A stretch of 64,000 bases of DNA from the IMG/VR virus record IMGVR_UViG_3300046616_000314, positions 62,001 to 126,000 of that record; one strand, written 5' to 3'. The notes beneath the pieces are model-generated. The model had not been told where the DNA came from. It did not search any database and was given only the letters and a program-made list of their open reading frames with translations. The position numbers and the translations under genes are program-made. How positions within the stretch are numbered: position 1 is the stretch's first letter; each line of letters opens with the position of its first letter. This document shows positions 1 through 64,000 of the stretch, one piece after another.

Positions 1-2
1 AA

Positions 3-2219
3 GCCCGTATTCAATTCTACGACGGCATGGCTACCGAGACTATCGACAAGCTATTGCTACGCGCCATGATCGATCTAATCGACGTGTCGGATGACCCGGA
101 AACTGGTCACACCAACTACCAATACGTTGCCGGTCGCCAACGTCTGTCCATGCTCCGCAAGGAAGTCTACGGACAATACGAGCCGCCGCGCCTTTATGAT
201 ATCGTCAAGAAGAACGTCAAGGCGAAGCTGTACACCAAGGAACTACTGAACTGGTACAGTGAAGCCGAGTGGGATCAGATCGATTCGTTCATCGATCACA
301 AGAAAGACCTGAAGTATTCGTACGCTGCTATTGAACAATTGGCAGAAAAGTATCTGGTCAAGAACCGCGCCACTAAGGAAATCTACGAAACTCCGCAAGT
401 TCGTTACGCGATTGCTGCTGCAACAGCCTTCCATAACGAACCCAAAGAGAGCCGTATGGGCTATGTTAAGGATTACTATGCCTACGGCTCAAACGGCGCC
501 TTCACCCTGGCTACACCCGTCCTGGCGGGCTTGGGAACCCCCACAAAGCAGTTTTCTTCGTGCGTTCTAATCCGTAGCGATGACGATCTCGATTCCATCT
601 TCGCTACTGGCGAAATGATGGCGAAGTATGCTGCGAAGCGTGCGGGCATCGGTCTCGAAATTGGTCGCTTGCGTGGTCTAGGTGCGCCTATCCGCTTCGG
701 CGAGATCATGCACACCGGCTTGGTTCCCTTCCTGAAGAAATGGTTCGGCGATCTGCGTAGCTGTTCGCAAGGCGGCATCCGCAATGCTTCGGCAACGGTT
801 CACCTTCCGATCTGGCACTACCAGTTTGATGACTATATCGTCCTGAAGAACAATCAGGGCACGGAAGAAAACCGCGTTCGTCACATGGACTATTCGGTTG
901 TCTTGAGCGCGTTCTTCTGGAACCGTTTCAAGCAAGGCGGCATGATTACGTTCTTCGATCCGAATGACGTGCCCGATTTGTACGAAGCGTTCTATTCGGA
1001 CGTGGAAAAGTTCAACGAACTGTACGTCAAGTACGAAAACTCTCCGTTGCTGCGTAAGAAGCAAGTTCCGGCTGAAACCGTCTTTAAGGATTGGTTGCTC
1101 AAGGAACGTTCGGACACCGGTCGTATCTACATGGTGTTTATCGACAACGTTATTCGTCACTCGCCGTTCGACAGCAAGACGCACCCGATCTATCAATCCA
1201 ACCTCTGCCAAGAAATTCTTCTACCTACGAAGTCTTTCAAGCGCATTGATGACGTTGAAGGTCGTATCGCACTCTGCACCTTGGGTTCGATGAACTGGGG
1301 TAAGTTCAAAGAGCCTGCCGACATGGAACGTGCGGCAAAGGTTCTGGTCCGCGCTCTGTCGAACGTCCTAGGCTATCAGGACTTCTTGAGCGTCCAATCG
1401 AAGCTGGCAAACGATGAGTTTGAACCTCTGGGCGTCGGCATCACCAACCTTGCTTACTGGCACGCTAAGCGTGGCTACAAGTACGGCACGGAAGAGTCGC
1501 TGAAGGAAGTTCGTCGTTGGATGGAACACCAAGCGTTCTATCTGACTGAAGCCACGGTTCAACTGGCTGAAGAACGCGGCGCCTGTAAGCTGTCGCATAC
1601 CACGTCGTACGGTCAGGGCGTCTTCCCTTGGGAAAATCGCGCCAAGGGCGTCAACGAACTGACGGACTTCACGCCTAGCCTGGATTGGGAACCGCTGCGC
1701 ACCCGTATGATCAAGTACGGTGTCCGCAACGCTACCCTGATGGCGATTGCCCCGGTGGAATCATCGTCGGTGGTGGTTGACTCGACCAACGGCATTGAAA
1801 TGCCGATGGATTTGATCTCGACCAAGGAATCCAAGGCTGGTTCGTTTATTCAAGTTGTTCCTGAGTATCTGAAGCTCAAGAACAAGTATCAGCTTATGTG
1901 GGATCAAACAGACTGCATCGAATACTTGAAGGTTGCGGCTGTTCTGTCTGCATTCTGTGATCAGTCTATCTCTACCAACACCTTCTATTCTCCGAAGCAC
2001 TTCGCTGATGGTAAGGTTCCGATTACGTTGGTGGCGAAGAACCTGATGCTTGCACATAAATGGGGCATCAAGACATTTTATTATAGCCTCATGGACAAGC
2101 AAGGTGCTAAAAATCAAACGTCGGTTGCGATGGAAAGCGAAGCCCTAACTGCGGTTACGGCTACGTTCAGTGCCTTCGATGAAAGCTTTGAAGACGATTG
2201 TGAAGCCTGCAAACTTTAA
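3..2219 (+). CDS. nrdA: Ribonucleoside-diphosphate reductase class Ia alpha subunit (5' end lies upstream of the window)
   Basis: FSSCVL, QSNLCQEI, CTLG, GIKTFYY and C-terminal CEAC motifs; frame is open from base 3 (ARIQFYDGM), matching the ATP-cone, so the ATG at 27 is internal. Confidence 0.97.
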   Translation, partial: ARIQFYDGMATETIDKLLLRAMIDLIDVSDDPETGHTNYQYVAGRQRLSMLRKEVYGQYEPPRLYDIVKKNVKAKLYTKELLNWYSEAEWDQIDSFIDHKKDLKYSYAAIEQLAEKYLVKNRATKEIYETPQVRYAIAAATAFHNEPKESRMGYVKDYYAYGSNGAFTLATPVLAGLGTPTKQFSSCVLIRSDDDLDSIFATGEMMAKYAAKRAGIGLEIGRLRGLGAPIRFGEIMHTGLVPFLKKWFGDLRSCSQGGIRNASATVHLPIWHYQFDDYIVLKNNQGTEENRVRHMDYSVVLSAFFWNRFKQGGMITFFDPNDVPDLYEAFYSDVEKFNELYVKYENSPLLRKKQVPAETVFKDWLLKERSDTGRIYMVFIDNVIRHSPFDSKTHPIYQSNLCQEILLPTKSFKRIDDVEGRIALCTLGSMNWGKFKEPADMERAAKVLVRALSNVLGYQDFLSVQSKLANDEFEPLGVGITNLAYWHAKRGYKYGTEESLKEVRRWMEHQAFYLTEATVQLAEERGACKLSHTTSYGQGVFPWENRAKGVNELTDFTPSLDWEPLRTRMIKYGVRNATLMAIAPVESSSVVVDSTNGIEMPMDLISTKESKAGSFIQVVPEYLKLKNKYQLMWDQTDCIEYLKVAAVLSAFCDQSISTNTFYSPKHFADGKVPITLVAKNLMLAHKWGIKTFYYSLMDKQGAKNQTSVAMESEALTAVTATFSAFDESFEDDCEACKL

Positions 2220-2461
2220 TGAATTTTCGCCTGAAACTTGCCCCGGATTTGATTGATAGAGTTTATGGATGGGCGGCTGATAACCACTCATTCATAACTC
2301 TCCGGGTGAGTATGGCGTATAAGAAATACACGGTTAGTCCTGAAGCGATCAGAATAATTGTTGTCGGTCTTAAGAATGACGAAGAACAGATTTCACATTT
2401 TAAGCTGAAATTTTCAGACTATATTTTAAACGATGAATTAAATTATATAGGTAATAGATGA
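2219..2461 (+). CDS. FKLK-motif family small protein between nrdA and nrdB
   Basis: LKNDEEQISHFKLKFSD; overlaps both neighbours. Confidence 0.7.
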   Translation: MNFRLKLAPDLIDRVYGWAADNHSFITLRVSMAYKKYTVSPEAIRIIVVGLKNDEEQISHFKLKFSDYILNDELNYIGNR

Positions 2462-3558
2462 GCCAATACGACTTTAGTAAAGTACCCAATTACTTAAACC
2501 GACAAATGTTCCTTGATCCGGCTGGTGGTGTAACCGTCCAACGCTTTGAAGATTTCGCCTATCCCAAGGTTGCCAAGTTCGAAGAATTGGGTCGTAGCTT
2601 CTTCTGGAACCCCGAAGAAATCTCGCTGACCCAAGACAAGTCTGACCATAAGAACGTTTCCGAAGCGACTAAGTTCGTCTTCACGCAAAACCTTCTGCGT
2701 CAAACTGCCCTGGACAGCATTCAAGGTCGCGCTCCTGCGCAAATCTTTGGTCCGGTTGCATCTGTTCCTGAATTGGAAGCGATGGTTATGGCTTGGAGTT
2801 TCTTTGAAGGAAACATCCACTCGCGTAGCTACAGCCACATTATCCAGAACGTCTACAACGTCCCCAAGGATCAATTCAATACGATCCATGACACGTCGGC
2901 TATCATTGATATGGCTGCGTCCATCGGTCGTTATTACGAGCATCTTCACATTCTGAATTGCCGCAAGGAAGTCGGCATGACGGTGACTGAAGAGGAACAT
3001 ATTCGGGCTATTTGGATGGCTATGAACGCCTCTTACGCCCTGGAAGCTCTGCGCTTCATGGTGTCGTTTGCAACCTCATTGGCGATGGTTGAAAACCGCA
3101 TTTACATCGGCAACGGCAACATCATCAGCCTGATTCTTCAGGACGAATTGTTGCACACCGAATGGACTGCCTATCTGATCAATCAGGTAGTCAAAGACGA
3201 TCCTCGCTTTGCTAAGGCGAAGGCTGAAATGGCTGGCGAAGTTTACGCCATGTACCAAGAAGTCATCGGCGAAGAAAAAGCGTGGGCTGACCACTTGTTC
3301 CAAAAGGGCGTCGTGGTTGGTCTGAACCCAGAGATCATGAAGACTTTCGTGGATTACATTGCGACTTTGCGACTGAAAGAAATCGGTCTGAAGTACGTTG
3401 AACATCCGACGAAGGTCAACCCGATCCCTTGGTTCAACAAGCACATGAACACGTCGAAGAAGCAAACGGCTCTCCAAGAATCGGAAAGCACGAGCTACGT
3501 CATCGGCATCATGAGCACGAATATTAATTACGAAGAATTACCCGATCTGGATATGTAA
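2458..3558 (+). CDS. nrdB: Ribonucleoside-diphosphate reductase class Ia beta subunit
   Basis: Di-iron/tyrosyl motifs LDSIQGR, EGNIHSRSY, LEALRF, DELLH and C-terminal ESTSY. Confidence 0.97.
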   Translation: MSQYDFSKVPNYLNRQMFLDPAGGVTVQRFEDFAYPKVAKFEELGRSFFWNPEEISLTQDKSDHKNVSEATKFVFTQNLLRQTALDSIQGRAPAQIFGPVASVPELEAMVMAWSFFEGNIHSRSYSHIIQNVYNVPKDQFNTIHDTSAIIDMAASIGRYYEHLHILNCRKEVGMTVTEEEHIRAIWMAMNASYALEALRFMVSFATSLAMVENRIYIGNGNIISLILQDELLHTEWTAYLINQVVKDDPRFAKAKAEMAGEVYAMYQEVIGEEKAWADHLFQKGVVVGLNPEIMKTFVDYIATLRLKEIGLKYVEHPTKVNPIPWFNKHMNTSKKQTALQESESTSYVIGIMSTNINYEELPDLDM

Positions 3559-3568
3559 GGAAAAAATT

Positions 3569-3811
3569 ATGAAAGCAGAAGTATACTCAAAGCCCAATTG
3601 CACCTATTGCACCGCTGCCGAAGAACTGTTGAAGCGTCGTGGCATCGATTACGTTAAGACCGATCTGACCGAAGGCGACAACCTTTCTAAGCTGATGGAG
3701 CGTTTCGACTCTTCCGGTCTGCAACGTCCGCAAAAGGTACCGCAAATCTTCTTGGATGGAGAATACGTTGGTGGATTCGACAAGCTCAACGCCCTTCTCG
3801 CTGCCAAGTAA
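3569..3811 (+). CDS. Glutaredoxin (RNR reductant)
   Basis: CTYC active site, VPQIF..GEYVGGFD; follows nrdB; SD AAGGA. Confidence 0.92.
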   Translation: MKAEVYSKPNCTYCTAAEELLKRRGIDYVKTDLTEGDNLSKLMERFDSSGLQRPQKVPQIFLDGEYVGGFDKLNALLAAK

Positions 3812-3963
3812 TTTCACAGAAATTACCAATCTGCATGAGTATGCTTATTTGTGTAACGAGAACGATGAAGAAATTCCTCCGAAACATACACCGGAGTTTG
3901 ATCGTTGGATGTACATAGATAAGCTACTATGCGATTACGAGAATTATAATACACGTGGATAAG

Positions 3964-3993
3964 AAAAGGGCTGTGATATTTCGCAGCCCTTTT
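3964..3993. terminator. Intrinsic, potentially bidirectional terminator
   Basis: AAAAGGGCTG-N10-CAGCCCTTTT inverted repeat after the nrd operon. Confidence 0.85.
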
Positions 3994-3996
3994 TCG

Positions 3997-4025
3997 TTGA
4001 CCTGACGATAATTTTCCCGTAGGTT
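3997..4025 (+). promoter_or_regulatory. sigma70-like promoter for ileS
   Basis: TTGACC-N17-TAGGTT about 25 nt upstream of the ATG. Confidence 0.55.
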
Positions 4026-4050
4026 AGAACTTTCCGTTTAAGGCGTAGCT

Positions 4051-6837
4051 ATGACCATCGACTACAAAGATACCATCTTCCTCCCGAAGACAGATTTCCC
4101 CATGAATCGCGTCGCGGATGAAGCTGCTATTTTGGGTGGCATGGCTAACCATTACGCTTTCATGAGCGCGAACAATACCGGGACGCCGAAGTTCGTACTG
4201 CATGATGGACCGCCCTACGCCAACGGCAACCTTCATATGGGTCACGCCCTGAACAAGATCATCAAGGATATGGTGGTCCGTTCCAAGTATGGTCTAGGTT
4301 TTTCTGTCGATTATACGCCCGGCTGGGACTGCCACGGTCTTCCTATCGAGTGGAAGGTTGAACGCGAGCTTATGGAAGCTGGCGACAGCAAGTCCAATTA
4401 CACCGTCATGCAATTCCGTGAAATGTGTCGTGCGGAAGCCCTGAAGTGGGTTGATATCCAGCGCGAGCAATTCAAGAAGCTTGGTGTGCAAGCCAACTGG
4501 GATAATCCCTATCTGTCCACCAATACCGAAGCGGTCATCGCTGACGAACTGCTGAAGATCGCAGAGAGCGGTAAGCTGTATCGCGATCTCAAGCCCGTTC
4601 TGTGGAGCCCGATTGAAAAGACGGCTCTGGCTGAAGCCGAAGTTGACCACAAGGAACTGAACACCAAGCAAATCTGGGTGGGCTTCCCGGTCAAGAGCGG
4701 TTACGTGAACCTCCCCACGGATATGCGCCCCAATTCGGTGTCGGTCTTGATCTGGACGACGACGCCTTGGACCATTCCGTCTAACAAGGCGGTCGCGTTC
4801 AACCCAAAGATCGAATACGGACTGTATAAGCGTCCCGACCATACCGGCGGGGTGATCGTTGCTAAGTTCTATGCCCCTGATAGCTGGACGCTGTTGGGTG
4901 ACGTGAATCCTGCCCAACTGGAACTGTATCATCCGTTGCGCGGGCAAGCGGAACGCTATGACATCACCGTTCCCGTTCTAGAAGCCGATTTCGTGGAAGA
5001 AGGCGTGGGTACGGGGCTGGTGCATATCGCCCCGGAACATGGACCCGACGATTTCGCTGTTTGGAAAAAATATTTCCCACATGATCGCCTGGGCATGACG
5101 GTCGGGTCGGAAGGCGAATGGCAGTTCGACCTTGGATTCCCCTTCGGTGGCGTGAAGGTCGTTGAGGAATACGTCAAGGAAAAGAAAGGCAAGAAAGAAT
5201 ACACTTATTCTTTCAACGCAGCCAATCAGGTTGTGATCGATGTCTTGCGCGGTAATGGTCGCCTGTTCGGTGTAGAACCGATCAAGCTTTCGTATCCGCA
5301 TTCCTGGCGTTCAGGTTCGCCTCTGATCTATCGTGCGACGAAGCAATGGTTCATGAAACTTGATGGTGTTCGCCAGCAAGCCTTGGATTCACTCAAGAAA
5401 GTGACCTTTGTTCCCGATCAACGGCAAGCAAGACTTGAGAATGCCGTTTCAGGGCGTCCAGATTGGCTCCTAAGCCGTCAACGGGTCTGGGGCACGCCTA
5501 TGTGCCTTTTCACCAATAAAGGCTCTGGTGAGCTTCTAATCAACTCTGTGGTCAACGACAACATTCGCCGAGTGTTGGCGCAAGACCCTGATGCTTGGTG
5601 GACAACGCTGATCCCAGAATTCTTTGAAGGTTCTGGGCTGAATCATTACGACTACGAAAAGTGCAACGATGTCCTTGACGTTTGGTTTGACAGTGCTTGT
5701 AGCCTGAACCAAGCGGGTCTAGACGCGCCTGCTGATCTTTATATTGAAGGGTCGGACCAACATCGCGGTTGGTTCGGATCATCCTTGCTGAAGACCATCG
5801 CATCGGATGGTGTGGCGCCGTTTGAAACGTTGATCACGCATGGCTTCGTCCTTGATGGCAAGGGTGAGAAGATGTCCAAGTCCAAGGGCAACGTGATCGA
5901 TCCGCAAACGATCATCGATCAGTATGGTACCGACACGCTGCGTCTCTGGGTCGCCATGAGCGATTGGACGCAGGATGTCCGCGCGAGCGATGAGTCGTTC
6001 AAGACGGCGCATGACGCCTATCGCAAGCTGCGCAACACGCTGAAATATCTGATCGGGGCTACGAAGGATTTCAATCCGTTCGCCATTTCGGGTGGTCCGC
6101 TTGGAAACCATTCGGTCCTGCACGATTTGATGTATAAAGAAATGCAGATGGTGCAGCACAAAGCTCAACACGCCTACGACGAATATCGTTTCAAGGACGT
6201 TGTTAAGTTGATCATGGATTTCTGCACCAACGATCTGTCTTCGTTCTATTTCGATGTTTTCAAAGACACGCTGTATTGTGATCCTTTGGAATCAGCGGAG
6301 CGTCGTCACTATCTTTCTACTCTGTCAGCAATCTATATGATGCTGTCAAATATGTTGATGCCTATCATCCCCTTCACGTGCGAAGAGGGTGCTGATCATT
6401 CACAGAAGGGTCGTTGGATCACGACAAGCCGTTGGTATGTTAGTGAAAACTACGGCTGGGATCGTCGTCGCCTGGACGCCATCAAGGATGTTGTTCGTCG
6501 CGTCAATCTCGCATTGGAAGAAGCGCGCAACAACAAACTGATCGGCTCATCGGCGGAAGCCCACGTAATCGTTCAAGTCACGCCGTACGAAGAAGAATTG
6601 CTGAATGATGAAAGACCATCAGCGGCGATGATCTTCCGTACAAGCCAAGCCACGCTTGAAGTCGTGTACACAAGCCCGTCTGTATTGCAGGTCACAGTTG
6701 AAAAAGCCAAAGGTAAAAAATGCGCCCGAAGCTGGCTTTATAATGAAGGGGTGGGGAACGATAGTGAATACCCGGACATTTCCGAGCGGGATGCTGTCGC
6801 TGTACGCGAGTGGGTCAAGCGAAATGTTTCCGCTTGA
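4051..6837 (+). CDS. ileS: Isoleucyl-tRNA synthetase (bacterial type 1)
   Basis: LHDGPPYANGNLHMGH (HIGH), GWDCHGLPIE, WTTTPWT and GTGLVHIAPEHGPDD (editing domain), EGSDQHRGWF, KMSKS, C-terminal KCARSW. Confidence 0.97.
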   Translation: MTIDYKDTIFLPKTDFPMNRVADEAAILGGMANHYAFMSANNTGTPKFVLHDGPPYANGNLHMGHALNKIIKDMVVRSKYGLGFSVDYTPGWDCHGLPIEWKVERELMEAGDSKSNYTVMQFREMCRAEALKWVDIQREQFKKLGVQANWDNPYLSTNTEAVIADELLKIAESGKLYRDLKPVLWSPIEKTALAEAEVDHKELNTKQIWVGFPVKSGYVNLPTDMRPNSVSVLIWTTTPWTIPSNKAVAFNPKIEYGLYKRPDHTGGVIVAKFYAPDSWTLLGDVNPAQLELYHPLRGQAERYDITVPVLEADFVEEGVGTGLVHIAPEHGPDDFAVWKKYFPHDRLGMTVGSEGEWQFDLGFPFGGVKVVEEYVKEKKGKKEYTYSFNAANQVVIDVLRGNGRLFGVEPIKLSYPHSWRSGSPLIYRATKQWFMKLDGVRQQALDSLKKVTFVPDQRQARLENAVSGRPDWLLSRQRVWGTPMCLFTNKGSGELLINSVVNDNIRRVLAQDPDAWWTTLIPEFFEGSGLNHYDYEKCNDVLDVWFDSACSLNQAGLDAPADLYIEGSDQHRGWFGSSLLKTIASDGVAPFETLITHGFVLDGKGEKMSKSKGNVIDPQTIIDQYGTDTLRLWVAMSDWTQDVRASDESFKTAHDAYRKLRNTLKYLIGATKDFNPFAISGGPLGNHSVLHDLMYKEMQMVQHKAQHAYDEYRFKDVVKLIMDFCTNDLSSFYFDVFKDTLYCDPLESAERRHYLSTLSAIYMMLSNMLMPIIPFTCEEGADHSQKGRWITTSRWYVSENYGWDRRRLDAIKDVVRRVNLALEEARNNKLIGSSAEAHVIVQVTPYEEELLNDERPSAAMIFRTSQATLEVVYTSPSVLQVTVEKAKGKKCARSWLYNEGVGNDSEYPDISERDAVAVREWVKRNVSA

Positions 6838-7291
6838 TATCGTCTCCAAACACGTATTGAGCCGAACCCGTAAGTACGGTGCGGGTCATCCTGACCTGAA
6901 GCTAAACGTTCGCAAGTACCTTGATGCCCATTTTGGGCAATGGTCTTGGCAAGTTCGTACCGATGTTGTCGATTCGGACATGAAGCCTATTAAGCTGGTC
7001 CGCTTCAATTTGAATGGCGGACCCGGTATTGACGTGCGAAAAGAGGTACTTCTTTTCTACGTCAAGTTCACTAAGATGTACCAATTCGATTGGTTGAGTC
7101 TTTCGAGAGATCAAATGCATGTTGTTCGCATAACAAAGCCCGATTTCTATATCTCGACAGAAGTCAACGCATGGTTGGATGAACTGTGTACCGATCAAGG
7201 ATGGGTGTGCCTGGACGAAGGTCGGGATGGCGTCACTGTGTTCTTCTCCAATGAGGATAACGCGGCAACCTTCAAGTTGAAGTACGGATGA
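6824..7291 (+). CDS. FKLK-motif family protein
   Basis: FFSNEDNAATFKLKYG*; start moved to ATG 6824, overlapping the ileS end. Confidence 0.75.
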   Translation: MFPLDIVSKHVLSRTRKYGAGHPDLKLNVRKYLDAHFGQWSWQVRTDVVDSDMKPIKLVRFNLNGGPGIDVRKEVLLFYVKFTKMYQFDWLSLSRDQMHVVRITKPDFYISTEVNAWLDELCTDQGWVCLDEGRDGVTVFFSNEDNAATFKLKYG

Positions 7292-7527
7292 GACCAATCC
7301 CGCGCCATATTCTGTACGTGGATCGGGACAAATCAATTGATCCCGCGACCGGGGTGTTTTTGCCTGAATTCTATAAGTTCATGACGGACCAATATGGAAC
7401 AGCGAGTGGGGCATGGGCACGAGATTATATGTATTATTCTCGCACCGGGGATAACAATAAAATTGTGATCTTCATCTTTAAGGAAGACCCGGAATTCGCA
7501 ATGATGTTTAAGTTGAAATACGGATGA
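7288..7527 (+). CDS. FKLK-motif family protein
   Basis: FKEDPEFAMMFKLKYG*; ATGA overlap. Confidence 0.8.
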   Translation: MRPIPRHILYVDRDKSIDPATGVFLPEFYKFMTDQYGTASGAWARDYMYYSRTGDNNKIVIFIFKEDPEFAMMFKLKYG

Positions 7528-7901
7528 AAAGTCTCTTCGAAGCTATGCGCGAACGCGGATATGAGCCAACCGAAGCTTGTTGTGGTCCTATCCCGCGCGA
7601 CGCGCATGACGCATTTCTATATGAGCGAGTGTATGTCAAAGAAGCTGGTGGACCCCGATCCGTTACGGGTGATCGTGTCTCCCGTTCCAGTGAAGATATT
7701 TTCGATAATCATTGGCTGATAGTTGCATTTGACCAACCAGTCGCCATGAAAAGCGAACGATGGATTCAATGGATTGATTTGATCCAACAAGAGAAATATC
7801 AACCCTTTTTCTTTGATATGCGCAATCAGGCGAAGACAGTCCTCGCCTTTGGCTTTGCTGACGAAGAAGATGCAGTTCTAATGCGGTTGAAAATGCTATG
7901 A
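7524..7901 (+). CDS. FKLK-motif family protein
   Basis: FADEEDAVLMRLKML*; ATGA overlap. Confidence 0.8.
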   Translation: MKSLFEAMRERGYEPTEACCGPIPRDAHDAFLYERVYVKEAGGPRSVTGDRVSRSSEDIFDNHWLIVAFDQPVAMKSERWIQWIDLIQQEKYQPFFFDMRNQAKTVLAFGFADEEDAVLMRLKML

Positions 7902-8206
7902 AGGGTCATCGTATCTATTTCCCAATGAATGCCGGTGGATGCTGGCAGTATTTGGACCCTAGCCTTAGAAATCTAGAATTCACGTCGCCGGGAGCCGATA
8001 CTATTCCCGAGAACGCCGCCATCCTAACCTTTTCTAATTTCGGTACGCAACCGGATGACAGTAAAGAGAATATACGATGGAACGAATTCATGCGATTACA
8101 GGCATCGGGGCATAACGCATGGTTCATTTCGTTTGACACGCCGACGTTTGCTCTAGAGTTTGAAACCGAAGAAGAAGCTTTCAAGTTCAAGTTGAAATTC
8201 GGATGA
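7898..8206 (+). CDS. FKLK-motif family protein
   Basis: FETEEEAFKFKLKFG*; ATGA overlap. Confidence 0.8.
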   Translation: MKGHRIYFPMNAGGCWQYLDPSLRNLEFTSPGADTIPENAAILTFSNFGTQPDDSKENIRWNEFMRLQASGHNAWFISFDTPTFALEFETEEEAFKFKLKFG

Positions 8207-8616
8207 GCCTGCAACATTTTCGGTCTGACGTTAACAAAGAGGTTTTCTTTCTGGAAACCAAGTGGGTAGGGCAAACTGCCACTACCTACGTTATTTCTAT
8301 GGATGACCATGGGAACCGGAGATATTACGCGGTTGTTCCGTTAGAAGATGTAAAAGCACTTGCTAAAACCGATCTGCATTACCACGTTCGGAAAGATTTC
8401 GCAGTCAACGTCAAGATTCCTGTTCCCGAACATAGGGAGACAGGGGTGACGACTTATAGCTTGCTCGCGCCCCATATGTCATGGATCGCCCATAACGTGA
8501 AAACAAAATGGTCGATGACCACTCCGTTTGCCAATAAAAACGTCATGGCTATCAACATGACCTTTTACTTTGGTGACGAAATCGAGGCGGCTGCGTTCAA
8601 GCTGAAATTCGTATGA
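8203..8616 (+). CDS. FKLK-motif family protein
   Basis: FGDEIEAAAFKLKFV*; ATGA overlap. Confidence 0.8.
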   Translation: MSLQHFRSDVNKEVFFLETKWVGQTATTYVISMDDHGNRRYYAVVPLEDVKALAKTDLHYHVRKDFAVNVKIPVPEHRETGVTTYSLLAPHMSWIAHNVKTKWSMTTPFANKNVMAINMTFYFGDEIEAAAFKLKFV

Positions 8617-8945
8617 TTTTGATGGATGTATTAGAAGGCGTTTCGCGCGGAGAAATTCGCGCCCTTGGTCTCATTGAAGAGGATGATGGGCAAGTTCGGT
8701 GTGATTTTTTGAATTACACTCAAAAACTTGACCCATTGCATATAACGACCGATGGTTTCTTCTTAGTGTTAAGCAACGGCGATGATGGATTGTGTACGGG
8801 CACACGTTGGAGTAACATCATTGCGTTTTGTCATTCGTTCAGAGGCAAGATGTATCAATCTAATGACCGAAGAGACCAAGTGTATATAATCTTCGACATG
8901 CCTTCAGAAGAAGAAGCTATGCTATTGAAGTTGAGACTCGGATGA
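8613..8945 (+). CDS. FKLK-motif family protein
   Basis: MPSEEEAMLLKLRLG*; ATGA overlap. Confidence 0.8.
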   Translation: MILMDVLEGVSRGEIRALGLIEEDDGQVRCDFLNYTQKLDPLHITTDGFFLVLSNGDDGLCTGTRWSNIIAFCHSFRGKMYQSNDRRDQVYIIFDMPSEEEAMLLKLRLG

Positions 8946-9292
8946 AACTCGTTGACGCAGTTCCGCATATGTCGCGATACCGGCACGTATTTCCTATGGG
9001 GCGAACACCGGGTAAATTTTTTCTCCTCCATAAGGACAAAGAAGAAAAAATCTCCAATACAATTCACTGGGACAAGGTACGTAAAATCACGGGCAAGCGT
9101 TGGGTGATTTTCGAGTTTGAAAACCGAAACAATTACTTAAAAAATCATTGGTCAGAATTCTCCCGGTATTGTAAGAGCCGGGCTCAGGCTGGTTACATGA
9201 TTGTGGATCGCTATGGAAATAATGTAACGATTGCATTGAATTTCCGCGCGGACGAAGATGCGTCCTATTGCAGATTGAGATTCAGCAAATGA
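8942..9292 (+). CDS. FKLK-motif family protein
   Basis: FRADEDASYCRLRFSK*; ATGA overlap. Confidence 0.75.
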   Translation: MKLVDAVPHMSRYRHVFPMGRTPGKFFLLHKDKEEKISNTIHWDKVRKITGKRWVIFEFENRNNYLKNHWSEFSRYCKSRAQAGYMIVDRYGNNVTIALNFRADEDASYCRLRFSK

Positions 9293-9618
9293 TCCAGCTA
9301 CGCCCCAACGAATTAATTACCGGGTTGATCATCGAAATCGCGTATTACTCGCGGGCAGATGGTACAAAGTACATTCGATATTCGAGTGTGCTAAATTCTA
9401 GAGGCGGACACGATAGACAAGAACTTACTCTATGTAGTCCGTTTGTTGTAAGCATAAAAAATAACAGACACATTGTTGATGATCCGCGTTTTATTGACTT
9501 TGTTGACAAGTTCACCGGAACTGTTGTATATAAGGACTCGACAGATGAAATCTTCATGGATTTTGCAAGTGAAGAAGACATCGTAATGTTCAAGTTTAAA
9601 ATGACAGGGCAATGCTAG
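9289..9618 (+). CDS. FKLK-motif family protein
   Basis: FASEEDIVMFKFKM; start moved to the ATGA overlap at 9289. Confidence 0.75.
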   Translation: MIQLRPNELITGLIIEIAYYSRADGTKYIRYSSVLNSRGGHDRQELTLCSPFVVSIKNNRHIVDDPRFIDFVDKFTGTVVYKDSTDEIFMDFASEEDIVMFKFKMTGQC

Positions 9619-9977
9619 AAGCGCAGCGCATAACAGTACCGACGACAATCCTAGCATATCGTCTATCACCTTGGACGACAGGGTTTTCGCTCACCTATGC
9701 TCAGCGCGATTCTAACCGCAATGGTGTACCCTGCGAAGTCATGGGCGCACACCTAGTCATTTTCCCGATGAAGATACTTTCGGAGATCAAACCGGAGTAT
9801 GAAAAATTTGTCGAGTTTTCGAAAACGTTTCCCGGTGAGATTTATTCGATCAAGCGGTTCTTCACACATGACCTTTCGCCTGGACGTGGCGAGCATATGC
9901 ATTTCTTGCTTTCATTCCCGACCGCTGAAGATGCCGTAATCTTCAAGATGCGTATGAAAGTGGATTACAACCTATGA
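9612..9977 (+). CDS. FKLK-motif family protein
   Basis: FPTAEDAVIFKMRM. Confidence 0.75.
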   Translation: MLEAQRITVPTTILAYRLSPWTTGFSLTYAQRDSNRNGVPCEVMGAHLVIFPMKILSEIKPEYEKFVEFSKTFPGEIYSIKRFFTHDLSPGRGEHMHFLLSFPTAEDAVIFKMRMKVDYNL

Positions 9978-10264
9978 ACGGCGCGGATGAAGTATACGCG
10001 GGTTATGTGGTCGAAATCTCAGATGACGAAATCAGCTATAAACTTAATGCACGCGGAAAGCAAATGCATGTGAGTTATCCATGCAATGAATGCGCCGTTC
10101 TGCGTCTTGATAAATCAACCGCATTGGGAGATTTGGACGTTACAGATTTCAGAAAAACTATGCAAACAATCTCAAGGAAAGCTACGGTATTCTTTGGCGG
10201 ATCATATGTTTTTCATTTCAAGAACCCAGATGATCTTATCCTGCATTGTCTGAAATACTCATGA
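9974..10264 (+). CDS. FKLK-motif family protein (divergent)
   Basis: FKNPDDLILHCLKYS*; ATGA overlap. Confidence 0.7.
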   Translation: MNGADEVYAGYVVEISDDEISYKLNARGKQMHVSYPCNECAVLRLDKSTALGDLDVTDFRKTMQTISRKATVFFGGSYVFHFKNPDDLILHCLKYS

Positions 10265-10641
10265 AACAAGTTACAGCTAAAATCATGAAACTTAGCGAAT
10301 TTGTTGCTCTACACAATCCGCGAGTTTGCGACGGCACGGTGGATTGCTATATCGATGAAGCAACGACTTGTGAGGACGAAGACCCGCGCAACTATTCCTG
10401 TGAACCCATTGCCGATGACGATCTTGAACTAATTGAATATCCTTGTTACACCGCGCATCATTTCACGCATTCTGAAATCTATAGCGACCGCTGGAACAGT
10501 GTGTTCAAAGCCGTCAAGGTGCATAAACTTCCGGCGTATTTTGTGGATTACCATCTAGGCGGTGTTCCCATAGAATCGTGCATTATCTTGGCGCACAAAA
10601 GCGACGAAGATGGCATGTTGTTTAAATTGAAACTCACATGA
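10261..10641 (+). CDS. FKLK-motif family protein
   Basis: HKSDEDGMLFKLKLT*; start moved to the ATGA overlap. Confidence 0.75.
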   Translation: MKQVTAKIMKLSEFVALHNPRVCDGTVDCYIDEATTCEDEDPRNYSCEPIADDDLELIEYPCYTAHHFTHSEIYSDRWNSVFKAVKVHKLPAYFVDYHLGGVPIESCIILAHKSDEDGMLFKLKLT

Positions 10642-10946
10642 CTGTTCACAAAGGCTGGAAAGTCACCATTGAACCGACCGATGTCGCCGGGATCGAATGG
10701 GAAGCGCATCGTTATGGTGGTCCGCAAATAATCACGGGTGATTGCTTGTATACACCCATTTTTGACGTGAGAGATATAACGCGATGGAATGCATTTTTGA
10801 ATTTTGCTCATACCTATGAGAGAACAATTTGGCAAATTGCGCGGGATCATGGTGAAGCCCCCGATACCTATTATGCTCCTGTTGGCTATGTGATCGATTT
10901 CGCTTCTGAAGAAGAAGCGTTGTTGTATAAGTTGAAACACGAATGA
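10638..10946 (+). CDS. FKLK-motif family protein
   Basis: FASEEEALLYKLKHE*. Confidence 0.8.
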   Translation: MTVHKGWKVTIEPTDVAGIEWEAHRYGGPQIITGDCLYTPIFDVRDITRWNAFLNFAHTYERTIWQIARDHGEAPDTYYAPVGYVIDFASEEEALLYKLKHE

Positions 10947-11425
10947 TCCCTGTATTTGACAACGACAGTCTCAAGCCAGATATCACGCGCTTCGTAATAG
11001 AGAAGACGAACCTTCCTGCACGTCATAACAGTGCAGTCGTATATGTCTTAAATCAAGTGGACTATTCCCCTGGCATATATTCTTTAGATCAGCAAACGTC
11101 TAAGATTGAATTCTTTCGCGTTGGCGTAATCAAACACACGAATATGAAGAAATTCCAATCAATGGAATTCGATACGGATGTTGCTGGACAACATGAAGTA
11201 GAACTATTCAACAAAGAATTAACAGCACTCGACGCAAGCTATCATCACCCCGTGAATATTGGAATAATGACCAATTGGCGATCTGAAGTCATAAACTGGA
11301 TCATCGAAAACATTGACGGTGCTTGGACGCTTATGTCACTTCTGCATGAGAATCGGAAATGGGGTTGCACTTTTTATTTTGCATCTGACGAAGATGCGGC
11401 TACAATAAAATTTAAGTTTGGTTAA
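10943..11425 (+). CDS. FKLK-motif family protein
   Basis: FYFASDEDAATIKFKFG*. Confidence 0.8.
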   Translation: MIPVFDNDSLKPDITRFVIEKTNLPARHNSAVVYVLNQVDYSPGIYSLDQQTSKIEFFRVGVIKHTNMKKFQSMEFDTDVAGQHEVELFNKELTALDASYHHPVNIGIMTNWRSEVINWIIENIDGAWTLMSLLHENRKWGCTFYFASDEDAATIKFKFG

Positions 11426-11888
11426 AGCGTATTTTTACGAGATTTTTATGAAGCCCAGTCATGCTCTCATTGGTGGTGAATTAATTCCAATTCAATTTTA
11501 TGAACTGGAAAGCCCCAATCAATTCGGAACCTATCTTGTCCCATTCGCCAAAGCGTTGTTGGTCGAACAGACCCCGTGTCTGAACGTGTACGACATCAAG
11601 GGCACGAAGTTCCTTGTGCTTGCTGGATCGGCGCCAGAGACCCCGTTCAACGTCATCGTAGCCGAATTCAACGAGCGTGGTTTCGATCTGGGTTTGGAAA
11701 TCCCTAGCGTTGAAACGCGCAACATTCTGTCGATGTTCACACTGTTGGAAGTCGATGACGCTTTTGAAGTAGAATTCTACGAAGAAGAGGTTATCCTGTC
11801 GAGCATGGGCGATATCGTCATGGAAGATGTCAGAATCGCCATTGAATGTGATTCCGATCCATACTTCACGGATGAGCCGCCATTTTGA
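11418..11888 (+). CDS. Hypothetical acidic protein
   Basis: ORF fills the gap in a coupled operon; no FKLK motif; start uncertain. Confidence 0.65.
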   Translation: MVKAYFYEIFMKPSHALIGGELIPIQFYELESPNQFGTYLVPFAKALLVEQTPCLNVYDIKGTKFLVLAGSAPETPFNVIVAEFNERGFDLGLEIPSVETRNILSMFTLLEVDDAFEVEFYEEEVILSSMGDIVMEDVRIAIECDSDPYFTDEPPF

Positions 11889-12253
11889 TCCTCGCTGATT
11901 ATATCAAAAAGCATTTCGCGGATGGATATAATAGTCTCAAGGTAGGGACTACGACTGATCCTGCGTTGATTATTGAACACGGAAATAAATGGTGTTACAA
12001 CGTCGATAACGACGCAGATGCGGATTTTCAGAAAGCCGCTTACTATTCGCATTACTGCTTTCCAAGCGGGACAGTTTTCAATGATCAATGGAAGCGATTG
12101 TATGAATACATCGTTGCCCGAGACATTGAAATATTTTTCATTAGAGTCCACGATTACTACGCTACAATTAATAACCCTCGACAAATATCAGTAGTTGTCA
12201 TTCCGCACGATACAGAAGAAGAGGCGGTATTTGCTAAGGTAAAGGTCGGATGA
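11885..12253 (+). CDS. FKLK-motif family protein (PHDTEEEA subfamily)
   Basis: PHDTEEEAVFAKVKVG*; close paralog of the next gene. Confidence 0.75.
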   Translation: MILADYIKKHFADGYNSLKVGTTTDPALIIEHGNKWCYNVDNDADADFQKAAYYSHYCFPSGTVFNDQWKRLYEYIVARDIEIFFIRVHDYYATINNPRQISVVVIPHDTEEEAVFAKVKVG

Positions 12254-12615
12254 TCCTTACTGAATACATCGATACCATCATGTACGATTACAACAGCATC
12301 AGGGAAGGGAGACCGGACGACCCGTTTTCAATGCCATCGGTGTCAAATATAATTTACCGCTATACCAAAACACATATTAATCCCGACACCGTAGATCATG
12401 CCTGTTATTCCCATTATGTTTTCCAGTCTGGAACGCTAAGAGGCTCCCGATGGGAACGACTACATTCGTATGTTTTAGGAAGAAAATCTAAAATATATTT
12501 TATTACTCGCTATGCTTCCGACGTTAATTTCATACACTATCAACAAGAAGCCGTTATCATCGTTCCACACGATACGGAAGAAGAAGCATTCTTCGCTAGA
12601 GTTAAAAACGGATGA
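12250..12615 (+). CDS. FKLK-motif family protein (PHDTEEEA subfamily)
   Basis: PHDTEEEAFFARVKNG*. Confidence 0.75.
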   Translation: MILTEYIDTIMYDYNSIREGRPDDPFSMPSVSNIIYRYTKTHINPDTVDHACYSHYVFQSGTLRGSRWERLHSYVLGRKSKIYFITRYASDVNFIHYQQEAVIIVPHDTEEEAFFARVKNG

Positions 12616-13313
12616 TCTACCATCTTGAACCCATCGGTGATTGGTCTACGGTAGCTGATGAAGATCGCTTTAGCGGTTTTCTAGACGGCGACCGCCGAGC
12701 ACTACATAATCCAAAGTGGCGCGGAAACGTGCGCGATGCTTTCCGTAATACATCGCACCAATACAATTTCTTTTTCCTTCAAGACGTAAAAGATCGTCGT
12801 TCAACGTACACGGCTAAATCTCTATTTGAAGTGAGTGATTACCTTCTTGACTATACATTCGATATGTCAGTACCAGACTCAATCAACGTGGTGTTCACGA
12901 ACAATTTCGGTACTGATCGCGTCGCAATGACACCCTGGATCATTGCTCATAGAACGTCGCACACAATCCACGAACACTTGGATGATGGCAAGGGTGTAGA
13001 ATACGTTCAAATATTACACGATATGTGTATTCATATCAAAAATATCAATAATTGCCATCATCGATTGAATAAAGACTTGCGCCAAGTCTTGAAATTCCGC
13101 AGCGCAAAGAAACAGCTTACGCGATATGGCGAATTGTTTCATGAAATATTCGCTCAATACTTGATACAAGGAAGCGTGACATTCATCAAACTCCCAAACA
13201 CCGTTCCTGATGCGGATGTAATCAATTCGATTACTAGAAAATATGCACCGAAGATCAATGCCTCTATCAAGAGACTATTAGATCAATCTGTTGGTAACAT
13301 TTATATTCTTTAG
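12612..13313 (+). CDS. Hypothetical protein with atypical zincin-like motif
   Basis: MTPWIIAHRTSH and ELFHEIFAQYL. Confidence 0.6.
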   Translation: MIYHLEPIGDWSTVADEDRFSGFLDGDRRALHNPKWRGNVRDAFRNTSHQYNFFFLQDVKDRRSTYTAKSLFEVSDYLLDYTFDMSVPDSINVVFTNNFGTDRVAMTPWIIAHRTSHTIHEHLDDGKGVEYVQILHDMCIHIKNINNCHHRLNKDLRQVLKFRSAKKQLTRYGELFHEIFAQYLIQGSVTFIKLPNTVPDADVINSITRKYAPKINASIKRLLDQSVGNIYIL

Positions 13314-14200
13314 TAATAGCCGTCGTCTTCGCGAGGATCGAAGACGCCTGGAACATAGATGTCATCCAATGCCAGACGCTTGACCATTTTGACATTGTGC
13401 AGCAACGGTTCGCCATCGGCTCCATCGTCTTCTAGCTCTGTTCCCTGGACAAGGAAGATATCGCGCTTACCCTTAGCGGTAGCCGAGAACAAACCGTCCA
13501 TCGTTCCATTGAGCGTGTTTTCATTGATGCCGTCCCCGATTGCCCAACGTTGTTCTTCCATTTCCCAATCGGCATGATAGGCGGATACGCCCTTTTCCCA
13601 CACCGGATGACCTTCTTCGCGAGAGGCTAGGAAATTCTGTGAACGTTCATCATCGCGCCATAGACCGAAACGAACATAATATCTGCCTAGCATGTAGGCT
13701 TTGTTTTCAGGCGTGAACATTTGTTTGACATATCGTCTTGCCAAATCAAGTGCGCCAGGAAGCGGAATAGAGATCAGTTCGCCACGATATGTGCCGCCCG
13801 TGTCTACGATATTGCCATCTAGATCGAAGACAACGCGCAGATGATCAGGTTCAGCTTTTGAACCACGATTGGGGTGATATGAGATAGCCGGGACGTTGTA
13901 GATAGCAAAAGTGTTCTTGTGCTTGTCTAGGTATTTTTGGACGGTTACTTGCGTCCAGCTACGCCAGCCAAAATAAGCATAGAATGCAAGCCACTCAGGG
14001 TTTTGCATTACCTTGCCTTCAATGCGCTTTAAGTCTGCCCCAGAGGGTGGCCACGTCTCAGGGGTGAAATCGGGCTTGCCTTCGGCATCCATTTGCGAGG
14101 ATGTCTTGTAGTGGGGAGCTAAGTCCTGCCAATAAGAACGCCCAACGTCTGTCGGATGCTCGCGATAATACTTTTCTTCAAACAGTTCTGACAGGCGCAT
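13310..14200 (-). CDS. Putative R-S-E type ADP-ribosyltransferase-fold protein with capsid-targeting-like N-terminus
   Basis: MRLSELFE; YVRFG..RS.N, EKGVSAY and GADGEPLL spacing suggests an R-S-E triad. Confidence 0.5.
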   Translation of the reverse strand: MRLSELFEEKYYREHPTDVGRSYWQDLAPHYKTSSQMDAEGKPDFTPETWPPSGADLKRIEGKVMQNPEWLAFYAYFGWRSWTQVTVQKYLDKHKNTFAIYNVPAISYHPNRGSKAEPDHLRVVFDLDGNIVDTGGTYRGELISIPLPGALDLARRYVKQMFTPENKAYMLGRYYVRFGLWRDDERSQNFLASREEGHPVWEKGVSAYHADWEMEEQRWAIGDGINENTLNGTMDGLFSATAKGKRDIFLVQGTELEDDGADGEPLLHNVKMVKRLALDDIYVPGVFDPREDDGYY

Positions 14201-14203
14201 CCA

Positions 14204-14497
14204 TTATTTATTATGGGCGTGGAAGCATCCGTTTGCGATGTTGAACATGACACATCCACCGATGAAACATAGGACACTGATGCCGATGAAAGAATCAACT
14301 CCCGTTGCATCATACAGAGTGAAACCAGCGACCAGAAGGAACGGTGACGTGATGAAAAGAATGGCGCCTGCGATCAGGGCGACGTAACCCGTGATGGCTT
14401 CGGATCGTGCGCGCTCGCGGATCATGATCAAGGATCGGTTAGCCAATCCATGCAACATTTTATTGAGAACATTGATGTTGTGGGAAACCATTTTCAT
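14204..14497 (-). CDS. Small membrane protein
   Basis: Two hydrophobic segments; coupled operon. Confidence 0.65.
   Translation of the reverse strand: MKMVSHNINVLNKMLHGLANRSLIMIRERARSEAITGYVALIAGAILFITSPFLLVAGFTLYDATGVDSFIGISVLCFIGGCVMFNIANGCFHAHNK
14205..14210 (-). promoter_or_regulatory. T4-late-like promoter element TAAATA
   Basis: TAAATA-ATGG-ATG (gene start 14200). Confidence 0.7.
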
Positions 14498-14745
14498 ATT
14501 CTTTCCTCAACATGAACGAAGAAAATTGTTGCAACGGCGATCACCAGGGCGACCACTGCTAAGAACACGTTATGATGCGCTGCACTCATGCCAAACATCA
14601 TGCCAAGCATGATGATAAACACGTGTTTCACTGCGAGCAATATGTGAGTGTATCTCGCAGTTTTGGTGGCGTTTTCGCGTTGACGCAAACGATCTTTGTT
14701 GCGTTGCTCATTGATGAGCCTAACGAATTCGTCTTTTACAAACAT
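14494..14745 (-). CDS. Small membrane protein
   Basis: Two C-terminal hydrophobic segments. Confidence 0.65.
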   Translation of the reverse strand: MFVKDEFVRLINEQRNKDRLRQRENATKTARYTHILLAVKHVFIIMLGMMFGMSAAHHNVFLAVVALVIAVATIFFVHVEERI

Positions 14746-15053
14746 TATTTCATACCGAAGAAGTGTGCCCGATGCACGGTCTTATAGGAATCCATTGCGT
14801 ATGCGGGTAAATGCGAAACCCCAACGATATCGAACATCGCTTTCGATCCCGCGCCGAAGAACAGCAAATGGATTAAGAGCAAGCCCAATCCGACACCTGT
14901 GACGATGGGCGATTGGATATGGATACCGAAGGCGAGGATCAGACTCAACACGATAGTACCATGCACTAACACCAACACTGTGCCTATCGCAACACGGAAT
15001 TGGTTTTCGGCTTCTTTGCGTATCGATTTATATTCGTAGCGAACTTCGTTCAT
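14745..15053 (-). CDS. Small membrane protein
   Basis: Two hydrophobic segments. Confidence 0.65.
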   Translation of the reverse strand: MNEVRYEYKSIRKEAENQFRVAIGTVLVLVHGTIVLSLILAFGIHIQSPIVTGVGLGLLLIHLLFFGAGSKAMFDIVGVSHLPAYAMDSYKTVHRAHFFGMK

Positions 15054-15316
15054 CGGTATTCACAACCTTTGAACCAATGCGTTTGCCCAACTCTTTTAAG
15101 ATCGACTTTGAAAAGAGCAATGAACACACCGGTTGCAGGAACAGTGAGCGCAATTATTGCCAATGCCACCATATAGTCTTTATTGAAAATACAAGTTACG
15201 ATCAATCCAATCATAACCGAGAGCATGGTAGCATGAAATGAAGTATTCATATACAAATCGCGCAGAGCATCTTCCGCACAAGTACGAACATCTTCGATTT
15301 CATACGGTTTAGGCAT
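15050..15316 (-). CDS. Small membrane protein
   Basis: Two hydrophobic segments. Confidence 0.65.
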   Translation of the reverse strand: MPKPYEIEDVRTCAEDALRDLYMNTSFHATMLSVMIGLIVTCIFNKDYMVALAIIALTVPATGVFIALFKVDLKRVGQTHWFKGCEYR

Positions 15317-15548
15317 TGCTCATCCATTTCAACTTGAACAAGATCATGTCTTCTGCGTTCGCAAACTCGATGAAATCGTGAAAGTATCCTTCAGTATACC
15401 AATACCAACCCTTAGTCAAGTTAGTACGACACCAATCCTCAACGTCTTCATTGAGATACGTTTTTTCTATAAGTCTACCGTGACCTTTTGCAGCCGTTTG
15501 AACAAACATTGCATAGGTCAAATAAGAGGGAAGGTTGATCCTAAACAT
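15309..15548 (-). CDS. FKLK-motif family protein
   Basis: EDWCRTN..KGW; FANAEDMILFKLKW. Confidence 0.8.
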   Translation of the reverse strand: MFRINLPSYLTYAMFVQTAAKGHGRLIEKTYLNEDVEDWCRTNLTKGWYWYTEGYFHDFIEFANAEDMILFKLKWMSNA

Positions 15549-15798
15549 GATTCAATTCGTCAGGAATGTCGCGCGTGAGTGCAGAGACACAATAACTTAA
15601 ACCGGCTGCTACGGCGAAAAAACAGGTCACGATTAAAAGAATGGCGGTGTGCATCAAAGCCCAAATACCAATCGGAACAAATATAACCAAAAGAATGAAG
15701 CCGACACAATACTCACGAAGTTGTGTGCTGGCGGTAACTTCGGCTGTACGTCTTTTGTATTTAAGAGTTGCGTGTCTTAATTCTTGCATCGAAGCCAT
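15541..15798 (-). CDS. Small membrane protein
   Basis: Two hydrophobic segments. Confidence 0.6.
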   Translation of the reverse strand: MASMQELRHATLKYKRRTAEVTASTQLREYCVGFILLVIFVPIGIWALMHTAILLIVTCFFAVAAGLSYCVSALTRDIPDELNHV

Positions 15799-15799
15799 A

Positions 15800-16000
15800 T
15801 CAACACCACTTCAATTTGAAAGTGATCATTTCTTCGTCGCTATGGAAATTGAGAACTAAGTTTCCATTCACGTCTTCGAACGGAGGATCAATTTTGATAT
15901 CATTGTCGATAAGCCATGCAACAACGTCTGGGTTGATAGCCATAGTTGTTTTGTAATTCCAGATATGATGTTCTGGAACGATGACTTGTTTGTTGCTCAT
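15800..16000 (-). CDS. FKLK-motif family protein (minimal, 66 aa)
   Basis: FHSDEEMITFKLKWC*. Confidence 0.8.
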   Translation of the reverse strand: MSNKQVIVPEHHIWNYKTTMAINPDVVAWLIDNDIKIDPPFEDVNGNLVLNFHSDEEMITFKLKWC

Positions 16001-16344
16001 AAGTATTTCAACTTGAAAGCGGTATACGCTTCATCATTCGGAAAGATGAATTCGTTGTTGCCCGTCTTTTCGATTGTAGTTTTGACATCATGGGCTTTCA
16101 ACCACTGACGAAACTCATTAGTCAATTTCGGCGGATCAACCCAACGATGCTCAGGCGCGCTCATACGTGGGTCAGCCCATATATAAATGAGACCCAATGC
16201 CATATGAATTTTGTCTTCCCAACGCCAATAATCGGGAGGCGGAATACCCGTCATGTCCAATGTCCCATCGGTATTGGTTGAACTTTTCAAAAAATGTTTC
16301 CATTCGGTTTCGGAATACAGCCGAGGATAGGGATTCGTTTTCAT
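15997..16344 (-). CDS. FKLK-motif family protein
   Basis: FPNDEAYTAFKLKYL*. Confidence 0.8.
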   Translation of the reverse strand: MKTNPYPRLYSETEWKHFLKSSTNTDGTLDMTGIPPPDYWRWEDKIHMALGLIYIWADPRMSAPEHRWVDPPKLTNEFRQWLKAHDVKTTIEKTGNNEFIFPNDEAYTAFKLKYL

Positions 16345-16598
16345 GAGCCGAAACGCATCTTGAAGGCTACGGCATTTTCGAGCGTGGTGAAAGTAAGAAT
16401 GTATCGCCCACGTGCCGTTTCGGGTGCGCGATCAAAGAAATAAAAGAATTGGATTTCGCAGGCTTGCATCCACGCTGCCATGTCATCGGTAACAGGACCG
16501 CGCACGGCATTGCGAGGAATTTCCATACCAAATGGGAAAACATGCCCGTGGTGAGAGAATGCGGTGATCTCGAATAATGCAGGTTCAGTCATTGCCAT
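16341..16598 (-). CDS. FKLK-motif family protein
   Basis: FTTLENAVAFKMRFGS*. Confidence 0.75.
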   Translation of the reverse strand: MAMTEPALFEITAFSHHGHVFPFGMEIPRNAVRGPVTDDMAAWMQACEIQFFYFFDRAPETARGRYILTFTTLENAVAFKMRFGS

Positions 16599-16861
16599 TT
16601 CAACTTGAACATCACACGGTCTTCATCCGACGTGAAAGAAATCGAGGGATAATTCGACCAGCCGTTGTCATACGTCAGCCAAAACGTGGAATAACGAATT
16701 TCATTGTCTAGAAGATAGTCCAGCACTTTCGCCGAAAGCAACGGACGCATTAAGCCCGCGCCTCCGCGTTGTGTTACAAGTCGGAAAGCAATAGTCATGG
16801 CAAACGGATACCCGGTCTTGAATTCCGGTATATCCATGAACGCTTCAATCTTATCGGTCAC
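16589..16861 (-). CDS. FKLK-motif family protein
   Basis: FTSDEDRVMFKLKWQ*. Confidence 0.8.
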   Translation of the reverse strand: MTDKIEAFMDIPEFKTGYPFAMTIAFRLVTQRGGAGLMRPLLSAKVLDYLLDNEIRYSTFWLTYDNGWSNYPSISFTSDEDRVMFKLKWQ

Positions 16862-17490
16862 AGTGTCTTCCGCTCATAGTAGCGTAGAAGCGTTCTAATC
16901 GCTTCCTTGCCCTCTGTAGACAGGTCACGGCTACCGATGCCCGTCCACACGCCATGGGGCTCTGGTGGGCTTTCTAGAGCGTTCCAGCGCACACGACTGT
17001 TCAGACCATTCCAGACGTACCATTGTTCGGTTAGTTGATCGAAGACGTAGCATTCGCACGCTGCACCATTGACGCGATCAATGAACATTTGAACAGCCCA
17101 AGCCGTTCCGCCTGATACCATACCATCTTCAATATCAGCCACGGCGTATACTCGTTCGGTATCTTTGACTTGATAGTAATTACGGCGCAACAGATTACGA
17201 ACGTAAAGATATTTGTCAGGAATGTTGGCGGGCGTATTGAGTTGAAAACTCTTTCGAGTCTTCACACCAGCGGCTTTGTATCGCGCATTCATGTTCTTCG
17301 CAGCGGTATGACACGCCTTGTTCGCCGCTTCTAATTGCTCATCGGTCAGCCGGGCAACTTCGGCTTCGGGAACATAGACCTTTGCATCAGCGAAAGACCA
17401 ATGGACGACTTCATGTCCAGCCGTACCGGCACACATGCCCCATTGGGCATCGGCGCCTTTAGCTCCACCACTGAGACAGATCGGTTTCAT
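16858..17490 (-). CDS. SLOG-superfamily (DprA/YpsA/MoCo-carrier-like) nucleotide-binding protein
   Basis: LSGGAKGADAQW, LLRRNYYQV, SGGTAWAV, TGIGSR motifs. Confidence 0.65.
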   Translation of the reverse strand: MKPICLSGGAKGADAQWGMCAGTAGHEVVHWSFADAKVYVPEAEVARLTDEQLEAANKACHTAAKNMNARYKAAGVKTRKSFQLNTPANIPDKYLYVRNLLRRNYYQVKDTERVYAVADIEDGMVSGGTAWAVQMFIDRVNGAACECYVFDQLTEQWYVWNGLNSRVRWNALESPPEPHGVWTGIGSRDLSTEGKEAIRTLLRYYERKTL

Positions 17491-17921
17491 TTGCTTTTAG
17501 TGATTCCGAGGACGGGAAGATCATTCCAATTTTTCAACATGCAGCTTTCCGTATCGAAATAGACAATCGGCTTATTCGAGGCGGTGAAACGATTCTTGAG
17601 CATGGTGATCATCATGTTGGTTTTACCCATCCCACGACCAGCCATCATGGCAAAACCAGTTTTCCACCGAGTGGCATACATCGTGCTCAGCCGCGCGGAA
17701 TATTTCAGCTTGAAGGTAGCTGCATCTTCGCTGTTCTTGATTTTGACCTGAACAACGTTGGTATAATAAAACTCATCAAGGCGAGTATTCTTCTCCCATG
17801 ATCCCCGAGTCTTGACGCGACCTTGCGTGCAGTTTTCAGCCAACCACGTTCGCAATTCTGCCGTGGCAGATGTTGGGGATGAATCTTTTAGATCATAGGT
17901 GAAAGTATGCCACTTACTCAT
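17487..17921 (-). CDS. FKLK-motif domain fused to a P-loop-like fragment
   Basis: IKNSEDAATFKLKYS, then AGRGMGKT and IVYFDTE. Confidence 0.65.
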   Translation of the reverse strand: MSKWHTFTYDLKDSSPTSATAELRTWLAENCTQGRVKTRGSWEKNTRLDEFYYTNVVQVKIKNSEDAATFKLKYSARLSTMYATRWKTGFAMMAGRGMGKTNMMITMLKNRFTASNKPIVYFDTESCMLKNWNDLPVLGITKSK

Positions 17922-18198
17922 TGATGATCTTCACTTTGATAGCGGTTGCTCTGAAGGAGTAAAACTTGCTGTATTCGAATTGATTGAGTTTCAAACGCAA
18001 AATGAACAAATCTTCTTCCGAACCTTCAACACGAACTTCGGGATTTATGTAGGACGCTCTCTCGTTGGCATCTATGTTAAAATCACCGATGTTTGCGCAA
18101 AATGCTACCAACGACTCTCGCCAGCACCAGAAAATATTATTCCTGGCGGCTTCTCGTCCACAGATGACCAGACACGATTGCATAAACCAATTTACCAA
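17914..18198 (-). CDS. FKLK-motif family protein (divergent)
   Basis: EGSEEDLFILRLKL. Confidence 0.6.
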   Translation of the reverse strand: MVNWFMQSCLVICGREAARNNIFWCWRESLVAFCANIGDFNIDANERASYINPEVRVEGSEEDLFILRLKLNQFEYSKFYSFRATAIKVKIINE

Positions 18199-18213
18199 AA
18201 ATTTACGACAAAA

Positions 18214-18444
18214 TCAACGTCCAAAAATGCTGATCGCGTGGGACCAACGTAGCATGACCAGGGCTCGTTGCTCGTCGGTTAAATCCTTGGCTAGGATGAC
18301 ACCATATACCGATTTGTCATATACCTTCACTGTAGGAAGATTTTCGGCAAACCAAGCTAAGATGGGAGCCGCGATACCATTCCATGCCTCAATGCTACGG
18401 ATTAACGGTCCCGGTGTGAGTTTGAGATCATAGAGTTTTTGCAT
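18214..18444 (-). CDS. FKLK-motif family protein (divergent)
   Basis: LAWFAEN; LTDEQRALVMLRWS. Confidence 0.55.
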   Translation of the reverse strand: MQKLYDLKLTPGPLIRSIEAWNGIAAPILAWFAENLPTVKVYDKSVYGVILAKDLTDEQRALVMLRWSHAISIFGR

Positions 18445-18763
18445 TGATTTCCGTCAGGGGAAACGAATAGAACTTCCCGTTGGTATGTTGGAAAGAGAAT
18501 TTCTCATATTTGATTTTGAACATAACTGCATCTTCGGGAGCCTTGAACTTGATCCGAATGCAATGCTCTGTACGAGAGGCACCATCACCAAATCGTGCAA
18601 GTTGCTTATGCATATTGATATTGATGCGTCCCTGCGTTTCAGCACCCAAAAACTCGCGCAGCATCGTAACAACAAGGCGATATTTCGCAATGTCTCGTGG
18701 ATAATACGATTGTTCGTTCAGGACATAAACATCAAGCGCAACAATGGAACCCCAATTAGACAT
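18428..18763 (-). CDS. FKLK-motif family protein
   Basis: FKAPEDAVMFKIKYE. Confidence 0.75.
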   Translation of the reverse strand: MSNWGSIVALDVYVLNEQSYYPRDIAKYRLVVTMLREFLGAETQGRININMHKQLARFGDGASRTEHCIRIKFKAPEDAVMFKIKYEKFSFQHTNGKFYSFPLTEINAKTL

Positions 18764-19082
18764 TTAGCGTCCCCATGAATTTATTGATGCCAGTAGGGTC
18801 CGTGACATCGAACATGATTGTACAAGTGACATCATCGGAATTGCTGTAAACAAAATACACTCGTGGATCATTAACGATTCGATCACTGAACTTCATCTTG
18901 AACAAGATCATATTCTCTTCTGTATCGAAATACAGAGCCATCAAGCGCGTATATTCTTGCGTGATTTCGCGCCCGAAACCCGAAACGCCAGGGTTAGCAG
19001 CACGCCACGCCGTAACGTCGTCCAGATTTTCATCGGTAGACAACACGTTGACTTCGTATTCAGTACGAATGAGTTTATTCAT
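18756..19082 (-). CDS. FKLK-motif family protein
   Basis: FDTEENMILFKMKFS. Confidence 0.75.
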   Translation of the reverse strand: MNKLIRTEYEVNVLSTDENLDDVTAWRAANPGVSGFGREITQEYTRLMALYFDTEENMILFKMKFSDRIVNDPRVYFVYSNSDDVTCTIMFDVTDPTGINKFMGTLNV

Positions 19083-19297
19083 CGAACCATCTTATAGAAA
19101 ACGCTTCCGGGCATTTGAAACAGGCTTGTGTAGTCAGCCGTAACCAAATGGCTAAACTTCAGCAAGAAAACCGTTGCGCTTTCATCGTCATAGAATATCA
19201 CGTGATTGCTACCAAGAGTATTGAACGGAGTCATGGTTTCTTTCAACCACGCATCAATCGTGCTTTGGTGTTTTTCAAGGAAAGCGTAGATTTTCAT
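19079..19297 (-). CDS. FKLK-motif family protein
   Basis: FYDDESATVFLLKFS. Confidence 0.75.
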   Translation of the reverse strand: MKIYAFLEKHQSTIDAWLKETMTPFNTLGSNHVIFYDDESATVFLLKFSHLVTADYTSLFQMPGSVFYKMVR

Positions 19298-19512
19298 TCC
19301 ATTTCCTTAACACGAAAATGGCGAATGATCGACGCAAATTTTAGACGAAACAAAGCAGCCTCACCCTCATCAGCAAACTTGATATGCTGATAGACAGTGC
19401 TGATATGGCGACCCGTTTGGATATCGTTTTGCACCATCCATTCATCAACGCGCGGCTTATGTTGATGCGGGTAGCTGAACCGATACGGATAAAACGTGGG
19501 AGCATCAGACAT
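19294..19512 (-). CDS. FKLK-motif family protein
   Basis: FADEGEAALFRLKFA. Confidence 0.75.
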   Translation of the reverse strand: MSDAPTFYPYRFSYPHQHKPRVDEWMVQNDIQTGRHISTVYQHIKFADEGEAALFRLKFASIIRHFRVKEME

Positions 19513-19846
19513 CGTTCACCGCTCGATATTCTCGCGCAGGAGTGTTAACACCGAACGTGTATTCACCCACGATGCCGTCACCAAACTTCAGCTTGAACAG
19601 CATCGCCGTTTCGGTGTCATACAATTGCACCCGCAGCAGATAATGCTTGTTCGACTTGCTATGGAACTTGCGCATCAAGTGCGCCGGAAGATCGCGGGCT
19701 TGCTTTTGCGGAACGTTGAACAAAGGCGTCCAGCCCTCCGGTGAGGGGTTGGCTTCCAACCAATCCTTGACGCGATTGATCTCGTCAATGCACTCGCCAC
19801 AAGTGGTCGCTTGGGGAAACGCATACCTGAAATTATAGGTGATCAT
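19505..19846 (-). CDS. FKLK-motif family protein
   Basis: LYDTETAMLFKLKFG. Confidence 0.75.
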   Translation of the reverse strand: MITYNFRYAFPQATTCGECIDEINRVKDWLEANPSPEGWTPLFNVPQKQARDLPAHLMRKFHSKSNKHYLLRVQLYDTETAMLFKLKFGDGIVGEYTFGVNTPAREYRAVNDV

Positions 19847-20190
19847 TCGGGCGCCCGCTTCTCATAGAACTGGGTCGTTTTATCGGCGAACTTCAGCATG
19901 AACGCAGCCATGTCCGAACCGATCATCATATCCAGTTGAGCGTAAACGTGCGTCATCCCCTTGGGCTCCGGTAGCGTAACCCAGAACCAAGCATTCGAGT
20001 TGGAACCGTTTTGGATATAATAGCCGCCCATGTCGTGAAACAGGGGAGAGGATAGCCTGAACTTGGCGCGGGCGTTTTCGTTCAACCAAGCCTTATACAT
20101 ATGGAGGCGTGCAACAACCATGTCGAAAGTTTGAAACTCGACACCGGGGTCTTTCCAATCCATATAATAAGTGAGTTTGAAAGCTGCCAT
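19843..20190 (-). CDS. FKLK-motif family protein
   Basis: IGSDMAAFMLKFA; SD-like AGAGGA upstream. Confidence 0.7.
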   Translation of the reverse strand: MAAFKLTYYMDWKDPGVEFQTFDMVVARLHMYKAWLNENARAKFRLSSPLFHDMGGYYIQNGSNSNAWFWVTLPEPKGMTHVYAQLDMMIGSDMAAFMLKFADKTTQFYEKRAPE

Positions 20191-20213
20191 AAAATCCTCT
20201 AATGTAATACCTT

Positions 20214-20241
20214 ACTGTACTACACTTTGGGATTATGTCAA
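20214..20241 (-). promoter_or_regulatory. sigma70-like promoter
   Basis: TTGACA-N16-TACAGT. Confidence 0.65.
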
Positions 20242-20756
20242 CGACTTAGTACATATTGGATTTTGTAGGGGTTTAGATATCTATCCTTACCACTGTCGGC
20301 TATAGTCCAACGTACTGCATCGATTTCTGCATTGAAAAATCTATCCGAAAATGCATTCGCATGAGCTTTGGATTTGAATTTAATTTCCGTCCAACGATGG
20401 CGAAGCAATATGCGATGAACCTTCGGAGACTCGTCCGTAACTGTCGCAATAGGATATGGAATATTGTTACGCAACCATTCATCTATTTCATCGGGAAACG
20501 ATGCATAACGATCAGCCCACAAATCCATATCGTATTCGCCCATCAGGCGTTCGCCATAATAGCGCACCCATTCACTAGGAACGTAAAGGCTATACATATA
20601 GGGAACTAATCGATACAGTGGATTAGAAACTCTATGCTTTACAATAGCTTCGGGAGGCTTTGCATAGTAAGTAATACTTTCAAAGGGGCAGAGACGTTGC
20701 CAGCCTTTAGTGAAAGTCTTCGTTCTAGTAAAAGTTTGTTTGGTTGTAATGTACAT
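20238..20756 (-). CDS. Hypothetical protein, possible divergent FKLK-family member
   Basis: IDEWLRNN; IKFKSKAHANAFSDRF. Confidence 0.55.
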   Translation of the reverse strand: MYITTKQTFTRTKTFTKGWQRLCPFESITYYAKPPEAIVKHRVSNPLYRLVPYMYSLYVPSEWVRYYGERLMGEYDMDLWADRYASFPDEIDEWLRNNIPYPIATVTDESPKVHRILLRHRWTEIKFKSKAHANAFSDRFFNAEIDAVRWTIADSGKDRYLNPYKIQYVLSR

Positions 20757-21390
20757 TTTGAATCAAAAGGTTTTCTACCCGAGCATGTAGAGTTTCGAGA
20801 GTATCATCGTTTTCGATAACGTGGTCAAATTTATTTTGGTAGCTCAACCATGCCCACTCTGATTCGTGAATTTCGTATTTGTCAGCCATCATCACGATAG
20901 CCGGTTCATATCCGCGTGCAGCAGCTTCAGCCGTTGCGAACCATTCGGGTTCATTACCGCGCTTCACTCTGGCGACCTTGCCTTGGAATTGATGGACCAA
21001 TTCTAATTCGTTCGGGAAGCGTCCATCAGTGATTACGACATCGGCATTCGCAGGCATGTTCAACAGCTTGCGTTCGATATTCATGATCCAGATATCGGGG
21101 TTGAAATGTTTCCGAAACAGATTGGTCCCCACCAACTGCATAGCCTTGCGAGGCGTGAATTCGGGAATGTCTAATTTATTAGACCACCAGGGATCGACAG
21201 TTTCACGCCACTCGCGGCTTTCTTTGGTGAGACCTTCTAGAAGCTCACGATCCCAAATGAAGATGGTAGCCAGGGTGTCTTTTAGACTATCGGCGAAACT
21301 GAACGCGGTGTAACCGTGCTGTTCAACTAGATATGTACCGGCGGTGTCTTTACCGCTGCCTTGAAACCCAACCAACCCAATGAGACGCAT
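20725..21390 (-). CDS. Deoxynucleoside monophosphate kinase (T4 gp1-like)
   Basis: GFQGSGKDT P-loop, FADSLKD, SREWRE, TPRKAMQLVGT, ITDGRFPNE. Confidence 0.9.
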   Translation of the reverse strand: MRLIGLVGFQGSGKDTAGTYLVEQHGYTAFSFADSLKDTLATIFIWDRELLEGLTKESREWRETVDPWWSNKLDIPEFTPRKAMQLVGTNLFRKHFNPDIWIMNIERKLLNMPANADVVITDGRFPNELELVHQFQGKVARVKRGNEPEWFATAEAAARGYEPAIVMMADKYEIHESEWAWLSYQNKFDHVIENDDTLETLHARVENLLIQNVHYNQTNFY

Positions 21391-21451
21391 TTAACTATCC
21401 AAGAAAGAATAGTTAACAATACCTCACTGGGTTGACATTTGCATTATTTAA

Positions 21452-21658
21452 TTACTGCCCGAACAGAATTGCGAACGCCAGGGCGACCGCAGACAGGACA
21501 GCGATCACGGCGCAAACAAAGGCGATTAGAATGCCCAGGAAGCCCGCGCTTGGACCCTTGCCGTTGAAGATGAATCCTTGGACGAAGATGCCCAGGATTG
21601 CCACGATGAGGACGCATGAAAGGGTATGAGTAACTGACATATTAATTCTCCGGTGCAA
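21452..21658 (-). CDS. Small membrane protein
   Basis: Two hydrophobic helices; start uncertain. Confidence 0.55.
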   Translation of the reverse strand: MHRRINMSVTHTLSCVLIVAILGIFVQGFIFNGKGPSAGFLGILIAFVCAVIAVLSAVALAFAILFGQ

Positions 21659-22247
21659 ATTGTTTTAGAAGATACGGGACGTAATCAATCGGCGTGGTAT
21701 AGCCTTGGTTTTCGGCGTACTCCAACGTCGGCTCAATAGTGTCCGTATCCTTGTTGGGCATCAAGGTCATGGCGATCTTGTCGCGCTTACCCCACCATTG
21801 ATCAATGTGTTTTTGGAAATTGGGGAAGCGCAGTTTCGCGGTGACGATCAGATCGCCCATCAGTCCGCGCAAGACACGATGATGTTCCATCGTGATAATC
21901 GCCGCCATGACATCACGGGGAACGATCACGCCGTAATGCACGGCACTATTCTTGTTGAGCTTGCTCACGTCCGTCTGATCTTCGAAGATCAAGACTCGTG
22001 GCGCGGGACCGATGGACAAAATGTCACGTTCGCATTTGCGTAACAGTGCCAGATTGTAATTGAATTCGTCGCTAAACTTCGACGCAGCGAGAACGAATTC
22101 TTCAATTTGCTGACGATGTTGCGGATGGTCGAACCGATGAATGATCGCGGACAGCACTTCGGGGTCCTTGGCGACCAGCCAAGGGAATTGGCTATAGCAC
22201 CTAGCACCGGTTTCGCGAAGCGATACTGTTCCGAGAAGCATATTCAT
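21642..22247 (-). CDS. Hypothetical protein
   Basis: 201-aa ORF with phage-like codon use and an upstream SD. Confidence 0.7.
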   Translation of the reverse strand: MNMLLGTVSLRETGARCYSQFPWLVAKDPEVLSAIIHRFDHPQHRQQIEEFVLAASKFSDEFNYNLALLRKCERDILSIGPAPRVLIFEDQTDVSKLNKNSAVHYGVIVPRDVMAAIITMEHHRVLRGLMGDLIVTAKLRFPNFQKHIDQWWGKRDKIAMTLMPNKDTDTIEPTLEYAENQGYTTPIDYVPYLLKQFAPEN

Positions 22248-22292
22248 ATGGCTATCCTATAAACAATACTTATAGAATAACACAGAAATGAA

Positions 22293-22631
22293 TTATTGCA
22301 ATACCTTAAACATGGCTAAGTCTTCTGCATCCTTGAAGAAGAAACCATAGCCGCTTACACCAAAGAAAAATGTCCATTCATCTTTAAATGGAGATTCGTG
22401 CTTCACGATACGCTGTAAAATTGGAACGATTTCTTTGAACACTGATGCCGATGGAATCTTAACTAGCGCATAATGCGGTAAGGTAAGTTCGACAGACCAT
22501 TCATGAGCATGGGCTTCATCGTCGTAAAAGCCATCGCGAGTTACTGATAGAAATGTCGTGTTTTCGAGTGCCTTGCGGCAATCTAGAATCGCATTAAATA
22601 TTTCCATCGGACTATTCGGTGCGCCAAGCAT
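22293..22631 (-). CDS. FKLK-motif family protein
   Basis: FFFKDAEDLAMFKVLQ*. Confidence 0.7.
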   Translation of the reverse strand: MLGAPNSPMEIFNAILDCRKALENTTFLSVTRDGFYDDEAHAHEWSVELTLPHYALVKIPSASVFKEIVPILQRIVKHESPFKDEWTFFFGVSGYGFFFKDAEDLAMFKVLQ

Positions 22632-23028
22632 TTCTTAAATCTTTAAGCGTGTACAGGGCAAGATCATTCTCGGATTGGAATCCGATGATCAATCCTTCAT
22701 GTGGCGGGGTCGTAGCAACTTTAGACCAACCCGTATAGCACAAGAATGTCCATGGTGCTTCGAATTGGCTGCTATTGTCGATGACAGCCTTGATATTGCA
22801 CCAAAGAATATTCGCCATACTATGCTTTGCAAGCGGCGCCAATCCAAATTCTCTTGTCGAAACGTTTGATTGGCTGCTATGCATGTAGCCATGGTAATCG
22901 AGATAATCGATTGCAACTACTTCGGTATGTCGAAACATTTCCGTAAAACTTTTATAGTTCGCCCCCGGAACGTGTTTCATTCCATGGGCGGGACCGGCAT
23001 CGATCAAATCAAGTAAGGATTCGCTCAT
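22612..23028 (-). CDS. FKLK-motif family protein
   Basis: FQSENDLALYTLKDL; shares FEAPWTF/FKDEWTF with its neighbour; start moved to the ATGA overlap. Confidence 0.65.
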   Translation of the reverse strand: MSESLLDLIDAGPAHGMKHVPGANYKSFTEMFRHTEVVAIDYLDYHGYMHSSQSNVSTREFGLAPLAKHSMANILWCNIKAVIDNSSQFEAPWTFLCYTGWSKVATTPPHEGLIIGFQSENDLALYTLKDLRNAWRTE

Positions 23029-23363
23029 TTTTTGAATCCGCGCGGCTTTGGCGTTGTCCAATCATGGAAACGCACCGCTTCATGCTTGAACCCACACCAT
23101 GCCAGGATTTGAACGACAGGATGTCCAACGAGGTTATGGAACGCCCAGGCGCCTTGCTTCCACTTCAGGCGACGCCCCTCAAGCGCAGAAGGCTTGCCGA
23201 AGACCCAGATAGCCTCGATAGCGTCGAAGCCATGGGCTTCATACACCGTACCGTCATAGAGTGTGATCTTCACGACTTCCTGTTCGATATCCGTGATATC
23301 GATGTCGTGAACCTCATCCACCAACACTAATTTGTTGCCAGCCTTGATGGATAGGGGAATCAT
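23025..23363 (-). CDS. Hypothetical phage protein
   Basis: HNLVGHP..Q..HD.T.P motif; coupled ORF. Confidence 0.7.
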   Translation of the reverse strand: MIPLSIKAGNKLVLVDEVHDIDITDIEQEVVKITLYDGTVYEAHGFDAIEAIWVFGKPSALEGRRLKWKQGAWAFHNLVGHPVVQILAWCGFKHEAVRFHDWTTPKPRGFKK

Positions 23364-23566
23364 TTAATACCAAACTTCATGTAGAGCATCAGGGCATCGT
23401 CTTCGGAACACCCTGACGCCGTTTCGATCTTATAGGGGCGACCGCCGATTGTAATCATGAAATGGGGACAGACGTTCTCGTGATAGTCAATCATTTCATC
23501 GACGCGGGTTTCATCCACGTCGAATATCCACACCGGTCCATACCCATATTCACGTTGCTGCATCAT
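23360..23566 (-). CDS. FKLK-motif family protein (divergent)
   Basis: CSEDDALMLYMKFG. Confidence 0.6.
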   Translation of the reverse strand: MMQQREYGYGPVWIFDVDETRVDEMIDYHENVCPHFMITIGGRPYKIETASGCSEDDALMLYMKFGIK

Positions 23567-24189
23567 TGGATGATGTTGTAACCGCCCATGAGGTTAGCCC
23601 ACGGGCAGAACCCTTCGGCGCCATCACCGATCCGACGAAGCTTGATCAGTTGCGTTCCGCTCTTGGGAGCGTTCAGCTTCTCGACAGCCGTCAAACATTC
23701 GAATTCTTGACCGACATCCATGGGGATCGCGGTTTCGTTGTCATAGTCGATTTCGGTGGTGGAATACAGCGCGGCGTAGTTCGTGCCGTCAGTCGGCTTC
23801 ATCTTGATCTTCACGCCCGGTTGCAGCAAATCCTTCGCCTTGGGCTTAGCACCCACCAGGGCAGGCGGGACAACAGCCGTGGCACCGATATGGTCGCAGT
23901 TGGCGCGCAGTTCGCACCAGTAGACGTGACCTTGAACGCCCGTGGCGACTTCCTTCACGATGGCGGTGTTGATGCCTTGGGTCTTCTTGGGAGCCCGAAC
24001 CACTTCTAGTTCAGTGCCGCCGTGGATGGCGCGCGTGCCGTCGAACAAACCACCGGCTTCAGCCGTCATGGACATATGCGGAATGGTTTGGTCTTGACCG
24101 AAGGCGAAAGCACCCGTGACGCCACTCTTCAGAACACCAAGGCGAACCTTCATGCGGTTGCCAGGAACCATCAATTCTTTCTTCAGCAT
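23563..24189 (-). CDS. Hypothetical protein with two similar beta-rich (SH3-like) repeats
   Basis: GNRMKVR..GTELEVV..GHVYWCEL versus GVKIKMK..GQEFECL..GFCPWANL. Confidence 0.7.
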   Translation of the reverse strand: MLKKELMVPGNRMKVRLGVLKSGVTGAFAFGQDQTIPHMSMTAEAGGLFDGTRAIHGGTELEVVRAPKKTQGINTAIVKEVATGVQGHVYWCELRANCDHIGATAVVPPALVGAKPKAKDLLQPGVKIKMKPTDGTNYAALYSTTEIDYDNETAIPMDVGQEFECLTAVEKLNAPKSGTQLIKLRRIGDGAEGFCPWANLMGGYNIIQ

Positions 24190-24192
24190 CGG

Positions 24193-24939
24193 TTAGTCCT
24201 TTCGAGCCAGACGCATCATGACCGCGATCTCTTCGATACTGTCGGGCATACGCATAATTTTACGGGTAGCATTGTTTTCAAGCGGAATGCGGTCCACTTC
24301 GCCGCTCTCGACGCTTTCGATGACCACACGGGTTTCGTCCGAGAAACCTTTGACCAAACAAAGGTCAAGACCGGCACCATAGTTGTAGGCGACGACGACG
24401 AGATCACCGATGTTGACTTCTTGTCCCAGGCGATCTTCAAACGTCAGCGGACGCTTCTTTTCGTCCATGCAGAACACGGGATCGCCTTCGTAGTCGAGAA
24501 GCAGACTACAATTTCTGAGGACTTCTTGCGCGCAGAACGTCGGATAGATGGTATGGTTTTGGACCTTGATAGGTTGATCGCCCCAACCGATATGCATGGA
24601 AAAATGATTAGTGAAGATCGGAGCTTGATCCTTGAGCTTCGGTTCGCCACGCTCTGCCGAATACGTCGGTGATTTCCAAACTGCTTCCGGGTAAATGTGA
24701 ACGCTAACCGATTCGCGGCGACGCGAATTGGAATGTGGGTTTGCGCGGAAGATCGTACCCTTGAAAATCCCGTTGTTGATCTTCAGCCAGTGGCTAGAAG
24801 CCCCGACTTCGATGGCGAGACGATCAATGATCGCTTGACGCTCAGCAAGCTTCTTCTTGTCGTTGGCGGTCAAATTCTGACTGGGAATAATCCGCGACAG
24901 AGGCGACGACCAAGTTGACGAGTGTTTGACTTCGATCAT
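24193..24939 (-). CDS. Hypothetical protein
   Basis: 248-aa ORF in operon; C-terminal DRLGQEVNIGDLVV beta-rich module. Confidence 0.7.
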   Translation of the reverse strand: MIEVKHSSTWSSPLSRIIPSQNLTANDKKKLAERQAIIDRLAIEVGASSHWLKINNGIFKGTIFRANPHSNSRRRESVSVHIYPEAVWKSPTYSAERGEPKLKDQAPIFTNHFSMHIGWGDQPIKVQNHTIYPTFCAQEVLRNCSLLLDYEGDPVFCMDEKKRPLTFEDRLGQEVNIGDLVVVAYNYGAGLDLCLVKGFSDETRVVIESVESGEVDRIPLENNATRKIMRMPDSIEEIAVMMRLARKD

Positions 24940-25160
24940 TTGTACGACTTCTGATTAGAGCGTTCAGCGATGAGATCATAGCCGCGAACGATGAACGTGA
25001 GAACGAGCATGGCGACCAGCAGAGGCGAGGCAATAACGAATACCGCAGCTTCGTTTGCGTTACGGACAAATGCATTGTCCATCTTGCGCGTGGCGAACCA
25101 GATGATAGCCGTGATGCTCAGCAGCACCGCCATAAACCAAGGAAGATCGGGACCGTACAT
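24936..25160 (-). CDS. Small membrane protein
   Basis: Two hydrophobic segments. Confidence 0.6.
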   Translation of the reverse strand: MYGPDLPWFMAVLLSITAIIWFATRKMDNAFVRNANEAAVFVIASPLLVAMLVLTFIVRGYDLIAERSNQKSYK

Positions 25161-25393
25161 CAGATGTACTCCACAAACTTCGACTGCCAGCCGTAGTTGC
25201 CGGTCGCACCGCCTGCGATCAGAGCGTGAAGAGGAACTTCTTCTTCATCGATCACGCGCTTGAACCTCATGCCCAGGACGTGAGTCGTTTCGATCAGATA
25301 TTGCTTGTGAACTTCATCGGTACCGATGTAGCCACGCGGAGCGGGGACGTTGAACTTGCGATGGACAACGGAGCGGGTGCGCTTGAAATTCAT
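25160..25393 (-). CDS. Hypothetical protein
   Basis: Start moved to the TAATG overlap at 25393. Confidence 0.6.
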   Translation of the reverse strand: MNFKRTRSVVHRKFNVPAPRGYIGTDEVHKQYLIETTHVLGMRFKRVIDEEEVPLHALIAGGATGNYGWQSKFVEYI

Positions 25394-25596
25394 TAGTCGA
25401 TCTCCCACCGATGGTTGACGACCCAGCCATCCGGTTGATCGTATTGGTTGCGATAGAGCACCAGTTGTTCGCCGCACGGGATACCTTCGAAGGTATGTTC
25501 CGTGCGAATCACGCGCCAGCCCTCGCGGGTATAGTCGGCGGTGATTTGCGCGGCTTCCGCTTCGTTCAGCGTGGGTTGATTGAAGAGATTGCTCAT
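25393..25596 (-). CDS. Hypothetical protein
   Basis: Coupled ORF. Confidence 0.6.
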   Translation of the reverse strand: MSNLFNQPTLNEAEAAQITADYTREGWRVIRTEHTFEGIPCGEQLVLYRNQYDQPDGWVVNHRWEID

Positions 25597-25597
25597 T

Positions 25598-25972
25598 CTA
25601 GACTTCCACGATCACGGGCAGTTCAGTGATGTCGAACGGATCGATGGAGCCACCACCGCCCCACGAATACCAACCCTTTTGCACTACCGCCCACCGGATC
25701 GCGGCTTCCAGCGTGCCATGCACATAGCCCAGGATGCGCCCAGCGCGGTCTTCGCCTTCGCCTTGAGCGCGCCAGTAGCCGACCGTTTCGAGCGTGATGC
25801 CCTTCTTGGTCATGTAGCTCATCGAATAGCTGTTCAGGAATTGCTCGAAACTCTTTTGTTCCGGGGTCTTCAGCAGTTCAACATCCCACGCATCGGCTTC
25901 AGCTTCGGTGTCGAACACCTTGCCGTCGGCAGCAGAAAACTTCGTGATGATTTCGACAATGGGCTTAGCCAT
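25598..25972 (-). CDS. Hypothetical protein
   Basis: Directly downstream of the promoter at 26005-26032. Confidence 0.65.
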   Translation of the reverse strand: MAKPIVEIITKFSAADGKVFDTEAEADAWDVELLKTPEQKSFEQFLNSYSMSYMTKKGITLETVGYWRAQGEGEDRAGRILGYVHGTLEAAIRWAVVQKGWYSWGGGGSIDPFDITELPVIVEV

Positions 25973-26004
25973 GCAAAAATGTCCCAAACAATGATCGTTA
26001 GACT

Positions 26005-26032
26005 ATAGTACCACCATATTAAAAGCTGTCAA
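26005..26032 (-). promoter_or_regulatory. sigma70-like promoter
   Basis: TTGACA-N16-TACTAT with TGG before the -10 box. Confidence 0.7.
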
Positions 26033-26072
26033 CTTCGAATATTGGAACAGTTAATGTCCGTTAGTGCTAAAG

Positions 26073-26100
26073 AAAAAGCCTCTGAGATCAGAGGCTTTTT
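26073..26100. terminator. Intrinsic terminator
   Basis: AAAAAGCCTCTG-AGAT-CAGAGGCTTTTT. Confidence 0.85.
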
Positions 26101-26456
26101 TGTATCTTCAAATTGGACATCTTCAGTTTGAACATCATTCCCACGTCCGCATCCCCGAAGAATAGGTAGTAGCTACTACCATGATAAATGCGATGTCTGT
26201 CAGTGTCTTTGTATTGAGCCGAAGTCCACCGTTCGGGACGAAAATTCGTAAAGCTCAATTCATGAATCAAGTAATCCAAATTTTCATGAAGTTCGGTTTC
26301 ATATTCCGAATGCCCGAAAATGGCATAATATGGCATACGAATACGTTTCGCGAACTTGGATAGCCCCATGTTTCCGGGGCGCGTGAAATCTACGTGCCCC
26401 GTGTGTGCCGGAAAAGAAAGCCAGGGCATAAACATTAGTGATTCGCCGCGAACCAC
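26088..26456 (-). CDS. FKLK-motif family protein
   Basis: FFGDADVGMMFKLKMS. Confidence 0.7.
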   Translation of the reverse strand: MVRGESLMFMPWLSFPAHTGHVDFTRPGNMGLSKFAKRIRMPYYAIFGHSEYETELHENLDYLIHELSFTNFRPERWTSAQYKDTDRHRIYHGSSYYLFFGDADVGMMFKLKMSNLKIQKSL

Positions 26457-26576
26457 GCCAGGAGACTAATGATCTTCCCCACGGTCAGGACAATACCAAC
26501 GCCCGTGGCAAGCCCCGCGCCAATCGTTGCAGACATAATGAACAGGATGCCGAGGGTCTTACCGAATGGCACGTCT

Positions 26577-27032
26577 TTAGTTTCCGACTGTTCCAAAATA
26601 AGTCCCTCCGAATTTCAATTTAAACAATGTTAGATCATTTTCGTTAGAAAAGAAAATGAAATTGTCGCGGACCATCCACGAACCGGATAGACTATTATAC
26701 ACCCATTCGGCTATCTCGTGGTCCAAGCCGACATAGTTGTCACACCCACTTACCGAACACGTGTATACGCTCGTCATTTTCGACGTATCGGTCAGTACAA
26801 AAATTCTATCAATCGAAGTCGAACGATCTTTGGTGAACCAATGATACCGATCATGGCGCGAGAAAATGATATCTCTTACCAACGGTGGAGGCAAAGCATT
26901 ATCAAACTCAACTGCCCTACGGAATGCTGACAATTTTTCTAATGCCAAACTATTACGATTTTGTAATAACTGAATATCGCCTATCGTTAGCGAATAGAAA
27001 TCAGCGAAAGCTATTAGCGAAATGTCGCGCAT
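26577..27032 (-). CDS. FKLK-motif family protein
   Basis: IAEWVYNSLSGSW..FFSNENDLTLFKLKFG. Confidence 0.8.
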   Translation of the reverse strand: MRDISLIAFADFYSLTIGDIQLLQNRNSLALEKLSAFRRAVEFDNALPPPLVRDIIFSRHDRYHWFTKDRSTSIDRIFVLTDTSKMTSVYTCSVSGCDNYVGLDHEIAEWVYNSLSGSWMVRDNFIFFSNENDLTLFKLKFGGTYFGTVGN

Positions 27033-27152
27033 TAGAAATCTGGAAAATAATGTTCAGAACGATTGTTCTTGTTCTCGTATTCATAGTGATTGCGCATCCA
27101 ACCAACAAAGATTGCGATCACAAGAACAGCAATGATAGCAATCGGGATGATA

Positions 27153-27323
27153 CTATTCATCTGATTCGCCATGGAAGGCGGCTGCATCAGCTTTAGCACG
27201 GTCGTACTTGCGTTTGGCGCGGTGAGCTTGATAGCAGAAGAATGCAGCCACCAATCCCATCATCAACAGAACGCAGAGCATGATGGTGTTCATTTGGTCG
27301 ATAGGGTCGTGACTAGTAGTCAT
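27153..27323 (-). CDS. Small membrane protein
   Basis: One hydrophobic helix; start adjusted. Confidence 0.5.
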   Translation of the reverse strand: MTTSHDPIDQMNTIMLCVLLMMGLVAAFFCYQAHRAKRKYDRAKADAAAFHGESDE

Positions 27324-27528
27324 CGGGGTTCTCCACGATGCCGTAATTAGTGAAACCTTCGCCGCCGTTGGCGGCATCGTTCAGGTACTCCAAAAGGTCT
27401 TCCAATTTTTCATCTTCCAAATCGCGCACGATCTCGCGAATCGAACCTTCTTGACCACGGGTCAAGAGATCAACGAACAAATCTTCAGCACGTTCGCGCG
27501 TGATAAGCATGGTGGACTTAACGCCCAT
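27313..27528 (-). CDS. Hypothetical acidic protein
   Basis: Coupled ORF; start adjusted. Confidence 0.55.
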   Translation of the reverse strand: MGVKSTMLITRERAEDLFVDLLTRGQEGSIREIVRDLEDEKLEDLLEYLNDAANGGEGFTNYGIVENPDDY

Positions 27529-27783
27529 TGGATAACCCTTTGAAATAACGACGAATAGCCCAGGCACCAACACCGCCTAAGCTAAGAACAAACACGACAT
27601 AGCCAACGGCTATCCAGTCACCCAAGGTCATCGGTAGACTCCGGTTTGTTGATCACCGTGGCATCTGGGAAATGATTTTCCATCATATCTTCGCCAGGAG
27701 GAAATCTGACAAAGAAATCATCGCACATTTTGCAACCTTCGCGAGGACGGCTCCAAAAATTGCACCAGATATGATGGTCGCCT

Positions 27784-28005
27784 CTAGCCATTCGGAATGT
27801 GTGTTCCGAAGATGTTCACAGTTTCGGCTTTGAACACAGACATAGGAACGCCGCTGAAAGCCGATTCGTCCAGCCGGTGTTCAATATTCATCTTGTGATT
27901 TTCGGCGCGATCTTGTTTGCTGTCGGCAATATCCCGATCAGCGCGGGCGAACATCCGAATGCGCAGCATTTCGTCGTTAGTTGTTTTCTTCATATCAGTT
28001 TCCAA
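27784..28005 (-). CDS. Hypothetical protein
   Basis: Coupled ORF. Confidence 0.55.
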   Translation of the reverse strand: METDMKKTTNDEMLRIRMFARADRDIADSKQDRAENHKMNIEHRLDESAFSGVPMSVFKAETVNIFGTHIPNG

Positions 28006-28417
28006 TCACAACGATGTCGGGTTGATCGACTCGACCACTGAAATGCCAATGATCGTCCGTCACACCTTCATCAAGACTTTTCTGCATGTAGTCCGCGACT
28101 TCAAGCAGATGCTTTCCAATGACGCGAAGGTCTTTGGGACCAGTCTTGATGACAATACTTTTCAGAGGAATATTGTGCTCGCCCTCTTCGTCATCCTTGT
28201 GAATGCCCGTCAGTTCCATTTCAACGAGGTTTTCGTCACGTTCCACGCGATAGTAGACGATGTTGTCACCTTCAGCAGGTTCTTCATCGTCGTACAGCGA
28301 GCCGTCAACGATCATACGACCATCACCGTAACACGTGGTACAGGTCTTGAAGCCCATGCCCTTGCACGTCGGACACAGGACAATAGTTTCATCTGCGTCT
28401 AACGTTGCAGTTCTCAT
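27995..28417 (-). CDS. Hypothetical protein with DnaJ-type CxxCxGxG zinc-finger motifs
   Basis: CPTCKGMG and CTTCYGDG. Confidence 0.65.
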   Translation of the reverse strand: MRTATLDADETIVLCPTCKGMGFKTCTTCYGDGRMIVDGSLYDDEEPAEGDNIVYYRVERDENLVEMELTGIHKDDEEGEHNIPLKSIVIKTGPKDLRVIGKHLLEVADYMQKSLDEGVTDDHWHFSGRVDQPDIVVIGN

Positions 28418-29673
28418 GCGACCAGCCCACCCGTCTTAGCCGACAGATCGAAGTTAGCTTCGATGAAGTCGATGATGCGTTCCGGCGGGGTATCCCGCGA
28501 GAACACGATGTTCGGACCATGCTTGTCCAGCATGACAGCCTTCAGCCCGTCGAAATCCTTCAGACCGCGCGAAGTCGCTTCGCCGCATTGGTGCGAGCCG
28601 CATTCGTTAGGAGCTTGGTCCACCAGGGGCAGAAGGTCGCGAGCATCAGCGCGCAAGGGAACGTGCGCGTGAACGATGCAATCCAAGCCAGGGTGTTCTT
28701 CGAAGATCACCCGTTGAGATTGACCGCCCACGGAAGGTTTCGCACCGTGTGCGATCACCTTGTCATAGCCTTCGTAATCCACGGCGACCAAGCCGATGTC
28801 CGACAGGAAATTGTAGTTGGTCTTGCGCTTGGACGTGAGGATGCGATTGTCATCCACGCGGACGGCGAAATGACCGGCTGTCACACCACGGAACGGCTTG
28901 TAGGCACCGCGATTGATGCAGTGATTGACAACCGTTCGCAGGTTTTCGGGAACGTCTTGCGAATTCCAATCGATACTGTCGCCAGGGACAACAGTCGAAC
29001 GGGTGAAGGTGTTGCTGGATCGCGACAGAACCATTTCGACCAGCTTGGACAGAACTTGGTTGCGATCAGTCGTTTCGCTGTAGCGGGTTTCTTCCGGGGC
29101 GACGATCATATTGTTGCGAGTGACGGTATCATTCGCCAGCATGAGATTGATCGAACCCGCCTTCAGCGAATTCAGAGCCGTAACATATTGTTCTTGGCTC
29201 GTTGCGTTCGTCGTGGTCTTGAAACCAACGACGAAGATGTCTTTGCGCGTCTTGCGGATTTCGCCGATCAGCTTCGCAGCGGGCGTCAGCTTCAGGGCTT
29301 GTTCGCCTTCCGCAGTCTTCAGGCGTTGAGCGTGTGAGCCCGAGGCGACATCACCGACTTGACCATCATAGTCACAGAGCGCGGCATTCATGATGATGAC
29401 CCGAGTGTCGGGGTCAGCCTTCAGGGTTTCCAGCAGTTCAGCAACGTCGTCATTGGTAACGAGGTAGCGCGTCTCGGATTCGACACTGGCGCCGCCCGTA
29501 GCCATCTTGGTCAGATGTAGATGGACGGACAGTTCGTCATTGTAAAAAGTTTTCTTGCTCAGTTCCTTATAGAGGAAGCGAGCGGTATTACCGAACGCAA
29601 TAGCCGACAGAGCCATGTGATTGCGGATCGGGCTGAACGTGCCGCCGCCGATAACGTGAATCTTTTTGGTCAT
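28414..29673 (-). CDS. CoaB/DFP-like nucleotidyl-ligase domain fused to a class II aldolase/adducin-like domain
   Basis: GGGTFSPI, AFGNTA, MNAALCDY, VVGFKTT, LMLAND (CoaB-like); AGHFAVR, KPSVG, CIVHAH (aldolase II-like). Confidence 0.65.
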   Translation of the reverse strand: MTKKIHVIGGGTFSPIRNHMALSAIAFGNTARFLYKELSKKTFYNDELSVHLHLTKMATGGASVESETRYLVTNDDVAELLETLKADPDTRVIIMNAALCDYDGQVGDVASGSHAQRLKTAEGEQALKLTPAAKLIGEIRKTRKDIFVVGFKTTTNATSQEQYVTALNSLKAGSINLMLANDTVTRNNMIVAPEETRYSETTDRNQVLSKLVEMVLSRSSNTFTRSTVVPGDSIDWNSQDVPENLRTVVNHCINRGAYKPFRGVTAGHFAVRVDDNRILTSKRKTNYNFLSDIGLVAVDYEGYDKVIAHGAKPSVGGQSQRVIFEEHPGLDCIVHAHVPLRADARDLLPLVDQAPNECGSHQCGEATSRGLKDFDGLKAVMLDKHGPNIVFSRDTPPERIIDFIEANFDLSAKTGGLVA

Positions 29674-29765
29674 GACAGTTGCCCAGTGATAAAGCCTGCG
29701 ACGCCACCAATGGCGAGGAAGACAACAAATACGATAGCATACTTGAGGTACTTGTTCATTTTATT

Positions 29766-30137
29766 TCAGCCTCGCTTGATGATCGAGGCGGTTGCATCAC
29801 CACCAATGTCATCACAATTGATAGAGCCACCAGCCTTGGCATTCCCGGCGATGTCATCGCAGTTGACCGATCCACCAGCCGTGACGTTTCCGCCTACGTT
29901 GTCGCAGTTGATCGATCCACCAGCGGTCACGTTGCCCTTAACGGACAAGGCAGTCACCGATTTATCGCTTGTCAGGTGGTTTAGAACACCTTCCAAGATA
30001 CGAACTTCAACGCCGCCTTTGAGTCCGGTGAGGGTTTCATGGACCTTGCCATTGATGATGACATTGCCACCAGCGATGTTCACGCTGGCGTTGTCATCAA
30101 CCTCGATGGTGACACCGTTGATTGTGACTGTAGTCAT
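29766..30137 (-). CDS. Small beta-helix/bactofilin-like repeat protein
   Basis: Tandem G(N/D)V.AGGS(I/V)NCD(N/D) repeats. Confidence 0.7.
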   Translation of the reverse strand: MTTVTINGVTIEVDDNASVNIAGGNVIINGKVHETLTGLKGGVEVRILEGVLNHLTSDKSVTALSVKGNVTAGGSINCDNVGGNVTAGGSVNCDDIAGNAKAGGSINCDDIGGDATASIIKRG

Positions 30138-30568
30138 CGCGCTAGAATCCAATCAGAATATTTGTCAAAAAATCTATTGATAGCCGGGCTCCTAGAAGGT
30201 TGGAAGACTAGGTTCCCCGAACTAAGCAACATTCTGAGTATAGCATATGGAAAGACACTATTCGGAATAGTATCGAAAAATTCTGGCGGCTGTAGCCCCG
30301 ATACATTGGGTACTTTAGACCAATCGTCGCGGGTAACTTCTTCGGGAAAACTATCCATGAGATTGTCAATCCAAGAATTGACAAGCGCATTATGCTCAAG
30401 AACTACGGCATCGTCAAAATCGATTGTGCTGATCGCTTTGGGAGTATTGATGGGTCGTGTTTCTTCAGGCACAATTTCATCAGGAAATTTTACCATTACA
30501 CCAGCCCATGATCCAACTAGGCGTGTGGCGGTATCAAAGAAATATTGACGATCCATCTTTACCACCAT
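30134..30568 (-). CDS. Hypothetical protein
   Basis: Coupled ORF; start adjusted. Confidence 0.55.
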   Translation of the reverse strand: MVVKMDRQYFFDTATRLVGSWAGVMVKFPDEIVPEETRPINTPKAISTIDFDDAVVLEHNALVNSWIDNLMDSFPEEVTRDDWSKVPNVSGLQPPEFFDTIPNSVFPYAILRMLLSSGNLVFQPSRSPAINRFFDKYSDWILAR

Positions 30569-30741
30569 TTGAACACCATGAGGACAACGCCGCCGATGAC
30601 TGCCATGATTCCGATCACACCTTGCCAAGCGGAATGATCAACTTCGCCGTATTCACCCGATGGCGTACCATTCCAGGCGAGATATGACAGGAAGGCGCCG
30701 ATCAACAGAACAACGATCCCGAGACCCATTTGATTGATCAT
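30559..30741 (-). CDS. Small membrane protein
   Basis: Two hydrophobic helices. Confidence 0.6.
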   Translation of the reverse strand: MINQMGLGIVVLLIGAFLSYLAWNGTPSGEYGEVDHSAWQGVIGIMAVIGGVVLMVFKWW

Positions 30742-30974
30742 CAGGAAACAACCACGTCATACCAATCTTGCGATTGGAAATTTTGATCAAAGTCTCGCAT
30801 GGAAATGATCGCTCCCACCTTGGGCGGACTAACGTAGCTCACACCGCTGGCAAAATCAGCTTCCAGACCTTCGCGGAAATCCTTGGCGGCTTCTTCCGGG
30901 GTACCCGTGCCATCAGCGGCGAAGATTTCACCGTAATGGATTTCACGGGCACGAGGATTAGCGATCCGAGTCAT
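30741..30974 (-). CDS. Hypothetical protein
   Basis: SD GAGGT upstream; coupled ORF. Confidence 0.6.
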   Translation of the reverse strand: MTRIANPRAREIHYGEIFAADGTGTPEEAAKDFREGLEADFASGVSYVSPPKVGAIISMRDFDQNFQSQDWYDVVVS

Positions 30975-30983
30975 GACTACCTC

Positions 30984-31712
30984 TTACGGGTGCATCAGCA
31001 GAGCGGACAGGGCGTCAACCGAGTCCTTCTTGCGACAGAACACATAGCCGCCCAGGTCCAGCGGAATGTAGTGAACATATTCGCCATCGACCAGCGGATA
31101 GGTCGGGTCATGCATGATGCCCGCGTGCAGCTTGTCCATGTTGGCGCGCTTGATGGCGCCGTACAGGTCATTCGGCTTCGGAGCCGCCAGGGTGATGCAG
31201 GTACCAAAGCCCAAGGCTTCGTTCTGCCACACGTCCAGCAGACCCTTCAGGGCTTCATCACCCTTGGCGATTTTGGCTTGGGCTTGATAGACCATCTGGT
31301 TCGCGACGTGACCGGCTTGAGCATAGCCCTTACCGACGTTCAGCGACGCCAGATCGGTACGCATAATCATGTAGAAATACGGCACGTAGGGAGCCAGCTT
31401 GCCGCTCAGAGCGAACATGATCTTGCGAATCATGTCTTGAGCCGTCTTATCGCCCGTGTCGGGACCGTTGGTTTGCGTGGCGTGATGCAGAATCGCCAGC
31501 GGAGCCGACAGTTCTTTGATCGCGGCGTTGATGTCAGCCAGAATGGCGCCATCTTCATCTTGATCGTCTTCGGGGGAAGTCAGCAGAGAGATAACCGTCG
31601 TCAGGTCCGCGAAATCCTCGTGGAATTTCTGCGTAACCTTATTACCCCACTTGGAGTAATTTTGCTTCCACCGCAGGGCGGTATTAATGACGGCGTTGCC
31701 TTGAATGCTCAT
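30984..31712 (-). CDS. PTH2-type peptidyl-tRNA hydrolase domain with an N-terminal extension
   Basis: YMIMRTDL..VGKGYAQAGHVA..W..GFGTCITL..AGIMHDPTY. Confidence 0.75.
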   Translation of the reverse strand: MSIQGNAVINTALRWKQNYSKWGNKVTQKFHEDFADLTTVISLLTSPEDDQDEDGAILADINAAIKELSAPLAILHHATQTNGPDTGDKTAQDMIRKIMFALSGKLAPYVPYFYMIMRTDLASLNVGKGYAQAGHVANQMVYQAQAKIAKGDEALKGLLDVWQNEALGFGTCITLAAPKPNDLYGAIKRANMDKLHAGIMHDPTYPLVDGEYVHYIPLDLGGYVFCRKKDSVDALSALLMHP

Positions 31713-31739
31713 AAATTAGTCCTCGAATTTCGAGTGACC

Positions 31740-31768
31740 AATCTACCGCATTTATTTTCGTTTGTCAA
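31740..31768 (-). promoter_or_regulatory. sigma70-like promoter
   Basis: TTGACA-N17-TAGATT. Confidence 0.65.
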
Positions 31769-32432
31769 ACAATTAGATGCCGACAACCCGGTCTGTTAAA
31801 GGCATCAATGCCTTGCGCAGAACCTTTTCAAGGTCTTCTGGCGTTTCGCCGTCTTTGGCGCGCAGGACATATTCAACACCATTGGTATCAACGGTGTATC
31901 CCGCAAACAAACTTGCAATGGCACCGTCTGGAAAAGGAATGTCCAGGGCAACATCGTGCTTCTCATCCCGCCGGATGTACCGAACCATGAATTGAAGGTC
32001 GTTGGTAACAGCCGTGATCTTATAGCGCGGCGACATGATCCGCAGATTATCGGTGTAATCCCAGTTCATAGCTTTCTTGAAGAACTTCATCGGAGGCAGA
32101 GCCATCGCCTTGTCGAGAGCCTTCTGATAACGGCTCTCATCGGTATTGGCGTCGCCCGCATCATTGATGACTTCACTGAACCATTCATCATGGATCAGAC
32201 CGGACGAGCACAAAGCATCGCCCAGCAGTTCATTGGTCAGATTTTTGTCAGGAGCTTCCCCACCCAGGCTCCGCAGCAGCTTGATAGCTTGCGAGCGCGT
32301 GAAGATGGTTTTGAAGTCAGGCGTCTTGCCGTATTCGGAAGCCGGATATTCGCTTGCGTATTGATCGCTCATAAATGGCTCCCTTCAAAGAAGGATACCA
32401 ATACAACATTTATTTTCGTCTGTCAAACAATT
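31749..32432. repeat. 26-bp direct repeat, two copies (31749-31774 and 32407-32432)
   Basis: CATTTATTTTCGT(T/C)TGTCAAACAATT, one mismatch; contains a minus-strand TTGACA. Confidence 0.85.
31773..32372 (-). CDS. Hypothetical protein
   Basis: 199-aa ORF; SD GGGAG. Confidence 0.7.
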   Translation of the reverse strand: MSDQYASEYPASEYGKTPDFKTIFTRSQAIKLLRSLGGEAPDKNLTNELLGDALCSSGLIHDEWFSEVINDAGDANTDESRYQKALDKAMALPPMKFFKKAMNWDYTDNLRIMSPRYKITAVTNDLQFMVRYIRRDEKHDVALDIPFPDGAIASLFAGYTVDTNGVEYVLRAKDGETPEDLEKVLRKALMPLTDRVVGI

Positions 32433-32543
32433 CCCGAAATTCTCGGATGCATTGTTTGGGATTGGTGAGCGGCATAAAGAACCGCTTCACCGCTGAAATG
32501 GCGGTTTCTTTGAACCATTTCCCGTTTAGGACAACATACTTAG

Positions 32544-32789
32544 TCATTTGCCGAAACGCTTTCCAAATTTCCAATCTTCGAAAGTCGGAACTTCCTCGCC
32601 CATATCTTGGAGAGCCTTGACGAACGGAGAGTCAGGAGCAAGAGCCGCCTTCAGAAATTCATTCTGTTTATCGACTTGCTCTTGAAAAAACTGTTCAGTC
32701 AATCGAGCAGCTTCATCCGGCGGGGTATCGGGACCAACGCCAGGAGTGATGTAGAGATCAAAGCTTTGGTTGTCTGTATTCTTGGTCAT
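32544..32789 (-). CDS. Hypothetical protein
   Basis: Coupled ORF. Confidence 0.6.
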   Translation of the reverse strand: MTKNTDNQSFDLYITPGVGPDTPPDEAARLTEQFFQEQVDKQNEFLKAALAPDSPFVKALQDMGEEVPTFEDWKFGKRFGK

Positions 32790-33010
32790 AGCGAAATCTC
32801 TTCGTCTTTGATATCGAACATGGCGGCGCGAATAGAATCGATTGCCGCGAGCCGATATTGTTTCTTGTTATAGACTGACGCATCGCGCCACGAACAAATG
32901 TGTCGTGATCGATTGTATTCGATGCTGGCTTGCGCTTGGCTCTCATACAGAGCAATCGCCACTAACTCGATTTCGGCAATCGAAATCTCACCAATACCGT
33001 CAATGATCAT
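32786..33010 (-). CDS. Hypothetical protein
   Basis: Coupled ORF. Confidence 0.55.
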   Translation of the reverse strand: MIIDGIGEISIAEIELVAIALYESQAQASIEYNRSRHICSWRDASVYNKKQYRLAAIDSIRAAMFDIKDEEISL

Positions 33011-33198
33011 TGTGCCACCGGGTGAATGACGCCCATCAGAACGAGCGAGACGTAGATGAAACGTAGGGCGATGAACGCAACGCCGCTGAAGGCGATGATC
33101 TTCAGATAGAAAACACCGGTTTCAAGCACGCCTTTCCCAAATTCCTTGAGATAGCCTTTGGGAGGCGTGGGTTGCTTGTATTCAGGACCATCGATCAT
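33007..33198 (-). CDS. Small membrane protein
   Basis: C-terminal hydrophobic helix; ATGA overlap. Confidence 0.55.
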   Translation of the reverse strand: MIDGPEYKQPTPPKGYLKEFGKGVLETGVFYLKIIAFSGVAFIALRFIYVSLVLMGVIHPVAQ

Positions 33199-33737
33199 GC
33201 GTATTCGTCCTTCTTGTGATGATCCACGTTCTTCCACGGGGGAAGAGTTGCCATGCGTTCTAGAATTTGCTCAAGCGTTATAGGCTCGAAATTCCAGCAG
33301 TCAACGCCCACGTCTAGACTTTGGTCATTGCCCTCCATAGAGCCATGTGAATGACCGTAGAGCATCAGAGAACCATAGTGAGATTTGTTCCAAACCCGCA
33401 TTGAGTAATGGCATAGAACGATGAGCTTATCCGCTTCCTTGATCTCTAGTGCGTACTGTGACGATGCCCAGAGATCAAGCTTGCGGGTTTGATTGCTGTC
33501 GTGATTTCCCCAAATTAGATGCTTAGTGCCATTGAGGCGCCGCAGAATATTGGGGGCAGCATTCTTGCCCATGGCAAAGTCACCCAAATGGTAAACTGTG
33601 TCATTGGGCTTAACGATGGCATTCCATCGTTCGATCATCGCTTCATCCATTTCATCCGCGTTGGCGAATGGGCGGTTGCAGTAGCGAATCACGTTCTCAT
33701 GTCCGAAATGAGAATCTGAGGTAAAATAATTAGTCAT
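33195..33737 (-). CDS. Calcineurin-like metallophosphoesterase
   Basis: SDSHFGH, HLGDF, GNHD, LCHY, YGHSH motifs. Confidence 0.9.
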   Translation of the reverse strand: MTNYFTSDSHFGHENVIRYCNRPFANADEMDEAMIERWNAIVKPNDTVYHLGDFAMGKNAAPNILRRLNGTKHLIWGNHDSNQTRKLDLWASSQYALEIKEADKLIVLCHYSMRVWNKSHYGSLMLYGHSHGSMEGNDQSLDVGVDCWNFEPITLEQILERMATLPPWKNVDHHKKDEYA

Positions 33738-33772
33738 GCTCGCATTATAACATGAAATGTGGCATGACGAAA

Positions 33773-34108
33773 CTAAAGTTGGTGTCGTAGCACTTTGTCG
33801 ATAAAATCATGAGCGTAATTGGTCGGCACCAAAACGAAGTCTGATGTCTTAAGCTTAAACATCACAAAATCTTCGTCATGAACAATTTCTGCATACCAAA
33901 AATCAATTCCATAAGCGCGTTGTGTAAACACTTCATGCGAAATGTTATGCAGATAGTCACGAAGTTGACTTACGCGCGCTAGACGTTCATCGTATAGTCT
34001 AACCAGTAACATTTCCAGCGTCGTTCGATATGCAGGATAAATTGTGAACATCTGGCTAGCATGTAGCCCGACTCTATCGATGTTATAATGAAGTAGAATG
34101 CGGGTCAT
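33773..34108 (-). CDS. FKLK-motif family protein
   Basis: VHDEDFVMFKLKTS; start moved to the ATGA overlap. Confidence 0.7.
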   Translation of the reverse strand: MTRILLHYNIDRVGLHASQMFTIYPAYRTTLEMLLVRLYDERLARVSQLRDYLHNISHEVFTQRAYGIDFWYAEIVHDEDFVMFKLKTSDFVLVPTNYAHDFIDKVLRHQL

Positions 34109-34461
34109 GCTTCTGGGATATTTTCGATGTAGTCGTGAACACAGTCCGCGATATTTTCGGGGATGATAGAAATGTAGGGGCATTTCAACTTGAAGATCAT
34201 CGCGTCGTCTTCGGACGAAATTTCGATACTATACAGTTCGACATTCTGATAGAGATTGTATGCCACCGAATACTTGATGCCGCTGTTTTCCAGGGCATTT
34301 TTCATATCATCCATTTCGGCTTTGATGTCCGCATACCAGACATTTGCTTTCACCGAATCAATGGTGTGGTAGATGGTCGCCGTCATGTCGGAGCCGCCAC
34401 GCTCTCTGGCGCGCAAAGCCAGACTACTCGTTGTCTTGAAGTACAACAGGAAACGGATCAT
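34105..34461 (-). CDS. FKLK-motif family protein
   Basis: ISSEDDAMIFKLKCP. Confidence 0.7.
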   Translation of the reverse strand: MIRFLLYFKTTSSLALRARERGGSDMTATIYHTIDSVKANVWYADIKAEMDDMKNALENSGIKYSVAYNLYQNVELYSIEISSEDDAMIFKLKCPYISIIPENIADCVHDYIENIPEA

Positions 34462-34823
34462 AGCAGCGGGAACTTCATCTTGAGTGTGACAGCGTGTTCA
34501 TCGTCATAAATGAGGATGCCCCAATTGAGATATTTTTCTAGAAAATATTTTTCGTTGGGCGTCCTAGCTGACCGCTGCACCGAATAAAATCGAACGACGT
34601 TGTATTGGATTTCAGCACGGTTTTTTGACAGATAGTCCTCAAGCTCAAACAACATCCGTTTGTTTGGTTCAGGTAAAGTGTTTCCATAGAGAATGTCTGG
34701 AAACACTTGTGGAATGTGATTGTTGATAGGATCGGCATACAGTTTTTCGTGATCCTCAACCTCTTCAAGGTCATTGAATTCAATCAAATCCGCGAAATGC
34801 TCAATGACAACGAACAAATGCAT
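34458..34823 (-). CDS. FKLK-motif family protein
   Basis: IYDDEHAVTLKMKFP. Confidence 0.7.
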   Translation of the reverse strand: MHLFVVIEHFADLIEFNDLEEVEDHEKLYADPINNHIPQVFPDILYGNTLPEPNKRMLFELEDYLSKNRAEIQYNVVRFYSVQRSARTPNEKYFLEKYLNWGILIYDDEHAVTLKMKFPLL

Positions 34824-35350
34824 TACGGAATACGATTTGACAGACGAATAATAGCTCCTAAAACATTGCTGATCCAGCTACGTCCCGGCGCGGGGTGCGC
34901 CTTGAGCATGGCTTGAGTCATTGCCAAATGCTCTTGGGCTGCTTCACGCTGAAACGCCTCGCGGTCGGCAACTTCGCCTTCAGTCAAATCAAAATCGGTG
35001 TAGACGAGATCATATCGGCTAGTGAACATGCGTTCATTTTCGTCATAGTAATAGCCGAATTGTTCAAACACTTCATCTTCATCACCTTCACAGGTCATGA
35101 CGATATCGTAATCACCCGCCCAGGCGAATAGACGATCAGCCAGAATCCCGGCGTCAATCGTGTTCATGTCGCTAGTGAACGGGCTGACGCACGTCACCTT
35201 ACGAATGTAACGAACTAGGTCTTCGCGAGACCATTCCGACATCTTGAAGACGCGATAGTTTTCCGATTGGCAAATCTTGAACCAGTCGCCCTTATCAAGG
35301 TCGAAGCTTTCGTGCGTGTCGAGTTGATGGAGCGAAAACGTATTACTCAT
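34823..35350 (-). CDS. Hypothetical acidic protein
   Basis: 175-aa coupled ORF. Confidence 0.65.
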   Translation of the reverse strand: MSNTFSLHQLDTHESFDLDKGDWFKICQSENYRVFKMSEWSREDLVRYIRKVTCVSPFTSDMNTIDAGILADRLFAWAGDYDIVMTCEGDEDEVFEQFGYYYDENERMFTSRYDLVYTDFDLTEGEVADREAFQREAAQEHLAMTQAMLKAHPAPGRSWISNVLGAIIRLSNRIP

Positions 35351-35561
35351 CGAAAACCTTATCTGCGATAGTGGATGGCTTGGGAGTCATCATGTAATGA
35401 ATGCGCGAAAATGCGATGGCGATTATGATCATGACAGCGACCATAAAGGCATAGACCCACCCGAAGTTGAACAACAACCCCGGCAAAGGTGCAAGGACGA
35501 TCACCAAGAGAAACTTGACAGTAGCGTGTTGGTCAAGCCACTTATGGATTTTGTAGTTCAT
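35343..35561 (-). CDS. Small membrane protein
   Basis: Two hydrophobic helices. Confidence 0.6.
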   Translation of the reverse strand: MNYKIHKWLDQHATVKFLLVIVLAPLPGLLFNFGWVYAFMVAVMIIIAIAFSRIHYMMTPKPSTIADKVFDE

Positions 35562-36547
35562 CAGTACAAATCCTTTAGGGTTTCAGCAGTGATTTCGCCG
35601 TTGACGATGCGGGCGCCGTGCTTCTTCAGCAGTCGCTTCAGCATAACGATTTCTTCCGCCCGATCCCGGTGTTCGGCTTCCGCGTTGATCTTATCATATG
35701 CGTCCTTGACACGCGCATTGTCGTCTTCAAACCACTTCAGGAAGGCGCGTGTCTTGCGATACTCGTCGGACTTCAAGAAATTATCCGTGAAGGTTTCCGA
35801 TTCGGTGATGACGCTATCGGGAATGAAAATGCCATCCATTCCACCTTCACCCGGTTCGAAGTATGCGAAATGGAATCCATTGACTTCGCCGACGCTCTTG
35901 ATGCTCATACCTTCCACCGGAATCGAGGAAACGGCACGAGTCTTCCACACCAGTAACTCAACGCCATCGTTGAGAATGTTCATGTGGATCGGAGAGCGAA
36001 CCGGGTTCACCCCAAACGTCAGGTGGTCGCCCAGTGCTTTTTGCTTACGGATACGCGGGTGTCCGTACAGCGGATGGTCAGGACCGATGTCCTTGACGTT
36101 CTCAACCATCTGGATCGTTTTGTCAGAGGTTTCATAGCCGTTGCGGTCGAAACGATAAGTAGACTCGCCCATGAACCTACACGCGAACTGGTAGTCCGCC
36201 TTGTAACCGCTGCTATGATGAATGTTGGGCGCACCCATGGCGTTGAACGAACGGATGCCGGGGTTGTGTAGTAGAACGTTCATCGCTTTGCGACGACGAT
36301 CCATCCGGCGTTTGTTTTCCGCAATGTCCAGCGGATTTCCATAAGTGGACGTGGAGGAATAATAGTCGCCCGAACGGTTTCTGTCGTACTGTTCTTTTTC
36401 AAATGTACGGCGATGTTCTGCTATAGTCAGCAGACGTTGTTGATCACTGGCGTCCATTTGCAAGAAGCCGTGGGACGCCAAAAACCGAAGGTCGTCATCC
36501 TTGGTGACGGTCAGCAAAGCGGTGTTCATGCGATCAACTAGCGACAT
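35561..36547 (-). CDS. Hypothetical protein
   Basis: 328-aa ORF with strong codon bias; SD AGGA. Confidence 0.75.
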   Translation of the reverse strand: MSLVDRMNTALLTVTKDDDLRFLASHGFLQMDASDQQRLLTIAEHRRTFEKEQYDRNRSGDYYSSTSTYGNPLDIAENKRRMDRRRKAMNVLLHNPGIRSFNAMGAPNIHHSSGYKADYQFACRFMGESTYRFDRNGYETSDKTIQMVENVKDIGPDHPLYGHPRIRKQKALGDHLTFGVNPVRSPIHMNILNDGVELLVWKTRAVSSIPVEGMSIKSVGEVNGFHFAYFEPGEGGMDGIFIPDSVITESETFTDNFLKSDEYRKTRAFLKWFEDDNARVKDAYDKINAEAEHRDRAEEIVMLKRLLKKHGARIVNGEITAETLKDLY

Positions 36548-36595
36548 AAAATTATCCTATCAGTTCGACAGGAATTTATATCAAATATTTTTGTA

Positions 36596-36994
36596 CTAGG
36601 CAACAAGCCAGGATGAATTAGTCGAGAGATCGAATTTCAATCGCACAAGGGTAGCGACTTCATCATCTTCGATCATCAAATCAAAGCCCGTACCATTCAC
36701 CGAAAAGGACGACACGTTCAATGTATCGAGCGGCATTTCACGGACATGCCATCCGTTGTACCGGATGATAGAATATTCTATCGAATTCTCTTCAAGAAAT
36801 TCGATAATGGGTTCAATGTACGCTTTAGAATGGGATGATCCCATTTCATCAAAAGATGAATAGCACCAGGGGCGTTCTTCAAAATCTTCATGTAGCGCAT
36901 GGGCAACATACTCTGCATCACGCTCTTGTTGCGTCAGAGTTTTCGAATAGCTGTTGAGACCATAGGCTCTAAAGAAAATTTTGAACCGATTCAT
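36596..36994 (-). CDS. FKLK-motif family protein
   Basis: IEDDEVATLVRLKFD. Confidence 0.7.
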   Translation of the reverse strand: MNRFKIFFRAYGLNSYSKTLTQQERDAEYVAHALHEDFEERPWCYSSFDEMGSSHSKAYIEPIIEFLEENSIEYSIIRYNGWHVREMPLDTLNVSSFSVNGTGFDLMIEDDEVATLVRLKFDLSTNSSWLVA

Positions 36995-37257
36995 TCACCC
37001 GCCAGCTTATTAAGCCACGCTACCAAGTCTGCATCAAATTTCTTACCCTTGGCTGTTTTCATAAACAATCCCCAAAGGTTACTAATCGTGAGCAACAGCA
37101 CCGAAACCGAGACCAGCCATAACATCATCACCGGAATGATCATTCGCGGAGCATGGGCTTCGGTATACGCCAATGTTGCTGCACCCAGGAAGCCAAGGAA
37201 GTATAACGGTGACATGAACACCATCAATCCCACGAAACCTACGACAAATTTTCTCAT
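36991..37257 (-). CDS. Small membrane protein
   Basis: Two hydrophobic helices; resembles the next ORF. Confidence 0.65.
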   Translation of the reverse strand: MRKFVVGFVGLMVFMSPLYFLGFLGAATLAYTEAHAPRMIIPVMMLWLVSVSVLLLTISNLWGLFMKTAKGKKFDADLVAWLNKLAGE

Positions 37258-37517
37258 TTGCCAGCCGCTTGCTTGATAGCCTTCTCGACTTTATCGCTGA
37301 AGGCTTTACCCATAGGAGTTTCGAGAATCCGGTCGATGAGCTTGGAACCAAATGCCAGAAGCAATAAACAACTCAGAGACGACACGAAACCCACTAGGAA
37401 CATATCGTAGTGACGAGCGCGAGCAAGTTCCATAATCCAGACGTTAAGAATTGCCACGGCAAGGACCGGAGACAATGCTATTGCAAAAATGAATCCCAGA
37501 ACAATGTACTTTCTCAA
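37254..37517 (-). CDS. Small membrane protein
   Basis: Two hydrophobic helices. Confidence 0.65.
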   Translation of the reverse strand: MRKYIVLGFIFAIALSPVLAVAILNVWIMELARARHYDMFLVGFVSSLSCLLLLAFGSKLIDRILETPMGKAFSDKVEKAIKQAAGK

Positions 37518-37732
37518 TCGCTTGCTCCAAACACTGAATCTAAGAAATCATCGAGTTTATCATCGGGGAGGAATTTTCCCTCTCGAATCTGTTGGCGCCC
37601 TCGTTCCATACGGATTTCATCGCTGATTGCTTCGCGCTCTTGGAAGCAAGAGGCGCACAAATCATAGCCTACTAACGACGGCTCAGCGCATTCATGGCAC
37701 AACCAGATTTTTTCGCGCATTTTCAAAACCAT
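37514..37732 (-). CDS. Small zinc-finger protein
   Basis: CHEC..CASC. Confidence 0.6.
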   Translation of the reverse strand: MVLKMREKIWLCHECAEPSLVGYDLCASCFQEREAISDEIRMERGRQQIREGKFLPDDKLDDFLDSVFGASD

Positions 37733-38172
37733 TTCAGTTTGAAAAGCATCATATCTTCTTCGACGGTAAACAACAATTTATATTCCAATTTTCTGGAATA
37801 TTTGTCGATAATTTCGTCAGTGGCGCAGGCTCGAAAATCAATTTCACCCTTCAACGAGTCGGCTTCTAGCCAATCGCTAATATAGGGGTGAAAATCGATA
37901 GGTGTTCCCCACCATTTTGTAAAATCACGATGTTCTTCGAACAGTTTCATAGAGGTTGTCGCATAGCCGCTCAGCGATAACCGATAAGCTGTTGACTGAT
38001 CAATGATGACTTCATGCTTGAACTTCATCATTTTGGCAGCATAGACTTGCCCTCTAGTCGGAGCGACTAAGAACTTAATATAGGTTCTCAACCACCGCAC
38101 GGGATGGTAGGCAACACAGAACGCAAGCCCGAGTAGGAACGTGCCTGTGATGATTTCCATCGCTAGGTTCAC
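37723..38172 (-). CDS. FKLK-motif protein with N-terminal membrane anchor
   Basis: IITGTFLLGLAFCVAY; FTVEEDMMLFKLKWF*. Confidence 0.75.
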   Translation of the reverse strand: MNLAMEIITGTFLLGLAFCVAYHPVRWLRTYIKFLVAPTRGQVYAAKMMKFKHEVIIDQSTAYRLSLSGYATTSMKLFEEHRDFTKWWGTPIDFHPYISDWLEADSLKGEIDFRACATDEIIDKYSRKLEYKLLFTVEEDMMLFKLKWF

Positions 38173-38633
38173 TCACCCATCCACTTCAGCTTGAACATCA
38201 CCATGTCTTCTTTTTTCTTGAAGTGCAGTTCGTAATGTCGTTCGTAATAAACGTCAGTGACTTTATGGTACTCTCGATAGGGGCGTTGATCGTCTCGTAC
38301 GACCAATTTAAATTTTGCGGGAATCCGAACGATGACCGCATACAATTTGGGTTCCGCTATCGAATGGGTTTCGCACCATGCGCGCACTTCATCCCGAACG
38401 TGAATTTTATAGTAGGCTCGATCTTTGTGAGGATTTTCGTAAAATTGCGTGATGTCTTGTGCCGCCCAAAGGCGATCAGCAATCTTTGTCGAACTGAACG
38501 CAATCTTGTTGCGATTCCAACGCCCAGGCTTTTTGAAATAACCATGAATGATCGGTGCGAACAGAAACAGTCCCGCGAACAGAAACCAACCAATCACTAA
38601 TGCAGTGGGTTTATCGCTCACTTCGACATCCAT
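38169..38633 (-). CDS. FKLK-motif protein with N-terminal membrane anchor
   Basis: LVIGWFLFAGLFLFAPII; FKKKEDMVMFKLKWM. Confidence 0.75.
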   Translation of the reverse strand: MDVEVSDKPTALVIGWFLFAGLFLFAPIIHGYFKKPGRWNRNKIAFSSTKIADRLWAAQDITQFYENPHKDRAYYKIHVRDEVRAWCETHSIAEPKLYAVIVRIPAKFKLVVRDDQRPYREYHKVTDVYYERHYELHFKKKEDMVMFKLKWMGE

Positions 38634-39046
38634 TTAAGCTTGAACATAACTATATCATCGGCGTTGCCGCATGTCACCCGATAATGATATCCCCACAGAT
38701 TCCGATGGAAGCTCAAGATTACTTTCTTCTTCAAATGGGTTTTATTCCATTCGTAGACGTGATCGTGAAATGGGATGGTGTGGAACTTTGACGTGCCGTG
38801 TTGGAGGCGCGACCACCATCTATGGTCACATAGATGGTCAATAACAGAGTCGTTAGGCTCACCAAGATAATCGGGCGTTTGGGGATCGATAATCAAGAAA
38901 TGCTTGGCGTGCTTGACTTTTAATTCAGGATTCCCAATTCGTTCGATAAGGGCGGCGAGACCATAGCCGACAGCCAAAGGCGAAATGGCAACCAAGAGGA
39001 AGCCACACGCCTTCAGCCCGATATCGAAGAACTGTTCAGGACTCAT
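38618..39046 (-). CDS. FKLK-motif protein with N-terminal membrane anchor
   Basis: GFLLVAISPLAVGYGLAALI; CGNADDIVMFKLKWM; start moved to the ATGA overlap. Confidence 0.75.
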   Translation of the reverse strand: MSPEQFFDIGLKACGFLLVAISPLAVGYGLAALIERIGNPELKVKHAKHFLIIDPQTPDYLGEPNDSVIDHLCDHRWWSRLQHGTSKFHTIPFHDHVYEWNKTHLKKKVILSFHRNLWGYHYRVTCGNADDIVMFKLKWMSK

Positions 39047-39435
39047 TTCACGGACAACGCTTGAAGTTCGGTTTCTTCCATATACGAACGGCGATAGACC
39101 GTGCGGAAGCGAATCTTGGAGCCGACACACAGTTCGCCCATGTACTGACCAGATTGGAAAGCATAACCACGTTCATCACCGGGACAACCGTTGATGCGTT
39201 GAGCGGTGACATCCGTGAGGGGTCCGCCTTTGAAATTGTAACCCTTGGCGTCCAGATCGGCGAAGTACGATTGGACCTGATTGGCGTCACGTTCCTCTTG
39301 CGACACCTTCGGAGTCGTCAGCGTTTCGCCGCGTTTGAAGGACGCGCCGATGCCCATACCGACCACCAAAACGATGAAAACAGCAATGATTCCGGCGGCG
39401 ACACGAGTGGGGATATTACCAAATCTACTAGACAT
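39043..39435 (-). CDS. Membrane-anchored hypothetical protein
   Basis: N-terminal hydrophobic helix; SD AGGAG. Confidence 0.65.
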   Translation of the reverse strand: MSSRFGNIPTRVAAGIIAVFIVLVVGMGIGASFKRGETLTTPKVSQEERDANQVQSYFADLDAKGYNFKGGPLTDVTAQRINGCPGDERGYAFQSGQYMGELCVGSKIRFRTVYRRSYMEETELQALSVK

Positions 39436-39444
39436 GCAGTTCTC

Positions 39445-40146
39445 CTATGATCCAGCTTTAAACTTAAACATGATTGCGTCTTCTTCGGTATCGAAGCTGA
39501 ACTTGAACAAAATGGCAGGAAGCTTCGTAACATCAGCTTCAAACGACCACTTACAGTTCAGGCTCGCCACCGTATTGAGGCAATGTTGCATCACGTCACA
39601 GTCGATTTCATCCATGCCACCCTTGGCGTGAACAATTACGGTATGCTTACGAGGATATTGGACGAAATTTTTGAAACGTCCACTCTTAAGATTCAACTCT
39701 TCTTTCGTGATTTCAACGTCGTACTCAAGATCAGCCCCGGTATTGGGGCAAATAGCCGTGGTGACGAACACATGATCAGCGGGCGCCATAGTAACGCCAT
39801 TGGAATTGGTGACAGATTGCGTATAGTATTCAACACCGTCATACCGATCATGACGACGGCTATGATACCTGACGCCATAGTGAAAGTCTTGACGAATGAA
39901 TTCACGAGTATACGCCCGGCGGAAGAGATACCGTCCAGGCATATGCATTAGATGATTAACCCGTCGCCGCAGTTCGCGCTTGTTCTTATCGATACCATCC
40001 GTGGCAAGACGAATATCACCACTGTTGATCGACACCATCAGCAGATCGGTGTCGTACATGGAATAGCAAGCCGCGAAGTATGCCGACGAGGCGTCAACGA
40101 ACCGCATTTCCATGTGAACGGGGTTGATGACGAGATACTTAGTCAT
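39445..40146 (-). CDS. FKLK-motif protein with long N-terminal region
   Basis: FSFDTEEDAIMFKFKAGS*. Confidence 0.75.
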   Translation of the reverse strand: MTKYLVINPVHMEMRFVDASSAYFAACYSMYDTDLLMVSINSGDIRLATDGIDKNKRELRRRVNHLMHMPGRYLFRRAYTREFIRQDFHYGVRYHSRRHDRYDGVEYYTQSVTNSNGVTMAPADHVFVTTAICPNTGADLEYDVEITKEELNLKSGRFKNFVQYPRKHTVIVHAKGGMDEIDCDVMQHCLNTVASLNCKWSFEADVTKLPAILFKFSFDTEEDAIMFKFKAGS

Positions 40147-40838
40147 TGCGCCGCCTTGAGCTTGAACATCACCGCATCATCTTCATTTTCAAAATGAAAA
40201 ATCATTTGCGGGTCAGCCATCAAATCGTAAGTCGCAGACAAAGACCATTTGTGAGTCACGGCACGGATTGCCGCGAGACGCATTTCGGGCGTTGCGAAAT
40301 CTGCACACGTGACCGGGTTCCGACGTTCATTTGGATCGAAATTCACAAAGCCCGTGGCGAATTCTTCCGGCGTCACCTTGCATGAGATCGAGGCGCCGTA
40401 ATGATCGTCTTCAAACGAACTTTGCGCGATGAAGAAATACAAATCTACGTCGCCATGGGCATGATGGTGCGTCACATGGCGATAATGATAATTCATTTTA
40501 TCGCCGTCGCATTCGCCTTTATATTCAATCGTGAAGCCCGGTTTCACCACTTGCATAGCCGTATTGAATCGAACGCGACCTTCACCACCCGCAAGAGCTT
40601 CGAAATAGCGTTTGCGATACTTGTTCTCAGCATAGCGTTGGAGATCAAGGGGGTTATCCGAGATCAGCCAGGACCAATCACCAATGATCTTGTGTTTGCC
40701 TTTGCCAATGATGACACCGTTTGCCTTTTTATAGTCGCGGGCGTGCTTCTTCATTGCGTGCTCATGCGACCGCGCCCGCACGATTTCATAACCGAGGCGG
40801 TTCGTTTTCATTACGATGAGGAAGTCACGCAAGCTCAT
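40143..40838 (-). CDS. FKLK-motif protein with long N-terminal region
   Basis: FHFENEDDAVMFKLKAAQ*. Confidence 0.75.
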   Translation of the reverse strand: MSLRDFLIVMKTNRLGYEIVRARSHEHAMKKHARDYKKANGVIIGKGKHKIIGDWSWLISDNPLDLQRYAENKYRKRYFEALAGGEGRVRFNTAMQVVKPGFTIEYKGECDGDKMNYHYRHVTHHHAHGDVDLYFFIAQSSFEDDHYGASISCKVTPEEFATGFVNFDPNERRNPVTCADFATPEMRLAAIRAVTHKWSLSATYDLMADPQMIFHFENEDDAVMFKLKAAQ

Positions 40839-41191
40839 TAGATTTCGACCCCTTCGGCACCGTCCAGGCGATCAAGGAAATCCCGCAGGGCTTCATAGTT
40901 CTTGTCACGGTCGAACGTGAATTCACCCATGGACGTACGGAACACGATCTTGTTGGCGATCACCACCTTGCTCCACTTCAGTAGGAAGTGAGCGGCGAAA
41001 TCCTTGCTATGCAGAAACACGTCGGGTTGCTTCGACTGATATTCCTGCACACGGGAGCGAACGTCTTGATCGCGATGTTGGTAGAGCCACGCGCGCACGG
41101 GATCATCATCACCACGCGGAACTTCATTCCGATAGGTGAACCGATAGACATGGTTCCGGTATTGGAAGCGGAGCTTCTTCGTCTCAGACAT
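40838..41191 (-). CDS. FKLK-motif family protein
   Basis: VRAWLYQ..LHSKDFAAHFLLKWS; start moved to MSETKK. Confidence 0.65.
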   Translation of the reverse strand: MSETKKLRFQYRNHVYRFTYRNEVPRGDDDPVRAWLYQHRDQDVRSRVQEYQSKQPDVFLHSKDFAAHFLLKWSKVVIANKIVFRTSMGEFTFDRDKNYEALRDFLDRLDGAEGVEI

Positions 41192-41426
41192 CTTTTTCAG
41201 TCTTTTCCACGGCGACCAAGCTCGAATTGCCATCCCGCGACGTGGCGATGACGGACGGGACCGGCGACAGACCCGAAAGTTCCATCGCCTTGAACAGGGC
41301 GTCATTGTCCAACGACACCTTGACGCCGCCAATCCACAGGTCGGAGACCCGCGAGCCGGGATAGCCGATGGTCACGTTCAGTTGGACGGTCTTGCCCAGC
41401 AATTCGGGGTTCATCTTCATCAACAA
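41184..41426 (-). CDS. Hypothetical protein
   Basis: SD AGGAG; coupled ORF. Confidence 0.6.
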   Translation of the reverse strand: MLMKMNPELLGKTVQLNVTIGYPGSRVSDLWIGGVKVSLDNDALFKAMELSGLSPVPSVIATSRDGNSSLVAVEKTEKDV

Positions 41427-41431
41427 ATCTC

Positions 41432-41803
41432 CTACAAAAATTTCAGCTTGAACAGAGCGGCATCTTCAGCTTCCACAAACCCAATTTGAATTCTATGGAA
41501 ACAATAATCAGACTCGACTATATTCGATTCACCTTTCGAAATCATATACGGAAGATCAATTTCTATATACGATTTTTCGTTTATGTCAAGATCGGGAATT
41601 TTCGTGTAATGAACCGGGCGGTCGAAAACACAATAATCTCCGATGAAATGCTCATCCATCCAATATTCTATGTCTTCAAAAAACCGGTTCGCCCGGCGCG
41701 CTTCGCGGTTTGGGTTGATAATCTTTTTGAATTGCTCATCCGTTAGTGTCACCCAATACGGGAGAACTTGGAGCACACGATAGGTCAGGCGCGTAACATC
41801 CAT
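41432..41803 (-). CDS. FKLK-motif family protein
   Basis: IEYWMDEHFIGDY; FVEAEDAALFKLKFL*. Confidence 0.8.
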   Translation of the reverse strand: MDVTRLTYRVLQVLPYWVTLTDEQFKKIINPNREARRANRFFEDIEYWMDEHFIGDYCVFDRPVHYTKIPDLDINEKSYIEIDLPYMISKGESNIVESDYCFHRIQIGFVEAEDAALFKLKFL

Positions 41804-42105
41804 CAGTACGGATGCGAGAAAGCCTCGCCCTTCCGGTCCAGATAGTCGCGCAGCTTGATATCAGCCAGTGGCGTGCCAGCCAGTTCTTCGACGGTCACGT
41901 GACCTTCTTGGAATTGCCAGTAGAGATCGTTCAGGATTTCGCCATAGGCAAACTTGGTACGAAATTCTTTTTCAGCGGCATGGGGGCAGCACGCTTGGAT
42001 CAGTTCAGCCGAAACGTATTGATTCGGCTTGCCACGATAGGCGATGTAGCGAACCTTGATCGAACGTTCGTTGTGAACCGCATCAATGTTGCACATATCG
42101 CACAT
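41803..42105 (-). CDS. Hypothetical protein
   Basis: SD GGAG; behind the promoter at 42134-42161. Confidence 0.6.
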   Translation of the reverse strand: MCDMCNIDAVHNERSIKVRYIAYRGKPNQYVSAELIQACCPHAAEKEFRTKFAYGEILNDLYWQFQEGHVTVEELAGTPLADIKLRDYLDRKGEAFSHPY

Positions 42106-42133
42106 AAAAGAATCTCCGAATGATTATCTTCGT

Positions 42134-42161
42134 AAGATACCAAAATTATTTCGATTGTCAA
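42134..42161 (-). promoter_or_regulatory. sigma70-like promoter
   Basis: TTGACA-N16-TATCTT. Confidence 0.7.
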
Positions 42162-42172
42162 GCAAAGACTAG

Positions 42173-42544
42173 TTACAAGAACTTGATCCGAAACATCGCA
42201 GCATCATCCACACTTTCAAAATAGAGAATGTCGCGATAGTACATCGCTTGCGGCGAGACAAGTCGTTGTTCGTCTAGTGTCGGGTTGTCTATTTCGGCGA
42301 GCGTCAATAACTCGCGACGAACTACCCAACGACCTTCGGTGGAACTAAGCCATTCACCGGAGGGTTGGTTGGGTATGAGGTAGAACGCGCCACCACCTGA
42401 ATACCTATAGAAAAATTCAAATGATTTTCGTGCGCTCATTTGGATTGAAGCCGCCGGTTCGAAACCGAACTTGGCTTCGTTATCGGTAGTCGGTTCAATC
42501 ATATACATTAATAATTTTTTGATGCGTGCAAGGGTCGTAGCCAT
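42173..42544 (-). CDS. FKLK-motif family protein
   Basis: YFESVDDAAMFRIKFL*. Confidence 0.75.
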   Translation of the reverse strand: MATTLARIKKLLMYMIEPTTDNEAKFGFEPAASIQMSARKSFEFFYRYSGGGAFYLIPNQPSGEWLSSTEGRWVVRRELLTLAEIDNPTLDEQRLVSPQAMYYRDILYFESVDDAAMFRIKFL

Positions 42545-42581
42545 GCGACGAATTTATAATTTTTAAATTGCGTTGGCAAGG

Positions 42582-42587
42582 TAAATA
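42582..42587 (+). promoter_or_regulatory. TAAATA late-type promoter element upstream of the release factor gene
   Basis: TAAATA 36 nt upstream of the ATG, then a GGATA/TATCC hairpin and SD AAGGAG. Confidence 0.55.
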
Positions 42588-42623
42588 GGCGTAGGATACA
42601 TTTCTATCCAAAGGAGAAAGACG

Positions 42624-43325
42624 ATGAAAAATATCATCGAAATTCGCTCCGCTGAAGGCGGGGCTGATTCAGCACTGTTCACAAAAGACCTTCTCAACGC
42701 ATATGTGCGTCTGTTCAACCGCAAGGGTTGAAAGTACCGCATCGTTCGTGAGAGACCGAGTGATGCAGGTTATAGCGAAATCGCCATCGAAGTTTCTGGC
42801 GATGATCTCACACCACTAAAAAATGAAGCCGGTGGACACCGAGTCCAGCGCGTGCCCGAAACGGAAGCCCGTGGGCGTGTTCACACGTCTACGGTAACTT
42901 GTGCCGTCTTAGATGTAGAAACTACAACGGACACCGATTCGATCTACTCGAAACGTAATCCCGATGATTTTGCCTATCGTTGGTATTCTGGCACAGGTAA
43001 AGGCGGACAAAAAAGAAACAAATCGCAATCGTGCTTAGAGCTAACTCATATTCCAAGTGGGTTATCTCAACAATCGCACGGTCGGTCACGGGAAGTGAAT
43101 TCTACACAAGCCATGACTGCCCTGATCGCAGATTTGGATTCCATGGCAAAAAACGCCAAAGCATCAATTGTTGCGGAAGATCGCAAAGGTCAAATCGGAT
43201 CGGGTATGCGCGGTGATAAACGCCGCACGTATCGTTTCCAAGATGGAACAATTACCGATCACGTCACCGGGCGTACTATTACAACGAAGGCATTTTCTAA
43301 GGGTAACTTAGACCTTCTTTGGTAA
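42624..43325 (+). CDS. prfA: Class I peptide chain release factor (RF1-like, no N-terminal domain 1) with in-frame UGA at codon 36 (42729-42731)
   Basis: ATG 42624 with SD; IEIRSAEGGADSALF..NRKG*KYRIV..NEAGGHRVQRVPETEARGRVHTS (PxT motif)..GTGKGGQ..RRTYRF..ITDH, all in one frame. Confidence 0.85.
42736..42770 (+). promoter_or_regulatory. Hairpin immediately 3' of the in-frame UGA (candidate readthrough stimulator)
   Basis: ACC-GCATC-GTTCG..CGAGT-GATGC-A-GGT: 13 pairs including two G-U, with one bulge. Confidence 0.5.
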
Positions 43326-43991
43326 TCGTCCCATGATCCATCCACTAGCGAGATAACTTTCCAACTCGCTAGTGGATACCATCATCGATTTCGTTTGGTT
43401 GTTTATCCATTTGCGTCCTGCATTGAAGGCGGGTTTTCCAAAATTAAAATGGGATGAACCAGATAGTTTTCGACTATGCGTGGCTCGCCATTCTGGTGGA
43501 TGAATTTTTCCGAACATCGGATTTTTATCACCCGTAAACCTGCCCTTTTTGCTTTGGGACATTTTATCACGAGATTCAGTAGAATGTGACTTTCCATACA
43601 TATGATGGTGGGTTCCACTGATTTTGCTTAAGCTATCAGAAGAATGTTTCTTACCGTAAAAGGGATTGTTTTTACCCATTGTAGATTTTTTTGCGGTATT
43701 GATAAATCTATCATATGCTCTAGCAGTAGGAGCATTTTCTTTCATACGACATAGCGCGTAGAACATTTTCGAACGAGCTTGTGGATTTTTTAATTTAGTC
43801 AGCAATACGTGTGCAATATAATGCTCTCTGGTCGTAAGATACACTAAGTTGTCTTTAGTATTAGGACCACCAAGGCTTTTTGGAATTATGTGATGGCGTT
43901 CTAAACCAGGAGCTTTAACCCGGTCCAATCGAATTGCATTATCTATAATTTTAGTATAGAGTTTTTTATACTTTATTTTTAGCCAAATCAT
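43308..43991 (-). CDS. HNH homing endonuclease with NUMOD3 DNA-binding repeats
   Basis: ERHHIIPKSLGG..DNLV.LT.REHYIAH; NPFYGKKHS, HMYGKSHS, NPMFGKIH repeats. Confidence 0.9.
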   Translation of the reverse strand: MIWLKIKYKKLYTKIIDNAIRLDRVKAPGLERHHIIPKSLGGPNTKDNLVYLTTREHYIAHVLLTKLKNPQARSKMFYALCRMKENAPTARAYDRFINTAKKSTMGKNNPFYGKKHSSDSLSKISGTHHHMYGKSHSTESRDKMSQSKKGRFTGDKNPMFGKIHPPEWRATHSRKLSGSSHFNFGKPAFNAGRKWINNQTKSMMVSTSELESYLASGWIMGRLPKKV

Positions 43992-44006
43992 AACGTATAA
44001 GTATGA

Positions 44007-44270
44007 TTACTTCATGTCCATGAAGGTGTTGGCGAATTTCCACATGCGCGCGGTCGCAGTCAGGATGATAGGTTCACCAGCGTTCGCCGATGCCATGCCG
44101 CCGATCACATTGAAATTGTCGCCTTGCATCAGTTCCCGAACAGCGGCGTCGAAATACTTGTTGTCGGGGGTGATGGTTACGCGCCCATCTTCTGATTCGA
44201 GGAAGCCCTTGGCAATACGTGCCAGCAGGGCGATGCGATAGATATCGTAGTCAGATTGTGGGGGAGACAT
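44007..44270 (-). CDS. Hypothetical protein
   Basis: Behind the promoter at 44304-44333. Confidence 0.6.
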   Translation of the reverse strand: MSPPQSDYDIYRIALLARIAKGFLESEDGRVTITPDNKYFDAAVRELMQGDNFNVIGGMASANAGEPIILTATARMWKFANTFMDMK

Positions 44271-44303
44271 AAACGAAAAATCTCAAAGATGGTTAATATC
44301 CTC

Positions 44304-44333
44304 AAGATACCAAACATTAACCGTCTTTGTCAA
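44304..44333 (-). promoter_or_regulatory. sigma70-like promoter
   Basis: TTGACA-N18-TATCTT. Confidence 0.55.
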
Positions 44334-44334
44334 C

Positions 44335-44595
44335 TTATAATCGGTAGAAAATTATCGGGTGGCTACAGCCTTGATCCCACAAGATGCCAATCCAGTAATA
44401 GACACCTTCAATACACACGACATCATTCCGATCCACTTTCATGTGATCAGTGGTTTTCTTGATACCCGAAGCAATGTTGGTAATCGGAGAGCCATTTTCA
44501 TACTTGGTGATACGATACGCTTTCTTAAGTTCGGTCGAGCGAACGTATTGGTCAAAGACCAAATTAGTTGCGTTTCGTTTGCGGCTCTTAGACAT
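44335..44595 (-). CDS. Hypothetical protein
   Basis: ORF divergent from the gene at 44644. Confidence 0.5.
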   Translation of the reverse strand: MSKSRKRNATNLVFDQYVRSTELKKAYRITKYENGSPITNIASGIKKTTDHMKVDRNDVVCIEGVYYWIGILWDQGCSHPIIFYRL

Positions 44596-44633
44596 AGAGA
44601 ATATCTAGCACAAAATTCGTTTTAGTCTAGTCA

Positions 44634-44639
44634 TAAATA
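44634..44639 (+). promoter_or_regulatory. T4-late-like promoter element TAAATA
   Basis: TAAATA-ATCG-ATG (gene start 44644). Confidence 0.7.
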
Positions 44640-44643
44640 ATCG

Positions 44644-46230
44644 ATGCGCTATCGTGACCTTCTCAAAGAATCTCCCCAGACTGGTTTTAAGCCCGGCTTT
44701 GAGCAATGGTTCGCGGGTTCTAAAGTCGTAGACAAATCCGGTCAGCCTTTGGTTTGCTATCACGGTACGTTCAGAGATTTTGCGGAATTCCAATATAACG
44801 ACAACGGTTGGGCGGGCTCTGGCTTCAATCGTCTAGGGTTCTGGTTCGATACCGATCCCAAGACCCCAGGCTGGCTTGCGGGCGACGAAGAGGGCTATGG
44901 CATCGGAGACGGTGGAAACATCAAGCCTTGCTATCTGTCGATCAAAAAACCTCTCGTCATGTCGGGTGACATGATCTGGAACGAGGACTTGGACGAGCTT
45001 CGTCAGCTTCGTAAAAATGTTTCAGCAACGTATGCGGCGCGGCGCGCAGCCAAGAACGGTGATTGGAACTTCGGACAATTAGACCTAACCTATCGCGATG
45101 CGTCGAGAGCATTTGACGCGGCTATGGAAAAGATGATGCAGAATGACGGTTGGACCCGGATCATGCGTCTTCTTCCGAACGGCATTAAGTCAACTACTGA
45201 GGAAGTCGCTGCGTTCCAGGCTGAATGCATCGCCGAAGGTTACGACGGTATTCATTTCGTGGATACGATGGCTGACTCAGGAACCCGTGACTATGCGCCT
45301 ACTGATTGGTGGTTGGCATTCCATCCAAATCAAATCAAGTCAGTCTTCGCTTCACAATTCAATCCACAGTCCACCAACATGAGCGAAGCTCAAGAGTTGG
45401 ATGAAATCATGGAAATCCCTGATTTTGACGATGACATCAACAATCAACGTCGTTCGCTGAATTGGGGAGAAAAAATTAAAGATTCCAAGAAAGTTGGAAA
45501 GATCGGACCCTATAATTTGGTCGTTCATCGCAGTGCTTGGGGTGATGAATATCTTTTGCTAGATAATCAGAAACACCCAATGGGCAAGGCGACTGTCTCA
45601 AAATATTCAGGTGGCTTCTATCGCGTCGGACACATTTGGTTTGATCCGACCGTCCGAGGCAAGGGCTACGGCTATTTGTTCTATCGTTTTCTGATCGACA
45701 AAGGCATGAAAGTCATCACTGACACCGATCAAACACGGTTCAGCCGAGGCGTGTGGTCTAAGCTGGCGCGCGAAGGTTTCGTGTATGAATATTTTGAAGA
45801 TGATACGCTAGGGTCCAAGGTTACGGACACCCAGGATTTCTACGGCAATCGTCTATCTAGATTGGCGGCTGTTAAGCCCGGCACGGTCAAAGAGAGTGCG
45901 CTTGTTGAGAAGACGATCTTCATTCCAGACTCATCGGGTATGAATTTCGTGGTAATGAAAAATCCGTCGAAGGCACAATATTTTAAATTGCTGCATCCCG
46001 ACTCAGACCTGAAGGGTTTGATTTCGGGCAAGGATTTCTATGTGTGGGCAGCATATCACGCTCACCATGGGCAGATTGCGCACGGGTTGGGTCTAGGCGA
46101 GGATGCGTATCGTATCTTTGTTCGATACAACGCGATCCTCGCTCATCCATCGTTGTTCCCGGCTATTCGAGATAATCCGCAGATGAAATATCTATATGGT
46201 CCGTCTGGACCGAATCTAGAAAGCGAGTAA
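44644..46230 (+). CDS. Polyvalent protein: ART-PolyVal-like ADP-ribosyltransferase + GNAT acetyltransferase + unknown domain
   Basis: WFAGSKVVDKSGQPLVCYHGT..GFWF..CYLSIKKP..GYDGI..AFHPNQIKS; GHIWFDPTVRGKGYG..TDTDQT..GVWSKL. Confidence 0.75.
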   Translation: MRYRDLLKESPQTGFKPGFEQWFAGSKVVDKSGQPLVCYHGTFRDFAEFQYNDNGWAGSGFNRLGFWFDTDPKTPGWLAGDEEGYGIGDGGNIKPCYLSIKKPLVMSGDMIWNEDLDELRQLRKNVSATYAARRAAKNGDWNFGQLDLTYRDASRAFDAAMEKMMQNDGWTRIMRLLPNGIKSTTEEVAAFQAECIAEGYDGIHFVDTMADSGTRDYAPTDWWLAFHPNQIKSVFASQFNPQSTNMSEAQELDEIMEIPDFDDDINNQRRSLNWGEKIKDSKKVGKIGPYNLVVHRSAWGDEYLLLDNQKHPMGKATVSKYSGGFYRVGHIWFDPTVRGKGYGYLFYRFLIDKGMKVITDTDQTRFSRGVWSKLAREGFVYEYFEDDTLGSKVTDTQDFYGNRLSRLAAVKPGTVKESALVEKTIFIPDSSGMNFVVMKNPSKAQYFKLLHPDSDLKGLISGKDFYVWAAYHAHHGQIAHGLGLGEDAYRIFVRYNAILAHPSLFPAIRDNPQMKYLYGPSGPNLESE

Positions 46231-46354
46231 CCGCTTCCTTTTCTTTGCGTTCCTTGATGCGTTCCTGAACGATGCGTAAGAAGCCCAGGTAGGCAAGAAA
46301 AATAAAGAAAGCAGCGAGCAAGATGAGATCAACGGTTTGCGTAGAGATTTGCAT
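46163..46354 (-). CDS. Small membrane protein
   Basis: One hydrophobic helix. Confidence 0.5.
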   Translation of the reverse strand: MQISTQTVDLILLAAFFIFLAYLGFLRIVQERIKERKEKEAVTRFLDSVQTDHIDISSADYLE

Positions 46355-46484
46355 TATCGTTTCACAAGCTTCCGCAGAGCTTTAAACAAGGCAGCAGCCT
46401 CGCCCTTTTCTCCATTGATTAGATAATCAATGGAATATGCCGTAGCAGTCATTACAACTGCTAAGAGAAGAATGGCAAGGAAAA

Positions 46485-47174
46485 TCATTCACGAACATCC
46501 AAGGGACGCTTTACATCCCATCGTTGCGGCAAGAACTTCGGTTGCATCGTCTTTACGAAATGCTCGCGCCAGCGCACGGTGAACGGGTAGTAATCTTCGT
46601 TCAGCATTTGAACCACGCGCTCAGCCCAATCGAATTTCATATCAGGGTTGAATGGTAGCGCGGCGATAGCTTCGATTCGAGCACGACGCTCGTCATCCAT
46701 GTAATGACTGTAGTTCGCAAGCGTACGCTTAGCACGTTCGATTTCGCGGTTTTGGTTCGCGGCGCGTTGCAAATCGTGGAATGCTACACCCAAATATTCC
46801 AGACATACTTCTTGGCGCAAGTCATCGCCCATGCGCTCGTAGGTATGATGGCAGTCATCGCACACCACCAGCAAATCATGATGCGAGTGTGACTTATATT
46901 TTTCAGGGAAGAACCGGCGGAAGCAATACGGGATCACGTGATGCCGGGTTAGGTTTTCTTCCGAGCCACAGACTACGCATTGGTTCTTGAAATTCTGCAT
47001 GTAATAGGGATCGTCTTGAGCCCCTACCCCGCCGGGTTCAAACAGCAGCTTGAAAATTTTATCGGTTTCCCAGGTAGCCAGACCCTTGCGGGTGTACCAA
47101 TCGGCACGCGCGCTATCTACGTTGCAAAGATGCGACCCATCTGGCGCCAGCATTTTATATGATTCGTAAATCAC
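46485..47174 (-). CDS. HNH-like protein resembling the C-terminal domain of eukaryotic EXD2
   Basis: MLAPDGSHLC..ADWY..KGL..LLFEP..YY..NQCVVCG..RHHVIPYC.R..FP..KSH.HHD..CDDCH; start moved to the GTGA overlap. Confidence 0.7.
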   Translation of the reverse strand: MIYESYKMLAPDGSHLCNVDSARADWYTRKGLATWETDKIFKLLFEPGGVGAQDDPYYMQNFKNQCVVCGSEENLTRHHVIPYCFRRFFPEKYKSHSHHDLLVVCDDCHHTYERMGDDLRQEVCLEYLGVAFHDLQRAANQNREIERAKRTLANYSHYMDDERRARIEAIAALPFNPDMKFDWAERVVQMLNEDYYPFTVRWREHFVKTMQPKFLPQRWDVKRPLDVRE

Positions 47175-47389
47175 AGGAACAAAACCTTCAGACCATACAC
47201 CACCCATATCACATAGGCGGCGGTGACGAAAATCCAACTTCCGATAATTAATCGGGCTTGGCTGTAAAATTCATCGTTGTGAGGCTTTGGGAAGCCCTTC
47301 AGGAGGGTTCGGAGGCGGAATGAACCCACGAGTAGCCCAAGACCTAAAAGGGTCGTAGCGAGGATTAGAAAGCCTTGTAGGAGGATCAT
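47171..47389 (-). CDS. Small membrane protein
   Basis: Two hydrophobic helices. Confidence 0.6.
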   Translation of the reverse strand: MILLQGFLILATTLLGLGLLVGSFRLRTLLKGFPKPHNDEFYSQARLIIGSWIFVTAAYVIWVVYGLKVLFL

Positions 47390-47619
47390 GAGAACAGCGT
47401 CGCGATTCGATAGACCACTACGGCAACATAGACGAAATATATGAGCCATAGAGCAATGATCACACCGCCTATTAGGTGATCAAATGCTTTGTCATCCGCA
47501 CTTTTTTCCGCGCGAGGTTCACCATAGATGACACTCACCGCGAAACCGGTTAGTCGCGGCAACATGCTACCGATGCCTACCGCGATGACTGTAAGAACGA
47601 ATGCGAAAAAAACGTTCAT
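47386..47619 (-). CDS. Small membrane protein
   Basis: Two hydrophobic helices. Confidence 0.6.
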   Translation of the reverse strand: MNVFFAFVLTVIAVGIGSMLPRLTGFAVSVIYGEPRAEKSADDKAFDHLIGGVIIALWLIYFVYVAVVVYRIATLFS

Positions 47620-47620
47620 G

Positions 47621-47830
47621 TTAAATCCAAAAAGGCACGGATAGACAGACCCACCAACCGTACATGCCAATGACCATTGCCGTCAGGACAGCCGACGTGA
47701 TACGGAATTCCAGCTTGATCGGCTTCATGCGCCAAATCCGCACGGTTTGCGCGATGATGGCGACGACCGTCAGTCCAACCGCGATGGTGAACATAATCAT
47801 CCCAAGGACGAACCAAGGATCGTTCGGCAT
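47621..47830 (-). CDS. Small membrane protein
   Basis: Two hydrophobic helices. Confidence 0.6.
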   Translation of the reverse strand: MPNDPWFVLGMIMFTIAVGLTVVAIIAQTVRIWRMKPIKLEFRITSAVLTAMVIGMYGWWVCLSVPFWI

Positions 47831-47831
47831 T

Positions 47832-48518
47832 TTAAGTCCCCTCATGAATCATTTTGAGGAAAACGTCAGCGGTGTATCGCGAATCGTTTCCCGCACAATG
47901 GAAATGGGTTGCGCCCACGTGATAGTAATGCGCCAAATCAACAAGCTTCAGCTTACGCCCAAAGCGAGCCTTACACAACTGCGCGGTGTCATAATAATAT
48001 GGGCGCGGCAAATCGTAGCCCGAGTCTCGTAAGGCATCCAAGTCAAAGTGGACGCTATGACCAACGAGGAAATCGGCGGTGTTGAAATGCGACAGCACCA
48101 GACGCTTCATTTGTGCTTCGGTGGCAACCACAATAGTCTCACCAAATTCAAAGGGGATGGTGCGCTTCTTGGTTTCGAGAGCGTAGTTGTACGTCTCAAT
48201 CGAATTGCCACGGAAGACAGTCACGCCGATTTCTTCGATCACGCCTTCAAGGGTGCGTTCCAGATCGAGTGACAGGAACCTCTTACCTTTGCGGAACTTG
48301 TCGAGCGCGATCCGGGTTGACCGCTCCCAAAATTCATCCTGGCGAGCGAAATACCTGCGATCCGAAATCTTTTTGATCTTGTCCTTGATGCGAGCGATCT
48401 TGGGCATTTCGCGATCATACCGAACGCTGGCTCGCATGTAGCCATACGGACCCTCGCGCAAAGCAATCAGCTTGCGCTCATGATCTTCAATGCGTTCGCG
48501 TAAAAGATTCAGGTCCAT
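47832..48518 (-). CDS. DEDDh 3'-5' exonuclease
   Basis: LSLDLE, LVGHSVHFD, YDTAQL, HCAGNDSRYT. Confidence 0.85.
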   Translation of the reverse strand: MDLNLLRERIEDHERKLIALREGPYGYMRASVRYDREMPKIARIKDKIKKISDRRYFARQDEFWERSTRIALDKFRKGKRFLSLDLERTLEGVIEEIGVTVFRGNSIETYNYALETKKRTIPFEFGETIVVATEAQMKRLVLSHFNTADFLVGHSVHFDLDALRDSGYDLPRPYYYDTAQLCKARFGRKLKLVDLAHYYHVGATHFHCAGNDSRYTADVFLKMIHEGT

Positions 48519-49105
48519 TATTCAGCAATACCACGAAGACGTAGTTTGTCAAGAGAAACAGTATGAGTAATCTTGTTGCCCGACAATAGAGCTATGGCGA
48601 TTTCATCGTGTGTCTTGAAGAACAACCACTGACCAAAATTGTGAGCATCGGGGAATTTGGCGAAGAATTTTTTATCATCCGTGCTTCGCAGCATGTACTT
48701 GAATTCGGCATGGTCATCGCGGCTCTGCGTCAAATTGACATACGCAATACCCGCGAGCGCACCATAATTCATGGTGATTTTTTTATAGCGCGGAAGATTT
48801 TTTGTGCGACAGCCGGGGTGCGGATAGTAATGATAGAAGTCCCACTCAGAATTCTTTGCGTTCTGTTTGCTATCGCGCGCCAGGAGCATAGAGAACGCTG
48901 CATCGCGTGAATGGAAATTCGAAATGGGCTGATAGCCATTAGGCAAAATCACGCGCCATTTTTCATAATCAGGAAAGGTGTTATCGGCAAATACGATGCC
49001 GATGTATTCACCAGACCGGCGATACGTCAGATAGCGTGACCCGCCCAAATTTCTGAAACGAGGGTGATCTTTTTCGAATTTATATGGAGGAAATTCGATC
49101 CCCAT
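48518..49105 (-). CDS. Hypothetical protein, divergent FKLK-like C-terminus
   Basis: LFFKTHDEIAIALLSG; start moved to the TAATG overlap. Confidence 0.6.
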   Translation of the reverse strand: MGIEFPPYKFEKDHPRFRNLGGSRYLTYRRSGEYIGIVFADNTFPDYEKWRVILPNGYQPISNFHSRDAAFSMLLARDSKQNAKNSEWDFYHYYPHPGCRTKNLPRYKKITMNYGALAGIAYVNLTQSRDDHAEFKYMLRSTDDKKFFAKFPDAHNFGQWLFFKTHDEIAIALLSGNKITHTVSLDKLRLRGIAE

Positions 49106-49530
49106 TAGTATCGGATCACCGTGCCGAAGGGAGGAACCACGTCCGCAGGCACGTCCATCAGAACAAACGTCGTCGGGCAATAATGCGGATCGGCGCCTTT
49201 GAAATCATAGGTATCGGTGAAGAACGTCAGTTGGTCGGGTTTGACTTCCACGTTCTTCAGGAAAGCCCACAGGCGACCTAGGCTCGTCCCGCCGCCACCG
49301 TGGCTCAAATCGTAAGACGTGATGCCTTCCACCGCCTGATGATGATCAAAGGTCTGGTAGTTGTGAACCACAGTGTCGAGCGAAAAAACGTGCAGCATGA
49401 ACGGCTCGCCTTGGGCGGTATATCGTTGGGCGACGCCCGTGGCGTGAGCCCTGAAAGCTTCCATGGTGTAAGGACCGACGCTACCCGAAGCGTCAAAGAC
49501 GATGGCGTAATGCTTCATGACAAATCCCAC
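49105..49530 (-). CDS. VWA-like domain protein (DUF2201 C-terminal type)
   Basis: IVFDASGSV (MIDAS), GGGGT, FFTD. Confidence 0.75.
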   Translation of the reverse strand: MGFVMKHYAIVFDASGSVGPYTMEAFRAHATGVAQRYTAQGEPFMLHVFSLDTVVHNYQTFDHHQAVEGITSYDLSHGGGGTSLGRLWAFLKNVEVKPDQLTFFTDTYDFKGADPHYCPTTFVLMDVPADVVPPFGTVIRY

Positions 49531-49580
49531 ATATATTAATCAATGTAGGCAGTATCGCTCATAATACTATTTTGTCAAGC

Positions 49581-49892
49581 TTAGACTCGGAGTTTAAATT
49601 CGACCATGCTTTCATCGTCGGGAAACACCACGATTATATGAGATTGTGTCTTCTCAAAATCATAATGATGCCATAGTTCGAATAGATCAGCGGTATTAAG
49701 CTTGTTGTAGACATCAATCATTTTGGATTGTTGTTCAGCGCATTCAGTCGTGCCCTTGTGGACAAACTTGAAAATTCGAGAAGGAAATTCGAATATTCGG
49801 CAGCGTTGGGCGGGCTCGATATACCGGAGCCCCCAATGCATAGCGCCCATGGCAGGCTTAGCCTTTGTGAAATCCATCGGGGGAAATATCAT
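49581..49892 (-). CDS. FKLK-motif family protein
   Basis: VFPDDESMVEFKLRV*. Confidence 0.75.
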   Translation of the reverse strand: MIFPPMDFTKAKPAMGAMHWGLRYIEPAQRCRIFEFPSRIFKFVHKGTTECAEQQSKMIDVYNKLNTADLFELWHHYDFEKTQSHIIVVFPDDESMVEFKLRV

Positions 49893-50425
49893 TCGATTCC
49901 CCGAAGATCGCGAAATTCAATTAGTTTTTCGCCCAGGATCAATCGGGCGATCACCACGTCATCTTCGGTCTTCAACAGACTGATGTTGTCACGGGTGAAA
50001 ATGTTTTCGATCTTTGCCAGCTTAGAGCGGACGGTGATCGGATGGCGAATCAGAAAATGAAATTCTCTCCAATCCTTTCGAGAACGGGTCAGAGACCGAA
50101 ACGTGGAGACCGAACTGTGTCCAGATTTGGTGGCGAGATATTCGATTATCGGTCCCGTGCCAGGAGTATCATTATCCGAAACGTGGTGCCGGATCATAAT
50201 CCCAGGATGGATGGCGGCATTTGTGACCTGAATAGCCGCATCAAACTGTCGAGACTCACACCAATTGGCGACAGTGCCATCAAGTGACACCATTCGCCAA
50301 TTGTACGGTGCGGCTCTGGTAGTGTCTTTGTAGACCCATCCAACGACGGCGTAGCCCTCACACGTGGTCCAATTATGGACTTCATATTTCTTGGGGTTGG
50401 ACCCTTTGACGGGAACAATCATCAT
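49889..50425 (-). CDS. Hypothetical protein, divergent FKLK-like C-terminus
   Basis: LLKTEDDVVIARLILG; similar layout to 48518-49105. Confidence 0.6.
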   Translation of the reverse strand: MMIVPVKGSNPKKYEVHNWTTCEGYAVVGWVYKDTTRAAPYNWRMVSLDGTVANWCESRQFDAAIQVTNAAIHPGIMIRHHVSDNDTPGTGPIIEYLATKSGHSSVSTFRSLTRSRKDWREFHFLIRHPITVRSKLAKIENIFTRDNISLLKTEDDVVIARLILGEKLIEFRDLRGIE

Positions 50426-50793
50426 TAGGAATACATCGGACGCAGATCGATGATGCGCCGAATGCCGACATCGCCGCACTTCAGCTTGATCATCATCAGA
50501 GCATCATCATCGTCCTTGACGAACGTGAAGTTGCTGAACGAGATAGTGTTTTCGACCTTCTCGACCTTCTTCTTGGTGCCGTTCTTACGTTGTACCATAT
50601 AGGCGTAATCCTTGAAGTCGTTGGGACGCATTTCAAAGAACTGCGCGAAAGCGATGCCGCAGTAATCATCAATCGCGTCCAGGGAATCCAAGATATGTTG
50701 GACAGGATCGAAATATCCATTGATCACGTCCAGGCGACGTTGCGTTTCATCGAGCGGAATATTCAAGATGATTTTGATATACGACATGAACAA
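50425..50793 (-). CDS. FKLK-motif family protein
   Basis: FVKDDDDALMMIKLKCG. Confidence 0.7.
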   Translation of the reverse strand: MFMSYIKIILNIPLDETQRRLDVINGYFDPVQHILDSLDAIDDYCGIAFAQFFEMRPNDFKDYAYMVQRKNGTKKKVEKVENTISFSNFTFVKDDDDALMMIKLKCGDVGIRRIIDLRPMYS

Positions 50794-50816
50794 CCCTATG
50801 CATTAATCGATAGGGT

Positions 50817-50844
50817 AATGTACCACGGTCTTAGGCGTTGTCAA
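50817..50844 (-). promoter_or_regulatory. sigma70-like promoter
   Basis: TTGACA-N16-TACATT with TGG before the -10 box. Confidence 0.7.
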
Positions 50845-52529
50845 TAGTCCAAGAAATCATCAAGCGTCTTCGTATATACGGTTGGACCAAATGCACTAAC
50901 CTTGTCGAGTATTGGAACAAGACCCGCAAAGTCGGCTCTCTTATAATTGCCAGCTTCCAAGCATGATCTGATCAACAAATCAAATTTGTCTCTTGAGAAA
51001 CCTTGCTTAGCACCCTCAATAATCAATGCATAAAGGAATTGCAACGATCTATCGCCAAAGAATCGACGCGCATGACTATGTGCTTGTGACCAAAAGCCAA
51101 TTAACTCTTTGGGATCGGTACAAGCCGTCATGACGGTAGATTGGTGATTATATAGCAGATACTTGAAATATTCGGGATTTTCGCGCACATACTTCACAGG
51201 ATCGATTGTTCTATTCCACCAAATACTTAACAGGTGTGCTCGTTGACCGGGCTCAAGGAAATCGGCAGCCAATATCTTAGCCATCAATTCTTGAGTCATA
51301 TGGAAATCTCGTTTACCGAGTTGGTACACGGTGTCATCGGCATTGTCCTTCAACTGTTGAAGATATTCTTCATCAGTGAACGGAATCAAATTGTACGGAT
51401 AAGCCCAGGCGAAATATTTTTCCTTGATTTCGTCCTGAATAGATACGGGAAGAATACCCCAACCGAGTGTTGTAAAAATGCTCACGTGAGAGCCTTCTAG
51501 AACATCGCGGACCAACTTAAGTTCTTCTGGTGTAAATTTACCGCCTTGTTGATATCGCTTGGTAAGAAATTTCTTTAGGGCAAGCGGATTGTCAATATAC
51601 ATATCAACAGGTGTCGGAGTACGATCAACAAGGCGCCGATTACGGATGACATCTACCTCGCGCAAGCCTTTCTTAGAGAAAAACAGTGCTTGAACAGGTT
51701 CATTGGTGTGGATGATACCTTCACCCTCGACATCAACGCAACCATCGTAGCCTAACTGCATGAACAGTTTCGACCAACGAGTTGTCAGCTTGATACCATA
51801 TTCGCGGCGTTGAGCACGAATCGCATCAACAACATTTTCTTTACCGAAACTCAGCAATTCTTTCCAGATCGGTGAGTCCATTGTAGTTTTGTGGACCGCG
51901 TTGTAAGTTGCAATTTTATCGTCAAGGTCTTCTAGACTCTTGACTTGATTGAAATTCAACGGATACCAATATTTGTTAACATACATTTGAATTGGCGTAG
52001 CGTGTGCCATTTGAAAATCATCCGTGTCACTTGCTAGTTCACGTGTGATATTCCAAATCATACCACCAGCCGATTTATTAGTCGCTGAATTTTTCGCTTT
52101 TTCTACGATATGCTTGAATCGAAATTCATAATTTTCATTCTTGACGATAATATCGTGTAGCTTACGAACGTCTTCGTCCATTTGTCTCTCTGTATAAAGA
52201 GAGAAATCAATCATGTTCCCGGTTGCCTGAACAACGTACATATAGGCACGATCTTTGGCGAACGGAACATTGCCTTGTGCCATAAGAACGTAATCAACGG
52301 GATAGACATAGATACCCAGAGGCGTACCGTAGCTATAAGTCGGATTGATACCGATCTTTGTGCCTTTTGTATGGGGAGATTTGTTTCTCACCATCCCTTG
52401 ATCCATGCTGTCAACGAACGAGACAAACATAGTCGGATCATTCGCATATTGCTTCAGTTCTTCAAGGCTATCGATTTTTTTGTTGATATGGGCGTTACGA
52501 CGCTTTTCAAACAATTCAAAAGCGCGCAT
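50841..52529 (-). CDS. RRNP-family protein 1 (putative packaged ART-fold effector)
   Basis: MRAFELFE; FVSF, KIGINP..TPLGIYVYP, LGYDG.VD..GIIH.NEP.QA.FF. Confidence 0.7.
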   Translation of the reverse strand: MRAFELFEKRRNAHINKKIDSLEELKQYANDPTMFVSFVDSMDQGMVRNKSPHTKGTKIGINPTYSYGTPLGIYVYPVDYVLMAQGNVPFAKDRAYMYVVQATGNMIDFSLYTERQMDEDVRKLHDIIVKNENYEFRFKHIVEKAKNSATNKSAGGMIWNITRELASDTDDFQMAHATPIQMYVNKYWYPLNFNQVKSLEDLDDKIATYNAVHKTTMDSPIWKELLSFGKENVVDAIRAQRREYGIKLTTRWSKLFMQLGYDGCVDVEGEGIIHTNEPVQALFFSKKGLREVDVIRNRRLVDRTPTPVDMYIDNPLALKKFLTKRYQQGGKFTPEELKLVRDVLEGSHVSIFTTLGWGILPVSIQDEIKEKYFAWAYPYNLIPFTDEEYLQQLKDNADDTVYQLGKRDFHMTQELMAKILAADFLEPGQRAHLLSIWWNRTIDPVKYVRENPEYFKYLLYNHQSTVMTACTDPKELIGFWSQAHSHARRFFGDRSLQFLYALIIEGAKQGFSRDKFDLLIRSCLEAGNYKRADFAGLVPILDKVSAFGPTVYTKTLDDFLDY

Positions 52530-54418
52530 TAGAATACTCCCTCATCATCGTCGGCTTCAGCCCGATCAGTTTCAAACTTGAGCATTTCCATCACGTTGTT
52601 GAGACCAAGCTTTTCAGCACGATCATAGACGGTTGCCCAATACTTGTTCAGACCTTCCATGCGGTCGGACTGACGAATTTCAGGATGAGTGCGAGCCATT
52701 TCTTCATTGATCAAATGAATCAAGTTTGAAATCTGACCCTGTTGGCAATCATTTGCGTATAACAACAGAGAACCCATCCAAGCGGGAGTACGATCAGCCA
52801 AGCTAACAATGTCGTATACATTGCGTTTGACGAATTGGTAATACTTCATGAAGTCTTGAGGCGTGCGGCGTTGACGCAGGAATGCCATAAGAATCGGTTG
52901 GCTAATCTTATAAATGTTGCCATTGAACAGCCCCGGTTTGCTTCCAATGAAATCAAAGATCATCTTCTGGTGATTGACGATGCCCTGATTGACAATCCCG
53001 GCGATAAGATCAGCCGAGGCGCGGGCATCGTTCACGACTGCCTCAAAGACATGCGGGCGACGTAGAATAGCTCTATAAAAACCCTTGGCGTGTCCACTGA
53101 AGTAATGTGGATCGAAGTTTTGCTGATAGTTCAAAACCTGATTGACCATTTGTTTATCTGTGAAGTCAATCGCATCCAACGGGAAACCAATTCGTTCCCA
53201 GTGTTCGCGAACATAGGACTTCACTTCAGCAGGGAACATCGGATAGATGTCGGCAAATACTTCATTGTCATGATTATAGCCGATGACTTCGGTCATCATC
53301 TTGATTTCGTCGGGAGTATACTCGCCCTTGTGCTTATGAATCCATGCCTTGAACAGCTTAGGCTTTTCAATGAAAATCGTAGTCTGACCTTTTGGCTTCT
53401 CGTGCTGGACGTTGTTGAGGACTTCCAATTCTTGGATACCAGCCTTGGAGAAGAACACGGCTTGAGTGGGTTCATTCTCGTGAATAATTCCCTTACCTTG
53501 TAGGTCAGATGCTCCCGAATAGCCAAGGTCACGGAATAGTTTAGACCAATTGGCGATGCCCTTGGTGGATTGGATGCGCCGGAATTCTTCGACCGCAGCC
53601 AATACTTGTTCCGGTGTAGCCTTATTCAGAGCGTCTACAGCACCTTTGAAGTTTACTTCAAGCAACTCACGAATGGTCATCGGCGTTTTTTCAGTCGCCA
53701 CGGATGATTGTCGGTTGAATGCTGCTTTATATTTTTCAACGTCTTCGGCTGTCTTGAGCGTAGAAGAATGAGGAATTAGCTTACGATCATTCGGCGGAAT
53801 ACCGGTTTCAAAATCAGCACTCTTCCATGTCGCCGAAATCAGCATATTCATAGGCGAACGCTGATTGTACATGCCATGGCGCCGCCCTGACAACAGGCGA
53901 GTCAAATTCCAAATCTTCCCACCAGGGGTTCTAGATGTTGAAGTAGAATCAGCAAGTAATTGCATTTCTTGAAATTGCGTATCGCTCATGAGGTTCATGG
54001 CTCGCAACTTTGCGGCATCCTTGTCGTAGTCTTCTTGCGAATACGTGTGTAAGTCCAACACATTACCGCGCGCCTTGACGACATACAGGTATGGGCGTTT
54101 CGCAGCGAAAGGAACGTCGTTGACAAATTTCTTCAAAACGTAATCGACCGGATAGCAGTAGATACCCACCGGGGTATTGTAATTGGTCTTCGGGTTGATG
54201 CCGATCTTAGAGCCGCGTTGGTTCGCCAGTGTTCCCTTGGAACGAATACCGCCAAACGTTTCGTCACCGATGCTGCGAAGAGAGTGCGCGCCGACATCAT
54301 GCGTGAACGAAACGTACACGTCGGGATGACCTTCATATTTTCGCAAGGCATCGATAGCGGAAACCTTGGGATTCAGGTCTGGATTTCGACGTTTCTCGAA
54401 TAGTTCAAATGCGCGCAT
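52529..54418 (-). CDS. RRNP-family protein 2 (putative packaged ART-fold effector)
   Basis: MRAFELFEKRRNP; same conserved motifs. Confidence 0.7.
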   Translation of the reverse strand: MRAFELFEKRRNPDLNPKVSAIDALRKYEGHPDVYVSFTHDVGAHSLRSIGDETFGGIRSKGTLANQRGSKIGINPKTNYNTPVGIYCYPVDYVLKKFVNDVPFAAKRPYLYVVKARGNVLDLHTYSQEDYDKDAAKLRAMNLMSDTQFQEMQLLADSTSTSRTPGGKIWNLTRLLSGRRHGMYNQRSPMNMLISATWKSADFETGIPPNDRKLIPHSSTLKTAEDVEKYKAAFNRQSSVATEKTPMTIRELLEVNFKGAVDALNKATPEQVLAAVEEFRRIQSTKGIANWSKLFRDLGYSGASDLQGKGIIHENEPTQAVFFSKAGIQELEVLNNVQHEKPKGQTTIFIEKPKLFKAWIHKHKGEYTPDEIKMMTEVIGYNHDNEVFADIYPMFPAEVKSYVREHWERIGFPLDAIDFTDKQMVNQVLNYQQNFDPHYFSGHAKGFYRAILRRPHVFEAVVNDARASADLIAGIVNQGIVNHQKMIFDFIGSKPGLFNGNIYKISQPILMAFLRQRRTPQDFMKYYQFVKRNVYDIVSLADRTPAWMGSLLLYANDCQQGQISNLIHLINEEMARTHPEIRQSDRMEGLNKYWATVYDRAEKLGLNNVMEMLKFETDRAEADDDEGVF

Positions 54419-54422
54419 GACT

Positions 54423-54428
54423 TATTTA
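54423..54428 (-). promoter_or_regulatory. T4-late-like promoter element TAAATA
   Basis: TAAATA-AGTC-ATG (gene start 54418). Confidence 0.7.
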
Positions 54429-56219
54429 TTAGTCCATTTTATGCGCGTCACCGTAAACTTGCGTCACCGGATTTGCTTGATGAATTGCTCGCTTGATCTC
54501 ATCTACATACTTGGGAGCATGAGCCGTAGTCCATGCAAGCAAATTGTTCCACCATGCGCCTTCGTCAGTCGGATGATATGAGAATGCGGGTTCCGAACTG
54601 CGAAGCATATTGGTAACGAGTTGGTCATAGCCTTTGCTCATAGCATATTGAAGACAGCCCATAAGGAAAGTTGGTCCCTTGGCAGATATACCGCTGGAAA
54701 CTAGGGCTCGTTCGACCATTTTACCGATTTCGACAAAGGTTTCCGGGTCTTCAATTCGGCGCATTCCCACTGTTTGAGCAAATGGTGACATTTTGGAGAA
54801 TTCTTCTTTATTATTCTTTATGAACTGATTGACGGCTTCGGTATTTTTAACAATTGACGCCAGTTCGTAGAATACTAAGCTCTTATTACCAGCCGACATA
54901 TAATTTTTGTTCTTTGATTGCATCAAATACAAGAACGTTTCAGGCGTAATGACAAACTTGTCAATTTTGTTGAGAAGGCTTGGGTTACGCATGACCTGAT
55001 AAGCAATCTCGTGTTGCGTCAAGCCAGGAACACATTTGGGATCGAACACACCCTCATACCAGCGAACACGAATATCCTTGCGAATTGATTCGGGAAGCAG
55101 GTTCCAATTGATTACGCGAATAGCTTCTGGGTTCTCCCAAATGAAACTATTAATCAGGTTAACTTCTTCTTCGTTGAATGGCTTGCGGCTATGCTTCTCT
55201 AGATATTTGGCGAACTTCAAATAATCGTAGTACCATTCGGTATCAACGCGATACGGCTTGTGCGAATAGGTGATGTTGTGGATAGTCTCGACTTCACTGA
55301 AGCTTTTCTTATTGAAGAACAACGCTTGTGTGGGTTCGTTCTGGTGAATGATACCATCACCATTATCGATCAGACCATCATAGCCTAGACCTTGGAAAAC
55401 TTTGGACCATCGGGTTGTTGGTTTAGAACCCGAAATGGCACGGAACTTATTCGCGATCTCCGCAAACTCTTCTGGTGACGTGTTTTCGAATTGATCGTAC
55501 ATGCCATTTTGACGAAGGCTGTCACGGAAATTTGTGAGCAACGCTTTCTTCAACGCAACGCCAGTACGATCAGCGATTACTTCCTTATAAGACCACGGTG
55601 AATTCAAATAAATCTTGGCGATGAATTCGTGTAGGCCATCGGTGTATCGCAAATGTTGTGCTTCGAAGGTAGGAAACTCGCGGCAGATGTTGAAGAAATA
55701 TCCGCCAGGAGATTGCACTTTGGCTTCGTAACTGGCTCGATTTACAAACTCTTTCCAGTCATCGTCATCAACGTCTGGAACGTCGGCTTGCAATGCGGCG
55801 CAATCGTTCTCTAAATCATCTTGAGAATACTTTTGTAGATCAAGCATGTTGCCCGTAGAGCGAATGACCTGAATGTATGGACGGTCGGCAGCATAGGGAA
55901 CATCCGGTTCACCGCTGCTTCGATCAAGTACGTAAGAAATTGGGTAGGCGTAGATACCTAGAGGCGTGCCGTGGTCATATTTCGGATTGATGCCGATCTT
56001 GGAGCCGCGCGAGTTATGGCTTTTGCCTTTGGCGTTGATGCCCGTTCCGGTGTTGTACGGTTCAGCGGCAACGTCAGGATTGGATTTCGTACCAACATCA
56101 TCGGTGAAACTGACGTAAACGTCATCGCGACCCTTGTACTTCTTTAAGGAGTCCAGGGCAGAAACCTTGGGGTTCTGTTCGGGATTACGTCGGGCTTCAA
56201 GGATTTCGTATGCGCGCAT
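54429..56219 (-). CDS. RRNP-family protein 3 (putative packaged ART-fold effector)
   Basis: MRAYEILEARRNP; same conserved motifs. Confidence 0.7.
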   Translation of the reverse strand: MRAYEILEARRNPEQNPKVSALDSLKKYKGRDDVYVSFTDDVGTKSNPDVAAEPYNTGTGINAKGKSHNSRGSKIGINPKYDHGTPLGIYAYPISYVLDRSSGEPDVPYAADRPYIQVIRSTGNMLDLQKYSQDDLENDCAALQADVPDVDDDDWKEFVNRASYEAKVQSPGGYFFNICREFPTFEAQHLRYTDGLHEFIAKIYLNSPWSYKEVIADRTGVALKKALLTNFRDSLRQNGMYDQFENTSPEEFAEIANKFRAISGSKPTTRWSKVFQGLGYDGLIDNGDGIIHQNEPTQALFFNKKSFSEVETIHNITYSHKPYRVDTEWYYDYLKFAKYLEKHSRKPFNEEEVNLINSFIWENPEAIRVINWNLLPESIRKDIRVRWYEGVFDPKCVPGLTQHEIAYQVMRNPSLLNKIDKFVITPETFLYLMQSKNKNYMSAGNKSLVFYELASIVKNTEAVNQFIKNNKEEFSKMSPFAQTVGMRRIEDPETFVEIGKMVERALVSSGISAKGPTFLMGCLQYAMSKGYDQLVTNMLRSSEPAFSYHPTDEGAWWNNLLAWTTAHAPKYVDEIKRAIHQANPVTQVYGDAHKMD

Positions 56220-56223
56220 CCTT

Positions 56224-56229
56224 TATTTA
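56224..56229 (-). promoter_or_regulatory. T4-late-like promoter element TAAATA
   Basis: TAAATA-AAGG-ATG (gene start 56219). Confidence 0.7.
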
Positions 56230-56238
56230 TTTGAGGAT

Positions 56239-56451
56239 TTATCTGAACTTCAACTTGAATAGCAATGCATCTTCTTCTGTACGAAACCATATTGTTTTCC
56301 GTACACACTCGTCATCAATCAAGTCGGTTTGTTCCTTATATTCCATTGTGGGATTCTTCTTAAAATATGCGCGAAGTCTCTGGCGCAACACTACGGATGC
56401 AGCCAGCGAATAATCTACTTCAATGGTTACGGAATGTTGATAGTCCTTCAT
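56239..56451 (-). CDS. FKLK-motif family protein
   Basis: WFRTEEDALLFKLKFR*. Confidence 0.8.
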   Translation of the reverse strand: MKDYQHSVTIEVDYSLAASVVLRQRLRAYFKKNPTMEYKEQTDLIDDECVRKTIWFRTEEDALLFKLKFR

Positions 56452-56714
56452 CCGAACTTCAGCTTGAAAATCATGGCGATCTCTTCGTCATCGAAATAGA
56501 ACGCTTGGGTTCGAATTCCGGTTGTATACATATTATTGTCGCGATGGTCGTATTCCCACATAACGTCTTCGGACAACGCACGGAACCATTCGGTGATAGG
56601 GTCATAGTCGTCGGGGTGATTGAGCGTGACCACGACTTTGCAAAGCCATGGATCATTTTTCTGGATCGCACTGAAACTACGGTCGGCTACGCCGTCTATG
56701 ACCAATTCTTTCAT
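56448..56714 (-). CDS. FKLK-motif family protein
   Basis: ITEWF; FYFDDEEIAMIFKLKFG*; start moved to the ATGA overlap. Confidence 0.8.
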   Translation of the reverse strand: MKELVIDGVADRSFSAIQKNDPWLCKVVVTLNHPDDYDPITEWFRALSEDVMWEYDHRDNNMYTTGIRTQAFYFDDEEIAMIFKLKFG

Positions 56715-57055
56715 TGGAATTTCAACTTGAACATCAGAAAGTCGTCTTCGCTTTCGAACACGAATTTCTTTTTGCAGCATTTTTCCAGTTTGCGGAGTGC
56801 GTAACCAACAGTTGTCGGCATAGCAGACCAATTGCCTACCGTTCCTGCCAGATGGTCGGTGAGACGCTGATAGAAGGCGCGGGTTTCCTCATCACATTGC
56901 GAATAGTTGTCGCTATGGTTGTTGAGTCCGAGTTTGTGGAACGGAAGATCGATTTCGATGATGTTGGGGTTTCCGCGCATACGAAGATGCAATCCGTTCA
57001 CCTTGCCACAGGCAACGGGATAGACCACACCAGCAGTACGCGGAACAAATGTCAT
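56711..57055 (-). CDS. FKLK-motif family protein
   Basis: GNW; FVFESEDDFLMFKLKFQ*. Confidence 0.8.
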   Translation of the reverse strand: MTFVPRTAGVVYPVACGKVNGLHLRMRGNPNIIEIDLPFHKLGLNNHSDNYSQCDEETRAFYQRLTDHLAGTVGNWSAMPTTVGYALRKLEKCCKKKFVFESEDDFLMFKLKFQ

Positions 57056-57369
57056 TTGCGATACTCGAATTTAATTTTGAACAACGCGCATTCATCAACA
57101 TTCTCAAACGCAAACGTCTTGAGAATGATATCATTTCGCCCCGGTCCCCGTCGTGCGCGTAGAGCCGAAACTTCTGTGCCATGATTGCGATAGGCGATCC
57201 AGGCGCCCTTCACGTGCTCCATATGAGCGGACAGCTTGCCGTAAATCTCTTCATCGGGTACGCCCCACGGAATCAAGACATCGACGGTGAGCGCATTCAC
57301 AAAGACGTACTCAGCCGCACGCTCGCATGACATGATCCAGCCACCGTGGATCAGCATGGGGCAGACCAT
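57052..57369 (-). CDS. FKLK-motif family protein
   Basis: KGAW; FAFENVDECALFKIKFE. Confidence 0.8.
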   Translation of the reverse strand: MVCPMLIHGGWIMSCERAAEYVFVNALTVDVLIPWGVPDEEIYGKLSAHMEHVKGAWIAYRNHGTEVSALRARRGPGRNDIILKTFAFENVDECALFKIKFEYRK

Positions 57370-57758
57370 TTCATACGGAAAAGCATACGATCCTCTTCGC
57401 TGAAGAAAATCAGACTATACACGGAATAGCGATTAAAACGCTCGCAAAGTTCTCTTCCATCCCGAAAATGGTCAAGATAAGTTTCGCTGAAGACCGGAGT
57501 ATAGCCAAGGGTTGTTTCACACCATTCCCTGATGTTGTCGTGCAGATTCGTGCGCTGTTCACCCGTTGGTTTGCCATCGGCGGCGAGCACGACCTTGGGA
57601 CCGAACATCGAGCGATTCACCGCATGATCGCGATTATGGTATTCCCAACGAATCAAGTACAATTGAGCTTGGAAGTGGGCTGTCCAGCCTGAACGAATGG
57701 AGCCTGTCTGCACGTTTCCCGTGCGTCCATCGACAAAATGTAAAGGCAGCATGGACAT
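57351..57758 (-). CDS. FKLK-motif family protein
   Basis: IREWCETTLG; FFSEEDRMLFRMKWS. Confidence 0.8.
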   Translation of the reverse strand: MSMLPLHFVDGRTGNVQTGSIRSGWTAHFQAQLYLIRWEYHNRDHAVNRSMFGPKVVLAADGKPTGEQRTNLHDNIREWCETTLGYTPVFSETYLDHFRDGRELCERFNRYSVYSLIFFSEEDRMLFRMKWSAPC

Positions 57759-57781
57759 AAAAATTTGGTCTCCAAATATAA

Positions 57782-57811
57782 ATTATGGGGATGGTCGCCC
57801 ACCCCCATAAT
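57782..57811 (-). terminator. Intrinsic terminator-like hairpin closing the intergenic transcript
   Basis: ATTATGGGG..CCCCATAAT stem followed by a T-rich tract on the minus strand. Confidence 0.65.
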
Positions 57812-57990
57812 CTCCTGTCGTAGTCCGCACTTTACTTCAAGACACTTCTATATGTCGCAGCGTACCGCAACATCAACCAACACTTCTATATGCCAGTCTA
57901 TCATAGCTTCTTAGCTTGCGCTCCACTAAGACCACCCCACGGGCTTCAATTACATCGGGATCGGGGCGTCGGGTCTGTTCCCCACCGAGA
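57782..57990 (-). ncRNA. Candidate ~200-nt non-coding RNA
   Basis: No substantial ORF; own promoter and terminator; AGC-GCAA-GCT tetraloop hairpin; 13-nt direct repeat at 38-nt spacing. Confidence 0.4.
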
Positions 57991-57995
57991 ATTAC

Positions 57996-58023
57996 ACTCT
58001 ACTATACTCTAAAATTCTGTCAA
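57996..58023 (-). promoter_or_regulatory. sigma70-like promoter
   Basis: TTGACA-N16-TAGAGT. Confidence 0.6.
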
Positions 58024-58027
58024 GCAC

Positions 58028-58270
58028 TTATTTGTACCAACCTGATCGCACCGCGTTTTCGATACGAAAGGTTTCGAAATTCCGTATCATAACCAATCGG
58101 ATAGCAGCCATGTATGCCAGCCAATTCAAAACTGGGACAAGGGCGACTAAGATCATGACCACCATAAGCTCATCGTCATGGTATGCCTTGTGATTATCCA
58201 AAACATAGACTGTTGAGCACGCGGCGGCGCCTGTGATGTATATGACGAAGAATATAAGTGCGCTAATCAT
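58028..58270 (-). CDS. Small membrane protein
   Basis: Two hydrophobic helices, VPVLN motif. Confidence 0.6.
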   Translation of the reverse strand: MISALIFFVIYITGAAACSTVYVLDNHKAYHDDELMVVMILVALVPVLNWLAYMAAIRLVMIRNFETFRIENAVRSGWYK

Positions 58271-58514
58271 AGGCGGCAACCGACTGCACACGACGGTCAG
58301 GGATCGACCGCCAGAACAGGTAAGCTTTGTACAATGACGCCACAGCCAGATTCACAAACGGAATGACGGACGCGATAAGAAGGACTACCCCAAACAGGGC
58401 AGAATCGCGGAAAGCCTCGCCTTCAACGTTATCATCTTCGATCCACAGGAACGCACACCACAGACCACCTATGGCATATTGCAAAATAAGGAAGCTTTGT
58501 ACGAACGAGGGCAT
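58263..58514 (-). CDS. Small membrane protein (probable paralog of its neighbour)
   Basis: Two hydrophobic helices, IPFVN motif. Confidence 0.6.
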   Translation of the reverse strand: MPSFVQSFLILQYAIGGLWCAFLWIEDDNVEGEAFRDSALFGVVLLIASVIPFVNLAVASLYKAYLFWRSIPDRRVQSVAAYD

Positions 58515-58545
58515 CCCAAACGCATACTAAAATGCGCGGAAGGTG

Positions 58546-59925
58546 TCAATATTTTCGTTTTTGGAGCAACGCCGAATAATTGACCGGATGGCGCACTAGT
58601 TCTTTTTCCAATTCGCTAACGAATTTTTTGATCGCCAGCTTCCAACGCTTCGGGGCATTGTCTTTCAGCGCACTAAAGAAACTACTAGTGAAACCAACGT
58701 GACCCTTCTCGGCTTCCGTCAATCCAACGAACACATTGATAGCATCCCGCAAGGTCGGAGGGGCAGGAAGATAAACGCTGTATTTTTTAATCATTTCCAA
58801 CAGATCATAGAAGTCAGCGATTGCCGAAATAATTTGCGGATCGAATTCAACCGGAGAGGTCAAATAAGGTTCCGCAACACTTCCGTCCGTAGGATGTTTC
58901 TTCTTTTGATCGGGATGGCGCAACACGTTGTATTGGATCATGTGTTGCATTTCATGATGCAAGGTTTTCTTGATACGATCCAATGCAATTTCCAACTCAC
59001 CTAACTTCGCTCCGTTAGGATAATTCTTTAGCGCACCGTTGGTTGGCTGAATGACAATAGAATTCATATCAGGATAATATGCAGCCATGGTCGTTTCGTT
59101 TTCGGGTTTCCACTGCATACCGATGAAGAAATAGCCTTTCCGCACTGGGGCTAGTTTCTGATAGCTTAGAGGTAAGTCTGTAATATCAAATGTGAATGTT
59201 TTGAGATCAAATTTCTCTGGATAATCTTCTTTCGGAATTCTGACGCCATGTTTCTTACATACGTCTTGGAATTCCTGCCACAGAGCCGCATTCTCTTTGG
59301 TCTGGAACATCGGTGTCAGGTCGCGCCATTGATCCCGAGCGTGCCACAAAATCTGTGTGACGACCCAATGATAAGCGAGGACCATAGCAAGAGGCGGGAC
59401 AGCGATCACGCCTTCCATTAGCACGTTGGTATGGGCTTCCAAAGCTTCGGTGAACGTCGCAGCATTTTTAAATTTTTCAAAATGGGGATCGTAGGTAACG
59501 GTTGCCTCGATTTCGTGGCGCCCTGCCAGGATTTGAAGACAGATGCGGTGATGCCCTTCCATGACCCAGTACATACCGTTGGGTAGGGCGACCAATTCAG
59601 GAAGCGGAGCGGTATCCCAATGACTTAGAACTTTTTGGAGATTTTTCAGCCCAACACCGTTTTGATCTTGCGTAACGAGCTTTTCAACCGGAATGAGTTG
59701 GGTCTTGTGGGTTTGGGTTACGATTTCCTCATAGGGAGCCTTACCCATGAGCACCTTCAAATACTCTGGGTTCATGTCTTTCTCGTCGTGGTTCAAACCG
59801 AATGAAGAGAAAGGAATGTCAATATCTTCCCAATTTTTGGTTTCGCGATTGGAATGTGTTTGTGCAAAGAAACGCAGTAACTTAAGCAGGTTCTTTTGTT
59901 CGTCTGAAGTGAAAGGCTTAAGCAT
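58546..59925 (-). CDS. Two-domain protein: ParB/Srx-like domain + zincin (HExxH) domain
   Basis: IPVEKL..WVMEGHHRI..EIEATV; TLHHEMQHMIQ..YLTSPVEFD. Confidence 0.7.
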   Translation of the reverse strand: MLKPFTSDEQKNLLKLLRFFAQTHSNRETKNWEDIDIPFSSFGLNHDEKDMNPEYLKVLMGKAPYEEIVTQTHKTQLIPVEKLVTQDQNGVGLKNLQKVLSHWDTAPLPELVALPNGMYWVMEGHHRICLQILAGRHEIEATVTYDPHFEKFKNAATFTEALEAHTNVLMEGVIAVPPLAMVLAYHWVVTQILWHARDQWRDLTPMFQTKENAALWQEFQDVCKKHGVRIPKEDYPEKFDLKTFTFDITDLPLSYQKLAPVRKGYFFIGMQWKPENETTMAAYYPDMNSIVIQPTNGALKNYPNGAKLGELEIALDRIKKTLHHEMQHMIQYNVLRHPDQKKKHPTDGSVAEPYLTSPVEFDPQIISAIADFYDLLEMIKKYSVYLPAPPTLRDAINVFVGLTEAEKGHVGFTSSFFSALKDNAPKRWKLAIKKFVSELEKELVRHPVNYSALLQKRKY

Positions 59926-61510
59926 CTTCGGTACCTGTCAATCCATAACGAGAAAGTTGTAATATCTGTTCGGCACGTTCGTCTTTGCCATAGGTGAGAC
60001 GGAGGACACCTAAAACTTTAGAGCGAATTTGCGCACTACGAGAACTAATATGAGCGTATTCAGTGAGAATATCATTGAAATACGCCAGAGTAATGTAATC
60101 ATGCTTATCGATGATCACTGAAGCAACTGACCGGAGCCAACTATACTCATCGTCTCGCAATAGTAATTCGCGAGCAAATAGTTCTGGAATAGTATTGCTA
60201 TGAATAAAACTATGAAGCATTTGCGCATACTCGCGCGGATTCGTGATATTCGAGATAGCACGGGTTTTGACAACATTCGGGAAGAATCGAATGAATGTCG
60301 AATGATCCTTCAGAAATTTTAACGAATCAAATTCGAAATCGGCTCCACATTCAACCGCGAGTGTTTTAAATCTGCCCGTCTTCTGACTATTGTCCAGCAC
60401 TTCTTTTGCAAATGTATCGAGTAATTGCACGTATTGTTGGCGTGTAATAAGCGGTTTCATGAAACGGGTCATGATCCAAGGTTCTTCAGCCACGGCGGCG
60501 AAGATTTCTTCTGGTGATACGTTAGGTAGGTAATACGGATAGATGACGTTGACTGCCCACGAATCTTTCAACCACTGTTGAATAATGGTCGGCACGTTTT
60601 TCCAATTGAATTGGAGGTTGTCTAGGAATGTATCATCGGAACGGAAATCACCAATGTAATCCATGATCTGAGTGTTCTCAGTCTCATTGGTATTACCTTT
60701 ACGATTATTAAGAAACTTGAAGAATGAATTTTGGTTCTTCAACCAGATGTCATATAGCGATGGGGTTCTTTTGGGAGCGGGTGTGTTGTGAATGACTTCG
60801 ACAACCCGGAAGGATTTTTTACTAAAGAACAACGCTTGGTTGGGCTCGTTTTTGTGAATGATCCCATAGCCAGGATCAACCAGACCGGCGTATCCAAGTT
60901 GACTGAAGATACGTGACCACCGAGTTGTCATCTTGGCTTGTACGGCAGATTTTTCCGCTGTTTTCTTATCGAGTGCAAACATGCGAGTGATGTTGAACAT
61001 CTTACCCGCCCACGTGTCTGTAGAAGCGTTATATTCGCCATCATCGATAATGTGTTCATCGTCATAACCGAGAGCCTTCAGCTTCTCGATATCTTCGTTC
61101 ATGTCGCGTTCTGTATACAGTTCAAAATCCAGCATCTTGCCGGTTGGTTCCAGAACGTAAATGTATGGACGCTCGCCAGCGAAAGGAACTTTCACTTCTA
61201 CAGCAGAAGAATTTTTCAAGACATAATTGACGGGGTAGGCGTAGATACCCAAAGGCGTACCATAACCGTATGTAGGGTTGATCCCAATCTTAGGTCCGCG
61301 AGCATTGTGGACATGACCTTTGGCTCTTACGCCATCTTCGGTCTTTTTAACTTTTTGATTGCCTGCATTGTTGGCAGATAGAACGCCGACATCGGCAGTG
61401 AACGATAGAAACACGTCTTTGTCTGTGTACTTGCGCAGTTGTTTCATAACCGGAGCCTTCTGATTTTGTTCAGGATTCCGGCGGGCTTCGATCAGTTCAT
61501 GAAAACGCAT
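59918..61510 (-). CDS. RRNP-family protein 4 (putative packaged ART-fold effector)
   Basis: MRFHELIEARRNP; start moved to the TAATG overlap at 61510. Confidence 0.7.
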   Translation of the reverse strand: MRFHELIEARRNPEQNQKAPVMKQLRKYTDKDVFLSFTADVGVLSANNAGNQKVKKTEDGVRAKGHVHNARGPKIGINPTYGYGTPLGIYAYPVNYVLKNSSAVEVKVPFAGERPYIYVLEPTGKMLDFELYTERDMNEDIEKLKALGYDDEHIIDDGEYNASTDTWAGKMFNITRMFALDKKTAEKSAVQAKMTTRWSRIFSQLGYAGLVDPGYGIIHKNEPNQALFFSKKSFRVVEVIHNTPAPKRTPSLYDIWLKNQNSFFKFLNNRKGNTNETENTQIMDYIGDFRSDDTFLDNLQFNWKNVPTIIQQWLKDSWAVNVIYPYYLPNVSPEEIFAAVAEEPWIMTRFMKPLITRQQYVQLLDTFAKEVLDNSQKTGRFKTLAVECGADFEFDSLKFLKDHSTFIRFFPNVVKTRAISNITNPREYAQMLHSFIHSNTIPELFARELLLRDDEYSWLRSVASVIIDKHDYITLAYFNDILTEYAHISSRSAQIRSKVLGVLRLTYGKDERAEQILQLSRYGLTGTEDA

Positions 61511-62247
61511 TAAATTTTCTCCGCAACGGAGAAGAAATTGCTTCCATCTTTTTTGAGTAATTTCAGATCGGTCTTGAGCATACGCCAGCATTCGGAAGGA
61601 TGGATCGTCCCCGCATGGGCGACGTGCATACCACGGTTGATCGCTTCGATCTTCAAATGATCGGGCATCTTCTTCAGCACACGTTTGCCGCCTTGAGCGA
61701 AGTAAGCGTACTCGCCATCAAGAACACGTTTGCGTTGATTTTCGGTCATGCTCCAACCGATGTAATCGTACAGTTGTCTACCGGCATAATCTGATTGCGG
61801 CAGAGAACATTTATAACCAACGGTGACGGGATGCCCATAGCGACCCATTTGTGTGATGGGCTCAGAATTGTGGCTATAAAATTCACCGATGGAATCTTCG
61901 TCAGGCTGCACGTCTACGAGATCGGCGCCTTTGATAACGAACACATATCCATAAGGATCGGTTCGCATATCGTCTTTGAAATCGCCAGCGGCTTCTTGCA
62001 TGGCATGAGTAAAATTGCCACCAAGGGCATACATGATGGCGTATGCGATATCGGATGTAATATAGACGCGCCCGGCAACAGGAGCAAGCATACCCTTGCC
62101 TTGGGTCTCGCGACCTTTCAGACCTTCGGTAGCAACGACATTGGCTGCACGAGTCGATGACGTGCCGTGATAGTACGTTTTTGCACGAACGTTATCGTCC
62201 GGTGCAGCCTCGTCAATTTCGGTACCAAATAATTCGTGAAAACGCAT
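61510..62247 (-). CDS. H-Y-type ADP-ribosyltransferase-fold protein with capsid-targeting-like N-terminus
   Basis: MRFHELF..IDE; YYHGTS..EGL..VYITSDIAYAIMYA..YVFVI..PDED. Confidence 0.65.
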   Translation of the reverse strand: MRFHELFGTEIDEAAPDDNVRAKTYYHGTSSTRAANVVATEGLKGRETQGKGMLAPVAGRVYITSDIAYAIMYALGGNFTHAMQEAAGDFKDDMRTDPYGYVFVIKGADLVDVQPDEDSIGEFYSHNSEPITQMGRYGHPVTVGYKCSLPQSDYAGRQLYDYIGWSMTENQRKRVLDGEYAYFAQGGKRVLKKMPDHLKIEAINRGMHVAHAGTIHPSECWRMLKTDLKLLKKDGSNFFSVAEKI

Positions 62248-62250
62248 CCA

Positions 62251-62496
62251 TTATTTATAGTGGAGTGCGAACGCCTCGTTAGCTAATCGTTTGGCTTCGA
62301 CCATAGCATCTTCTTTGAGCAAGAACGTTTCGCCTACTGCATGTCTAGTCTCAGGCGAATGGATAACGTACGTGCGATTGCTCAGTTCAAGGACATCGAA
62401 ACGAATACGAACATCGTCGTATTGTTCATCATTCTCGCGGTCGATTTCATCGGGGAAGACGTGCCAGTGATCGGCAATGGTATTGGGCGGAATCAT
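62251..62496 (-). CDS. Hypothetical protein
   Basis: SD GGAG; stop codon overlaps the late promoter. Confidence 0.55.
   Translation of the reverse strand: MIPPNTIADHWHVFPDEIDRENDEQYDDVRIRFDVLELSNRTYVIHSPETRHAVGETFLLKEDAMVEAKRLANEAFALHYK
62252..62259 (-). promoter_or_regulatory. T4-late-like promoter TATAAATA
   Basis: TATAAATA-ATGG-ATG (gene start 62247). Confidence 0.75.
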
Positions 62497-62846
62497 TCTG
62501 GTGGAATCTCCTTGCATAACTCACTCAATTCATCAACGCTTTGAGATAAAACGTTAAACAGTTGATCTAAGCCCTTTTGATTTACATTATTCTTGAGAGC
62601 TTCATTATATGCTTTTTGTGCAGCATCAACGGCGGCACTAGCATCAGATAATTTCAAAATAAAATTTGACATATATTAATCATATCGAAAAATTACCAAA
62701 AATTCAATTTATTTCGCAACCTTTCATCCCGATCACGCACCAAAATTGTATGGACGCGGGGGATTCAGCCCGAATTGTCCATCATAATAGGTGAGCCTGT
62801 CACAAACACCCTGGCTCGTCTCCTAATAGATGAAAGGAACCCAAAC

Positions 62847-63059
62847 ATGCAAATCCTAGAGCTTGATCCCGTGTGGACCCTGAACCTCAACACCAATGAC
62901 CTTCGGCTCGTTTTAAAGGCTCTAGGAGGGCGTTTACGAGAGGATGACACCAAGGATGCATTCGACCTTGGAGAACGGCTCACAGAGGCTCGTATCAGCG
63001 TCACACGGTCGCGGCTGAAGGCTATCGACAAGCTAGAGGAAAACTTTCGTAAGCCTTGA
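62847..63059 (+). CDS. Hypothetical protein
   Basis: SD AAGGA; start moved to MQILEL. Confidence 0.6.
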   Translation: MQILELDPVWTLNLNTNDLRLVLKALGGRLREDDTKDAFDLGERLTEARISVTRSRLKAIDKLEENFRKP

Positions 63060-63083
63060 CAATTTACGGAATTTTGGTAGTCT
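63056..63083 (+). promoter_or_regulatory. sigma70-like promoter
   Basis: TTGACA-N16-TAGTCT, six nt before the ATG at 63090. Confidence 0.65.
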
Positions 63084-63089
63084 GTTCGA

Positions 63090-63416
63090 ATGAACAAGGT
63101 GGAACTTCATCTTCTCGAAAAAAGCCGCTATGTGGCGCGACCAGGGAAACTCCTAAAGGACTTCCCTGATTGTGCCATTGTGGTGTTGGAGTATCGCATA
63201 TCGTTCTATCAAAATTTCGATATCGAGTCTGTTCACAACGAGATTACTAATCTGGTGATTGGTAAACTTGAAGGTAAATGGTCTCGGCGTAATCCTCATG
63301 GTTGGCAAGAACAACGTGAAATGGGTTACAATATCAGACAAACGTTCCTTTTCGAACGCGAAGAGGACGCGATGATGTTCAAAATTCTAACGAGTGTGCT
63401 CCCCTATGTTCAATAA
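63090..63416 (+). CDS. FKLK-motif family protein
   Basis: LEGKW; FLFEREEDAMMFKILT. Confidence 0.75.
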   Translation: MNKVELHLLEKSRYVARPGKLLKDFPDCAIVVLEYRISFYQNFDIESVHNEITNLVIGKLEGKWSRRNPHGWQEQREMGYNIRQTFLFEREEDAMMFKILTSVLPYVQ

Positions 63417-63867
63417 GCTGGTTGACATCGCGAAAGACGCTTGGAAAACGTTTCGGGAAGACGAGACGATTGCTCGTGTCAACGTGCGTGTGCCTGAGAA
63501 AATGGTCAGCACGGATCAAGATGTTCTCCAACTTCTGGCGCAACTTCGCACCACATGGCGTGCAAATATGGCGACTGGGGCTATTTCTCCTAACACACCG
63601 ATGCCAGTTCCACCGATTCCCGGTATCCACCGGAAGTCTTTCAACATCCAAGCGGGAAGCCAGCAGTCCAATCGCTATGGGCGCCCTGGCAATGCCTATG
63701 ATTGGGCTGAACCAGAAATTCTCGAATGGTTGCAAAAGACCTATCGCTATCCTGTCGTGTTGACCCGCTATTTCGACTACGGGACTCAGCAGCAAGAATA
63801 TCGCGTGACGTTCAAAACGGACGAACATGCGTCGCTGTTCATCCTGCGCTGGGTTGGCAATAAATGA
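63406..63867 (+). CDS. FKLK-motif family protein
   Basis: ILEWLQ; TFKTDEHASLFILRWVG. Confidence 0.7.
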   Translation: MFNKLVDIAKDAWKTFREDETIARVNVRVPEKMVSTDQDVLQLLAQLRTTWRANMATGAISPNTPMPVPPIPGIHRKSFNIQAGSQQSNRYGRPGNAYDWAEPEILEWLQKTYRYPVVLTRYFDYGTQQQEYRVTFKTDEHASLFILRWVGNK

Positions 63868-64000
63868 GCCATGAAATGCTCATAAAACACGCTCTGTTCG
63901 GTAAGGTGTGGTACCCGGTGATCTCTATGGAAGAGGACGTGGGCATACAACCGTCTATCAGCTTTCAAAATTGGGCGAAAAAACATATCGCGGGTTTCGA

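What the first reader, a model, noticed from the sequence alone, without database searches (positions are those of the whole stretch)
2219..63867. Massive expansion (~59 copies in 64 kb) of one small-protein family ending in F-x-x-x-E/D-D/E-A-x-x-F-K-L-K-F/W/Y
Seen in sequence: about 59 ORFs (roughly 50 clear, the rest divergent) of 66-233 aa share this motif, usually at the extreme C-terminus. It is often preceded by a helix with W-C/L-x-E-N and a G-x-W turn, while the N-termini are unrelated. They form coupled arrays at 6824-12615, 15309-20238, 33773-42544, 48518-50793, 56239-57758 and 63090-63867. Inference: the beta-strand F-x-F followed by an EEDA helix resembles the RNP1/helix-2 segment of RRM/ferredoxin-like folds. 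The family could be a constant scaffold or docking tag carrying hypervariable surfaces, for example an anti-defence or host-binding repertoire, or substrates and adaptors of one phage complex. I cannot assign it to a characterised family.
Basis: partly seen in the sequence, partly recalled or inferred. Interest (0 to 1): 0.85.

Follow-up and report, generated by a model that had tools for sequence, protein, structure and literature searches.

The report
Huge small-protein family in megaphage
One 561-kb phage genome carries at least 175 diverged copies of a previously undescribed ~50-residue protein module, by far the largest gene-family expansion I could find reported for a phage, and smaller sets of the same module occur in cultured jumbo phages, so its unknown function can now be tested.

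Summary
Fifty ORFs in the window (66-233 aa) belong to one family: 49 reach HMM E<1e-3, and the reversed-sequence control does no better than E 0.1. Conservation is at the protein level.

The window is bases 62,001-126,000 of a 561-kb IMG/VR contig. In the 26% of that contig I could fetch there are at least 175 members, including 73 consecutive ones in 25 kb.

The family is not private to this phage. About 1,800 unnamed protein clusters match it. Arrays of 9-25 copies occur in other 120-385-kb T4-core phage contigs. Cultured phages carry 1-14 copies: PA5oct, Phosso and Atu_ph07.

It matches no Pfam, PHROGs, NCBIfam or PDB entry, and the one scan of bacterial genomes found nothing.

AlphaFold predicts a small beta-alpha-beta-beta-alpha module. 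It is ferredoxin-like in class, but no fold match is significant. Every residue of the final helix is conserved.

My best reading is a tandemly duplicated, translationally coupled, probably early-expressed repertoire of host-directed binders. This is inferred (confidence about 0.4). Function is untested.

The parts
2219..2461 (+). family member, 80 aa, lying between nrdA and nrdB; 15-aa tail after the motif
   Evidence: joint HMM E 7e-06, external-only HMM E 9e-04
6824..7291 (+). family member, 155 aa, first of the + strand array
   Evidence: E 3e-12 / 2e-10
7288..7527 (+). family member, 79 aa
   Evidence: E 2e-09 / 1e-06
7524..7901 (+). family member, 125 aa
   Evidence: E 2e-10 / 6e-05
   Evidence: E 9e-10 / 9e-07
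8203..8616 (+). family member, 137 aa
   Evidence: E 3e-11 / 2e-09
8613..8945 (+). family member, 110 aa
   Evidence: E 2e-11 / 3e-06
8942..9292 (+). family member, 116 aa
   Evidence: E 4e-12 / 7e-08
9289..9618 (+). family member, 109 aa (ATG at 9289 overlapping the upstream stop)
   Evidence: E 6e-08 / 2e-05
9612..9977 (+). family member, 121 aa
   Evidence: E 2e-09 / 1e-05
9974..10264 (+). marginal candidate, 96 aa, inside the array
   Evidence: E 0.009 (joint HMM) and 0.007 (fam_ext HMM); not counted among the 50
10261..10641 (+). family member, 126 aa
   Evidence: E 5e-08 / 6e-03
10638..10946 (+). family member, 102 aa
   Evidence: E 1e-09 / 8e-06
10943..11425 (+). family member, 160 aa
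   Evidence: E 7e-15 / 1e-10
11885..12253 (+). divergent member, 122 aa (…AKVKVG); paralogue of the next gene
   Evidence: E 2e-06 with the joint HMM, not found by the external-only HMM; N-terminal blastp E 4e-14 to 12250-12615
12250..12615 (+). divergent member, 121 aa (…ARVKNG)
   Evidence: E 2e-03 with the joint HMM; 39% domain identity to 11885-12253
15309..15548 (-). family member, 79 aa; best-scoring member
   Evidence: E 2e-16 / 2e-15; ESM Atlas model pTM 0.69
15800..16000 (-). family member, 66 aa, the shortest; modelled with AlphaFold
   Evidence: E 4e-13 / 2e-10; mean pLDDT 84
15997..16344 (-). family member, 115 aa
   Evidence: E 3e-11 / 1e-08
16341..16592 (-). family member, 83 aa
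   Evidence: E 2e-12 / 8e-09
16589..16861 (-). family member, 90 aa (GTG start)
   Evidence: E 1e-13 / 2e-12
17487..17921 (-). family member, 144 aa; module at the N-terminus, 70-aa tail
   Evidence: E 8e-13 / 8e-11
18428..18763 (-). family member, 111 aa, 25-aa tail
   Evidence: E 2e-07 / 2e-06
18756..19082 (-). family member, 108 aa, 43-aa tail
   Evidence: E 1e-12 / 7e-10
19079..19297 (-). family member, 72 aa
   Evidence: E 3e-09 / 4e-07
19294..19512 (-). family member, 72 aa
   Evidence: E 6e-13 / 1e-08
19505..19846 (-). family member, 113 aa
   Evidence: E 2e-10 / 1e-08
22293..22631 (-). family member, 112 aa (ends …MFKVLQ)
   Evidence: E 2e-06 / 6e-05
26088..26435 (-). family member, 115 aa
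   Evidence: E 2e-07 / 1e-04
26577..27032 (-). family member, 151 aa
   Evidence: E 2e-10 / 1e-08
33773..34108 (-). family member, 111 aa
   Evidence: E 1e-05 / 2e-03
34105..34461 (-). family member, 118 aa
   Evidence: E 3e-11 / 2e-07
34458..34823 (-). family member, 121 aa
   Evidence: E 6e-05 / 1e-02
36596..36994 (-). family member, 132 aa
   Evidence: E 2e-07 / 3e-05
37723..38172 (-). family member, 149 aa
   Evidence: E 2e-12 / 4e-10
38169..38621 (-). family member, 150 aa
   Evidence: E 7e-14 / 5e-11
38618..39046 (-). family member, 142 aa
   Evidence: E 8e-15 / 7e-10
39445..40146 (-). family member, 233 aa, the longest; no Pfam domain in its N-terminal 170 aa
   Evidence: E 3e-07 / 3e-05
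40143..40838 (-). family member, 231 aa
   Evidence: E 4e-09 / 1e-08
40838..41305 (-). family member, 155 aa, 44-aa tail
   Evidence: E 2e-09 / 2e-05
41432..41803 (-). family member, 123 aa; fits the strict motif
   Evidence: E 1e-07 / 2e-08
42173..42544 (-). family member, 123 aa
   Evidence: E 2e-06 / 2e-04
49581..49892 (-). family member, 103 aa; ends exactly at …FKLRV
   Evidence: E 6e-07 / 5e-05
50425..50793 (-). divergent member, 122 aa
   Evidence: E 5e-04 with the joint HMM only
56239..56451 (-). family member, 70 aa; fits the strict motif
   Evidence: E 9e-13 / 1e-09
56448..56714 (-). family member, 88 aa
   Evidence: E 6e-13 / 3e-10
56711..57055 (-). family member, 114 aa
   Evidence: E 3e-08 / 1e-05
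57052..57357 (-). family member, 101 aa
   Evidence: E 1e-06 / 2e-03
57351..57758 (-). family member, 135 aa
   Evidence: E 6e-15 / 8e-11
63090..63416 (+). family member, 108 aa; first of an array that runs on past the window end
   Evidence: E 2e-12 / 5e-09; 7 + 20 further members in L037 and L073
63406..63867 (+). family member, 153 aa
   Evidence: E 7e-13 / 3e-09
42138..42161 (-). promoter-like site TTGACA-N13-TGGTATCTT (sigma-70 type with extended -10), followed by GGAG and the ATG of ORF 41803-42105, which heads the 33773-41803 array
   Evidence: motif found 7 times against 0.49 expected; sequence
50821..50844 (-). same promoter-like motif, just upstream of member 50425-50793
63056..63079 (+). 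same promoter-like motif, 11 nt upstream of member 63090-63416
26009..26032 (-). same promoter-like motif, in the gap just downstream of member 26088-26435
44308..44333 (-). same promoter-like motif, upstream of ORF 44007-44270 (not a member)
48529..48552 (-). same promoter-like motif inside the 48518-50793 block

Best explanation
This is a phage-specific multigene family of small soluble proteins.

Shown:
- Each member contains one ~50-residue module. It has a helix carrying phi-x-x-W-[CL]-x-x-N, then two short strands (aromatic-x-phi and phi-x-phi-x-F), then a terminal helix [NDST]-E-E-D-A-phi-phi-F-K-L-[KR]-[WFY] that usually ends the protein.
- The rest of each protein, an N-terminal extension of 10-180 aa or sometimes a tail, is unrelated between copies.
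- The family grew by tandem duplication followed by deep divergence.
- Members sit in head-to-tail runs with ATGA stop/start overlaps.
- There are at least 175 copies in this 561-kb genome.
- The family is absent from the cellular genomes scanned and present in many T4-core jumbo phages.

Inferred:
- The runs are operons read by the host RNA polymerase from sigma-70-type extended -10 promoters. They would therefore be made early and translated by coupling.
- The module is a compact, stable beta-alpha-beta-beta-alpha scaffold.
- The copies act as a diversified set of binders or inhibitors of host proteins (takeover and counter-defence). Each copy would present a different surface or extension.
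- The invariant last helix is the keystone of the fold and possibly a shared contact site.
For: One family, conserved at the protein level.

Tandem origin: adjacent copies are more alike than random pairs (2 of 2000 and 1 of 2000 permutations reach the observed value). Divergence is deep: median domain identity is 17% and the maximum 39%.

Scale: 73 consecutive members lie in 24,960 bp, and 175 distinct members in 146 kb sampled.

Copy number varies widely between related phages. PA5oct has 2, Atu_ph07 has 1, Phosso has about 14, uncultured 120-385-kb contigs have 9-29 per 10-36 kb sampled, and this contig has at least 175.

Phage-only distribution: 340 representatives and 1,839 clusters match, all unnamed. 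The GTDB genome scan found none. ESM Atlas neighbours are 89-100% viral.

Operon features: the motif TTGACA-N13-15-TGGTA occurs 7 times against 0.49 expected. Three sites sit directly before family genes, and one is followed by GGAG and an ATG. There are 27 ATGA overlaps.

Physical properties: members are soluble and heterogeneous, with pI 4.8-9.4 and only 3 of 50 with a TM-like segment.

Not virion proteins in PA5oct: EST35_0274 and EST35_0275 lack the record's ESI-MS/MS note, while neighbouring genes carry it.

Confident common fold: pLDDT is 84 and 76, and 90 or more over the core.

Setting: the genes lie among nrdA/nrdB/glutaredoxin, dNMP kinase and homing-endonuclease genes, as the accessory early genes of T4 do (T4 layout).
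Against: There is no direct evidence of function, expression time or binding partner.

The promoter inference rests on 6-7 sites. The general sigma-70 scan is no better than chance.

Many members are little more than the module itself (66-80 aa), so 'variable surface' rests on loop and surface variation that I could not map in three dimensions.

Conservation of every residue of the last helix, charged ones included, fits a shared partner better than a mere scaffold.

Some members are conserved orthologues in fixed synteny downstream of a phage ClpP. That is not what an arms-race repertoire predicts for those copies.

The contig is a metagenome assembly that I could not check for chimerism.
Confidence: 0.4

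Rival explanations
1. Hub-docking adaptors. The invariant terminal helix, E-E-D-A-x-x-F-K-L-[KR]-[WF] at or near the C-terminus, is a docking element. It would attach every copy to one conserved machine of the phage or host, such as a protease, chaperone, polymerase or ribosome. The variable part would select a cargo or target, as poxvirus ankyrin/PRANC proteins dock on the SCF ligase.
For: All 11 helix positions are conserved, including E67 (77%), D68 (85%), K73 (90%) and K/R75 (98%). Helix 1 and the strands are conserved only at buried-type positions.

34 of 50 members end within 4 residues of the aromatic.

N-termini are unrelated.

In PA5oct and six uncultured relatives an orthologous member lies 0.5-1.2 kb downstream of a phage ClpP.
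Against: Acidic residues at the start of a helix and basic ones at its end also stabilise a short terminal helix on their own. Position 65 is a classic N-cap residue (N/D/S/T in 97 of 124 sequences).

16 of 50 members carry tails of 5-70 aa after the helix, so a free C-terminus is not required.

Many members have almost no variable part.

AlphaFold packs the helix on the module with pLDDT about 90.

The ClpP synteny may reflect common descent only. No ClpP was found in the 146 kb sampled from this contig.
Confidence: 0.25
2. RRM-like RNA-binding proteins. The module would be a truncated RNA-recognition motif: its strand phi-x-phi-x-F followed by E-D-A resembles RNP1 plus helix 2. The copies would regulate translation or stability of particular host or phage RNAs.
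For: The predicted order beta-alpha-beta-beta-alpha matches an RRM without its last strand. RRM domains are among the nearest Foldseek neighbours: nucleolin E 2.3, 1whv E 0.75, TRMT2A E 2.0, PARN E 3.2. F-x-F-x-x-x-E-D-A is typical of RRMs; this last point is from my own knowledge, not a tool result.
Against: No member or external relative matches Pfam RRM_1, even at E 0.1. No Foldseek match is significant. There is no fourth strand, no RNP2-type first strand is conserved, and the N-terminal strand is poorly predicted (pLDDT 52-68). pI ranges down to 4.8 with median net charge -1, which is not what nucleic-acid binders usually show.
Confidence: 0.08
3. Self-propagating or nearly neutral gene cassettes. 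The copies would multiply by unequal recombination at the conserved 3' ends that abut the next start codon, and persist with little benefit to the phage, inflating the genome.
For: Copies are tandem and wall-to-wall. A conserved sequence lies exactly at gene junctions. Adjacent copies are more alike than random pairs. Copy number differs enormously between relatives.
Against: All copies keep open frames and the same core residues at 17% median identity, with free synonymous variation. That requires long purifying selection on the protein. Orthologues are kept in synteny across distant phages.
Confidence: 0.1
4. Proteins packaged into the capsid and injected. The conserved helix would be a packaging signal, as the targeting sequence is for T4 internal proteins.
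For: The shared terminal element with varied 'cargo' would suit a sorting signal. Jumbo phages package many proteins: PA5oct has 93 virion proteins (PMC7318152).
Against: The two PA5oct members are not among the genes marked ESI-MS/MS in the record. The promoter-like sites before the arrays are of the host sigma-70 type rather than the T4 late type; TATAAATA occurs once in the window, and not at an array. No PHROGs structural family matches.
Confidence: 0.05

Closest known systems
Lineage-specific expansion of a zinc ribbon in Bacillus phage G (~35 copies; Iyer et al. 2021, PMC7824862)
   Same: One small domain multiplied many times within a single jumbo phage genome, with unknown function. 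That paper copies 'unprecedented'.
   Different: This expansion is at least five times larger (at least 175 copies). The fold has no metal-binding motif. The family is shared by many phages rather than private to one, and its copies are arranged in long coupled runs.
Multigene families of large eukaryotic viruses (African swine fever virus MGF110/360/505; poxvirus ankyrin/PRANC and Bcl-2-like families). Named from my own knowledge, not tested here.
   Same: Tandem arrays of diverged paralogues, copy number differing between strains, a constant structural element with variable remainder, and roles in host range and immune evasion.
   Different: Those families are in viruses of animals, their proteins are larger, and some functions are known. 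Here the host is bacterial, the proteins are 66-233 aa, and nothing is known of function.
RRM / ferredoxin-like alpha+beta sandwiches (ACT, PII-like, MESD, YajQ, ABM)
   Same: Predicted beta-alpha-beta-beta-alpha order, with two helices on one face of a small sheet. The strand-then-'EDA'-helix segment looks like RNP1 plus helix 2. These are the nearest structural neighbours.
   Different: No match is significant (best E 0.18). There is no last strand. No profile similarity was found. The invariant F-K-L-[KR]-[WF] end has no counterpart.
Small accessory early genes in the variable regions of phage T4 (nrdC.1-11, mobD.1-5, tk.1-4, vs.1-8 and others)
   Same: Short ORFs packed head to tail between nucleotide-metabolism genes and homing endonucleases, mostly of unknown function. 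Those that have been characterised inhibit host proteins or defences (my own knowledge).
   Different: The T4 genes are not one family. No member of this family was found in the first 99 kb of T4.
Arrays of immunity proteins of polymorphic toxin systems (e.g. SUKH superfamily). Named from my own knowledge, not tested here.
   Same: Tandem runs of small, diverged alpha+beta paralogues, each thought to neutralise a different partner.
   Different: Those arrays are cellular and adjoin toxin genes. This family was not found in the 185,579 species genomes scanned, and no toxin partner is evident.

Membership tests
RRM (Pfam PF00076 RRM_1) | Match to the family profile | tested here: not met
   No RRM hit for any of the 50 members or 20 external relatives at E up to 0.1
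RRM (Pfam PF00076 RRM_1) | Four-stranded beta-alpha-beta-beta-alpha-beta fold | tested here: not met
   The models end with the second helix; there is no fourth strand. In 34 of 50 members the protein stops within 4 residues. These are predictions only.
RRM (Pfam PF00076 RRM_1) | Significant structural similarity to solved RRMs | tested here: not met
   Best RRM matches have E 0.75-3.2 and TM 0.3-0.43
RRM (Pfam PF00076 RRM_1) | RNA binding through RNP1/RNP2 aromatic residues | not testable with these tools
   Needs binding assays. A conserved aromatic does exist at the start of strand 2 (89%) and F at the end of strand 3 (93%).
Any family in Pfam-A, PHROGs v4 or NCBIfam 20 | A profile match shared by several members | tested here: not met
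   No family is matched by more than one of the 50 members. None matches the external relatives. Precomputed Pfam is '-' for all 120 listed homologues.
Any protein of known structure (PDB) | Sequence-profile or fold match | tested here: not met
   hmmsearch best E 0.04-0.14. Foldseek best E 0.18-0.37. BFVD best E 0.2, to uncharacterised phage proteins.
Ring-building motif of type III secretion (EscJ/PrgK) | Significant alpha-beta-beta-alpha-beta structural match | tested here: not met
It is absent from the top of the second search.
Viral multigene family (lineage-specific expansion) | Many paralogues of one fold in one genome, in tandem arrays | tested here: met
   50 in the window, 73 consecutive in 25 kb, at least 175 in 146 kb sampled
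Viral multigene family (lineage-specific expansion) | Signs of tandem duplication | tested here: met
   Adjacent copies are more similar than random pairs, about 1 in 1000 by permutation. One recent pair: 11885-12253 and 12250-12615.
Viral multigene family (lineage-specific expansion) | Copy number varies among related viruses | tested here: met
   1-2 in Atu_ph07 and PA5oct, about 14 in Phosso, 9-29 per sampled stretch in uncultured jumbo contigs, at least 175 here
Viral multigene family (lineage-specific expansion) | Role in host range or evasion of host defence | not testable with these tools
   Needs deletion and expression experiments in PA5oct, Phosso or Atu_ph07

The most novel reading that the evidence does not exclude
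The invariant terminal helix is a docking tag. It would plug each of the 175 or more different small proteins into one machine. The lead candidate is the phage's own ClpP-type protease, next to which the most conserved family members sit in PA5oct-like phages. The family would then be a library of targeting adaptors that hands chosen host proteins, including defence proteins, over for destruction or sequestration. That would be a bacterial-virus counterpart of the poxvirus ankyrin/PRANC-SCF system.
Probability: 0.1. Interest if true: 0.92.

Novelty: new variant of a known kind. Interest (0 to 1): 0.78.

Why it matters
Why huge phages are huge is an open question. Here a single uncharacterised 50-residue module accounts for at least 175 genes of one 561-kb genome. 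That is roughly 55 kb of coding sequence in the quarter of the genome examined. In places the module fills 25 kb without interruption.

The expansion is several times larger than the largest one I found described for a phage (about 35 copies, PMC7824862). It suggests that genome gigantism in this lineage is partly built from one diversifying gene family, as in African swine fever virus or poxviruses.

The family is new to the databases, with no Pfam, PHROGs, NCBIfam or PDB relative. It is nonetheless common in environmental T4-core jumbo phages.

It also occurs in low copy number in phages that can be grown and engineered: PA5oct on Pseudomonas aeruginosa PAO1, Phosso on Sinorhizobium, and Atu_ph07 on Agrobacterium. 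Its function can therefore be tested directly. If the copies are inhibitors of host proteins or defences, they are a large untapped set of small binders on a minimal scaffold.

Tried and rejected
Only 3 hits, so I replaced it with HMMs.
- **Stop-to-stop segments as HMM input.** These brought in a false N-terminal motif ('VQVEIRM'). It is the previous gene's C-terminus read in the next frame across the ATGA overlap. I rebuilt the model with proper starts.
- **A DNA-level repeat or signal instead of a protein motif.** Rejected: synonymous codons vary freely. A mild excess of TTG-AAA at L-K remains unexplained.
- **Similarity beyond the motif within the window.** Weak in the leave-one-out test, though clear in the wider family.
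- **Searches that found nothing:**
  - megablast and tblastn of window genes against 50,697 phage records;
  - Pfam, PHROGs and NCBIfam;
  - PDB by sequence;
  - Foldseek against PDB and BFVD, nothing significant;
  - Rfam and tRNA scans of the window.
- **Domain fusions as a clue.** Only one was found, to DUF6794, itself of unknown function. A 1,107-aa helicase hit is probably spurious because it matches only non-motif positions.
- **Bacterial and archaeal genomes.** No confirmed relative. This tested only the pattern EDA[MI]AFKL, so divergent copies could be missed.
- **The search for related loci with the window alignment.** It failed for lack of a conserved 7-residue stretch.
- **T4.** No member in the first 99 kb. 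The remaining 70 kb were not scanned.
- **General sigma-70 and terminator scans.** No better than chance.
- **T4 late promoter TATAAATA.** One occurrence against 1.4 expected.
- **Per-gene expression of the PA5oct members.** Not in the paper's text, and no supplement is held.
- **Literature search for the motif string.** Nothing relevant.

Full report
**What the window is.** The 64-kb window encodes ribonucleotide reductase large and small subunits, a glutaredoxin, a class I aminoacyl-tRNA synthetase, a T4-type dNMP kinase, an HNH-NUMOD3 endonuclease and an ART-PolyVal ADP-ribosyltransferase. It has no near relative among 50,697 deposited phage genomes. A 596-aa protein locates it on IMGVR_UViG_3300046616_000314, a 561,116-bp contig. 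An overlap check places the window at contig bases 62,001-126,000.

Even so, the C-termini of the tiling ORFs visibly share a degenerate form of it.
- An HMM seeded from those tails and iterated over every six-frame stop-to-stop segment converges on 49 segments at E<1e-3. The reversed sequences give nothing better than E 0.1-1.
- After assigning start codons I count 50 members of 66-233 aa.
- A model built only from 114 relatives on other contigs recovers 43, 48 and 50 of them at E<1e-3, 1e-2 and 0.1, with no reversed hit.
- At every conserved position the synonymous codons vary roughly as in the rest of the genome, so the protein is what is conserved, not a DNA signal.
27 stops are overlapped by the next ATG (ATGA).
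- The N-terminal parts are unrelated by blastp, except for one trio.

**Cautions on the observation.**
- The nine or so extra 'divergent' copies cannot be told from chance.
- The upstream W-x-x-x-N helix and G-x-W turn are seen in only 12-17 and 8 of the 50 members.
- With the motif cut off, the remaining similarity inside the window is weak.
- A seemingly conserved 'VQVEIRM' before many start codons is only the previous gene's F-K-L-K-F-G-stop read in the next frame.

**How large is the expansion?** Two DNA-pattern scans of IMG/VR brought in other parts of the same contig.
- Contig bases 363,575-388,534 hold 73 consecutive members in 24,960 bp, about 310 bp each.
- The array that starts at window base 63,090 runs on for at least 27 more genes.
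- In all I count 175 distinct members in 146,149 bp, which is 26% of the contig. The sampling favours family-rich parts.
- Adjacent copies are slightly but significantly more alike than random pairs. Overall identity within the module is very low: median 17%, maximum 39%. This points to tandem duplication followed by long divergence.
- For comparison, a survey of 224 jumbo phages calls a 35-copy zinc-ribbon expansion in phage G 'unprecedented' (PMC7824862).

**Is it private to this phage?** No.
- A profile search of 1.84 billion representative proteins finds 340 at E<=1e-3. Of the best 150, 119 are not from the window.
- A second search finds 1,839 clusters, none with a name beyond 'hypothetical' and none with a Pfam domain.
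- Outside the window the consensus is sharper: …I-x-x-W-C-x-E-N-C…[WYF]-x-[IV]…[IFV]-x-F-x-N-E-E-D-A-M-A-F-K-L-R-W-stop.
- Other contigs carry arrays too. A 28-kb contig beside a gp23-type capsid gene has 23 members in 8.7 kb. Stretches of contigs of 31-385 kb hold 25, 25, 19, 18, 17, 16 and 15 members.
- About 55 other IMG/VR contigs hold at least one confirmed member (my count).
- Their marker genes are T4-type: portal gp20, gp15, tail sheath, family B polymerase.
- The capsid protein next to one array is 79% identical to that of Sinorhizobium phage Phosso. It is 66-69% identical to those of Vibrio phage 2.275.O, Agrobacterium phage Atu_ph07 and Pseudomonas phage PA5oct. These are the T4-derived 'group 2.2' jumbo phages of PMC7824862.
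- A tblastn with the profile consensus then finds the family in cultured phages: 14 places in Phosso, 2 in each PA5oct-like phage and 1 in Atu_ph07. The HMM confirms PA5oct EST35_0274 and EST35_0275 and five Phosso ORFs.
- T4 itself has none in its first 99 kb.
- A scan of one genome for each of 185,579 bacterial and archaeal species found no relative.

**What is the module?**
- It has no match in Pfam, PHROGs, NCBIfam or the PDB.
- AlphaFold2 models the 59-residue core of window gene 15800-16000 with mean pLDDT 84: helix, short strands, helix.
- It models a 77-aa external member with a 124-row alignment as strand, helix, strand, strand, helix. pLDDT is about 90 over the last 45 residues and lower for the first strand.
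- The nearest structures are all two-layer alpha+beta sandwiches of the ferredoxin-like class: ACT, RRM, PII-like, MESD/Boca, YajQ and ABM. None is significant; the best E is 0.18-0.37 and TM 0.4-0.66.
Membership of the RRM family fails every test I could run.

**Pattern of conservation.** The pattern is informative.
- In helix 1 and the strands only buried-type positions are kept: I/V37, W40 at 95%, C/L41, N44 at 76%, an aromatic at 49, I/V51, phi61 and F63 at 93%.
- In the last helix all eleven positions are kept. These include the N-cap and the charged E66, E67, D68, K73 and K/R75, as well as A69, F72, L74 and W/F76.
- This could reflect the needs of a short terminal helix, with acidic residues at its start and basic ones at its end. 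It could also mark a shared contact surface. I could not decide between these without coordinates or complex predictions.

**How it probably works.**
- *Shown:* the family, its size, its tandem origin, its coupled arrangement, its phage-only distribution, its soluble and heterogeneous nature (pI 4.8-9.4), and its absence from the genes marked as virion proteins in PA5oct.
- *Inferred:* a motif TTGACA-N13-15-TGGTA, a sigma-70 promoter with extended -10, occurs 7 times against 0.49 expected. It sits directly before family genes at 42161, 50844 and 63056. The first site is followed by GGAG and an ATG. The runs therefore look like operons read early by the host polymerase and translated by coupling, since almost no internal gene has a Shine-Dalgarno sequence.
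- By analogy with the accessory early genes of T4 and with multigene families of large animal viruses (my own knowledge), the most likely role is a diversified set of small binders or inhibitors of host proteins, counter-defence included. I put this at about 0.4.

**Rival explanations.**
- The main rival (0.25) is that the invariant helix docks all copies on one machine. A lead, no more, is that a ClpP homologue lies in ten of the loci fetched solely by the family's DNA motif. In PA5oct and six uncultured relatives an orthologous member sits 0.5-1.2 kb downstream of it on the same strand. That may be inherited gene order only, and no ClpP was seen in the sampled part of this contig.
- An RNA-binding role, neutral cassette spread and capsid packaging are less likely, for the reasons given under rivals.

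**Verdict.** The finding is a real, new and very large phage gene family. Its function is unknown, but it is now open to experiment through cultured relatives.

Noticed in passing
window 26009-26032(-), 42138-42161(-), 44308-44333(-), 48529-48552(-), 50821-50844(-), 63056-63079(+): A recurring promoter-like motif TTGACA-N13-15-TGGTA[TC]nnT, of sigma-70 type with an extended -10. It occurs 7 times against 0.49 expected by shuffling. This suggests a proteobacterial-type host polymerase reads these blocks.
   Followed up: partly
window, upstream of most internal family genes (e.g. 7270-7290, 8185-8205): Stop-to-stop translations show a false conserved peptide 'VQVEIRM'. It is the previous gene's FKLKFG-stop read in the next gene's frame across the ATGA overlap. 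It can contaminate profiles built from such segments.
   Followed up: yes
L100 (PA5oct 178005-186175) and L012, L017, L020, L066, L070, L078: A phage ClpP homologue (48-53% identical to PA5oct EST35_0272) is followed 0.5-1.2 kb downstream, on the same strand, by a conserved orthologous family member (…IWCxxNxEG[RK]WTMLGG[NS]KFGFED…). More members lie 3-4.5 kb further on. Whether this is inherited gene order or a functional link is open.
   Followed up: partly
window 2219-2461: One family member sits between the nrdA and nrdB genes and overlaps both stops and starts. The site recalls where T4-type phages carry insertions in their nrd genes.
   Followed up: no
window 50841-56219 and 58546-61591 (- strand): Five large ORFs (562, 629, 596, 459 and 557 aa) have no Pfam match; PHROGs gives only one weak match, to a family of unknown function. 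The 596-aa ORF, the only one searched by tblastn, has no relative in the deposited phage genomes. The only TATAAATA in the window (62252-62259, -) lies just upstream of the gene that leads into the 58546-61591 pair.
   Followed up: partly
window 44644-46230 (+) and 43308-43991 (-): An ADP-ribosyltransferase of the 'polyvalent protein' type (ART-PolyVal, E 3e-19) lies next to an HNH-NUMOD3 homing endonuclease.
   Followed up: no
window 28414-29673 (-): A 419-aa protein combines a DFP (pantothenate-metabolism flavoprotein C-terminal) domain with a class II aldolase/adducin domain. This is an unusual pairing for a phage.
   Followed up: no
window 14204-15316 and 15541-15798 (- strand): A run of five small ORFs (83-102 aa) with strongly hydrophobic, membrane-like sequences is interleaved with the family array.
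   Followed up: no
motif codons of the 50 members: The L-K pair of F-K-L-K is encoded TTG-AAA more often than background usage predicts. AAA is used in 25 of 42 lysines against 37% expected, and TTG in 17 of 35 leucines against 25%. The first K follows background. Unexplained.
   Followed up: partly
one of the 50 members (not identified; not among the ten longest): There is a single sub-threshold match to type III secretion needle-tip proteins (Pfam T3SS_TC E 2e-4; NCBIfam SipD E 4e-4). It is probably chance.
   Followed up: partly
L005 11723-12277: One external member is fused to DUF6794 (E 5e-12). This is the only domain fusion found for the family.
   Followed up: no
Pseudoalteromonas phage RIO-1 (NC_021300) 18743-18919: There is a weak consensus match (E 0.2, 37% identity over 88% of the query) in a 44-kb podovirus. 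This hints that the module may also exist outside T4-core jumbo phages.
   Followed up: no
L101 (Phosso 163885-188022): In Phosso the family members are scattered among translation-related genes: cysteinyl- and seryl-tRNA synthetases, peptidyl-tRNA hydrolase, RNA ligase and a tRNA. In the window an array likewise follows an aminoacyl-tRNA synthetase. This may be coincidence.
   Followed up: no

What the first reader, a model, noticed from the sequence alone, without database searches (positions are those of the whole stretch)
6824..12615. Fifteen FKLK genes chained by stop-start overlaps, with a recurrent DNA junction (TTYAAGYTGAARTWCGGATGA)
Almost every junction is ATGA. The last codons (F-K-L-K-Y/F-G-stop) give a near-identical ~21-nt DNA string at 7271-7291, 7507-7527 and 8186-8206 and at the minus-strand gene end at 56448. 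The string is at once protein motif, stop codon and the next gene's start. Inference: recombination between these short homologies would add, delete or shuffle whole genes in frame and already coupled, giving a gene accordion or cassette array with no integrase.
Basis: partly seen in the sequence, partly recalled or inferred. Interest (0 to 1): 0.6.

Follow-up and report, generated by a model that had tools for sequence, protein, structure and literature searches.

The report
Giant paralog family in huge phage
The repeated DNA junction is real, but it is best explained as the conserved tail of one small protein family, copied about 270 times in a 561-kb T4-like phage, overlapping the start codon of the next gene; nothing here shows that it acts as a recombination site.

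Summary
Window 6824-12615 holds 16 co-directional small genes behind a phage IleRS gene. Fifteen end in an EEDA..FKLK(F/Y/W)(G/L) tail. Thirteen of the 16 junctions, counting the one into the next gene, are ATGA. The interpretation needs a wider frame. The window lies in a 561,116-bp T4-like virus record. The array is one divergent branch of a family of about 270 ORFs covering 15% of that genome. The family has no Pfam or PHROGs match. About 20 copies occur in complete 363-365-kb phages. The tail is the last helix of a small alpha/beta domain. Synonymous sites in the motif are not neutral. The deviant ones either build the next gene's start codon (terminal CTA or GGA before TGA; AAA before TGG) or lie one mutation from a commonly exchanged residue. 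In other phages the same protein tail is written in different DNA. Paralogs are old, at most 51% amino-acid identity. The longest perfect DNA identity between two junctions in the array is 11 nt. Closest paralogs are often neighbours, so the arrays grew by ancient tandem duplication. Motif-guided recombination is neither shown nor excluded.

The parts
3960..4035 (+). Terminator-like hairpin with T-run, followed directly by a sigma-70-like promoter (TTGACC, 17 nt, TAGGTT), upstream of IleRS. It is the likely early promoter of the whole operon and resembles a T4 PeSL in layout.
   Evidence: Read directly from the sequence. Similar composites occur elsewhere in the genome. The scan found no promoter or terminator excess inside the array.
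4051..6837 (+). Phage-encoded isoleucyl-tRNA synthetase (928 aa), first gene of the operon.
   Evidence: ORF. Homologs carry tRNA-synt_1 and Anticodon_1 domains; the best non-self hit is 47% identical and the named hits are alphaproteobacterial at 40-42%.
6824..7291 (+). Family gene 1 (155 aa from ATG 6824), tail ...FKLKYG. Overlaps the IleRS stop by 14 nt.
   Evidence: HMM E=1.7e-10.
7288..7527 (+). Family gene 2 (79 aa), tail FKLKYG, ATGA junctions on both sides.
7524..7901 (+). Family gene 3 (125 aa), tail MRLKML, ATGA junction.
7898..8206 (+). Family gene 4 (102 aa), tail FKLKFG, ATGA junction. An AlphaFold2 model was made for this gene.
   Evidence: In the model the C-terminal helix-strand-strand-helix has pLDDT 70-84.
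8203..8616 (+). Family gene 5 (137 aa), tail FKLKFV, ATGA junction.
8613..8945 (+). Family gene 6 (110 aa), tail LKLRLG, ATGA junction.
8942..9292 (+). Family gene 7 (116 aa), tail CRLRFSK, ATGA junction at 9289-9292.
9289..9618 (+). Family gene 8 (in-frame ATG at 9289), tail FKFKMTGQC. 7-nt overlap with gene 9.
9612..9977 (+). Family gene 9 (121 aa), motif FKMRMK followed by 5 more residues, ATGA junction.
9974..10264 (+). Family gene 10 (96 aa), degenerate tail HCLKYS, ATGA junction at 10261-10264. It did not reach the family HMM threshold; it is placed in the family by alignment.
10261..10641 (+). Family gene 11 (in-frame ATG at 10261), tail FKLKLT, ATGA junction.
10638..10946 (+). Family gene 12 (102 aa), tail YKLKHE, ATGA junction.
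10943..11425 (+). Family gene 13 (160 aa), tail IKFKFG, TAA stop. 8-nt overlap with a TTG start.
11418..11888 (+). Gene 14 (156 aa). It has no family motif and is an unrelated insert in the array. TTGA junction to gene 15.
   Evidence: absent from the HMM hits.
11885..12253 (+). Family gene 15 (122 aa), tail AKVKVG. Old tandem duplicate of gene 16 (47 of 122 residues identical).
12250..12615 (+). Family gene 16 (121 aa), tail ARVKNG, ATGA junction to the next gene.
12612..13313 (+). Last gene of the operon (233 aa). Not a family member. It is convergent with the minus-strand gene at 13310-14200.
   Evidence: no Pfam or PHROGs hit.
15309..19846 (-). Minus-strand stretch with about 11 further family ORFs, for example 15309-15548, 15800-16000, 15997-16344, 16341-16598, 16589-16861 and 18428-19846.
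   Evidence: HMM hits at genome 77309-81846; DNA motif at 15997.
37723..42544 (-). Minus-strand stretch with 8 family ORFs (37723-38172, 38169-38633, 38618-39130, 39445-40146, 40143-40838, 40838-41332, 41432-41803, 42173-42544).
   Evidence: HMM hits at genome 99723-104544.
56239..57758 (-). Minus-strand cluster of 4 family ORFs (56239-56451, 56448-56831, 56711-57055, 57351-57758).
63090..64000 (+). Start of another plus-strand family array that runs off the window end (genome 125090-132452).

Best explanation
The array is one translationally coupled early operon of a T4-like huge phage: IleRS, then 16 small genes, then one more gene. Fifteen of the small genes are divergent members of a very large phage-specific paralog family, about 270 ORFs and 15% of the 561-kb genome. 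Each member is a small alpha/beta domain whose last helix reads s-E-E-D-A-x-x-F-K-L-K-(W/F/Y) and usually ends the protein. The recurrent DNA string results from two ordinary constraints laid on top of each other. The first is purifying selection on that C-terminal helix at the protein level. The second is selection for a stop-start overlap, which fixes the last sense codon as NNA before TGA (CTA or GGA, giving ATGA) and favours AAA before TGG (giving an ATG inside K-W). The arrays arose by ancient local tandem duplication followed by deep divergence. Shown here: the family, its size, its fold topology, the junction architecture, the codon pattern, the age of the copies and the adjacency of closest paralogs. 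Inferred: early expression from host-type promoters, coupling by termination-reinitiation, and a role as a diversified set of host-directed binding proteins (takeover or anti-defence). In that model the conserved acidic/basic helix contacts a common partner and the variable N-terminal part and loop give specificity.
For: Family and scale. The iterated HMM finds 271 ORFs at E<=1e-3 and 247 at E<=1e-5, with none in reversed or shuffled ORFs; a non-iterated HMM finds 235. An independent six-frame search gives 302 candidates, and 148 of the 150 scored pass. Family ORFs cover 84,626 bp, 15.1% of the genome.

Membership of the window array. hhalign of the window array against canonical members gives 97.1% probability, E=6e-11.

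Fold. The AF2 model of a canonical member has pLDDT 82 with order b-b-b-a-b-b-a, and the motif is the last helix. Window gene 4 shows the same C-terminal a-b-b-a at pLDDT 70-84.

Protein-level conservation. Family arrays in other viral contigs with GC 34-52% keep the peptide but write it in their own codons, for example TTT AAA TTR AGR TGG. 1239 cluster representatives in public data match at E<=1e-3.

Start-codon selection. The terminal Leu codon is CTA in 59 of 100 cases against an 11% background (p=6e-31). The terminal Gly codon is GGA in 17 of 28 against 13%. K73 is AAA in 59% against 40% (p=6e-9). F70 and K71 match the genome's usual usage. ATGA sits at the stop of 43% of family genes against 12.6% of other genes (odds ratio 5.3, p=1.5e-20). 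TGA is the stop in 65% against 31%.

Age and origin. Maximum paralog identity is about 51%, and the best hit is the adjacent gene in 46 of 236 cases against 1.7 expected.

Operon and timing. There is no promoter or terminator excess inside the array. A terminator plus TTGACC-17-TAGGTT promoter lies upstream of IleRS, and TTGAC-type promoters lie ahead of other arrays.

T4-like identity. A gp23 capsid gene is present, a gp13 family hit appears in a contig carrying the same proteins, and a late-promoter-like xTAAATA lies upstream of 21 of 127 long ORFs against 0.2% at random positions.

Literature. ATGA coupling by termination-reinitiation is established in bacteria (PMC6728339, abstract).
Against: Leu at column 72 is TTG or CTG in 76% of cases against 50% genome-wide (p=1e-12). 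The figure is 84% in members with a coupled downstream gene and 56% in uncoupled ones (p=4e-4). Frequent L/M exchange at this column (ATG is one step from TTG and CTG) explains part of this. It does not explain the coupled/uncoupled difference, so some extra nucleotide-level constraint, or a subfamily effect, remains unexplained. Adjacent genes share synonymous codons in F-K-L-K slightly more often than distant pairs do (55.5% against 49.3%, about 2.5 sd), which could be a trace of gene conversion. No expression, coupling or binding data exist. The functional part of the statement is inference. The fold searches gave only generic ferredoxin/KH/ACT-like matches at Z<=4.4.
Confidence: 0.7

Rival explanations
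1. The conserved junction string is a recombination substrate. Unequal or ectopic exchange between copies adds, deletes or shuffles whole genes, in frame and already coupled, giving an integrase-free accordion or cassette array. It may act alongside the best explanation, as the mechanism by which the tandem duplications arose.
For: Closest paralogs are neighbours far more often than chance (46 of 236 against 1.7). Copy number differs about 10-fold between this phage and complete 363-365-kb phages carrying the family. The uniform junction means any motif-to-motif exchange keeps both reading frames, which follows directly. The genome has a RecA/UvsX-like recombinase and no tyrosine integrase. 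Short conserved elements are reported to mediate gene shuffling in T4-type phages (PMC2839356, PMC4122927). Adjacent genes show a slight excess of shared synonymous codons in the motif.
Against: Perfect identity between junctions is short: at most 11 nt in this array (median 6), and genome-wide a median of 5 nt with 20 nt or more in 48 of 36,585 pairs. From my own knowledge, this is below the roughly 20-30 bp usually needed for efficient homologous exchange. No near-identical copies exist anywhere in the genome, so no recent expansion is visible. The deviant synonymous sites are explained by start-codon formation and neighbouring-residue exchange. The DNA string is not conserved between phages. 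Contigs from run SRR26076614 carrying the same proteins show the same gene order over two 20-kb stretches, although they may come from the same population.
Confidence: 0.2
2. The junction carries an RNA-level signal beyond the start codon. Examples would be a shared binding site for a translational repressor or an endoribonuclease, in the manner of T4 RegA or RegB, or a reinitiation enhancer. Such a signal would let the phage switch the whole family on or off together.
For: There is a G-rich periodic pattern at -12, -9 and -4/-3 relative to the ATGA start in family junctions (G in 60-71%), which non-family ATGA junctions lack. The YTG excess at column 72 is stronger where a downstream gene is coupled (84% against 56%, p=4e-4). 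Canonical Shine-Dalgarno 4-mers are rarer at family junctions (11%) than at other ATGA junctions (22%), so some other signal could be in use.
Against: The pattern coincides with codon positions of conserved residues (K/R, L/M, W), so it may be a by-product of the peptide. Other phages use different bases at these sites. No RegA or RegB homolog was looked for. There are no expression data.
Confidence: 0.08
3. Artefact: the repeats come from mis-assembly of a repetitive region, or from spurious ORF calls.
For: The source is a metagenome-derived record with linear ends.
Against: The copies are deeply divergent (20-50% amino-acid identity), so there are no collapsed or duplicated identical repeats. 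Independent gene calls on Logan contigs give the same small genes with 4-nt overlaps. The family occurs in many unrelated contigs. Reversed and shuffled controls give zero HMM hits.
Confidence: 0.02

Closest known systems
PeSL (promoter-early stem-loop) cassettes of T4-type phages (Arbiol et al. 2010, PMC2839356; Comeau et al. 2014, PMC4122927)
   Same: A T4-like phage. Short conserved DNA elements recur at the borders of small, variable, mostly uncharacterised early genes, and are proposed as points of homologous exchange that add, delete or swap whole genes without a site-specific recombinase.
   Different: PeSLs are intergenic regulatory elements, a terminator stem-loop plus an early promoter. 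The FKLK string is coding, has no intergenic space, and shows no promoter or hairpin. Its perfect identity between copies is only 5-11 nt. A PeSL-like composite does exist here, but upstream of IleRS, not between the family genes.
Lineage-specific expansions in jumbo phages, e.g. about 35 copies of a zinc ribbon in Bacillus phage G (Iyer et al. 2021, PMC7824862)
   Same: One small domain multiplied within a very large phage genome, function unknown, likely tied to host interaction or regulation.
   Different: The scale differs: about 270 copies and 15% of the genome here, whereas the review copies 'unprecedented'. The fold is different, and the genes are arranged in long translationally coupled arrays.
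Poxvirus gene accordions and the multigene families of African swine fever virus and giant viruses (from my own knowledge)
   Same: Tandem paralog arrays in large DNA viruses that expand and contract and are linked to host antagonism.
   Different: Accordions are defined by recent, near-identical copies whose number varies within populations. Here all copies are old (at most 51% identity) and no population variation could be examined.
Translational coupling by termination-reinitiation at ATGA/TGATG overlaps (Huber et al. 2019, PMC6728339)
   Same: 4-nt stop-start overlaps between co-directional genes. This genome uses ATGA at 12.6% of non-family gene ends too.
   Different: Here the overlap is built into a conserved protein tail, so one peptide motif repeatedly supplies the start codon (CTA/GGA + TGA, or AAA + TGG). 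Coupling itself has not been measured.
Integron gene-cassette arrays
   Same: Serial arrays of small promoterless genes behind one promoter.
   Different: There is no integrase and no attC-like imperfect inverted repeats; the genes overlap, leaving no intergenic sites. The genes are paralogs rather than unrelated cassettes.

Membership tests
FKLKW-tail paralog family of this phage (defined here by HMM) | Core of about 55 aa: helix with W-C/L-x-x-N/H, then a strand, a variable loop, a strand ending in F, and a terminal helix s-E-E-D-A-x-x-F-K-L-K-W/F/Y. | tested here: met
   13 of the 16 array ORFs pass the HMM at E from 6.7e-4 to 3.6e-11. Genes 10 and 16 are placed by alignment and tail regex. 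hhalign of the array against canonical members gives 97.1% probability. Gene 14 is not a member.
Translationally coupled operon (termination-reinitiation type) | Co-directional genes with -4 or -1 nt stop-start overlaps and no internal promoters or terminators. | tested here: met
   13 of 16 junctions are ATGA and the rest are 4-8-nt overlaps. Promoter and terminator counts are not above shuffles.
Translationally coupled operon (termination-reinitiation type) | Downstream translation depends on upstream termination. | not testable with these tools
   Needs reporter assays or ribosome profiling.
PeSL-type shuffling element | Intergenic composite of a stem-loop terminator and an early promoter flanking the mobile genes. 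| tested here: not met
   The junctions have no intergenic DNA, and no hairpin or promoter excess. The only such composite lies upstream of IleRS.
PeSL-type shuffling element | Indels or replacements between close relatives with breakpoints in the element. | not testable with these tools
   No relative closer than 47% IleRS identity was found.
Gene accordion | Recent, near-identical tandem copies. | tested here: not met
   Maximum pairwise identity among about 270 paralogs is about 51% amino acids. Genes 15 and 16 are 39% identical.
Gene accordion | Copy number varies within or between closely related populations. | not testable with these tools
   Only distant phages are available (21-23 copies against about 270). 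Contigs from SRR26076614 show the same order.
Integron cassette array | Tyrosine integrase (IntI) and attC recombination sites. | tested here: not met
   No PF00589 match in the 561-kb genome, while the control genomes all match. The genes overlap, leaving no room for attC.
T4-like (gp23-type) myovirus | gp23-type major capsid protein, T4 core genes, and TATAAATA-type late promoters. | tested here: met
   PF07068 match at E=7.8e-78. A gp13 family hit in a contig carrying the same proteins. xTAAATA upstream of 21 of 127 long ORFs against 0.2% at random positions.

The most novel reading that the evidence does not exclude
A single, so far unannotated small-domain family has been amplified to about 270 diverged copies, roughly a quarter of all genes, in a 561-kb T4-like phage. 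This would account for about 85 kb of its excess size over 360-kb phages that carry the family. It would be the largest paralog repertoire seen in a phage. The family would work as a diversified set of early host-directed binders: a constant C-terminal helix engages one common partner and the variable N-terminal part and loop recognise many targets. The peptide tail that doubles as the next gene's start codon would make any motif-to-motif exchange viable, so the family could expand unusually easily.
Probability: 0.2. Interest if true: 0.8.

Novelty: new variant of a known kind. Interest (0 to 1): 0.55.

Why it matters
Why some phages reach half a megabase is an open question. Here 15% of a 561-kb genome is one uncharacterised family arranged in coupled operons, about ten times more copies than in 360-kb phages that also carry it. 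That points to paralog amplification, not only gene acquisition, as a route to huge phage genomes. It also defines a large, testable set of small early proteins, with more than 1200 cluster representatives in public data and no Pfam or PHROGs entry. The case also shows how a protein motif and a translational signal can share the same bases and look like a DNA repeat element. That is a useful caution when scanning genomes for mobile or recombination signals.

Tried and rejected
1. Pfam and PHROGs scans of window members and of 81 canonical members gave no family.
3. The word-based protein search with the family profile found only the phage's own proteins. The exhaustive profile search was therefore used once.
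4. The search for close relatives to compare array order failed. An IleRS-anchored scan of viral contigs found none. The metagenome scan gave 39% identity at best. The protein search gave 47% at best. The contexts of two distant IleRS homologs (L029, L030) hold only 3-5 family genes and are not syntenic.
5. Three contigs carrying P0147 looked different by gene calls but are 100% identical DNA, so they offer no natural variation to exploit.
8. Fold searches (Foldseek PDB and BFVD, VIA-align wide, ESM Atlas) and a PDB profile search gave only generic ferredoxin/KH/ACT/RRM-like matches (Z<=4.4) or uncharacterised phage proteins.
9. I first read the TTC and AAG excess at F70 and K71 as DNA-level constraint. 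I rejected this after comparing with the genome's non-family codon usage: family genes simply have weaker codon bias elsewhere.
10. A Shine-Dalgarno explanation for the junction bases was rejected. Canonical SD 4-mers are rarer at family junctions than at other ATGA junctions.
11. The Lys and Leu tRNA genes among the arrays are not specific to the motif. The phage has 36 tRNAs covering most amino acids.

Full report
**Observation**

The stretch 6824-12615 holds 16 co-directional ORFs directly behind a 928-aa isoleucyl-tRNA synthetase gene at 4051-6837.
- Gene 1 starts at ATG 6824, inside the last codons of IleRS.
- Fifteen of the 16 end in a tail of the type s-E-E-(D/E)-A-x-x-F-K-L-K-(F/Y)-(G) followed by a stop. 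Gene 14 (11418-11888) does not.
- With in-frame ATGs chosen at 9289 and 10261, 13 of the 16 junctions, counting the one into the next gene at 12612, are ATGA. The others are a TTGA, a 7-nt overlap and an 8-nt overlap.
With up to 3 mismatches it matches 11 times in the window against 0.03 expected.
- One qualification: the 22-nt copies are 77-91% identical, and the longest uninterrupted identity between any two junctions of the array is 11 nt, with a median of 6.

**Where the window lies**

The window is bases 62001-126000 of a 561,116-bp IMG/VR virus record, 97% complete and 48% GC. It is a T4-like huge phage.
- It has a gp23-type capsid gene at E=7.8e-78.
- A gp13-family gene is called on a contig carrying the same proteins.
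- A late-promoter-like xTAAATA lies within 30 nt upstream of 21 of 127 long ORFs, against 0.2% of random positions.
- It has a RecA/UvsX-like gene and no tyrosine integrase, and 36 tRNA genes.
- The nearest named IleRS proteins are alphaproteobacterial, at 40-42% identity.

**What the genes are**

A regex on ORF ends, followed by an iterated HMM, shows that the array is a small part of one very large family.
- The HMM finds 271 ORFs at E<=1e-3 and 247 at E<=1e-5. Reversed or shuffled ORFs give none. A non-iterated model gives 235.
- The independent six-frame search finds 302 candidates, and 148 of the 150 scored pass.
- Family ORFs cover 84.6 kb, or 15.1% of the genome. Median length is 94 aa.
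- The largest arrays are at genome 0-6 kb, 125-136 kb, 355-387 kb and 544-553 kb.
- The commonest tail is FKLKWL, not FKLKFG.
- The window array is a divergent, longer branch. hhalign against canonical members gives 97.1% probability, E=6e-11.
- The conserved core is about 55 residues: a helix with W-C-x-x-N, a strand, a variable loop, a strand ending in F, and the terminal helix.
- AlphaFold2 models a canonical member at pLDDT 82 with order b-b-b-a-b-b-a. Window gene 4 shows the same C-terminal a-b-b-a at pLDDT 70-84, although the whole model is weak at 62.
- No Pfam or PHROGs family matches. Structure searches give only generic two-layer alpha/beta matches, or uncharacterised phage proteins.
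- The family is widespread. 1239 cluster representatives match at E<=1e-3.
- Arrays occur in unrelated viral and metagenome contigs. Small clusters lie near the IleRS genes of two distant large contigs.
- Two complete phages of 363 and 365 kb have 21-23 matches each. The focal phage has about ten times more.
- A review of jumbo phages calls a 35-copy expansion in phage G 'unprecedented' (PMC7824862).

**Why the DNA string recurs**

- Against the family's own background several columns look biased.
- Against the genome's non-family usage, F70 (TTC) and K71 (AAG) are ordinary, with p=0.37 and p=0.88.
- The sites that remain deviant:

| Site | Observed | Genome background | p |
|---|---|---|---|
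| Terminal Leu codon = CTA | 59 of 100 | 11% | 6e-31 |
| Terminal Gly codon = GGA | 17 of 28 | 13% | not computed |
| K73 = AAA | 59% | 40% | 6e-9 |
| L72 = TTG or CTG | 76% | 50% | 1e-12 |
| R71 = AGG or CGG | 32 of 52 | 15% | 1e-14 |

- The first three create the next gene's start codon. NNA before TGA gives ATGA, and AAA before TGG gives an ATG inside K-W that lies in the same frame as the ATGA.
- The last two sit one mutation from the residues these columns commonly exchange with: Met ATG at column 72 and Lys AAG at column 71.
- ATGA sits at the stop of 43% of family genes against 12.6% of other genes. TGA is the stop in 65% against 31% (odds ratio 5.3, p=1.5e-20).
- In other phages the same peptide is written with their own codons, TTT AAA TTR AGR TGG in AT-rich contigs. 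No DNA element is conserved across phages.
- The string is therefore a protein motif overlapped by a translational signal.
- Coupling at ATGA overlaps by termination-reinitiation is established in bacteria (PMC6728339).
- One residue of doubt remains. The YTG excess is stronger in members with a coupled downstream gene, 84% against 56%, p=4e-4.

**The recombination idea**

Evidence in its favour:
- Closest paralogs are adjacent far more often than chance, 46 of 236 against 1.7 expected.
- Copy number differs tenfold between phages.
- Any motif-to-motif exchange would keep both reading frames.
- T4-type phages are reported to shuffle small genes through short conserved PeSL elements (PMC2839356, PMC4122927).

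Evidence against a special or active role:
- The median longest perfect match between the 3' ends of two members is 5 nt. Only 0.9% of pairs share 15 nt or more, and 48 of 36,585 share 20 nt or more.
- No pair of paralogs exceeds about 51% amino-acid identity. The tandem pair of genes 15 and 16 is 39% identical.
- Adjacent genes share synonymous codons in the motif only slightly more than distant ones, 52.6% against 49.1%.
- Contigs from another assembly that carry the same proteins have the same gene order over two 20-kb stretches.

The arrays therefore look like the product of ancient tandem duplication and long divergence. The motif may have served as microhomology in those events, but nothing here shows it.

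The decisive comparison could not be made. No relative closer than 47% IleRS identity was found.

**Operon and timing**

- No promoter-like or terminator-like sites above chance lie inside the array.
- Upstream of IleRS there is a hairpin with a T-run followed at once by TTGACC-17 nt-TAGGTT.
- Similar TTGAC-type promoters, some behind hairpins, precede other arrays.
- By analogy with T4 (my own knowledge), this suggests early transcription by host RNA polymerase. That fits a role in host takeover or counter-defence.
- ADP-ribosyltransferase genes of the Alt type lie near family arrays, both in this window and in other contigs.
- The function itself is inference. The nearly invariant exposed charges of the last helix (E-E-D and K-x-K), together with a variable N-terminal part and loop, suggest a constant contact surface and variable specificity.

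**Verdict**

The thing itself is an unusually large lineage-specific expansion of an unannotated phage protein family, arranged in coupled operons. That is more interesting than the junction string that led to it.

Noticed in passing
window 3960-4035: A terminator-like hairpin with a T-run, followed immediately by a sigma-70-like promoter (TTGACC, 17 nt, TAGGTT), upstream of IleRS. The layout matches the PeSL elements of T4-type phages. Several similar composites occur elsewhere in the genome (e.g. genome 29559, 224034, 253680, 542558).
   Followed up: partly
whole genome (G000); e.g. upstream of long ORFs: A late-promoter-like motif (A/C/T)TAAATA lies within 30 nt upstream of 21 of 127 ORFs of 300 aa or more, against 0.2% of random positions. 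Together with the gp23 capsid gene at genome 335099-336073, this marks a T4-like phage of 561 kb.
   Followed up: partly
window 4051-6837: Phage-encoded IleRS. The best non-self homologs are only 44-47% identical and sit on unnamed contigs, one of 569,661 bp in an NCBI assembly (L029). Named hits are alphaproteobacteria (Parvibaculum, Aestuariivirga, Pseudovibrio) at 40-42%, which hints at the host group.
   Followed up: partly
window 27-3558 and 3570-3812: Ribonucleotide reductase large and small subunits, followed by a small glutaredoxin/NrdH-like ORF (CxxC near its N-terminus) just upstream of the IleRS promoter. A family-like ORF (2219-2461) sits between the two reductase genes.
   Followed up: no
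window 44644-46230; L015 7097-7735; L016 6975-10466; L029 6629-7753: ART-PolyVal (Alt-like ADP-ribosyltransferase) genes recur close to family arrays in this phage and in unrelated contigs that carry the family.
   Followed up: no
genome 3940-5093, 7936-8110 and 547938-553835 (L011, L013): tRNA genes are interspersed with the family arrays at both genome ends: 36 tRNAs in all, including all five Leu isoacceptors and both Lys. tRNA-Leu(UAG) reads CUA, the otherwise rare codon that ends 59 family genes. The set covers most amino acids, so a specific link is not shown.
   Followed up: partly
family genes genome-wide: Family genes have lower GC (45.7% against 48.5%) and weaker codon bias (e.g. Lys AAG 44% against 60%) than the rest of the genome.
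   Followed up: no
P0025, P0026, P0038 and similar (other metagenomes): In other phages, proteins of 140-200 aa carry two family domains in one chain, as if two neighbouring genes had fused. In this genome some members are also 160-340 aa.
   Followed up: no
P0006 (876 aa, other metagenome): The top profile hit is a long protein with 10 tandem repeats that match only the N-terminal half of the family core (F-x-D-W-C-x-x-H-G-G-x-L-P). It is probably a different, helicase-associated-domain-like repeat. The resemblance is unexplained.
   Followed up: no
genome 362250-386480 (L009, L010): The largest block holds about 85 family genes in two convergent arrays, plus strand 362-369 kb and minus strand 369-386 kb, meeting near 369.0-369.3 kb. 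Gaps of 150-340 nt inside the arrays were not checked for decayed copies.
   Followed up: no

Follow-up and report, generated by a model that had tools for sequence, protein, structure and literature searches.

Candidate capsid-targeting leaders on seven proteins of a huge uncultivated phage and their comparison with the T4 system

In phage T4, a short N-terminal capsid-targeting sequence (CTS) is found on IPI, IPII, IPIII, Alt and gp24 and is taken off by the prohead protease gp21 (PMC9026906, PMC3012670). Residues 4 and 7 of the CTS serve in targeting, and residues 8 and 10 direct the cleavage (PMC9026906). The leaders in the T4 record are MKTYQEFIAE (IPII/III), MAKINELLRE (gp24) and MELITELFDE (Alt). 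In phages phiKZ, 201phi2-1 and SPN3US, gp21-like proteases cut head and ejection proteins after Glu at a short motif, and the propeptides are inferred to target proteins into the prohead, with paralogues having identical N-termini (PMC5694885). Packaging and injection have also been predicted for polyvalent proteins (Iyer et al. 2017, PMC5512222). The Dar proteins of phage P1 (DarA, DarB, DdrB and Hdf) are head-packaged, injected accessory antirestriction proteins (PMC5512222), and the pre-ejectosome chain of cyanopodophage A4 (9k3a chain B) is physically within the capsid and is ejected (PMC12002296).

Seven genes (here P1 to P7, not to be confused with phage P1) in the 64-kb stretch of DNA analyzed in this study (the window) encode proteins with a leader of 8–13 residues at the extreme N-terminus. 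Similar to those of T4, these leaders are short, are carried by otherwise unrelated, fast-evolving proteins and follow the pattern M-[KR]-x-aromatic/hydrophobic...hydrophobic-[IL]-x-E, with Glu as the last residue. An earlier note had likened them to the T4 CTS and its gp21 site, which agrees with the T4 record and the literature (PMC9026906). In addition, an ART is among the cargo in both phages, a (T/A)ATAAATA element is associated with both gene sets, and these genes, like alt and the ip genes of T4, lie dispersed and not in the cluster of head genes. Different from T4, however, most leaders are 8 residues long (MRxxELxE) instead of 10, and the element abuts the ATG at a box-to-ATG distance of 4 nt without a Shine-Dalgarno (SD) sequence, whereas in the T4 record it lies 25–35 nt upstream and is accompanied by one. 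Moreover, the ARTs carried here resemble ART-PolyVal (H-Y-D/E side), whereas those of the T4 Alt type are R-S-E, and no homology to T4 Alt was found by hhalign. The phage itself is uncultivated and has a 561-kb genome.

Similar to the phiKZ, 201phi2-1 and SPN3US proteins, the leaders end with Glu in a short motif and are shared by paralogues. However, the motifs in those phages read S/A/G-x-E or A-x-E, with propeptides mostly longer than 100 residues (PMC5694885), whereas the leaders identified here are short and of the (L/I)-x-E type, as in T4. P2 resembles polyvalent proteins in that an ART-PolyVal (Tox-ART-HYD2) domain is followed by a GNAT-like region. Polyvalent proteins, however, combine 2–15 domains per polypeptide (PMC5512222), whereas the domains identified here are on separate genes of 245–629 aa, each with its own leader. 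A second region, weakly GNAT-like, was found only in P2, the other six being single-effector proteins, and neither an MPTase nor a fusion to MuF or portal was seen. In the searched text of PMC5512222, there is no description of the leader. Packaging of the phage P1 Dar proteins depends on N-terminal regions and processing. They have no sequence relation to P1–P7, however, and differ in their larger targeting regions and in the ordered co-dependence of their components. The A4 protein differs in its podovirus origin and in being a very large multidomain protein (PMC12002296).

The leader peptide

Table 1. Leader-bearing genes, an adjacent ORF and upstream motifs; positions are those of the window.
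Feature	Coordinates	Strand	Length	Leader	Remarks
P1	13310..14200	(-)	296 aa	MRLSELFE	uncharacterised family, no ART evidence
P2	44644..46230	(+)	528 aa	MRYRDLLKE	
P3	50841..52529	(-)	562 aa	MRAFELFE	family A paralogue; start TAATG-coupled to P4 stop
P4	52529..54418	(-)	629 aa	MRAFELFE	family A paralogue
P5	54429..56219	(-)	596 aa	MRAYEILE	family A paralogue
P6	59918..61510	(-)	530 aa	MRFHELIE	family A paralogue; TAATG-coupled to P7 stop
P7	61510..62247	(-)	245 aa	MRFHELFGTEIDE	YYHGT / VYxT / QPDEDS motifs
459-aa ORF	58546..59925	(-)	459 aa	none found	overlaps P6 end
ATAAATAA before P1	14204..14211	(-)			last TAA doubles as upstream ORF stop codon
ATAAATAA before P2	44633..44640	(+)			3 nt from ATG
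ATAAATAA before P4	54422..54429	(-)			3 nt from ATG; overlaps P5 stop region
ATAAATAA before P5	56223..56230	(-)			3 nt from ATG
ATAAATAA before P7, here TATAAATAA	62251..62258	(-)			3 nt from ATG

Translation reproduced the N-termini that the earlier note had quoted for all seven ORFs, at the coordinates given there. The start of P6 was set at 61510, where the JGI call has it and where the TAATG overlap lies, and not at the mechanical ORF start of 61591. The neighboring 459-aa ORF is probably co-transcribed with P6, and its membership in the leader system is uncertain. The genes are surrounded by small, early-looking genes with no structural genes adjacent, and neither head genes nor a protease were seen among the genes of the window, which covers 64 kb of the 561-kb contig.

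When every ATG, GTG or TTG start in the window that was followed by an ORF of 50 aa or more was scanned with the regular expression ^MR..E[LI].E, only P1 and P3–P6 matched. A looser expression gained a single doubtful ORF of 68 aa. The leaders of P2 and P7 fit MR..E[LI].E more loosely. The L/I-x-E motif ends at residue 8 in P1 and P3–P6, while the LKE of P2 ends at residue 9 and the IDE of P7 at residue 13. The leaders are acidic and amphipathic, unlike hydrophobic signal peptides. The N-terminal 10 residues were modeled poorly (block pLDDT of 62 for family A and 49 for P1), which fits a leader that is flexible and exposed.

Codons 3–8 differ synonymously among the seven genes while the residues are retained. 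The leader is also retained in the TAATG-coupled P3 and P6, which have no upstream motif, and in one homolog with an SD sequence and a GTG start. Because of these synonymous differences and this persistence in TAATG-coupled and SD/GTG-started genes, comparison of the genes indicates that selection on the leader acts at the peptide level. In family A, however, a phi-x-E-[AK]RRNP block is conserved even in internal copies of the domain. Part of this leader is thus domain sequence, and its conservation does not imply cleavage.

Cargo families and portability of the leader

P1–P7 belong to four families, for two of which annotation is absent. P3–P6 (family A) are true paralogs with identities of 28–34%, so that their leaders do not count as four independent cases among the seven. 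In all between-family comparisons the hhalign probability was below 4%, and for the profile-profile comparisons of the four family alignments it was below 3% throughout. When P1 or P7 was compared with family A, only residues 1–10 aligned, and the best-scoring segment of P1 against the ART-PolyVal profile was the leader itself. By these comparisons, the leader is the sole element common to the four families and a portable N-terminal module.

ART-like motifs had been claimed for all seven proteins, which held to very different degrees. P2 matched Pfam ART-PolyVal (PF18760) at aa 30–238 with E = 3e-19, its strand-1 His (H40; the catalytic His of YHGT in the H-Y-E/D clade) was invariant and its N-domain matched thousands of giant polyvalent proteins; the weak GNAT-like region follows the ART-PolyVal domain. 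P7 is a probable H-Y-D/E ART on account of its YYHGT, VYxT and QPDEDS motifs, of which H27, Y62 and D116-E117-D118 were invariant, although the profile matches of its family were weak (3 of 45 members matched PARP, with E of at least 0.007, and Tpt1 chains gave E = 0.2). For P1 and family A, searches of Pfam, PHROGs, NCBIfam and PDB profiles returned no match. The claim was unsupported for P1, whose model had no ART-like or other significant fold match (best PDB E = 0.12).

For family A it stood at the fold level only. The N-domain model of the family representative (P6, aa 1–265) had a pLDDT of 86, and its sole PDB match below 1e-3 was the A4 pre-ejectosome chain 9k3a chain B (E = 4.5e-4, probability 1.0, 190 columns, TM-score 0.33, identity 12%). 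In BFVD it matched ART-PolyVal-like proteins (E = 1.3e-4 and 3.7e-3) and a PARP catalytic domain (E = 0.012), with TM-scores of 0.27–0.5. The Foldseek TM-scores were low (0.33–0.48) despite high probabilities. The strand-1 His is absent from family A, the corresponding strand being VSFT, and the invariant residues are K74, G76, P79, T85, P86, H219, E222 and Q225. The ART-PolyVal class has been predicted to be head-packaged (PMC5512222, PMC9503650). That the cargo suits packaging is supported by the profile assignment to this class and by the predicted fold shared with a solved capsid-internal ejection protein.

In other large uncultivated phages, the homologs of each of the four families carried the same type of leader. 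It was enriched relative to 910 flanking control ORFs; for family A, for example, its frequency was 59/118, compared to 75/910 in the controls (p = 2e-26). The leaders of the homologs ended with phi-x-E-MAxP, phi-x-E-[AK]RRNP or phi-x-E-D. Many of them fitted M-[KR]-x-aromatic-x-x-hydrophobic-[IL]-x-E, as does MKTYQEFIAE, and T4-like examples included MKTFKQFVFE-MATP, MRFKEFLAE-MAAP and MRKYIDILNE. In P0021, a protein from elsewhere, an ART-PolyVal domain and a family A domain are truly fused, in this order, behind an N-terminal leader. In such fusion proteins the leader, as their domain order indicates, follows the N-terminus and not the domain.

A scan of IMG/VR for the upstream motif plus MRxxE-phi-x-E gave 18 matches, all at ORF starts and with diverse cargo (13 complete ORFs of 77–686 aa and 5 that extend past the fetched stretch). 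Of the 22 real ORFs obtained with only "MR" forced, about half nevertheless had the leader. Other contigs also had several leader genes each, mostly non-homologous except for one BLAST-related pair (L085), and many of these genes were preceded by ATAAATA + 4 nt + ATG. Judged from these matches, the motif-plus-leader cassette is mobile and, in many contigs of IMG/VR, stands before cargo proteins that are unrelated.

The upstream motif

The window contained exactly five copies of ATAAATAA, only at P1, P2, P4, P5 and P7, and every copy stopped 3 nt short of an ATG. Five copies are no more than chance would give, and it is their positions that count. The remaining two genes are, as had been noted, TAATG-coupled, P3 to the stop of P4 and P6 to that of P7. 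At the motif-preceded genes the SD sequence is absent, and the ATG and the CGY codons are invariant. At all five sites the motif is identical to the T4-family late-promoter core (T/A)ATAAATA, the first T of which is variable (PMC1524935), and in jumbo phages CBB and GAP32, too, the late promoter was proposed to have this core (PMC5259590). Of the claim that five genes directly follow a late promoter, the adjacency to the five ATGs stood, whereas the spacing is unlike that of a T4 late promoter. T4 numbering (−13 to −6) would put the transcript start at the U in AUG, so that a shift of 1 nt must be assumed. No gp55 was seen in the window and some 8 kb beyond it, out of a contig of 561 kb, and a scan for sigma-70 promoters and terminators gave no more than the chance level. 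Since it abuts the ATG, the motif might alternatively serve as an operator or enhancer of translation.

Proposed packaged effectors and alternative explanations

The reading toward which we lean, with some reserve, is a T4-CTS-like system of head-packaged, injected effectors, possibly made from leaderless late mRNAs. The seven genes would form one co-regulated set, transcribed late from a T4-type NATAAATA element, and the mRNA would begin at or beside the AUG, i.e., as a leaderless transcript, which would explain both the fixed spacing between motif and ATG and the missing SD sequence. The leader would bind the prohead core or scaffold, so that the protein is built into the prohead, and a gp21-type prohead protease would cleave after (L/I)-x-E. 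The mature proteins would then stay in the head, enter the next host alongside the DNA and modify components of the host or its defence. P2 and probably P7 are candidates for ADP-ribosylation and the C-terminal part of P2 for acetylation, while family A (ART-PolyVal-like but His-less) and P1 may contribute chemistry of an unspecified kind.

The leader might also direct proteins elsewhere, as a membrane or secretion signal, an import signal for a phage compartment or a degron timing destruction, or otherwise regulate them, with ATAAATAA-N3-ATG being a translational operator or enhancer and not a late promoter. We consider this unlikely on the whole, but it deserves serious weight. The motif is where a translational operator would be expected, the RegA sites of T4 also overlapping start codons, and the SD sequence is absent. 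The blocks of small, early-looking genes, the head genes and protease not seen in the 64-kb window, and the partly domain-intrinsic leader of family A all fit such a role. It accounts poorly, however, for the position-by-position match of the leader to the T4 CTS and cleavage pattern and for cargo classes predicted or shown to be capsid-internal (PMC5512222), and an acidic, amphipathic peptide does not resemble a hydrophobic signal peptide.

The strict motif-ATG distance, the invariant ATG and CGY codons, the absence of an SD sequence and the recurrence of an identical DNA cassette in other contigs would also be expected if the conserved start met an mRNA-level need, such as translation of leaderless transcripts, and the peptide had no function. 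Given that the residues of codons 3–8 are kept despite synonymous variation, that the motif-less P3 and P6 and homologs with ordinary SD sequences or GTG starts retain the leader, and that other lineages share the peptide pattern and not the leader DNA, this is improbable. Finally, the seven proteins could be divergent paralogs or alike by chance, with an N-terminus that is inherited and no signal. P3–P6 are indeed paralogs, and an ART-PolyVal-like fold may be common to P2 and family A. However, the lack of profile-profile similarity beyond the leader among P1, P7, P2 and family A, the model of P1 without an ART-like or other significant match, the leader tracking the N-terminus in fusion proteins and its presence on unrelated proteins of other contigs leave this very improbable.

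Under the packaged-effector reading, we further propose, tentatively and with more doubt than confidence, that the cassette consisting of a T4-type late box, 4 nt, AUG and a CTS-like leader is a mobile 5' module, which would make any ORF late-made, leaderless-translated, head-packaged and injected. As dozens of unrelated cargos in uncultivated large phages have the cassette, it would be a marker in the sequence itself, from which the set of injected proteins could be predicted for phages beyond the reach of culture. Should the leader indeed serve for capsid targeting and cleavage, the genomes of huge uncultivated phages would be enough to list their first-strike proteins, including effectors whose function is not otherwise guessable because two of the four families are unannotated. 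The T4 principle of one tag for many cargos would then reach phages more than three times larger, candidate tags for packing foreign proteins in phage heads would be at hand, and T4-type late promoters would be linked to leaderless translation in a testable way.

For P4, P1 and P0054, megablast and tblastn found no match in GenBank phages, and the sole GenBank phage match of P7 was gp205 of Tunturiibacter phage Tunturi_5, an 853-aa multidomain protein in which the P7-like domain is internal. The depositor named gp205 an ART, but Pfam makes no ART call. P0076 matched an uncultured phage of 735 kb; there, too, the domain is internal, with no leader. The leader subtype (8-mer or 10-mer) was not significantly genome-specific over the three informative loci (p = 0.26). 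In one contig, three proteins all had the N-terminus MRL[FL]DL[FL]E.

The leader and its upstream motif

Translation of P1–P7 gave exactly the seven N-termini that the earlier note had written, each a short leader reading M-R-x-x-E-(L/I)-x-E or a close variant. For P6, the first ATG in frame is at 61591, but the gene starts at 61510, where TAATG joins its start to the stop of P7. A search of the window for further MR..E[LI].E genes, covering all possible starts with ORFs of 50 aa or more, matched P1, P3, P4, P5, and P6 alone; P2 (MRYRDLLKE) and P7 (MRFHELFGTEIDE) carried looser versions. The adjacent, unrelated P6 and P7 both begin with MRFHEL, of which the codons differ synonymously (CAC/CAT and TTA/CTG). 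Different from P6, its paralogues begin with MRAFEL or MRAYEI.

The 8-mer ATAAATAA occurred five times in 64 kb, each copy ending 3 nt before the ATG of P1, P2, P4, P5, or P7, and the full T4 box TATAAATA was found only at the P7 copy. As the note had described, these five genes lie directly behind the motif and the other two, P3 and P6, are TAATG-coupled. No Shine-Dalgarno (SD) sequence was found upstream of the five genes, whereas other genes of the window have GGA or AGGA at the usual SD distance. The leader and the motif are confirmed as an observation and are far from chance.

Codons 3–8 varied synonymously among the seven genes (GAA CTG/TTG/CTA/ATC/TTA; TTT/TTC; GAA/GAG). Moreover, the leader was kept in both genes without the motif, P3 and P6, as well as in a homologue that starts with GTG behind an ordinary SD. 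These features point to selection acting on the leader peptide.

In T4, the late promoter reads TATAAATA and spans −13 to −6; its first base varies in relatives (PMC1524935). In jumbo phages CBB and GAP32, ATAAATA is found upstream of structural genes and was proposed to be a late promoter (PMC5259590). In the T4 record, the box is 25–35 nt upstream of the ATG and is followed by an SD; in the window genes, however, exactly 4 nt separate ATAAATA from the ATG. If the motif is a promoter, transcription would start at the AUG or within one nt of it and yield a leaderless mRNA. The main alternative is that the motif is a translational operator. We infer a putative promoter giving leaderless mRNA, which would account at once for the constant distance to the ATG, the missing SD and the fact that the coupled genes have no motif.

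Coordinates of the leader-bearing genes and of other features
Feature	Sequence	Position (strand)
P1	window	13310-14200 (-)
P2	window	44644-46230 (+)
P3	window	50841-52529 (-)
P4	window	52529-54418 (-)
P5	window	54429-56219 (-)
P6	window	59918-61510 (-)
P7	window	61510-62247 (-)
Leader ORF start	L055	6274 (+)
Leader ORF start	L055	10001 (+)
Leader ORF start	L055, reverse-complemented	11922 (-)
Tunturi_5 gp205	L002	11500-14061
Reductase subunits, IleRS-like and PTH2-like genes	window	27-6837, 30984-31712
Release-factor-like pieces	window	42624-43991
ORFs with common C-terminal motif	window	7898-10641 (+)
ORFs with common C-terminal motif	window	15309-16861 (-)
ORFs with common C-terminal motif	window	34458-34823 (-)
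ORFs with common C-terminal motif	window	37723-41803 (-)
ORFs with common C-terminal motif	window	49581-49892 (-)
ORFs with common C-terminal motif	window	56239-57758 (-)

Families and predicted folds of the leader-bearing proteins

P3–P6 were paralogues with identities of 28–34%, and the seven genes thus represent four families: family A (P3–P6), P1, P2, and P7. Alignments were built from database homologues of P7 (A2), P1 (A3), the family A N-domain (A4) and ART-PolyVal (A5), and all comparisons between the four family profiles gave <3% probability of homology. BLASTP found nothing between P7 and P2. By hhalign, residues 1–10 alone aligned between P1 and family A and between P7 and family A, and the best segment of P1 against ART-PolyVal profiles was the leader itself.

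The claim that all seven proteins are similar to ADP-ribosyltransferases (ARTs) was overstated: it is certain for P2 and probable for P7, holds at the fold level only for P3–P6 and is unsupported for P1, whose model (pLDDT 78) had no significant match by structure or sequence. P2 matched Pfam ART-PolyVal with an E-value of 3e-19 and contained a weak GNAT-like region, and a search with its N-domain matched thousands of giant polyvalent proteins. P7 possesses invariant residues H27, Y62, and D116-E117-D118, shows weak similarities to PARP and Tpt1, and is probably an ART. A domain homologous to P7 is found inside gp205 of Tunturi_5, which its depositors named an ART toxin and for which Pfam gives no ART call. 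In this 853-aa multidomain protein of an isolated 309-kb Tunturiibacter phage, the P7-like domain is accompanied by a second domain of YHS type, a ParB-like DGHHR motif and, at the C-terminus, GNAT; a leader of the kind studied here is absent from its N-terminus.

No sequence-level annotation was found for the family A N-domain, which was modeled as residues 1–265 of P6 (pLDDT 86.2). In Foldseek searches, its sole PDB match below 1e-3 was chain B of the cyanophage A4 pre-ejectosome (E = 4.5e-4), a protein complex solved within the capsid and ejected at infection (PMC12002296). Its matches among predicted viral structures were ART-PolyVal-like proteins at E-values of 1.3e-4 and 3.7e-3 and a PARP catalytic domain at 0.012; cyanopodophage proteins were matched as well. 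The TM-scores of the structural matches were modest, ranging from 0.27 to 0.5. The invariant residues of family A are K74, G76, P79, T85, P86, H219, E222, and Q225, and it has VSFT in the strand where ART-PolyVal has YHGT. Given the structural matches and VSFT in place of YHGT, the domain is predicted to be an ART-PolyVal-like fold of uncertain chemistry.

The leader in homologues and other contigs

Homologues of all four families were almost wholly metagenomic, many on contigs of 200–850 kb, and had the same kind of N-terminus. With phi for a hydrophobic residue, the leader reads phi-x-E-[AK]-RRNP-x-x-NPK in family A, phi-x-E-M-A-x-P followed by YYHGT in the P7 family, phi-x-E-D in the P1 family and MR[KN][YFW]I[DN][IL][ILV]xE in stand-alone ART-PolyVal proteins. 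It was strongly enriched relative to 910 ORFs of flanking DNA (for family A, 59 of 118 vs. 75 of 910; p = 2e-26), and the control ORFs that matched were themselves other kinds of protein with a leader.

The family A domain is internal in homologues P0021 (at residue 245), P0085, P0040, and P0081, where the phi-x-E-[AK]RR(N/S) block is kept. Thus, the separate tag of family A comprises only about the first five residues. P0021 (566 aa, encoded on a 71-kb ENA contig) naturally fuses ART-PolyVal (aa 1–240) to the family A domain (aa 245–510). Given that its N-terminal leader stands before the ART-PolyVal domain, the leader tracks the N-terminus and not a particular domain. The domain junction of P0021, ...AILE-ARRSS..., fits the (L/I)-x-E pattern, and an internal site of this type between domains could equally be a processing site.

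IMG/VR was scanned for ATAAATAA-N3-ATG-CG... with M-R-x-x-E-phi-x-[ED] imposed. All 18 matches, including P1, P4, and P5, were at the beginning of an ORF; 13 ORFs were complete, with lengths of 77–686 aa, and five, including the P4 and P5 copies, extended past the retrieved stretch. Their cargo varied and included proteins with FYHGT, LYHFT, and YRGFSG motifs. With only "MR" imposed after the motif, the matches listed were mostly chance, and about half of the 22 real ORFs among them had the leader, although the pattern required no more of it than MR.

Single contigs also carried several leader genes, many of which begin with an ATG that lies 4 nt downstream of ATAAATA. These genes were mostly non-homologous to each other, as BLAST linked one pair only (locus L085). 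In a 376-kb contig (L055; IMGVR_UViG_3300026302_000005), three proteins without mutual BLAST similarity begin with MRL[FL]DL[FL]E. One of them is a homologue of P7, whose window version begins with MRFHELFG. That these proteins of one contig start alike, while P7 homologues of two contigs differ, suggests that the leaders of a genome become homogenised. The seven genes of the window very probably form a co-regulated set, with a portable N-terminal tag as its defining feature.

Comparison with T4 and gene content of the contig

The T4 internal-protein leader MKTYQEFIAE cited in the note is present on IPII and IPIII in the T4 record, which also includes MAKINELLRE (gp24), MELITELFDE (Alt), MLKEQLIAE (gp22), and MNEPQLLIE (gp21). 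Many leader variants come close to MKTYQEFIAE, such as MKTFKQFVFE, MRFKEFLAE, and MYSFKQYLAE. In T4, changing the Glu of the cut site to Asp prevents cleavage and leaves targeting intact. Residues 4 and 7 of the T4 capsid targeting sequence (CTS) function in targeting and residues 8 and 10 in cleavage (PMC9026906), and the CTS is all that T-even internal proteins have in common (PMC3012670). Judged from sequence, the reading with most support, slightly more probable than not, is a tagging system similar to the T4 CTS, by which effectors of a huge phage would be packaged in the head and injected. ARTs and polyvalent-protein domains were predicted to be packaged (PMC5512222, PMC9503650), which is consistent with such a system. 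The tagging principle is already known from T4; this form of leader, the promoter-ATG fusion, the cargo families and the wide occurrence of the cassette among large phages that are uncultivated are apparently undescribed in the literature searched.

The window covers bases 62,001–126,000 of a 561,116-bp JGI metagenome contig, Ga0495668_0000005 (IMGVR_UViG_3300046616_000314). Given its gene content, with the two subunits of ribonucleotide reductase, an IleRS-like synthetase and numerous small ORFs, and that no close relative was found among deposited phages, the window belongs to an uncultivated huge phage. Its genes for translation and nucleotide metabolism are of a type common in such phages. 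The reductase (large and small subunits) is of class I, the 928-aa synthetase shares 37% identity with bacterial IleRS, and the window also encodes a PTH2-like protein; no tRNA genes were found in the window. In the JGI gene calls, two release-factor-like pieces, one of 157 aa matching Pfam RF-1 and one of 35 aa weakly matching PCRF, adjoin a gene for a NUMOD3 homing endonuclease on the other strand and may be a split or interrupted release-factor gene. Finally, among the approximately 130 crude ORFs of the window, at least 19 share a C-terminal motif, approximately [F/I]-x-[S/D]-E-E-D-A-x-[M/L/A]-F-K-L-K-[W/F] plus 0–3 residues. They may be small paralogues of one large family or, alternatively, proteins with a shared C-terminal module. 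The gene that follows such an ORF often begins in an ATGA overlap.
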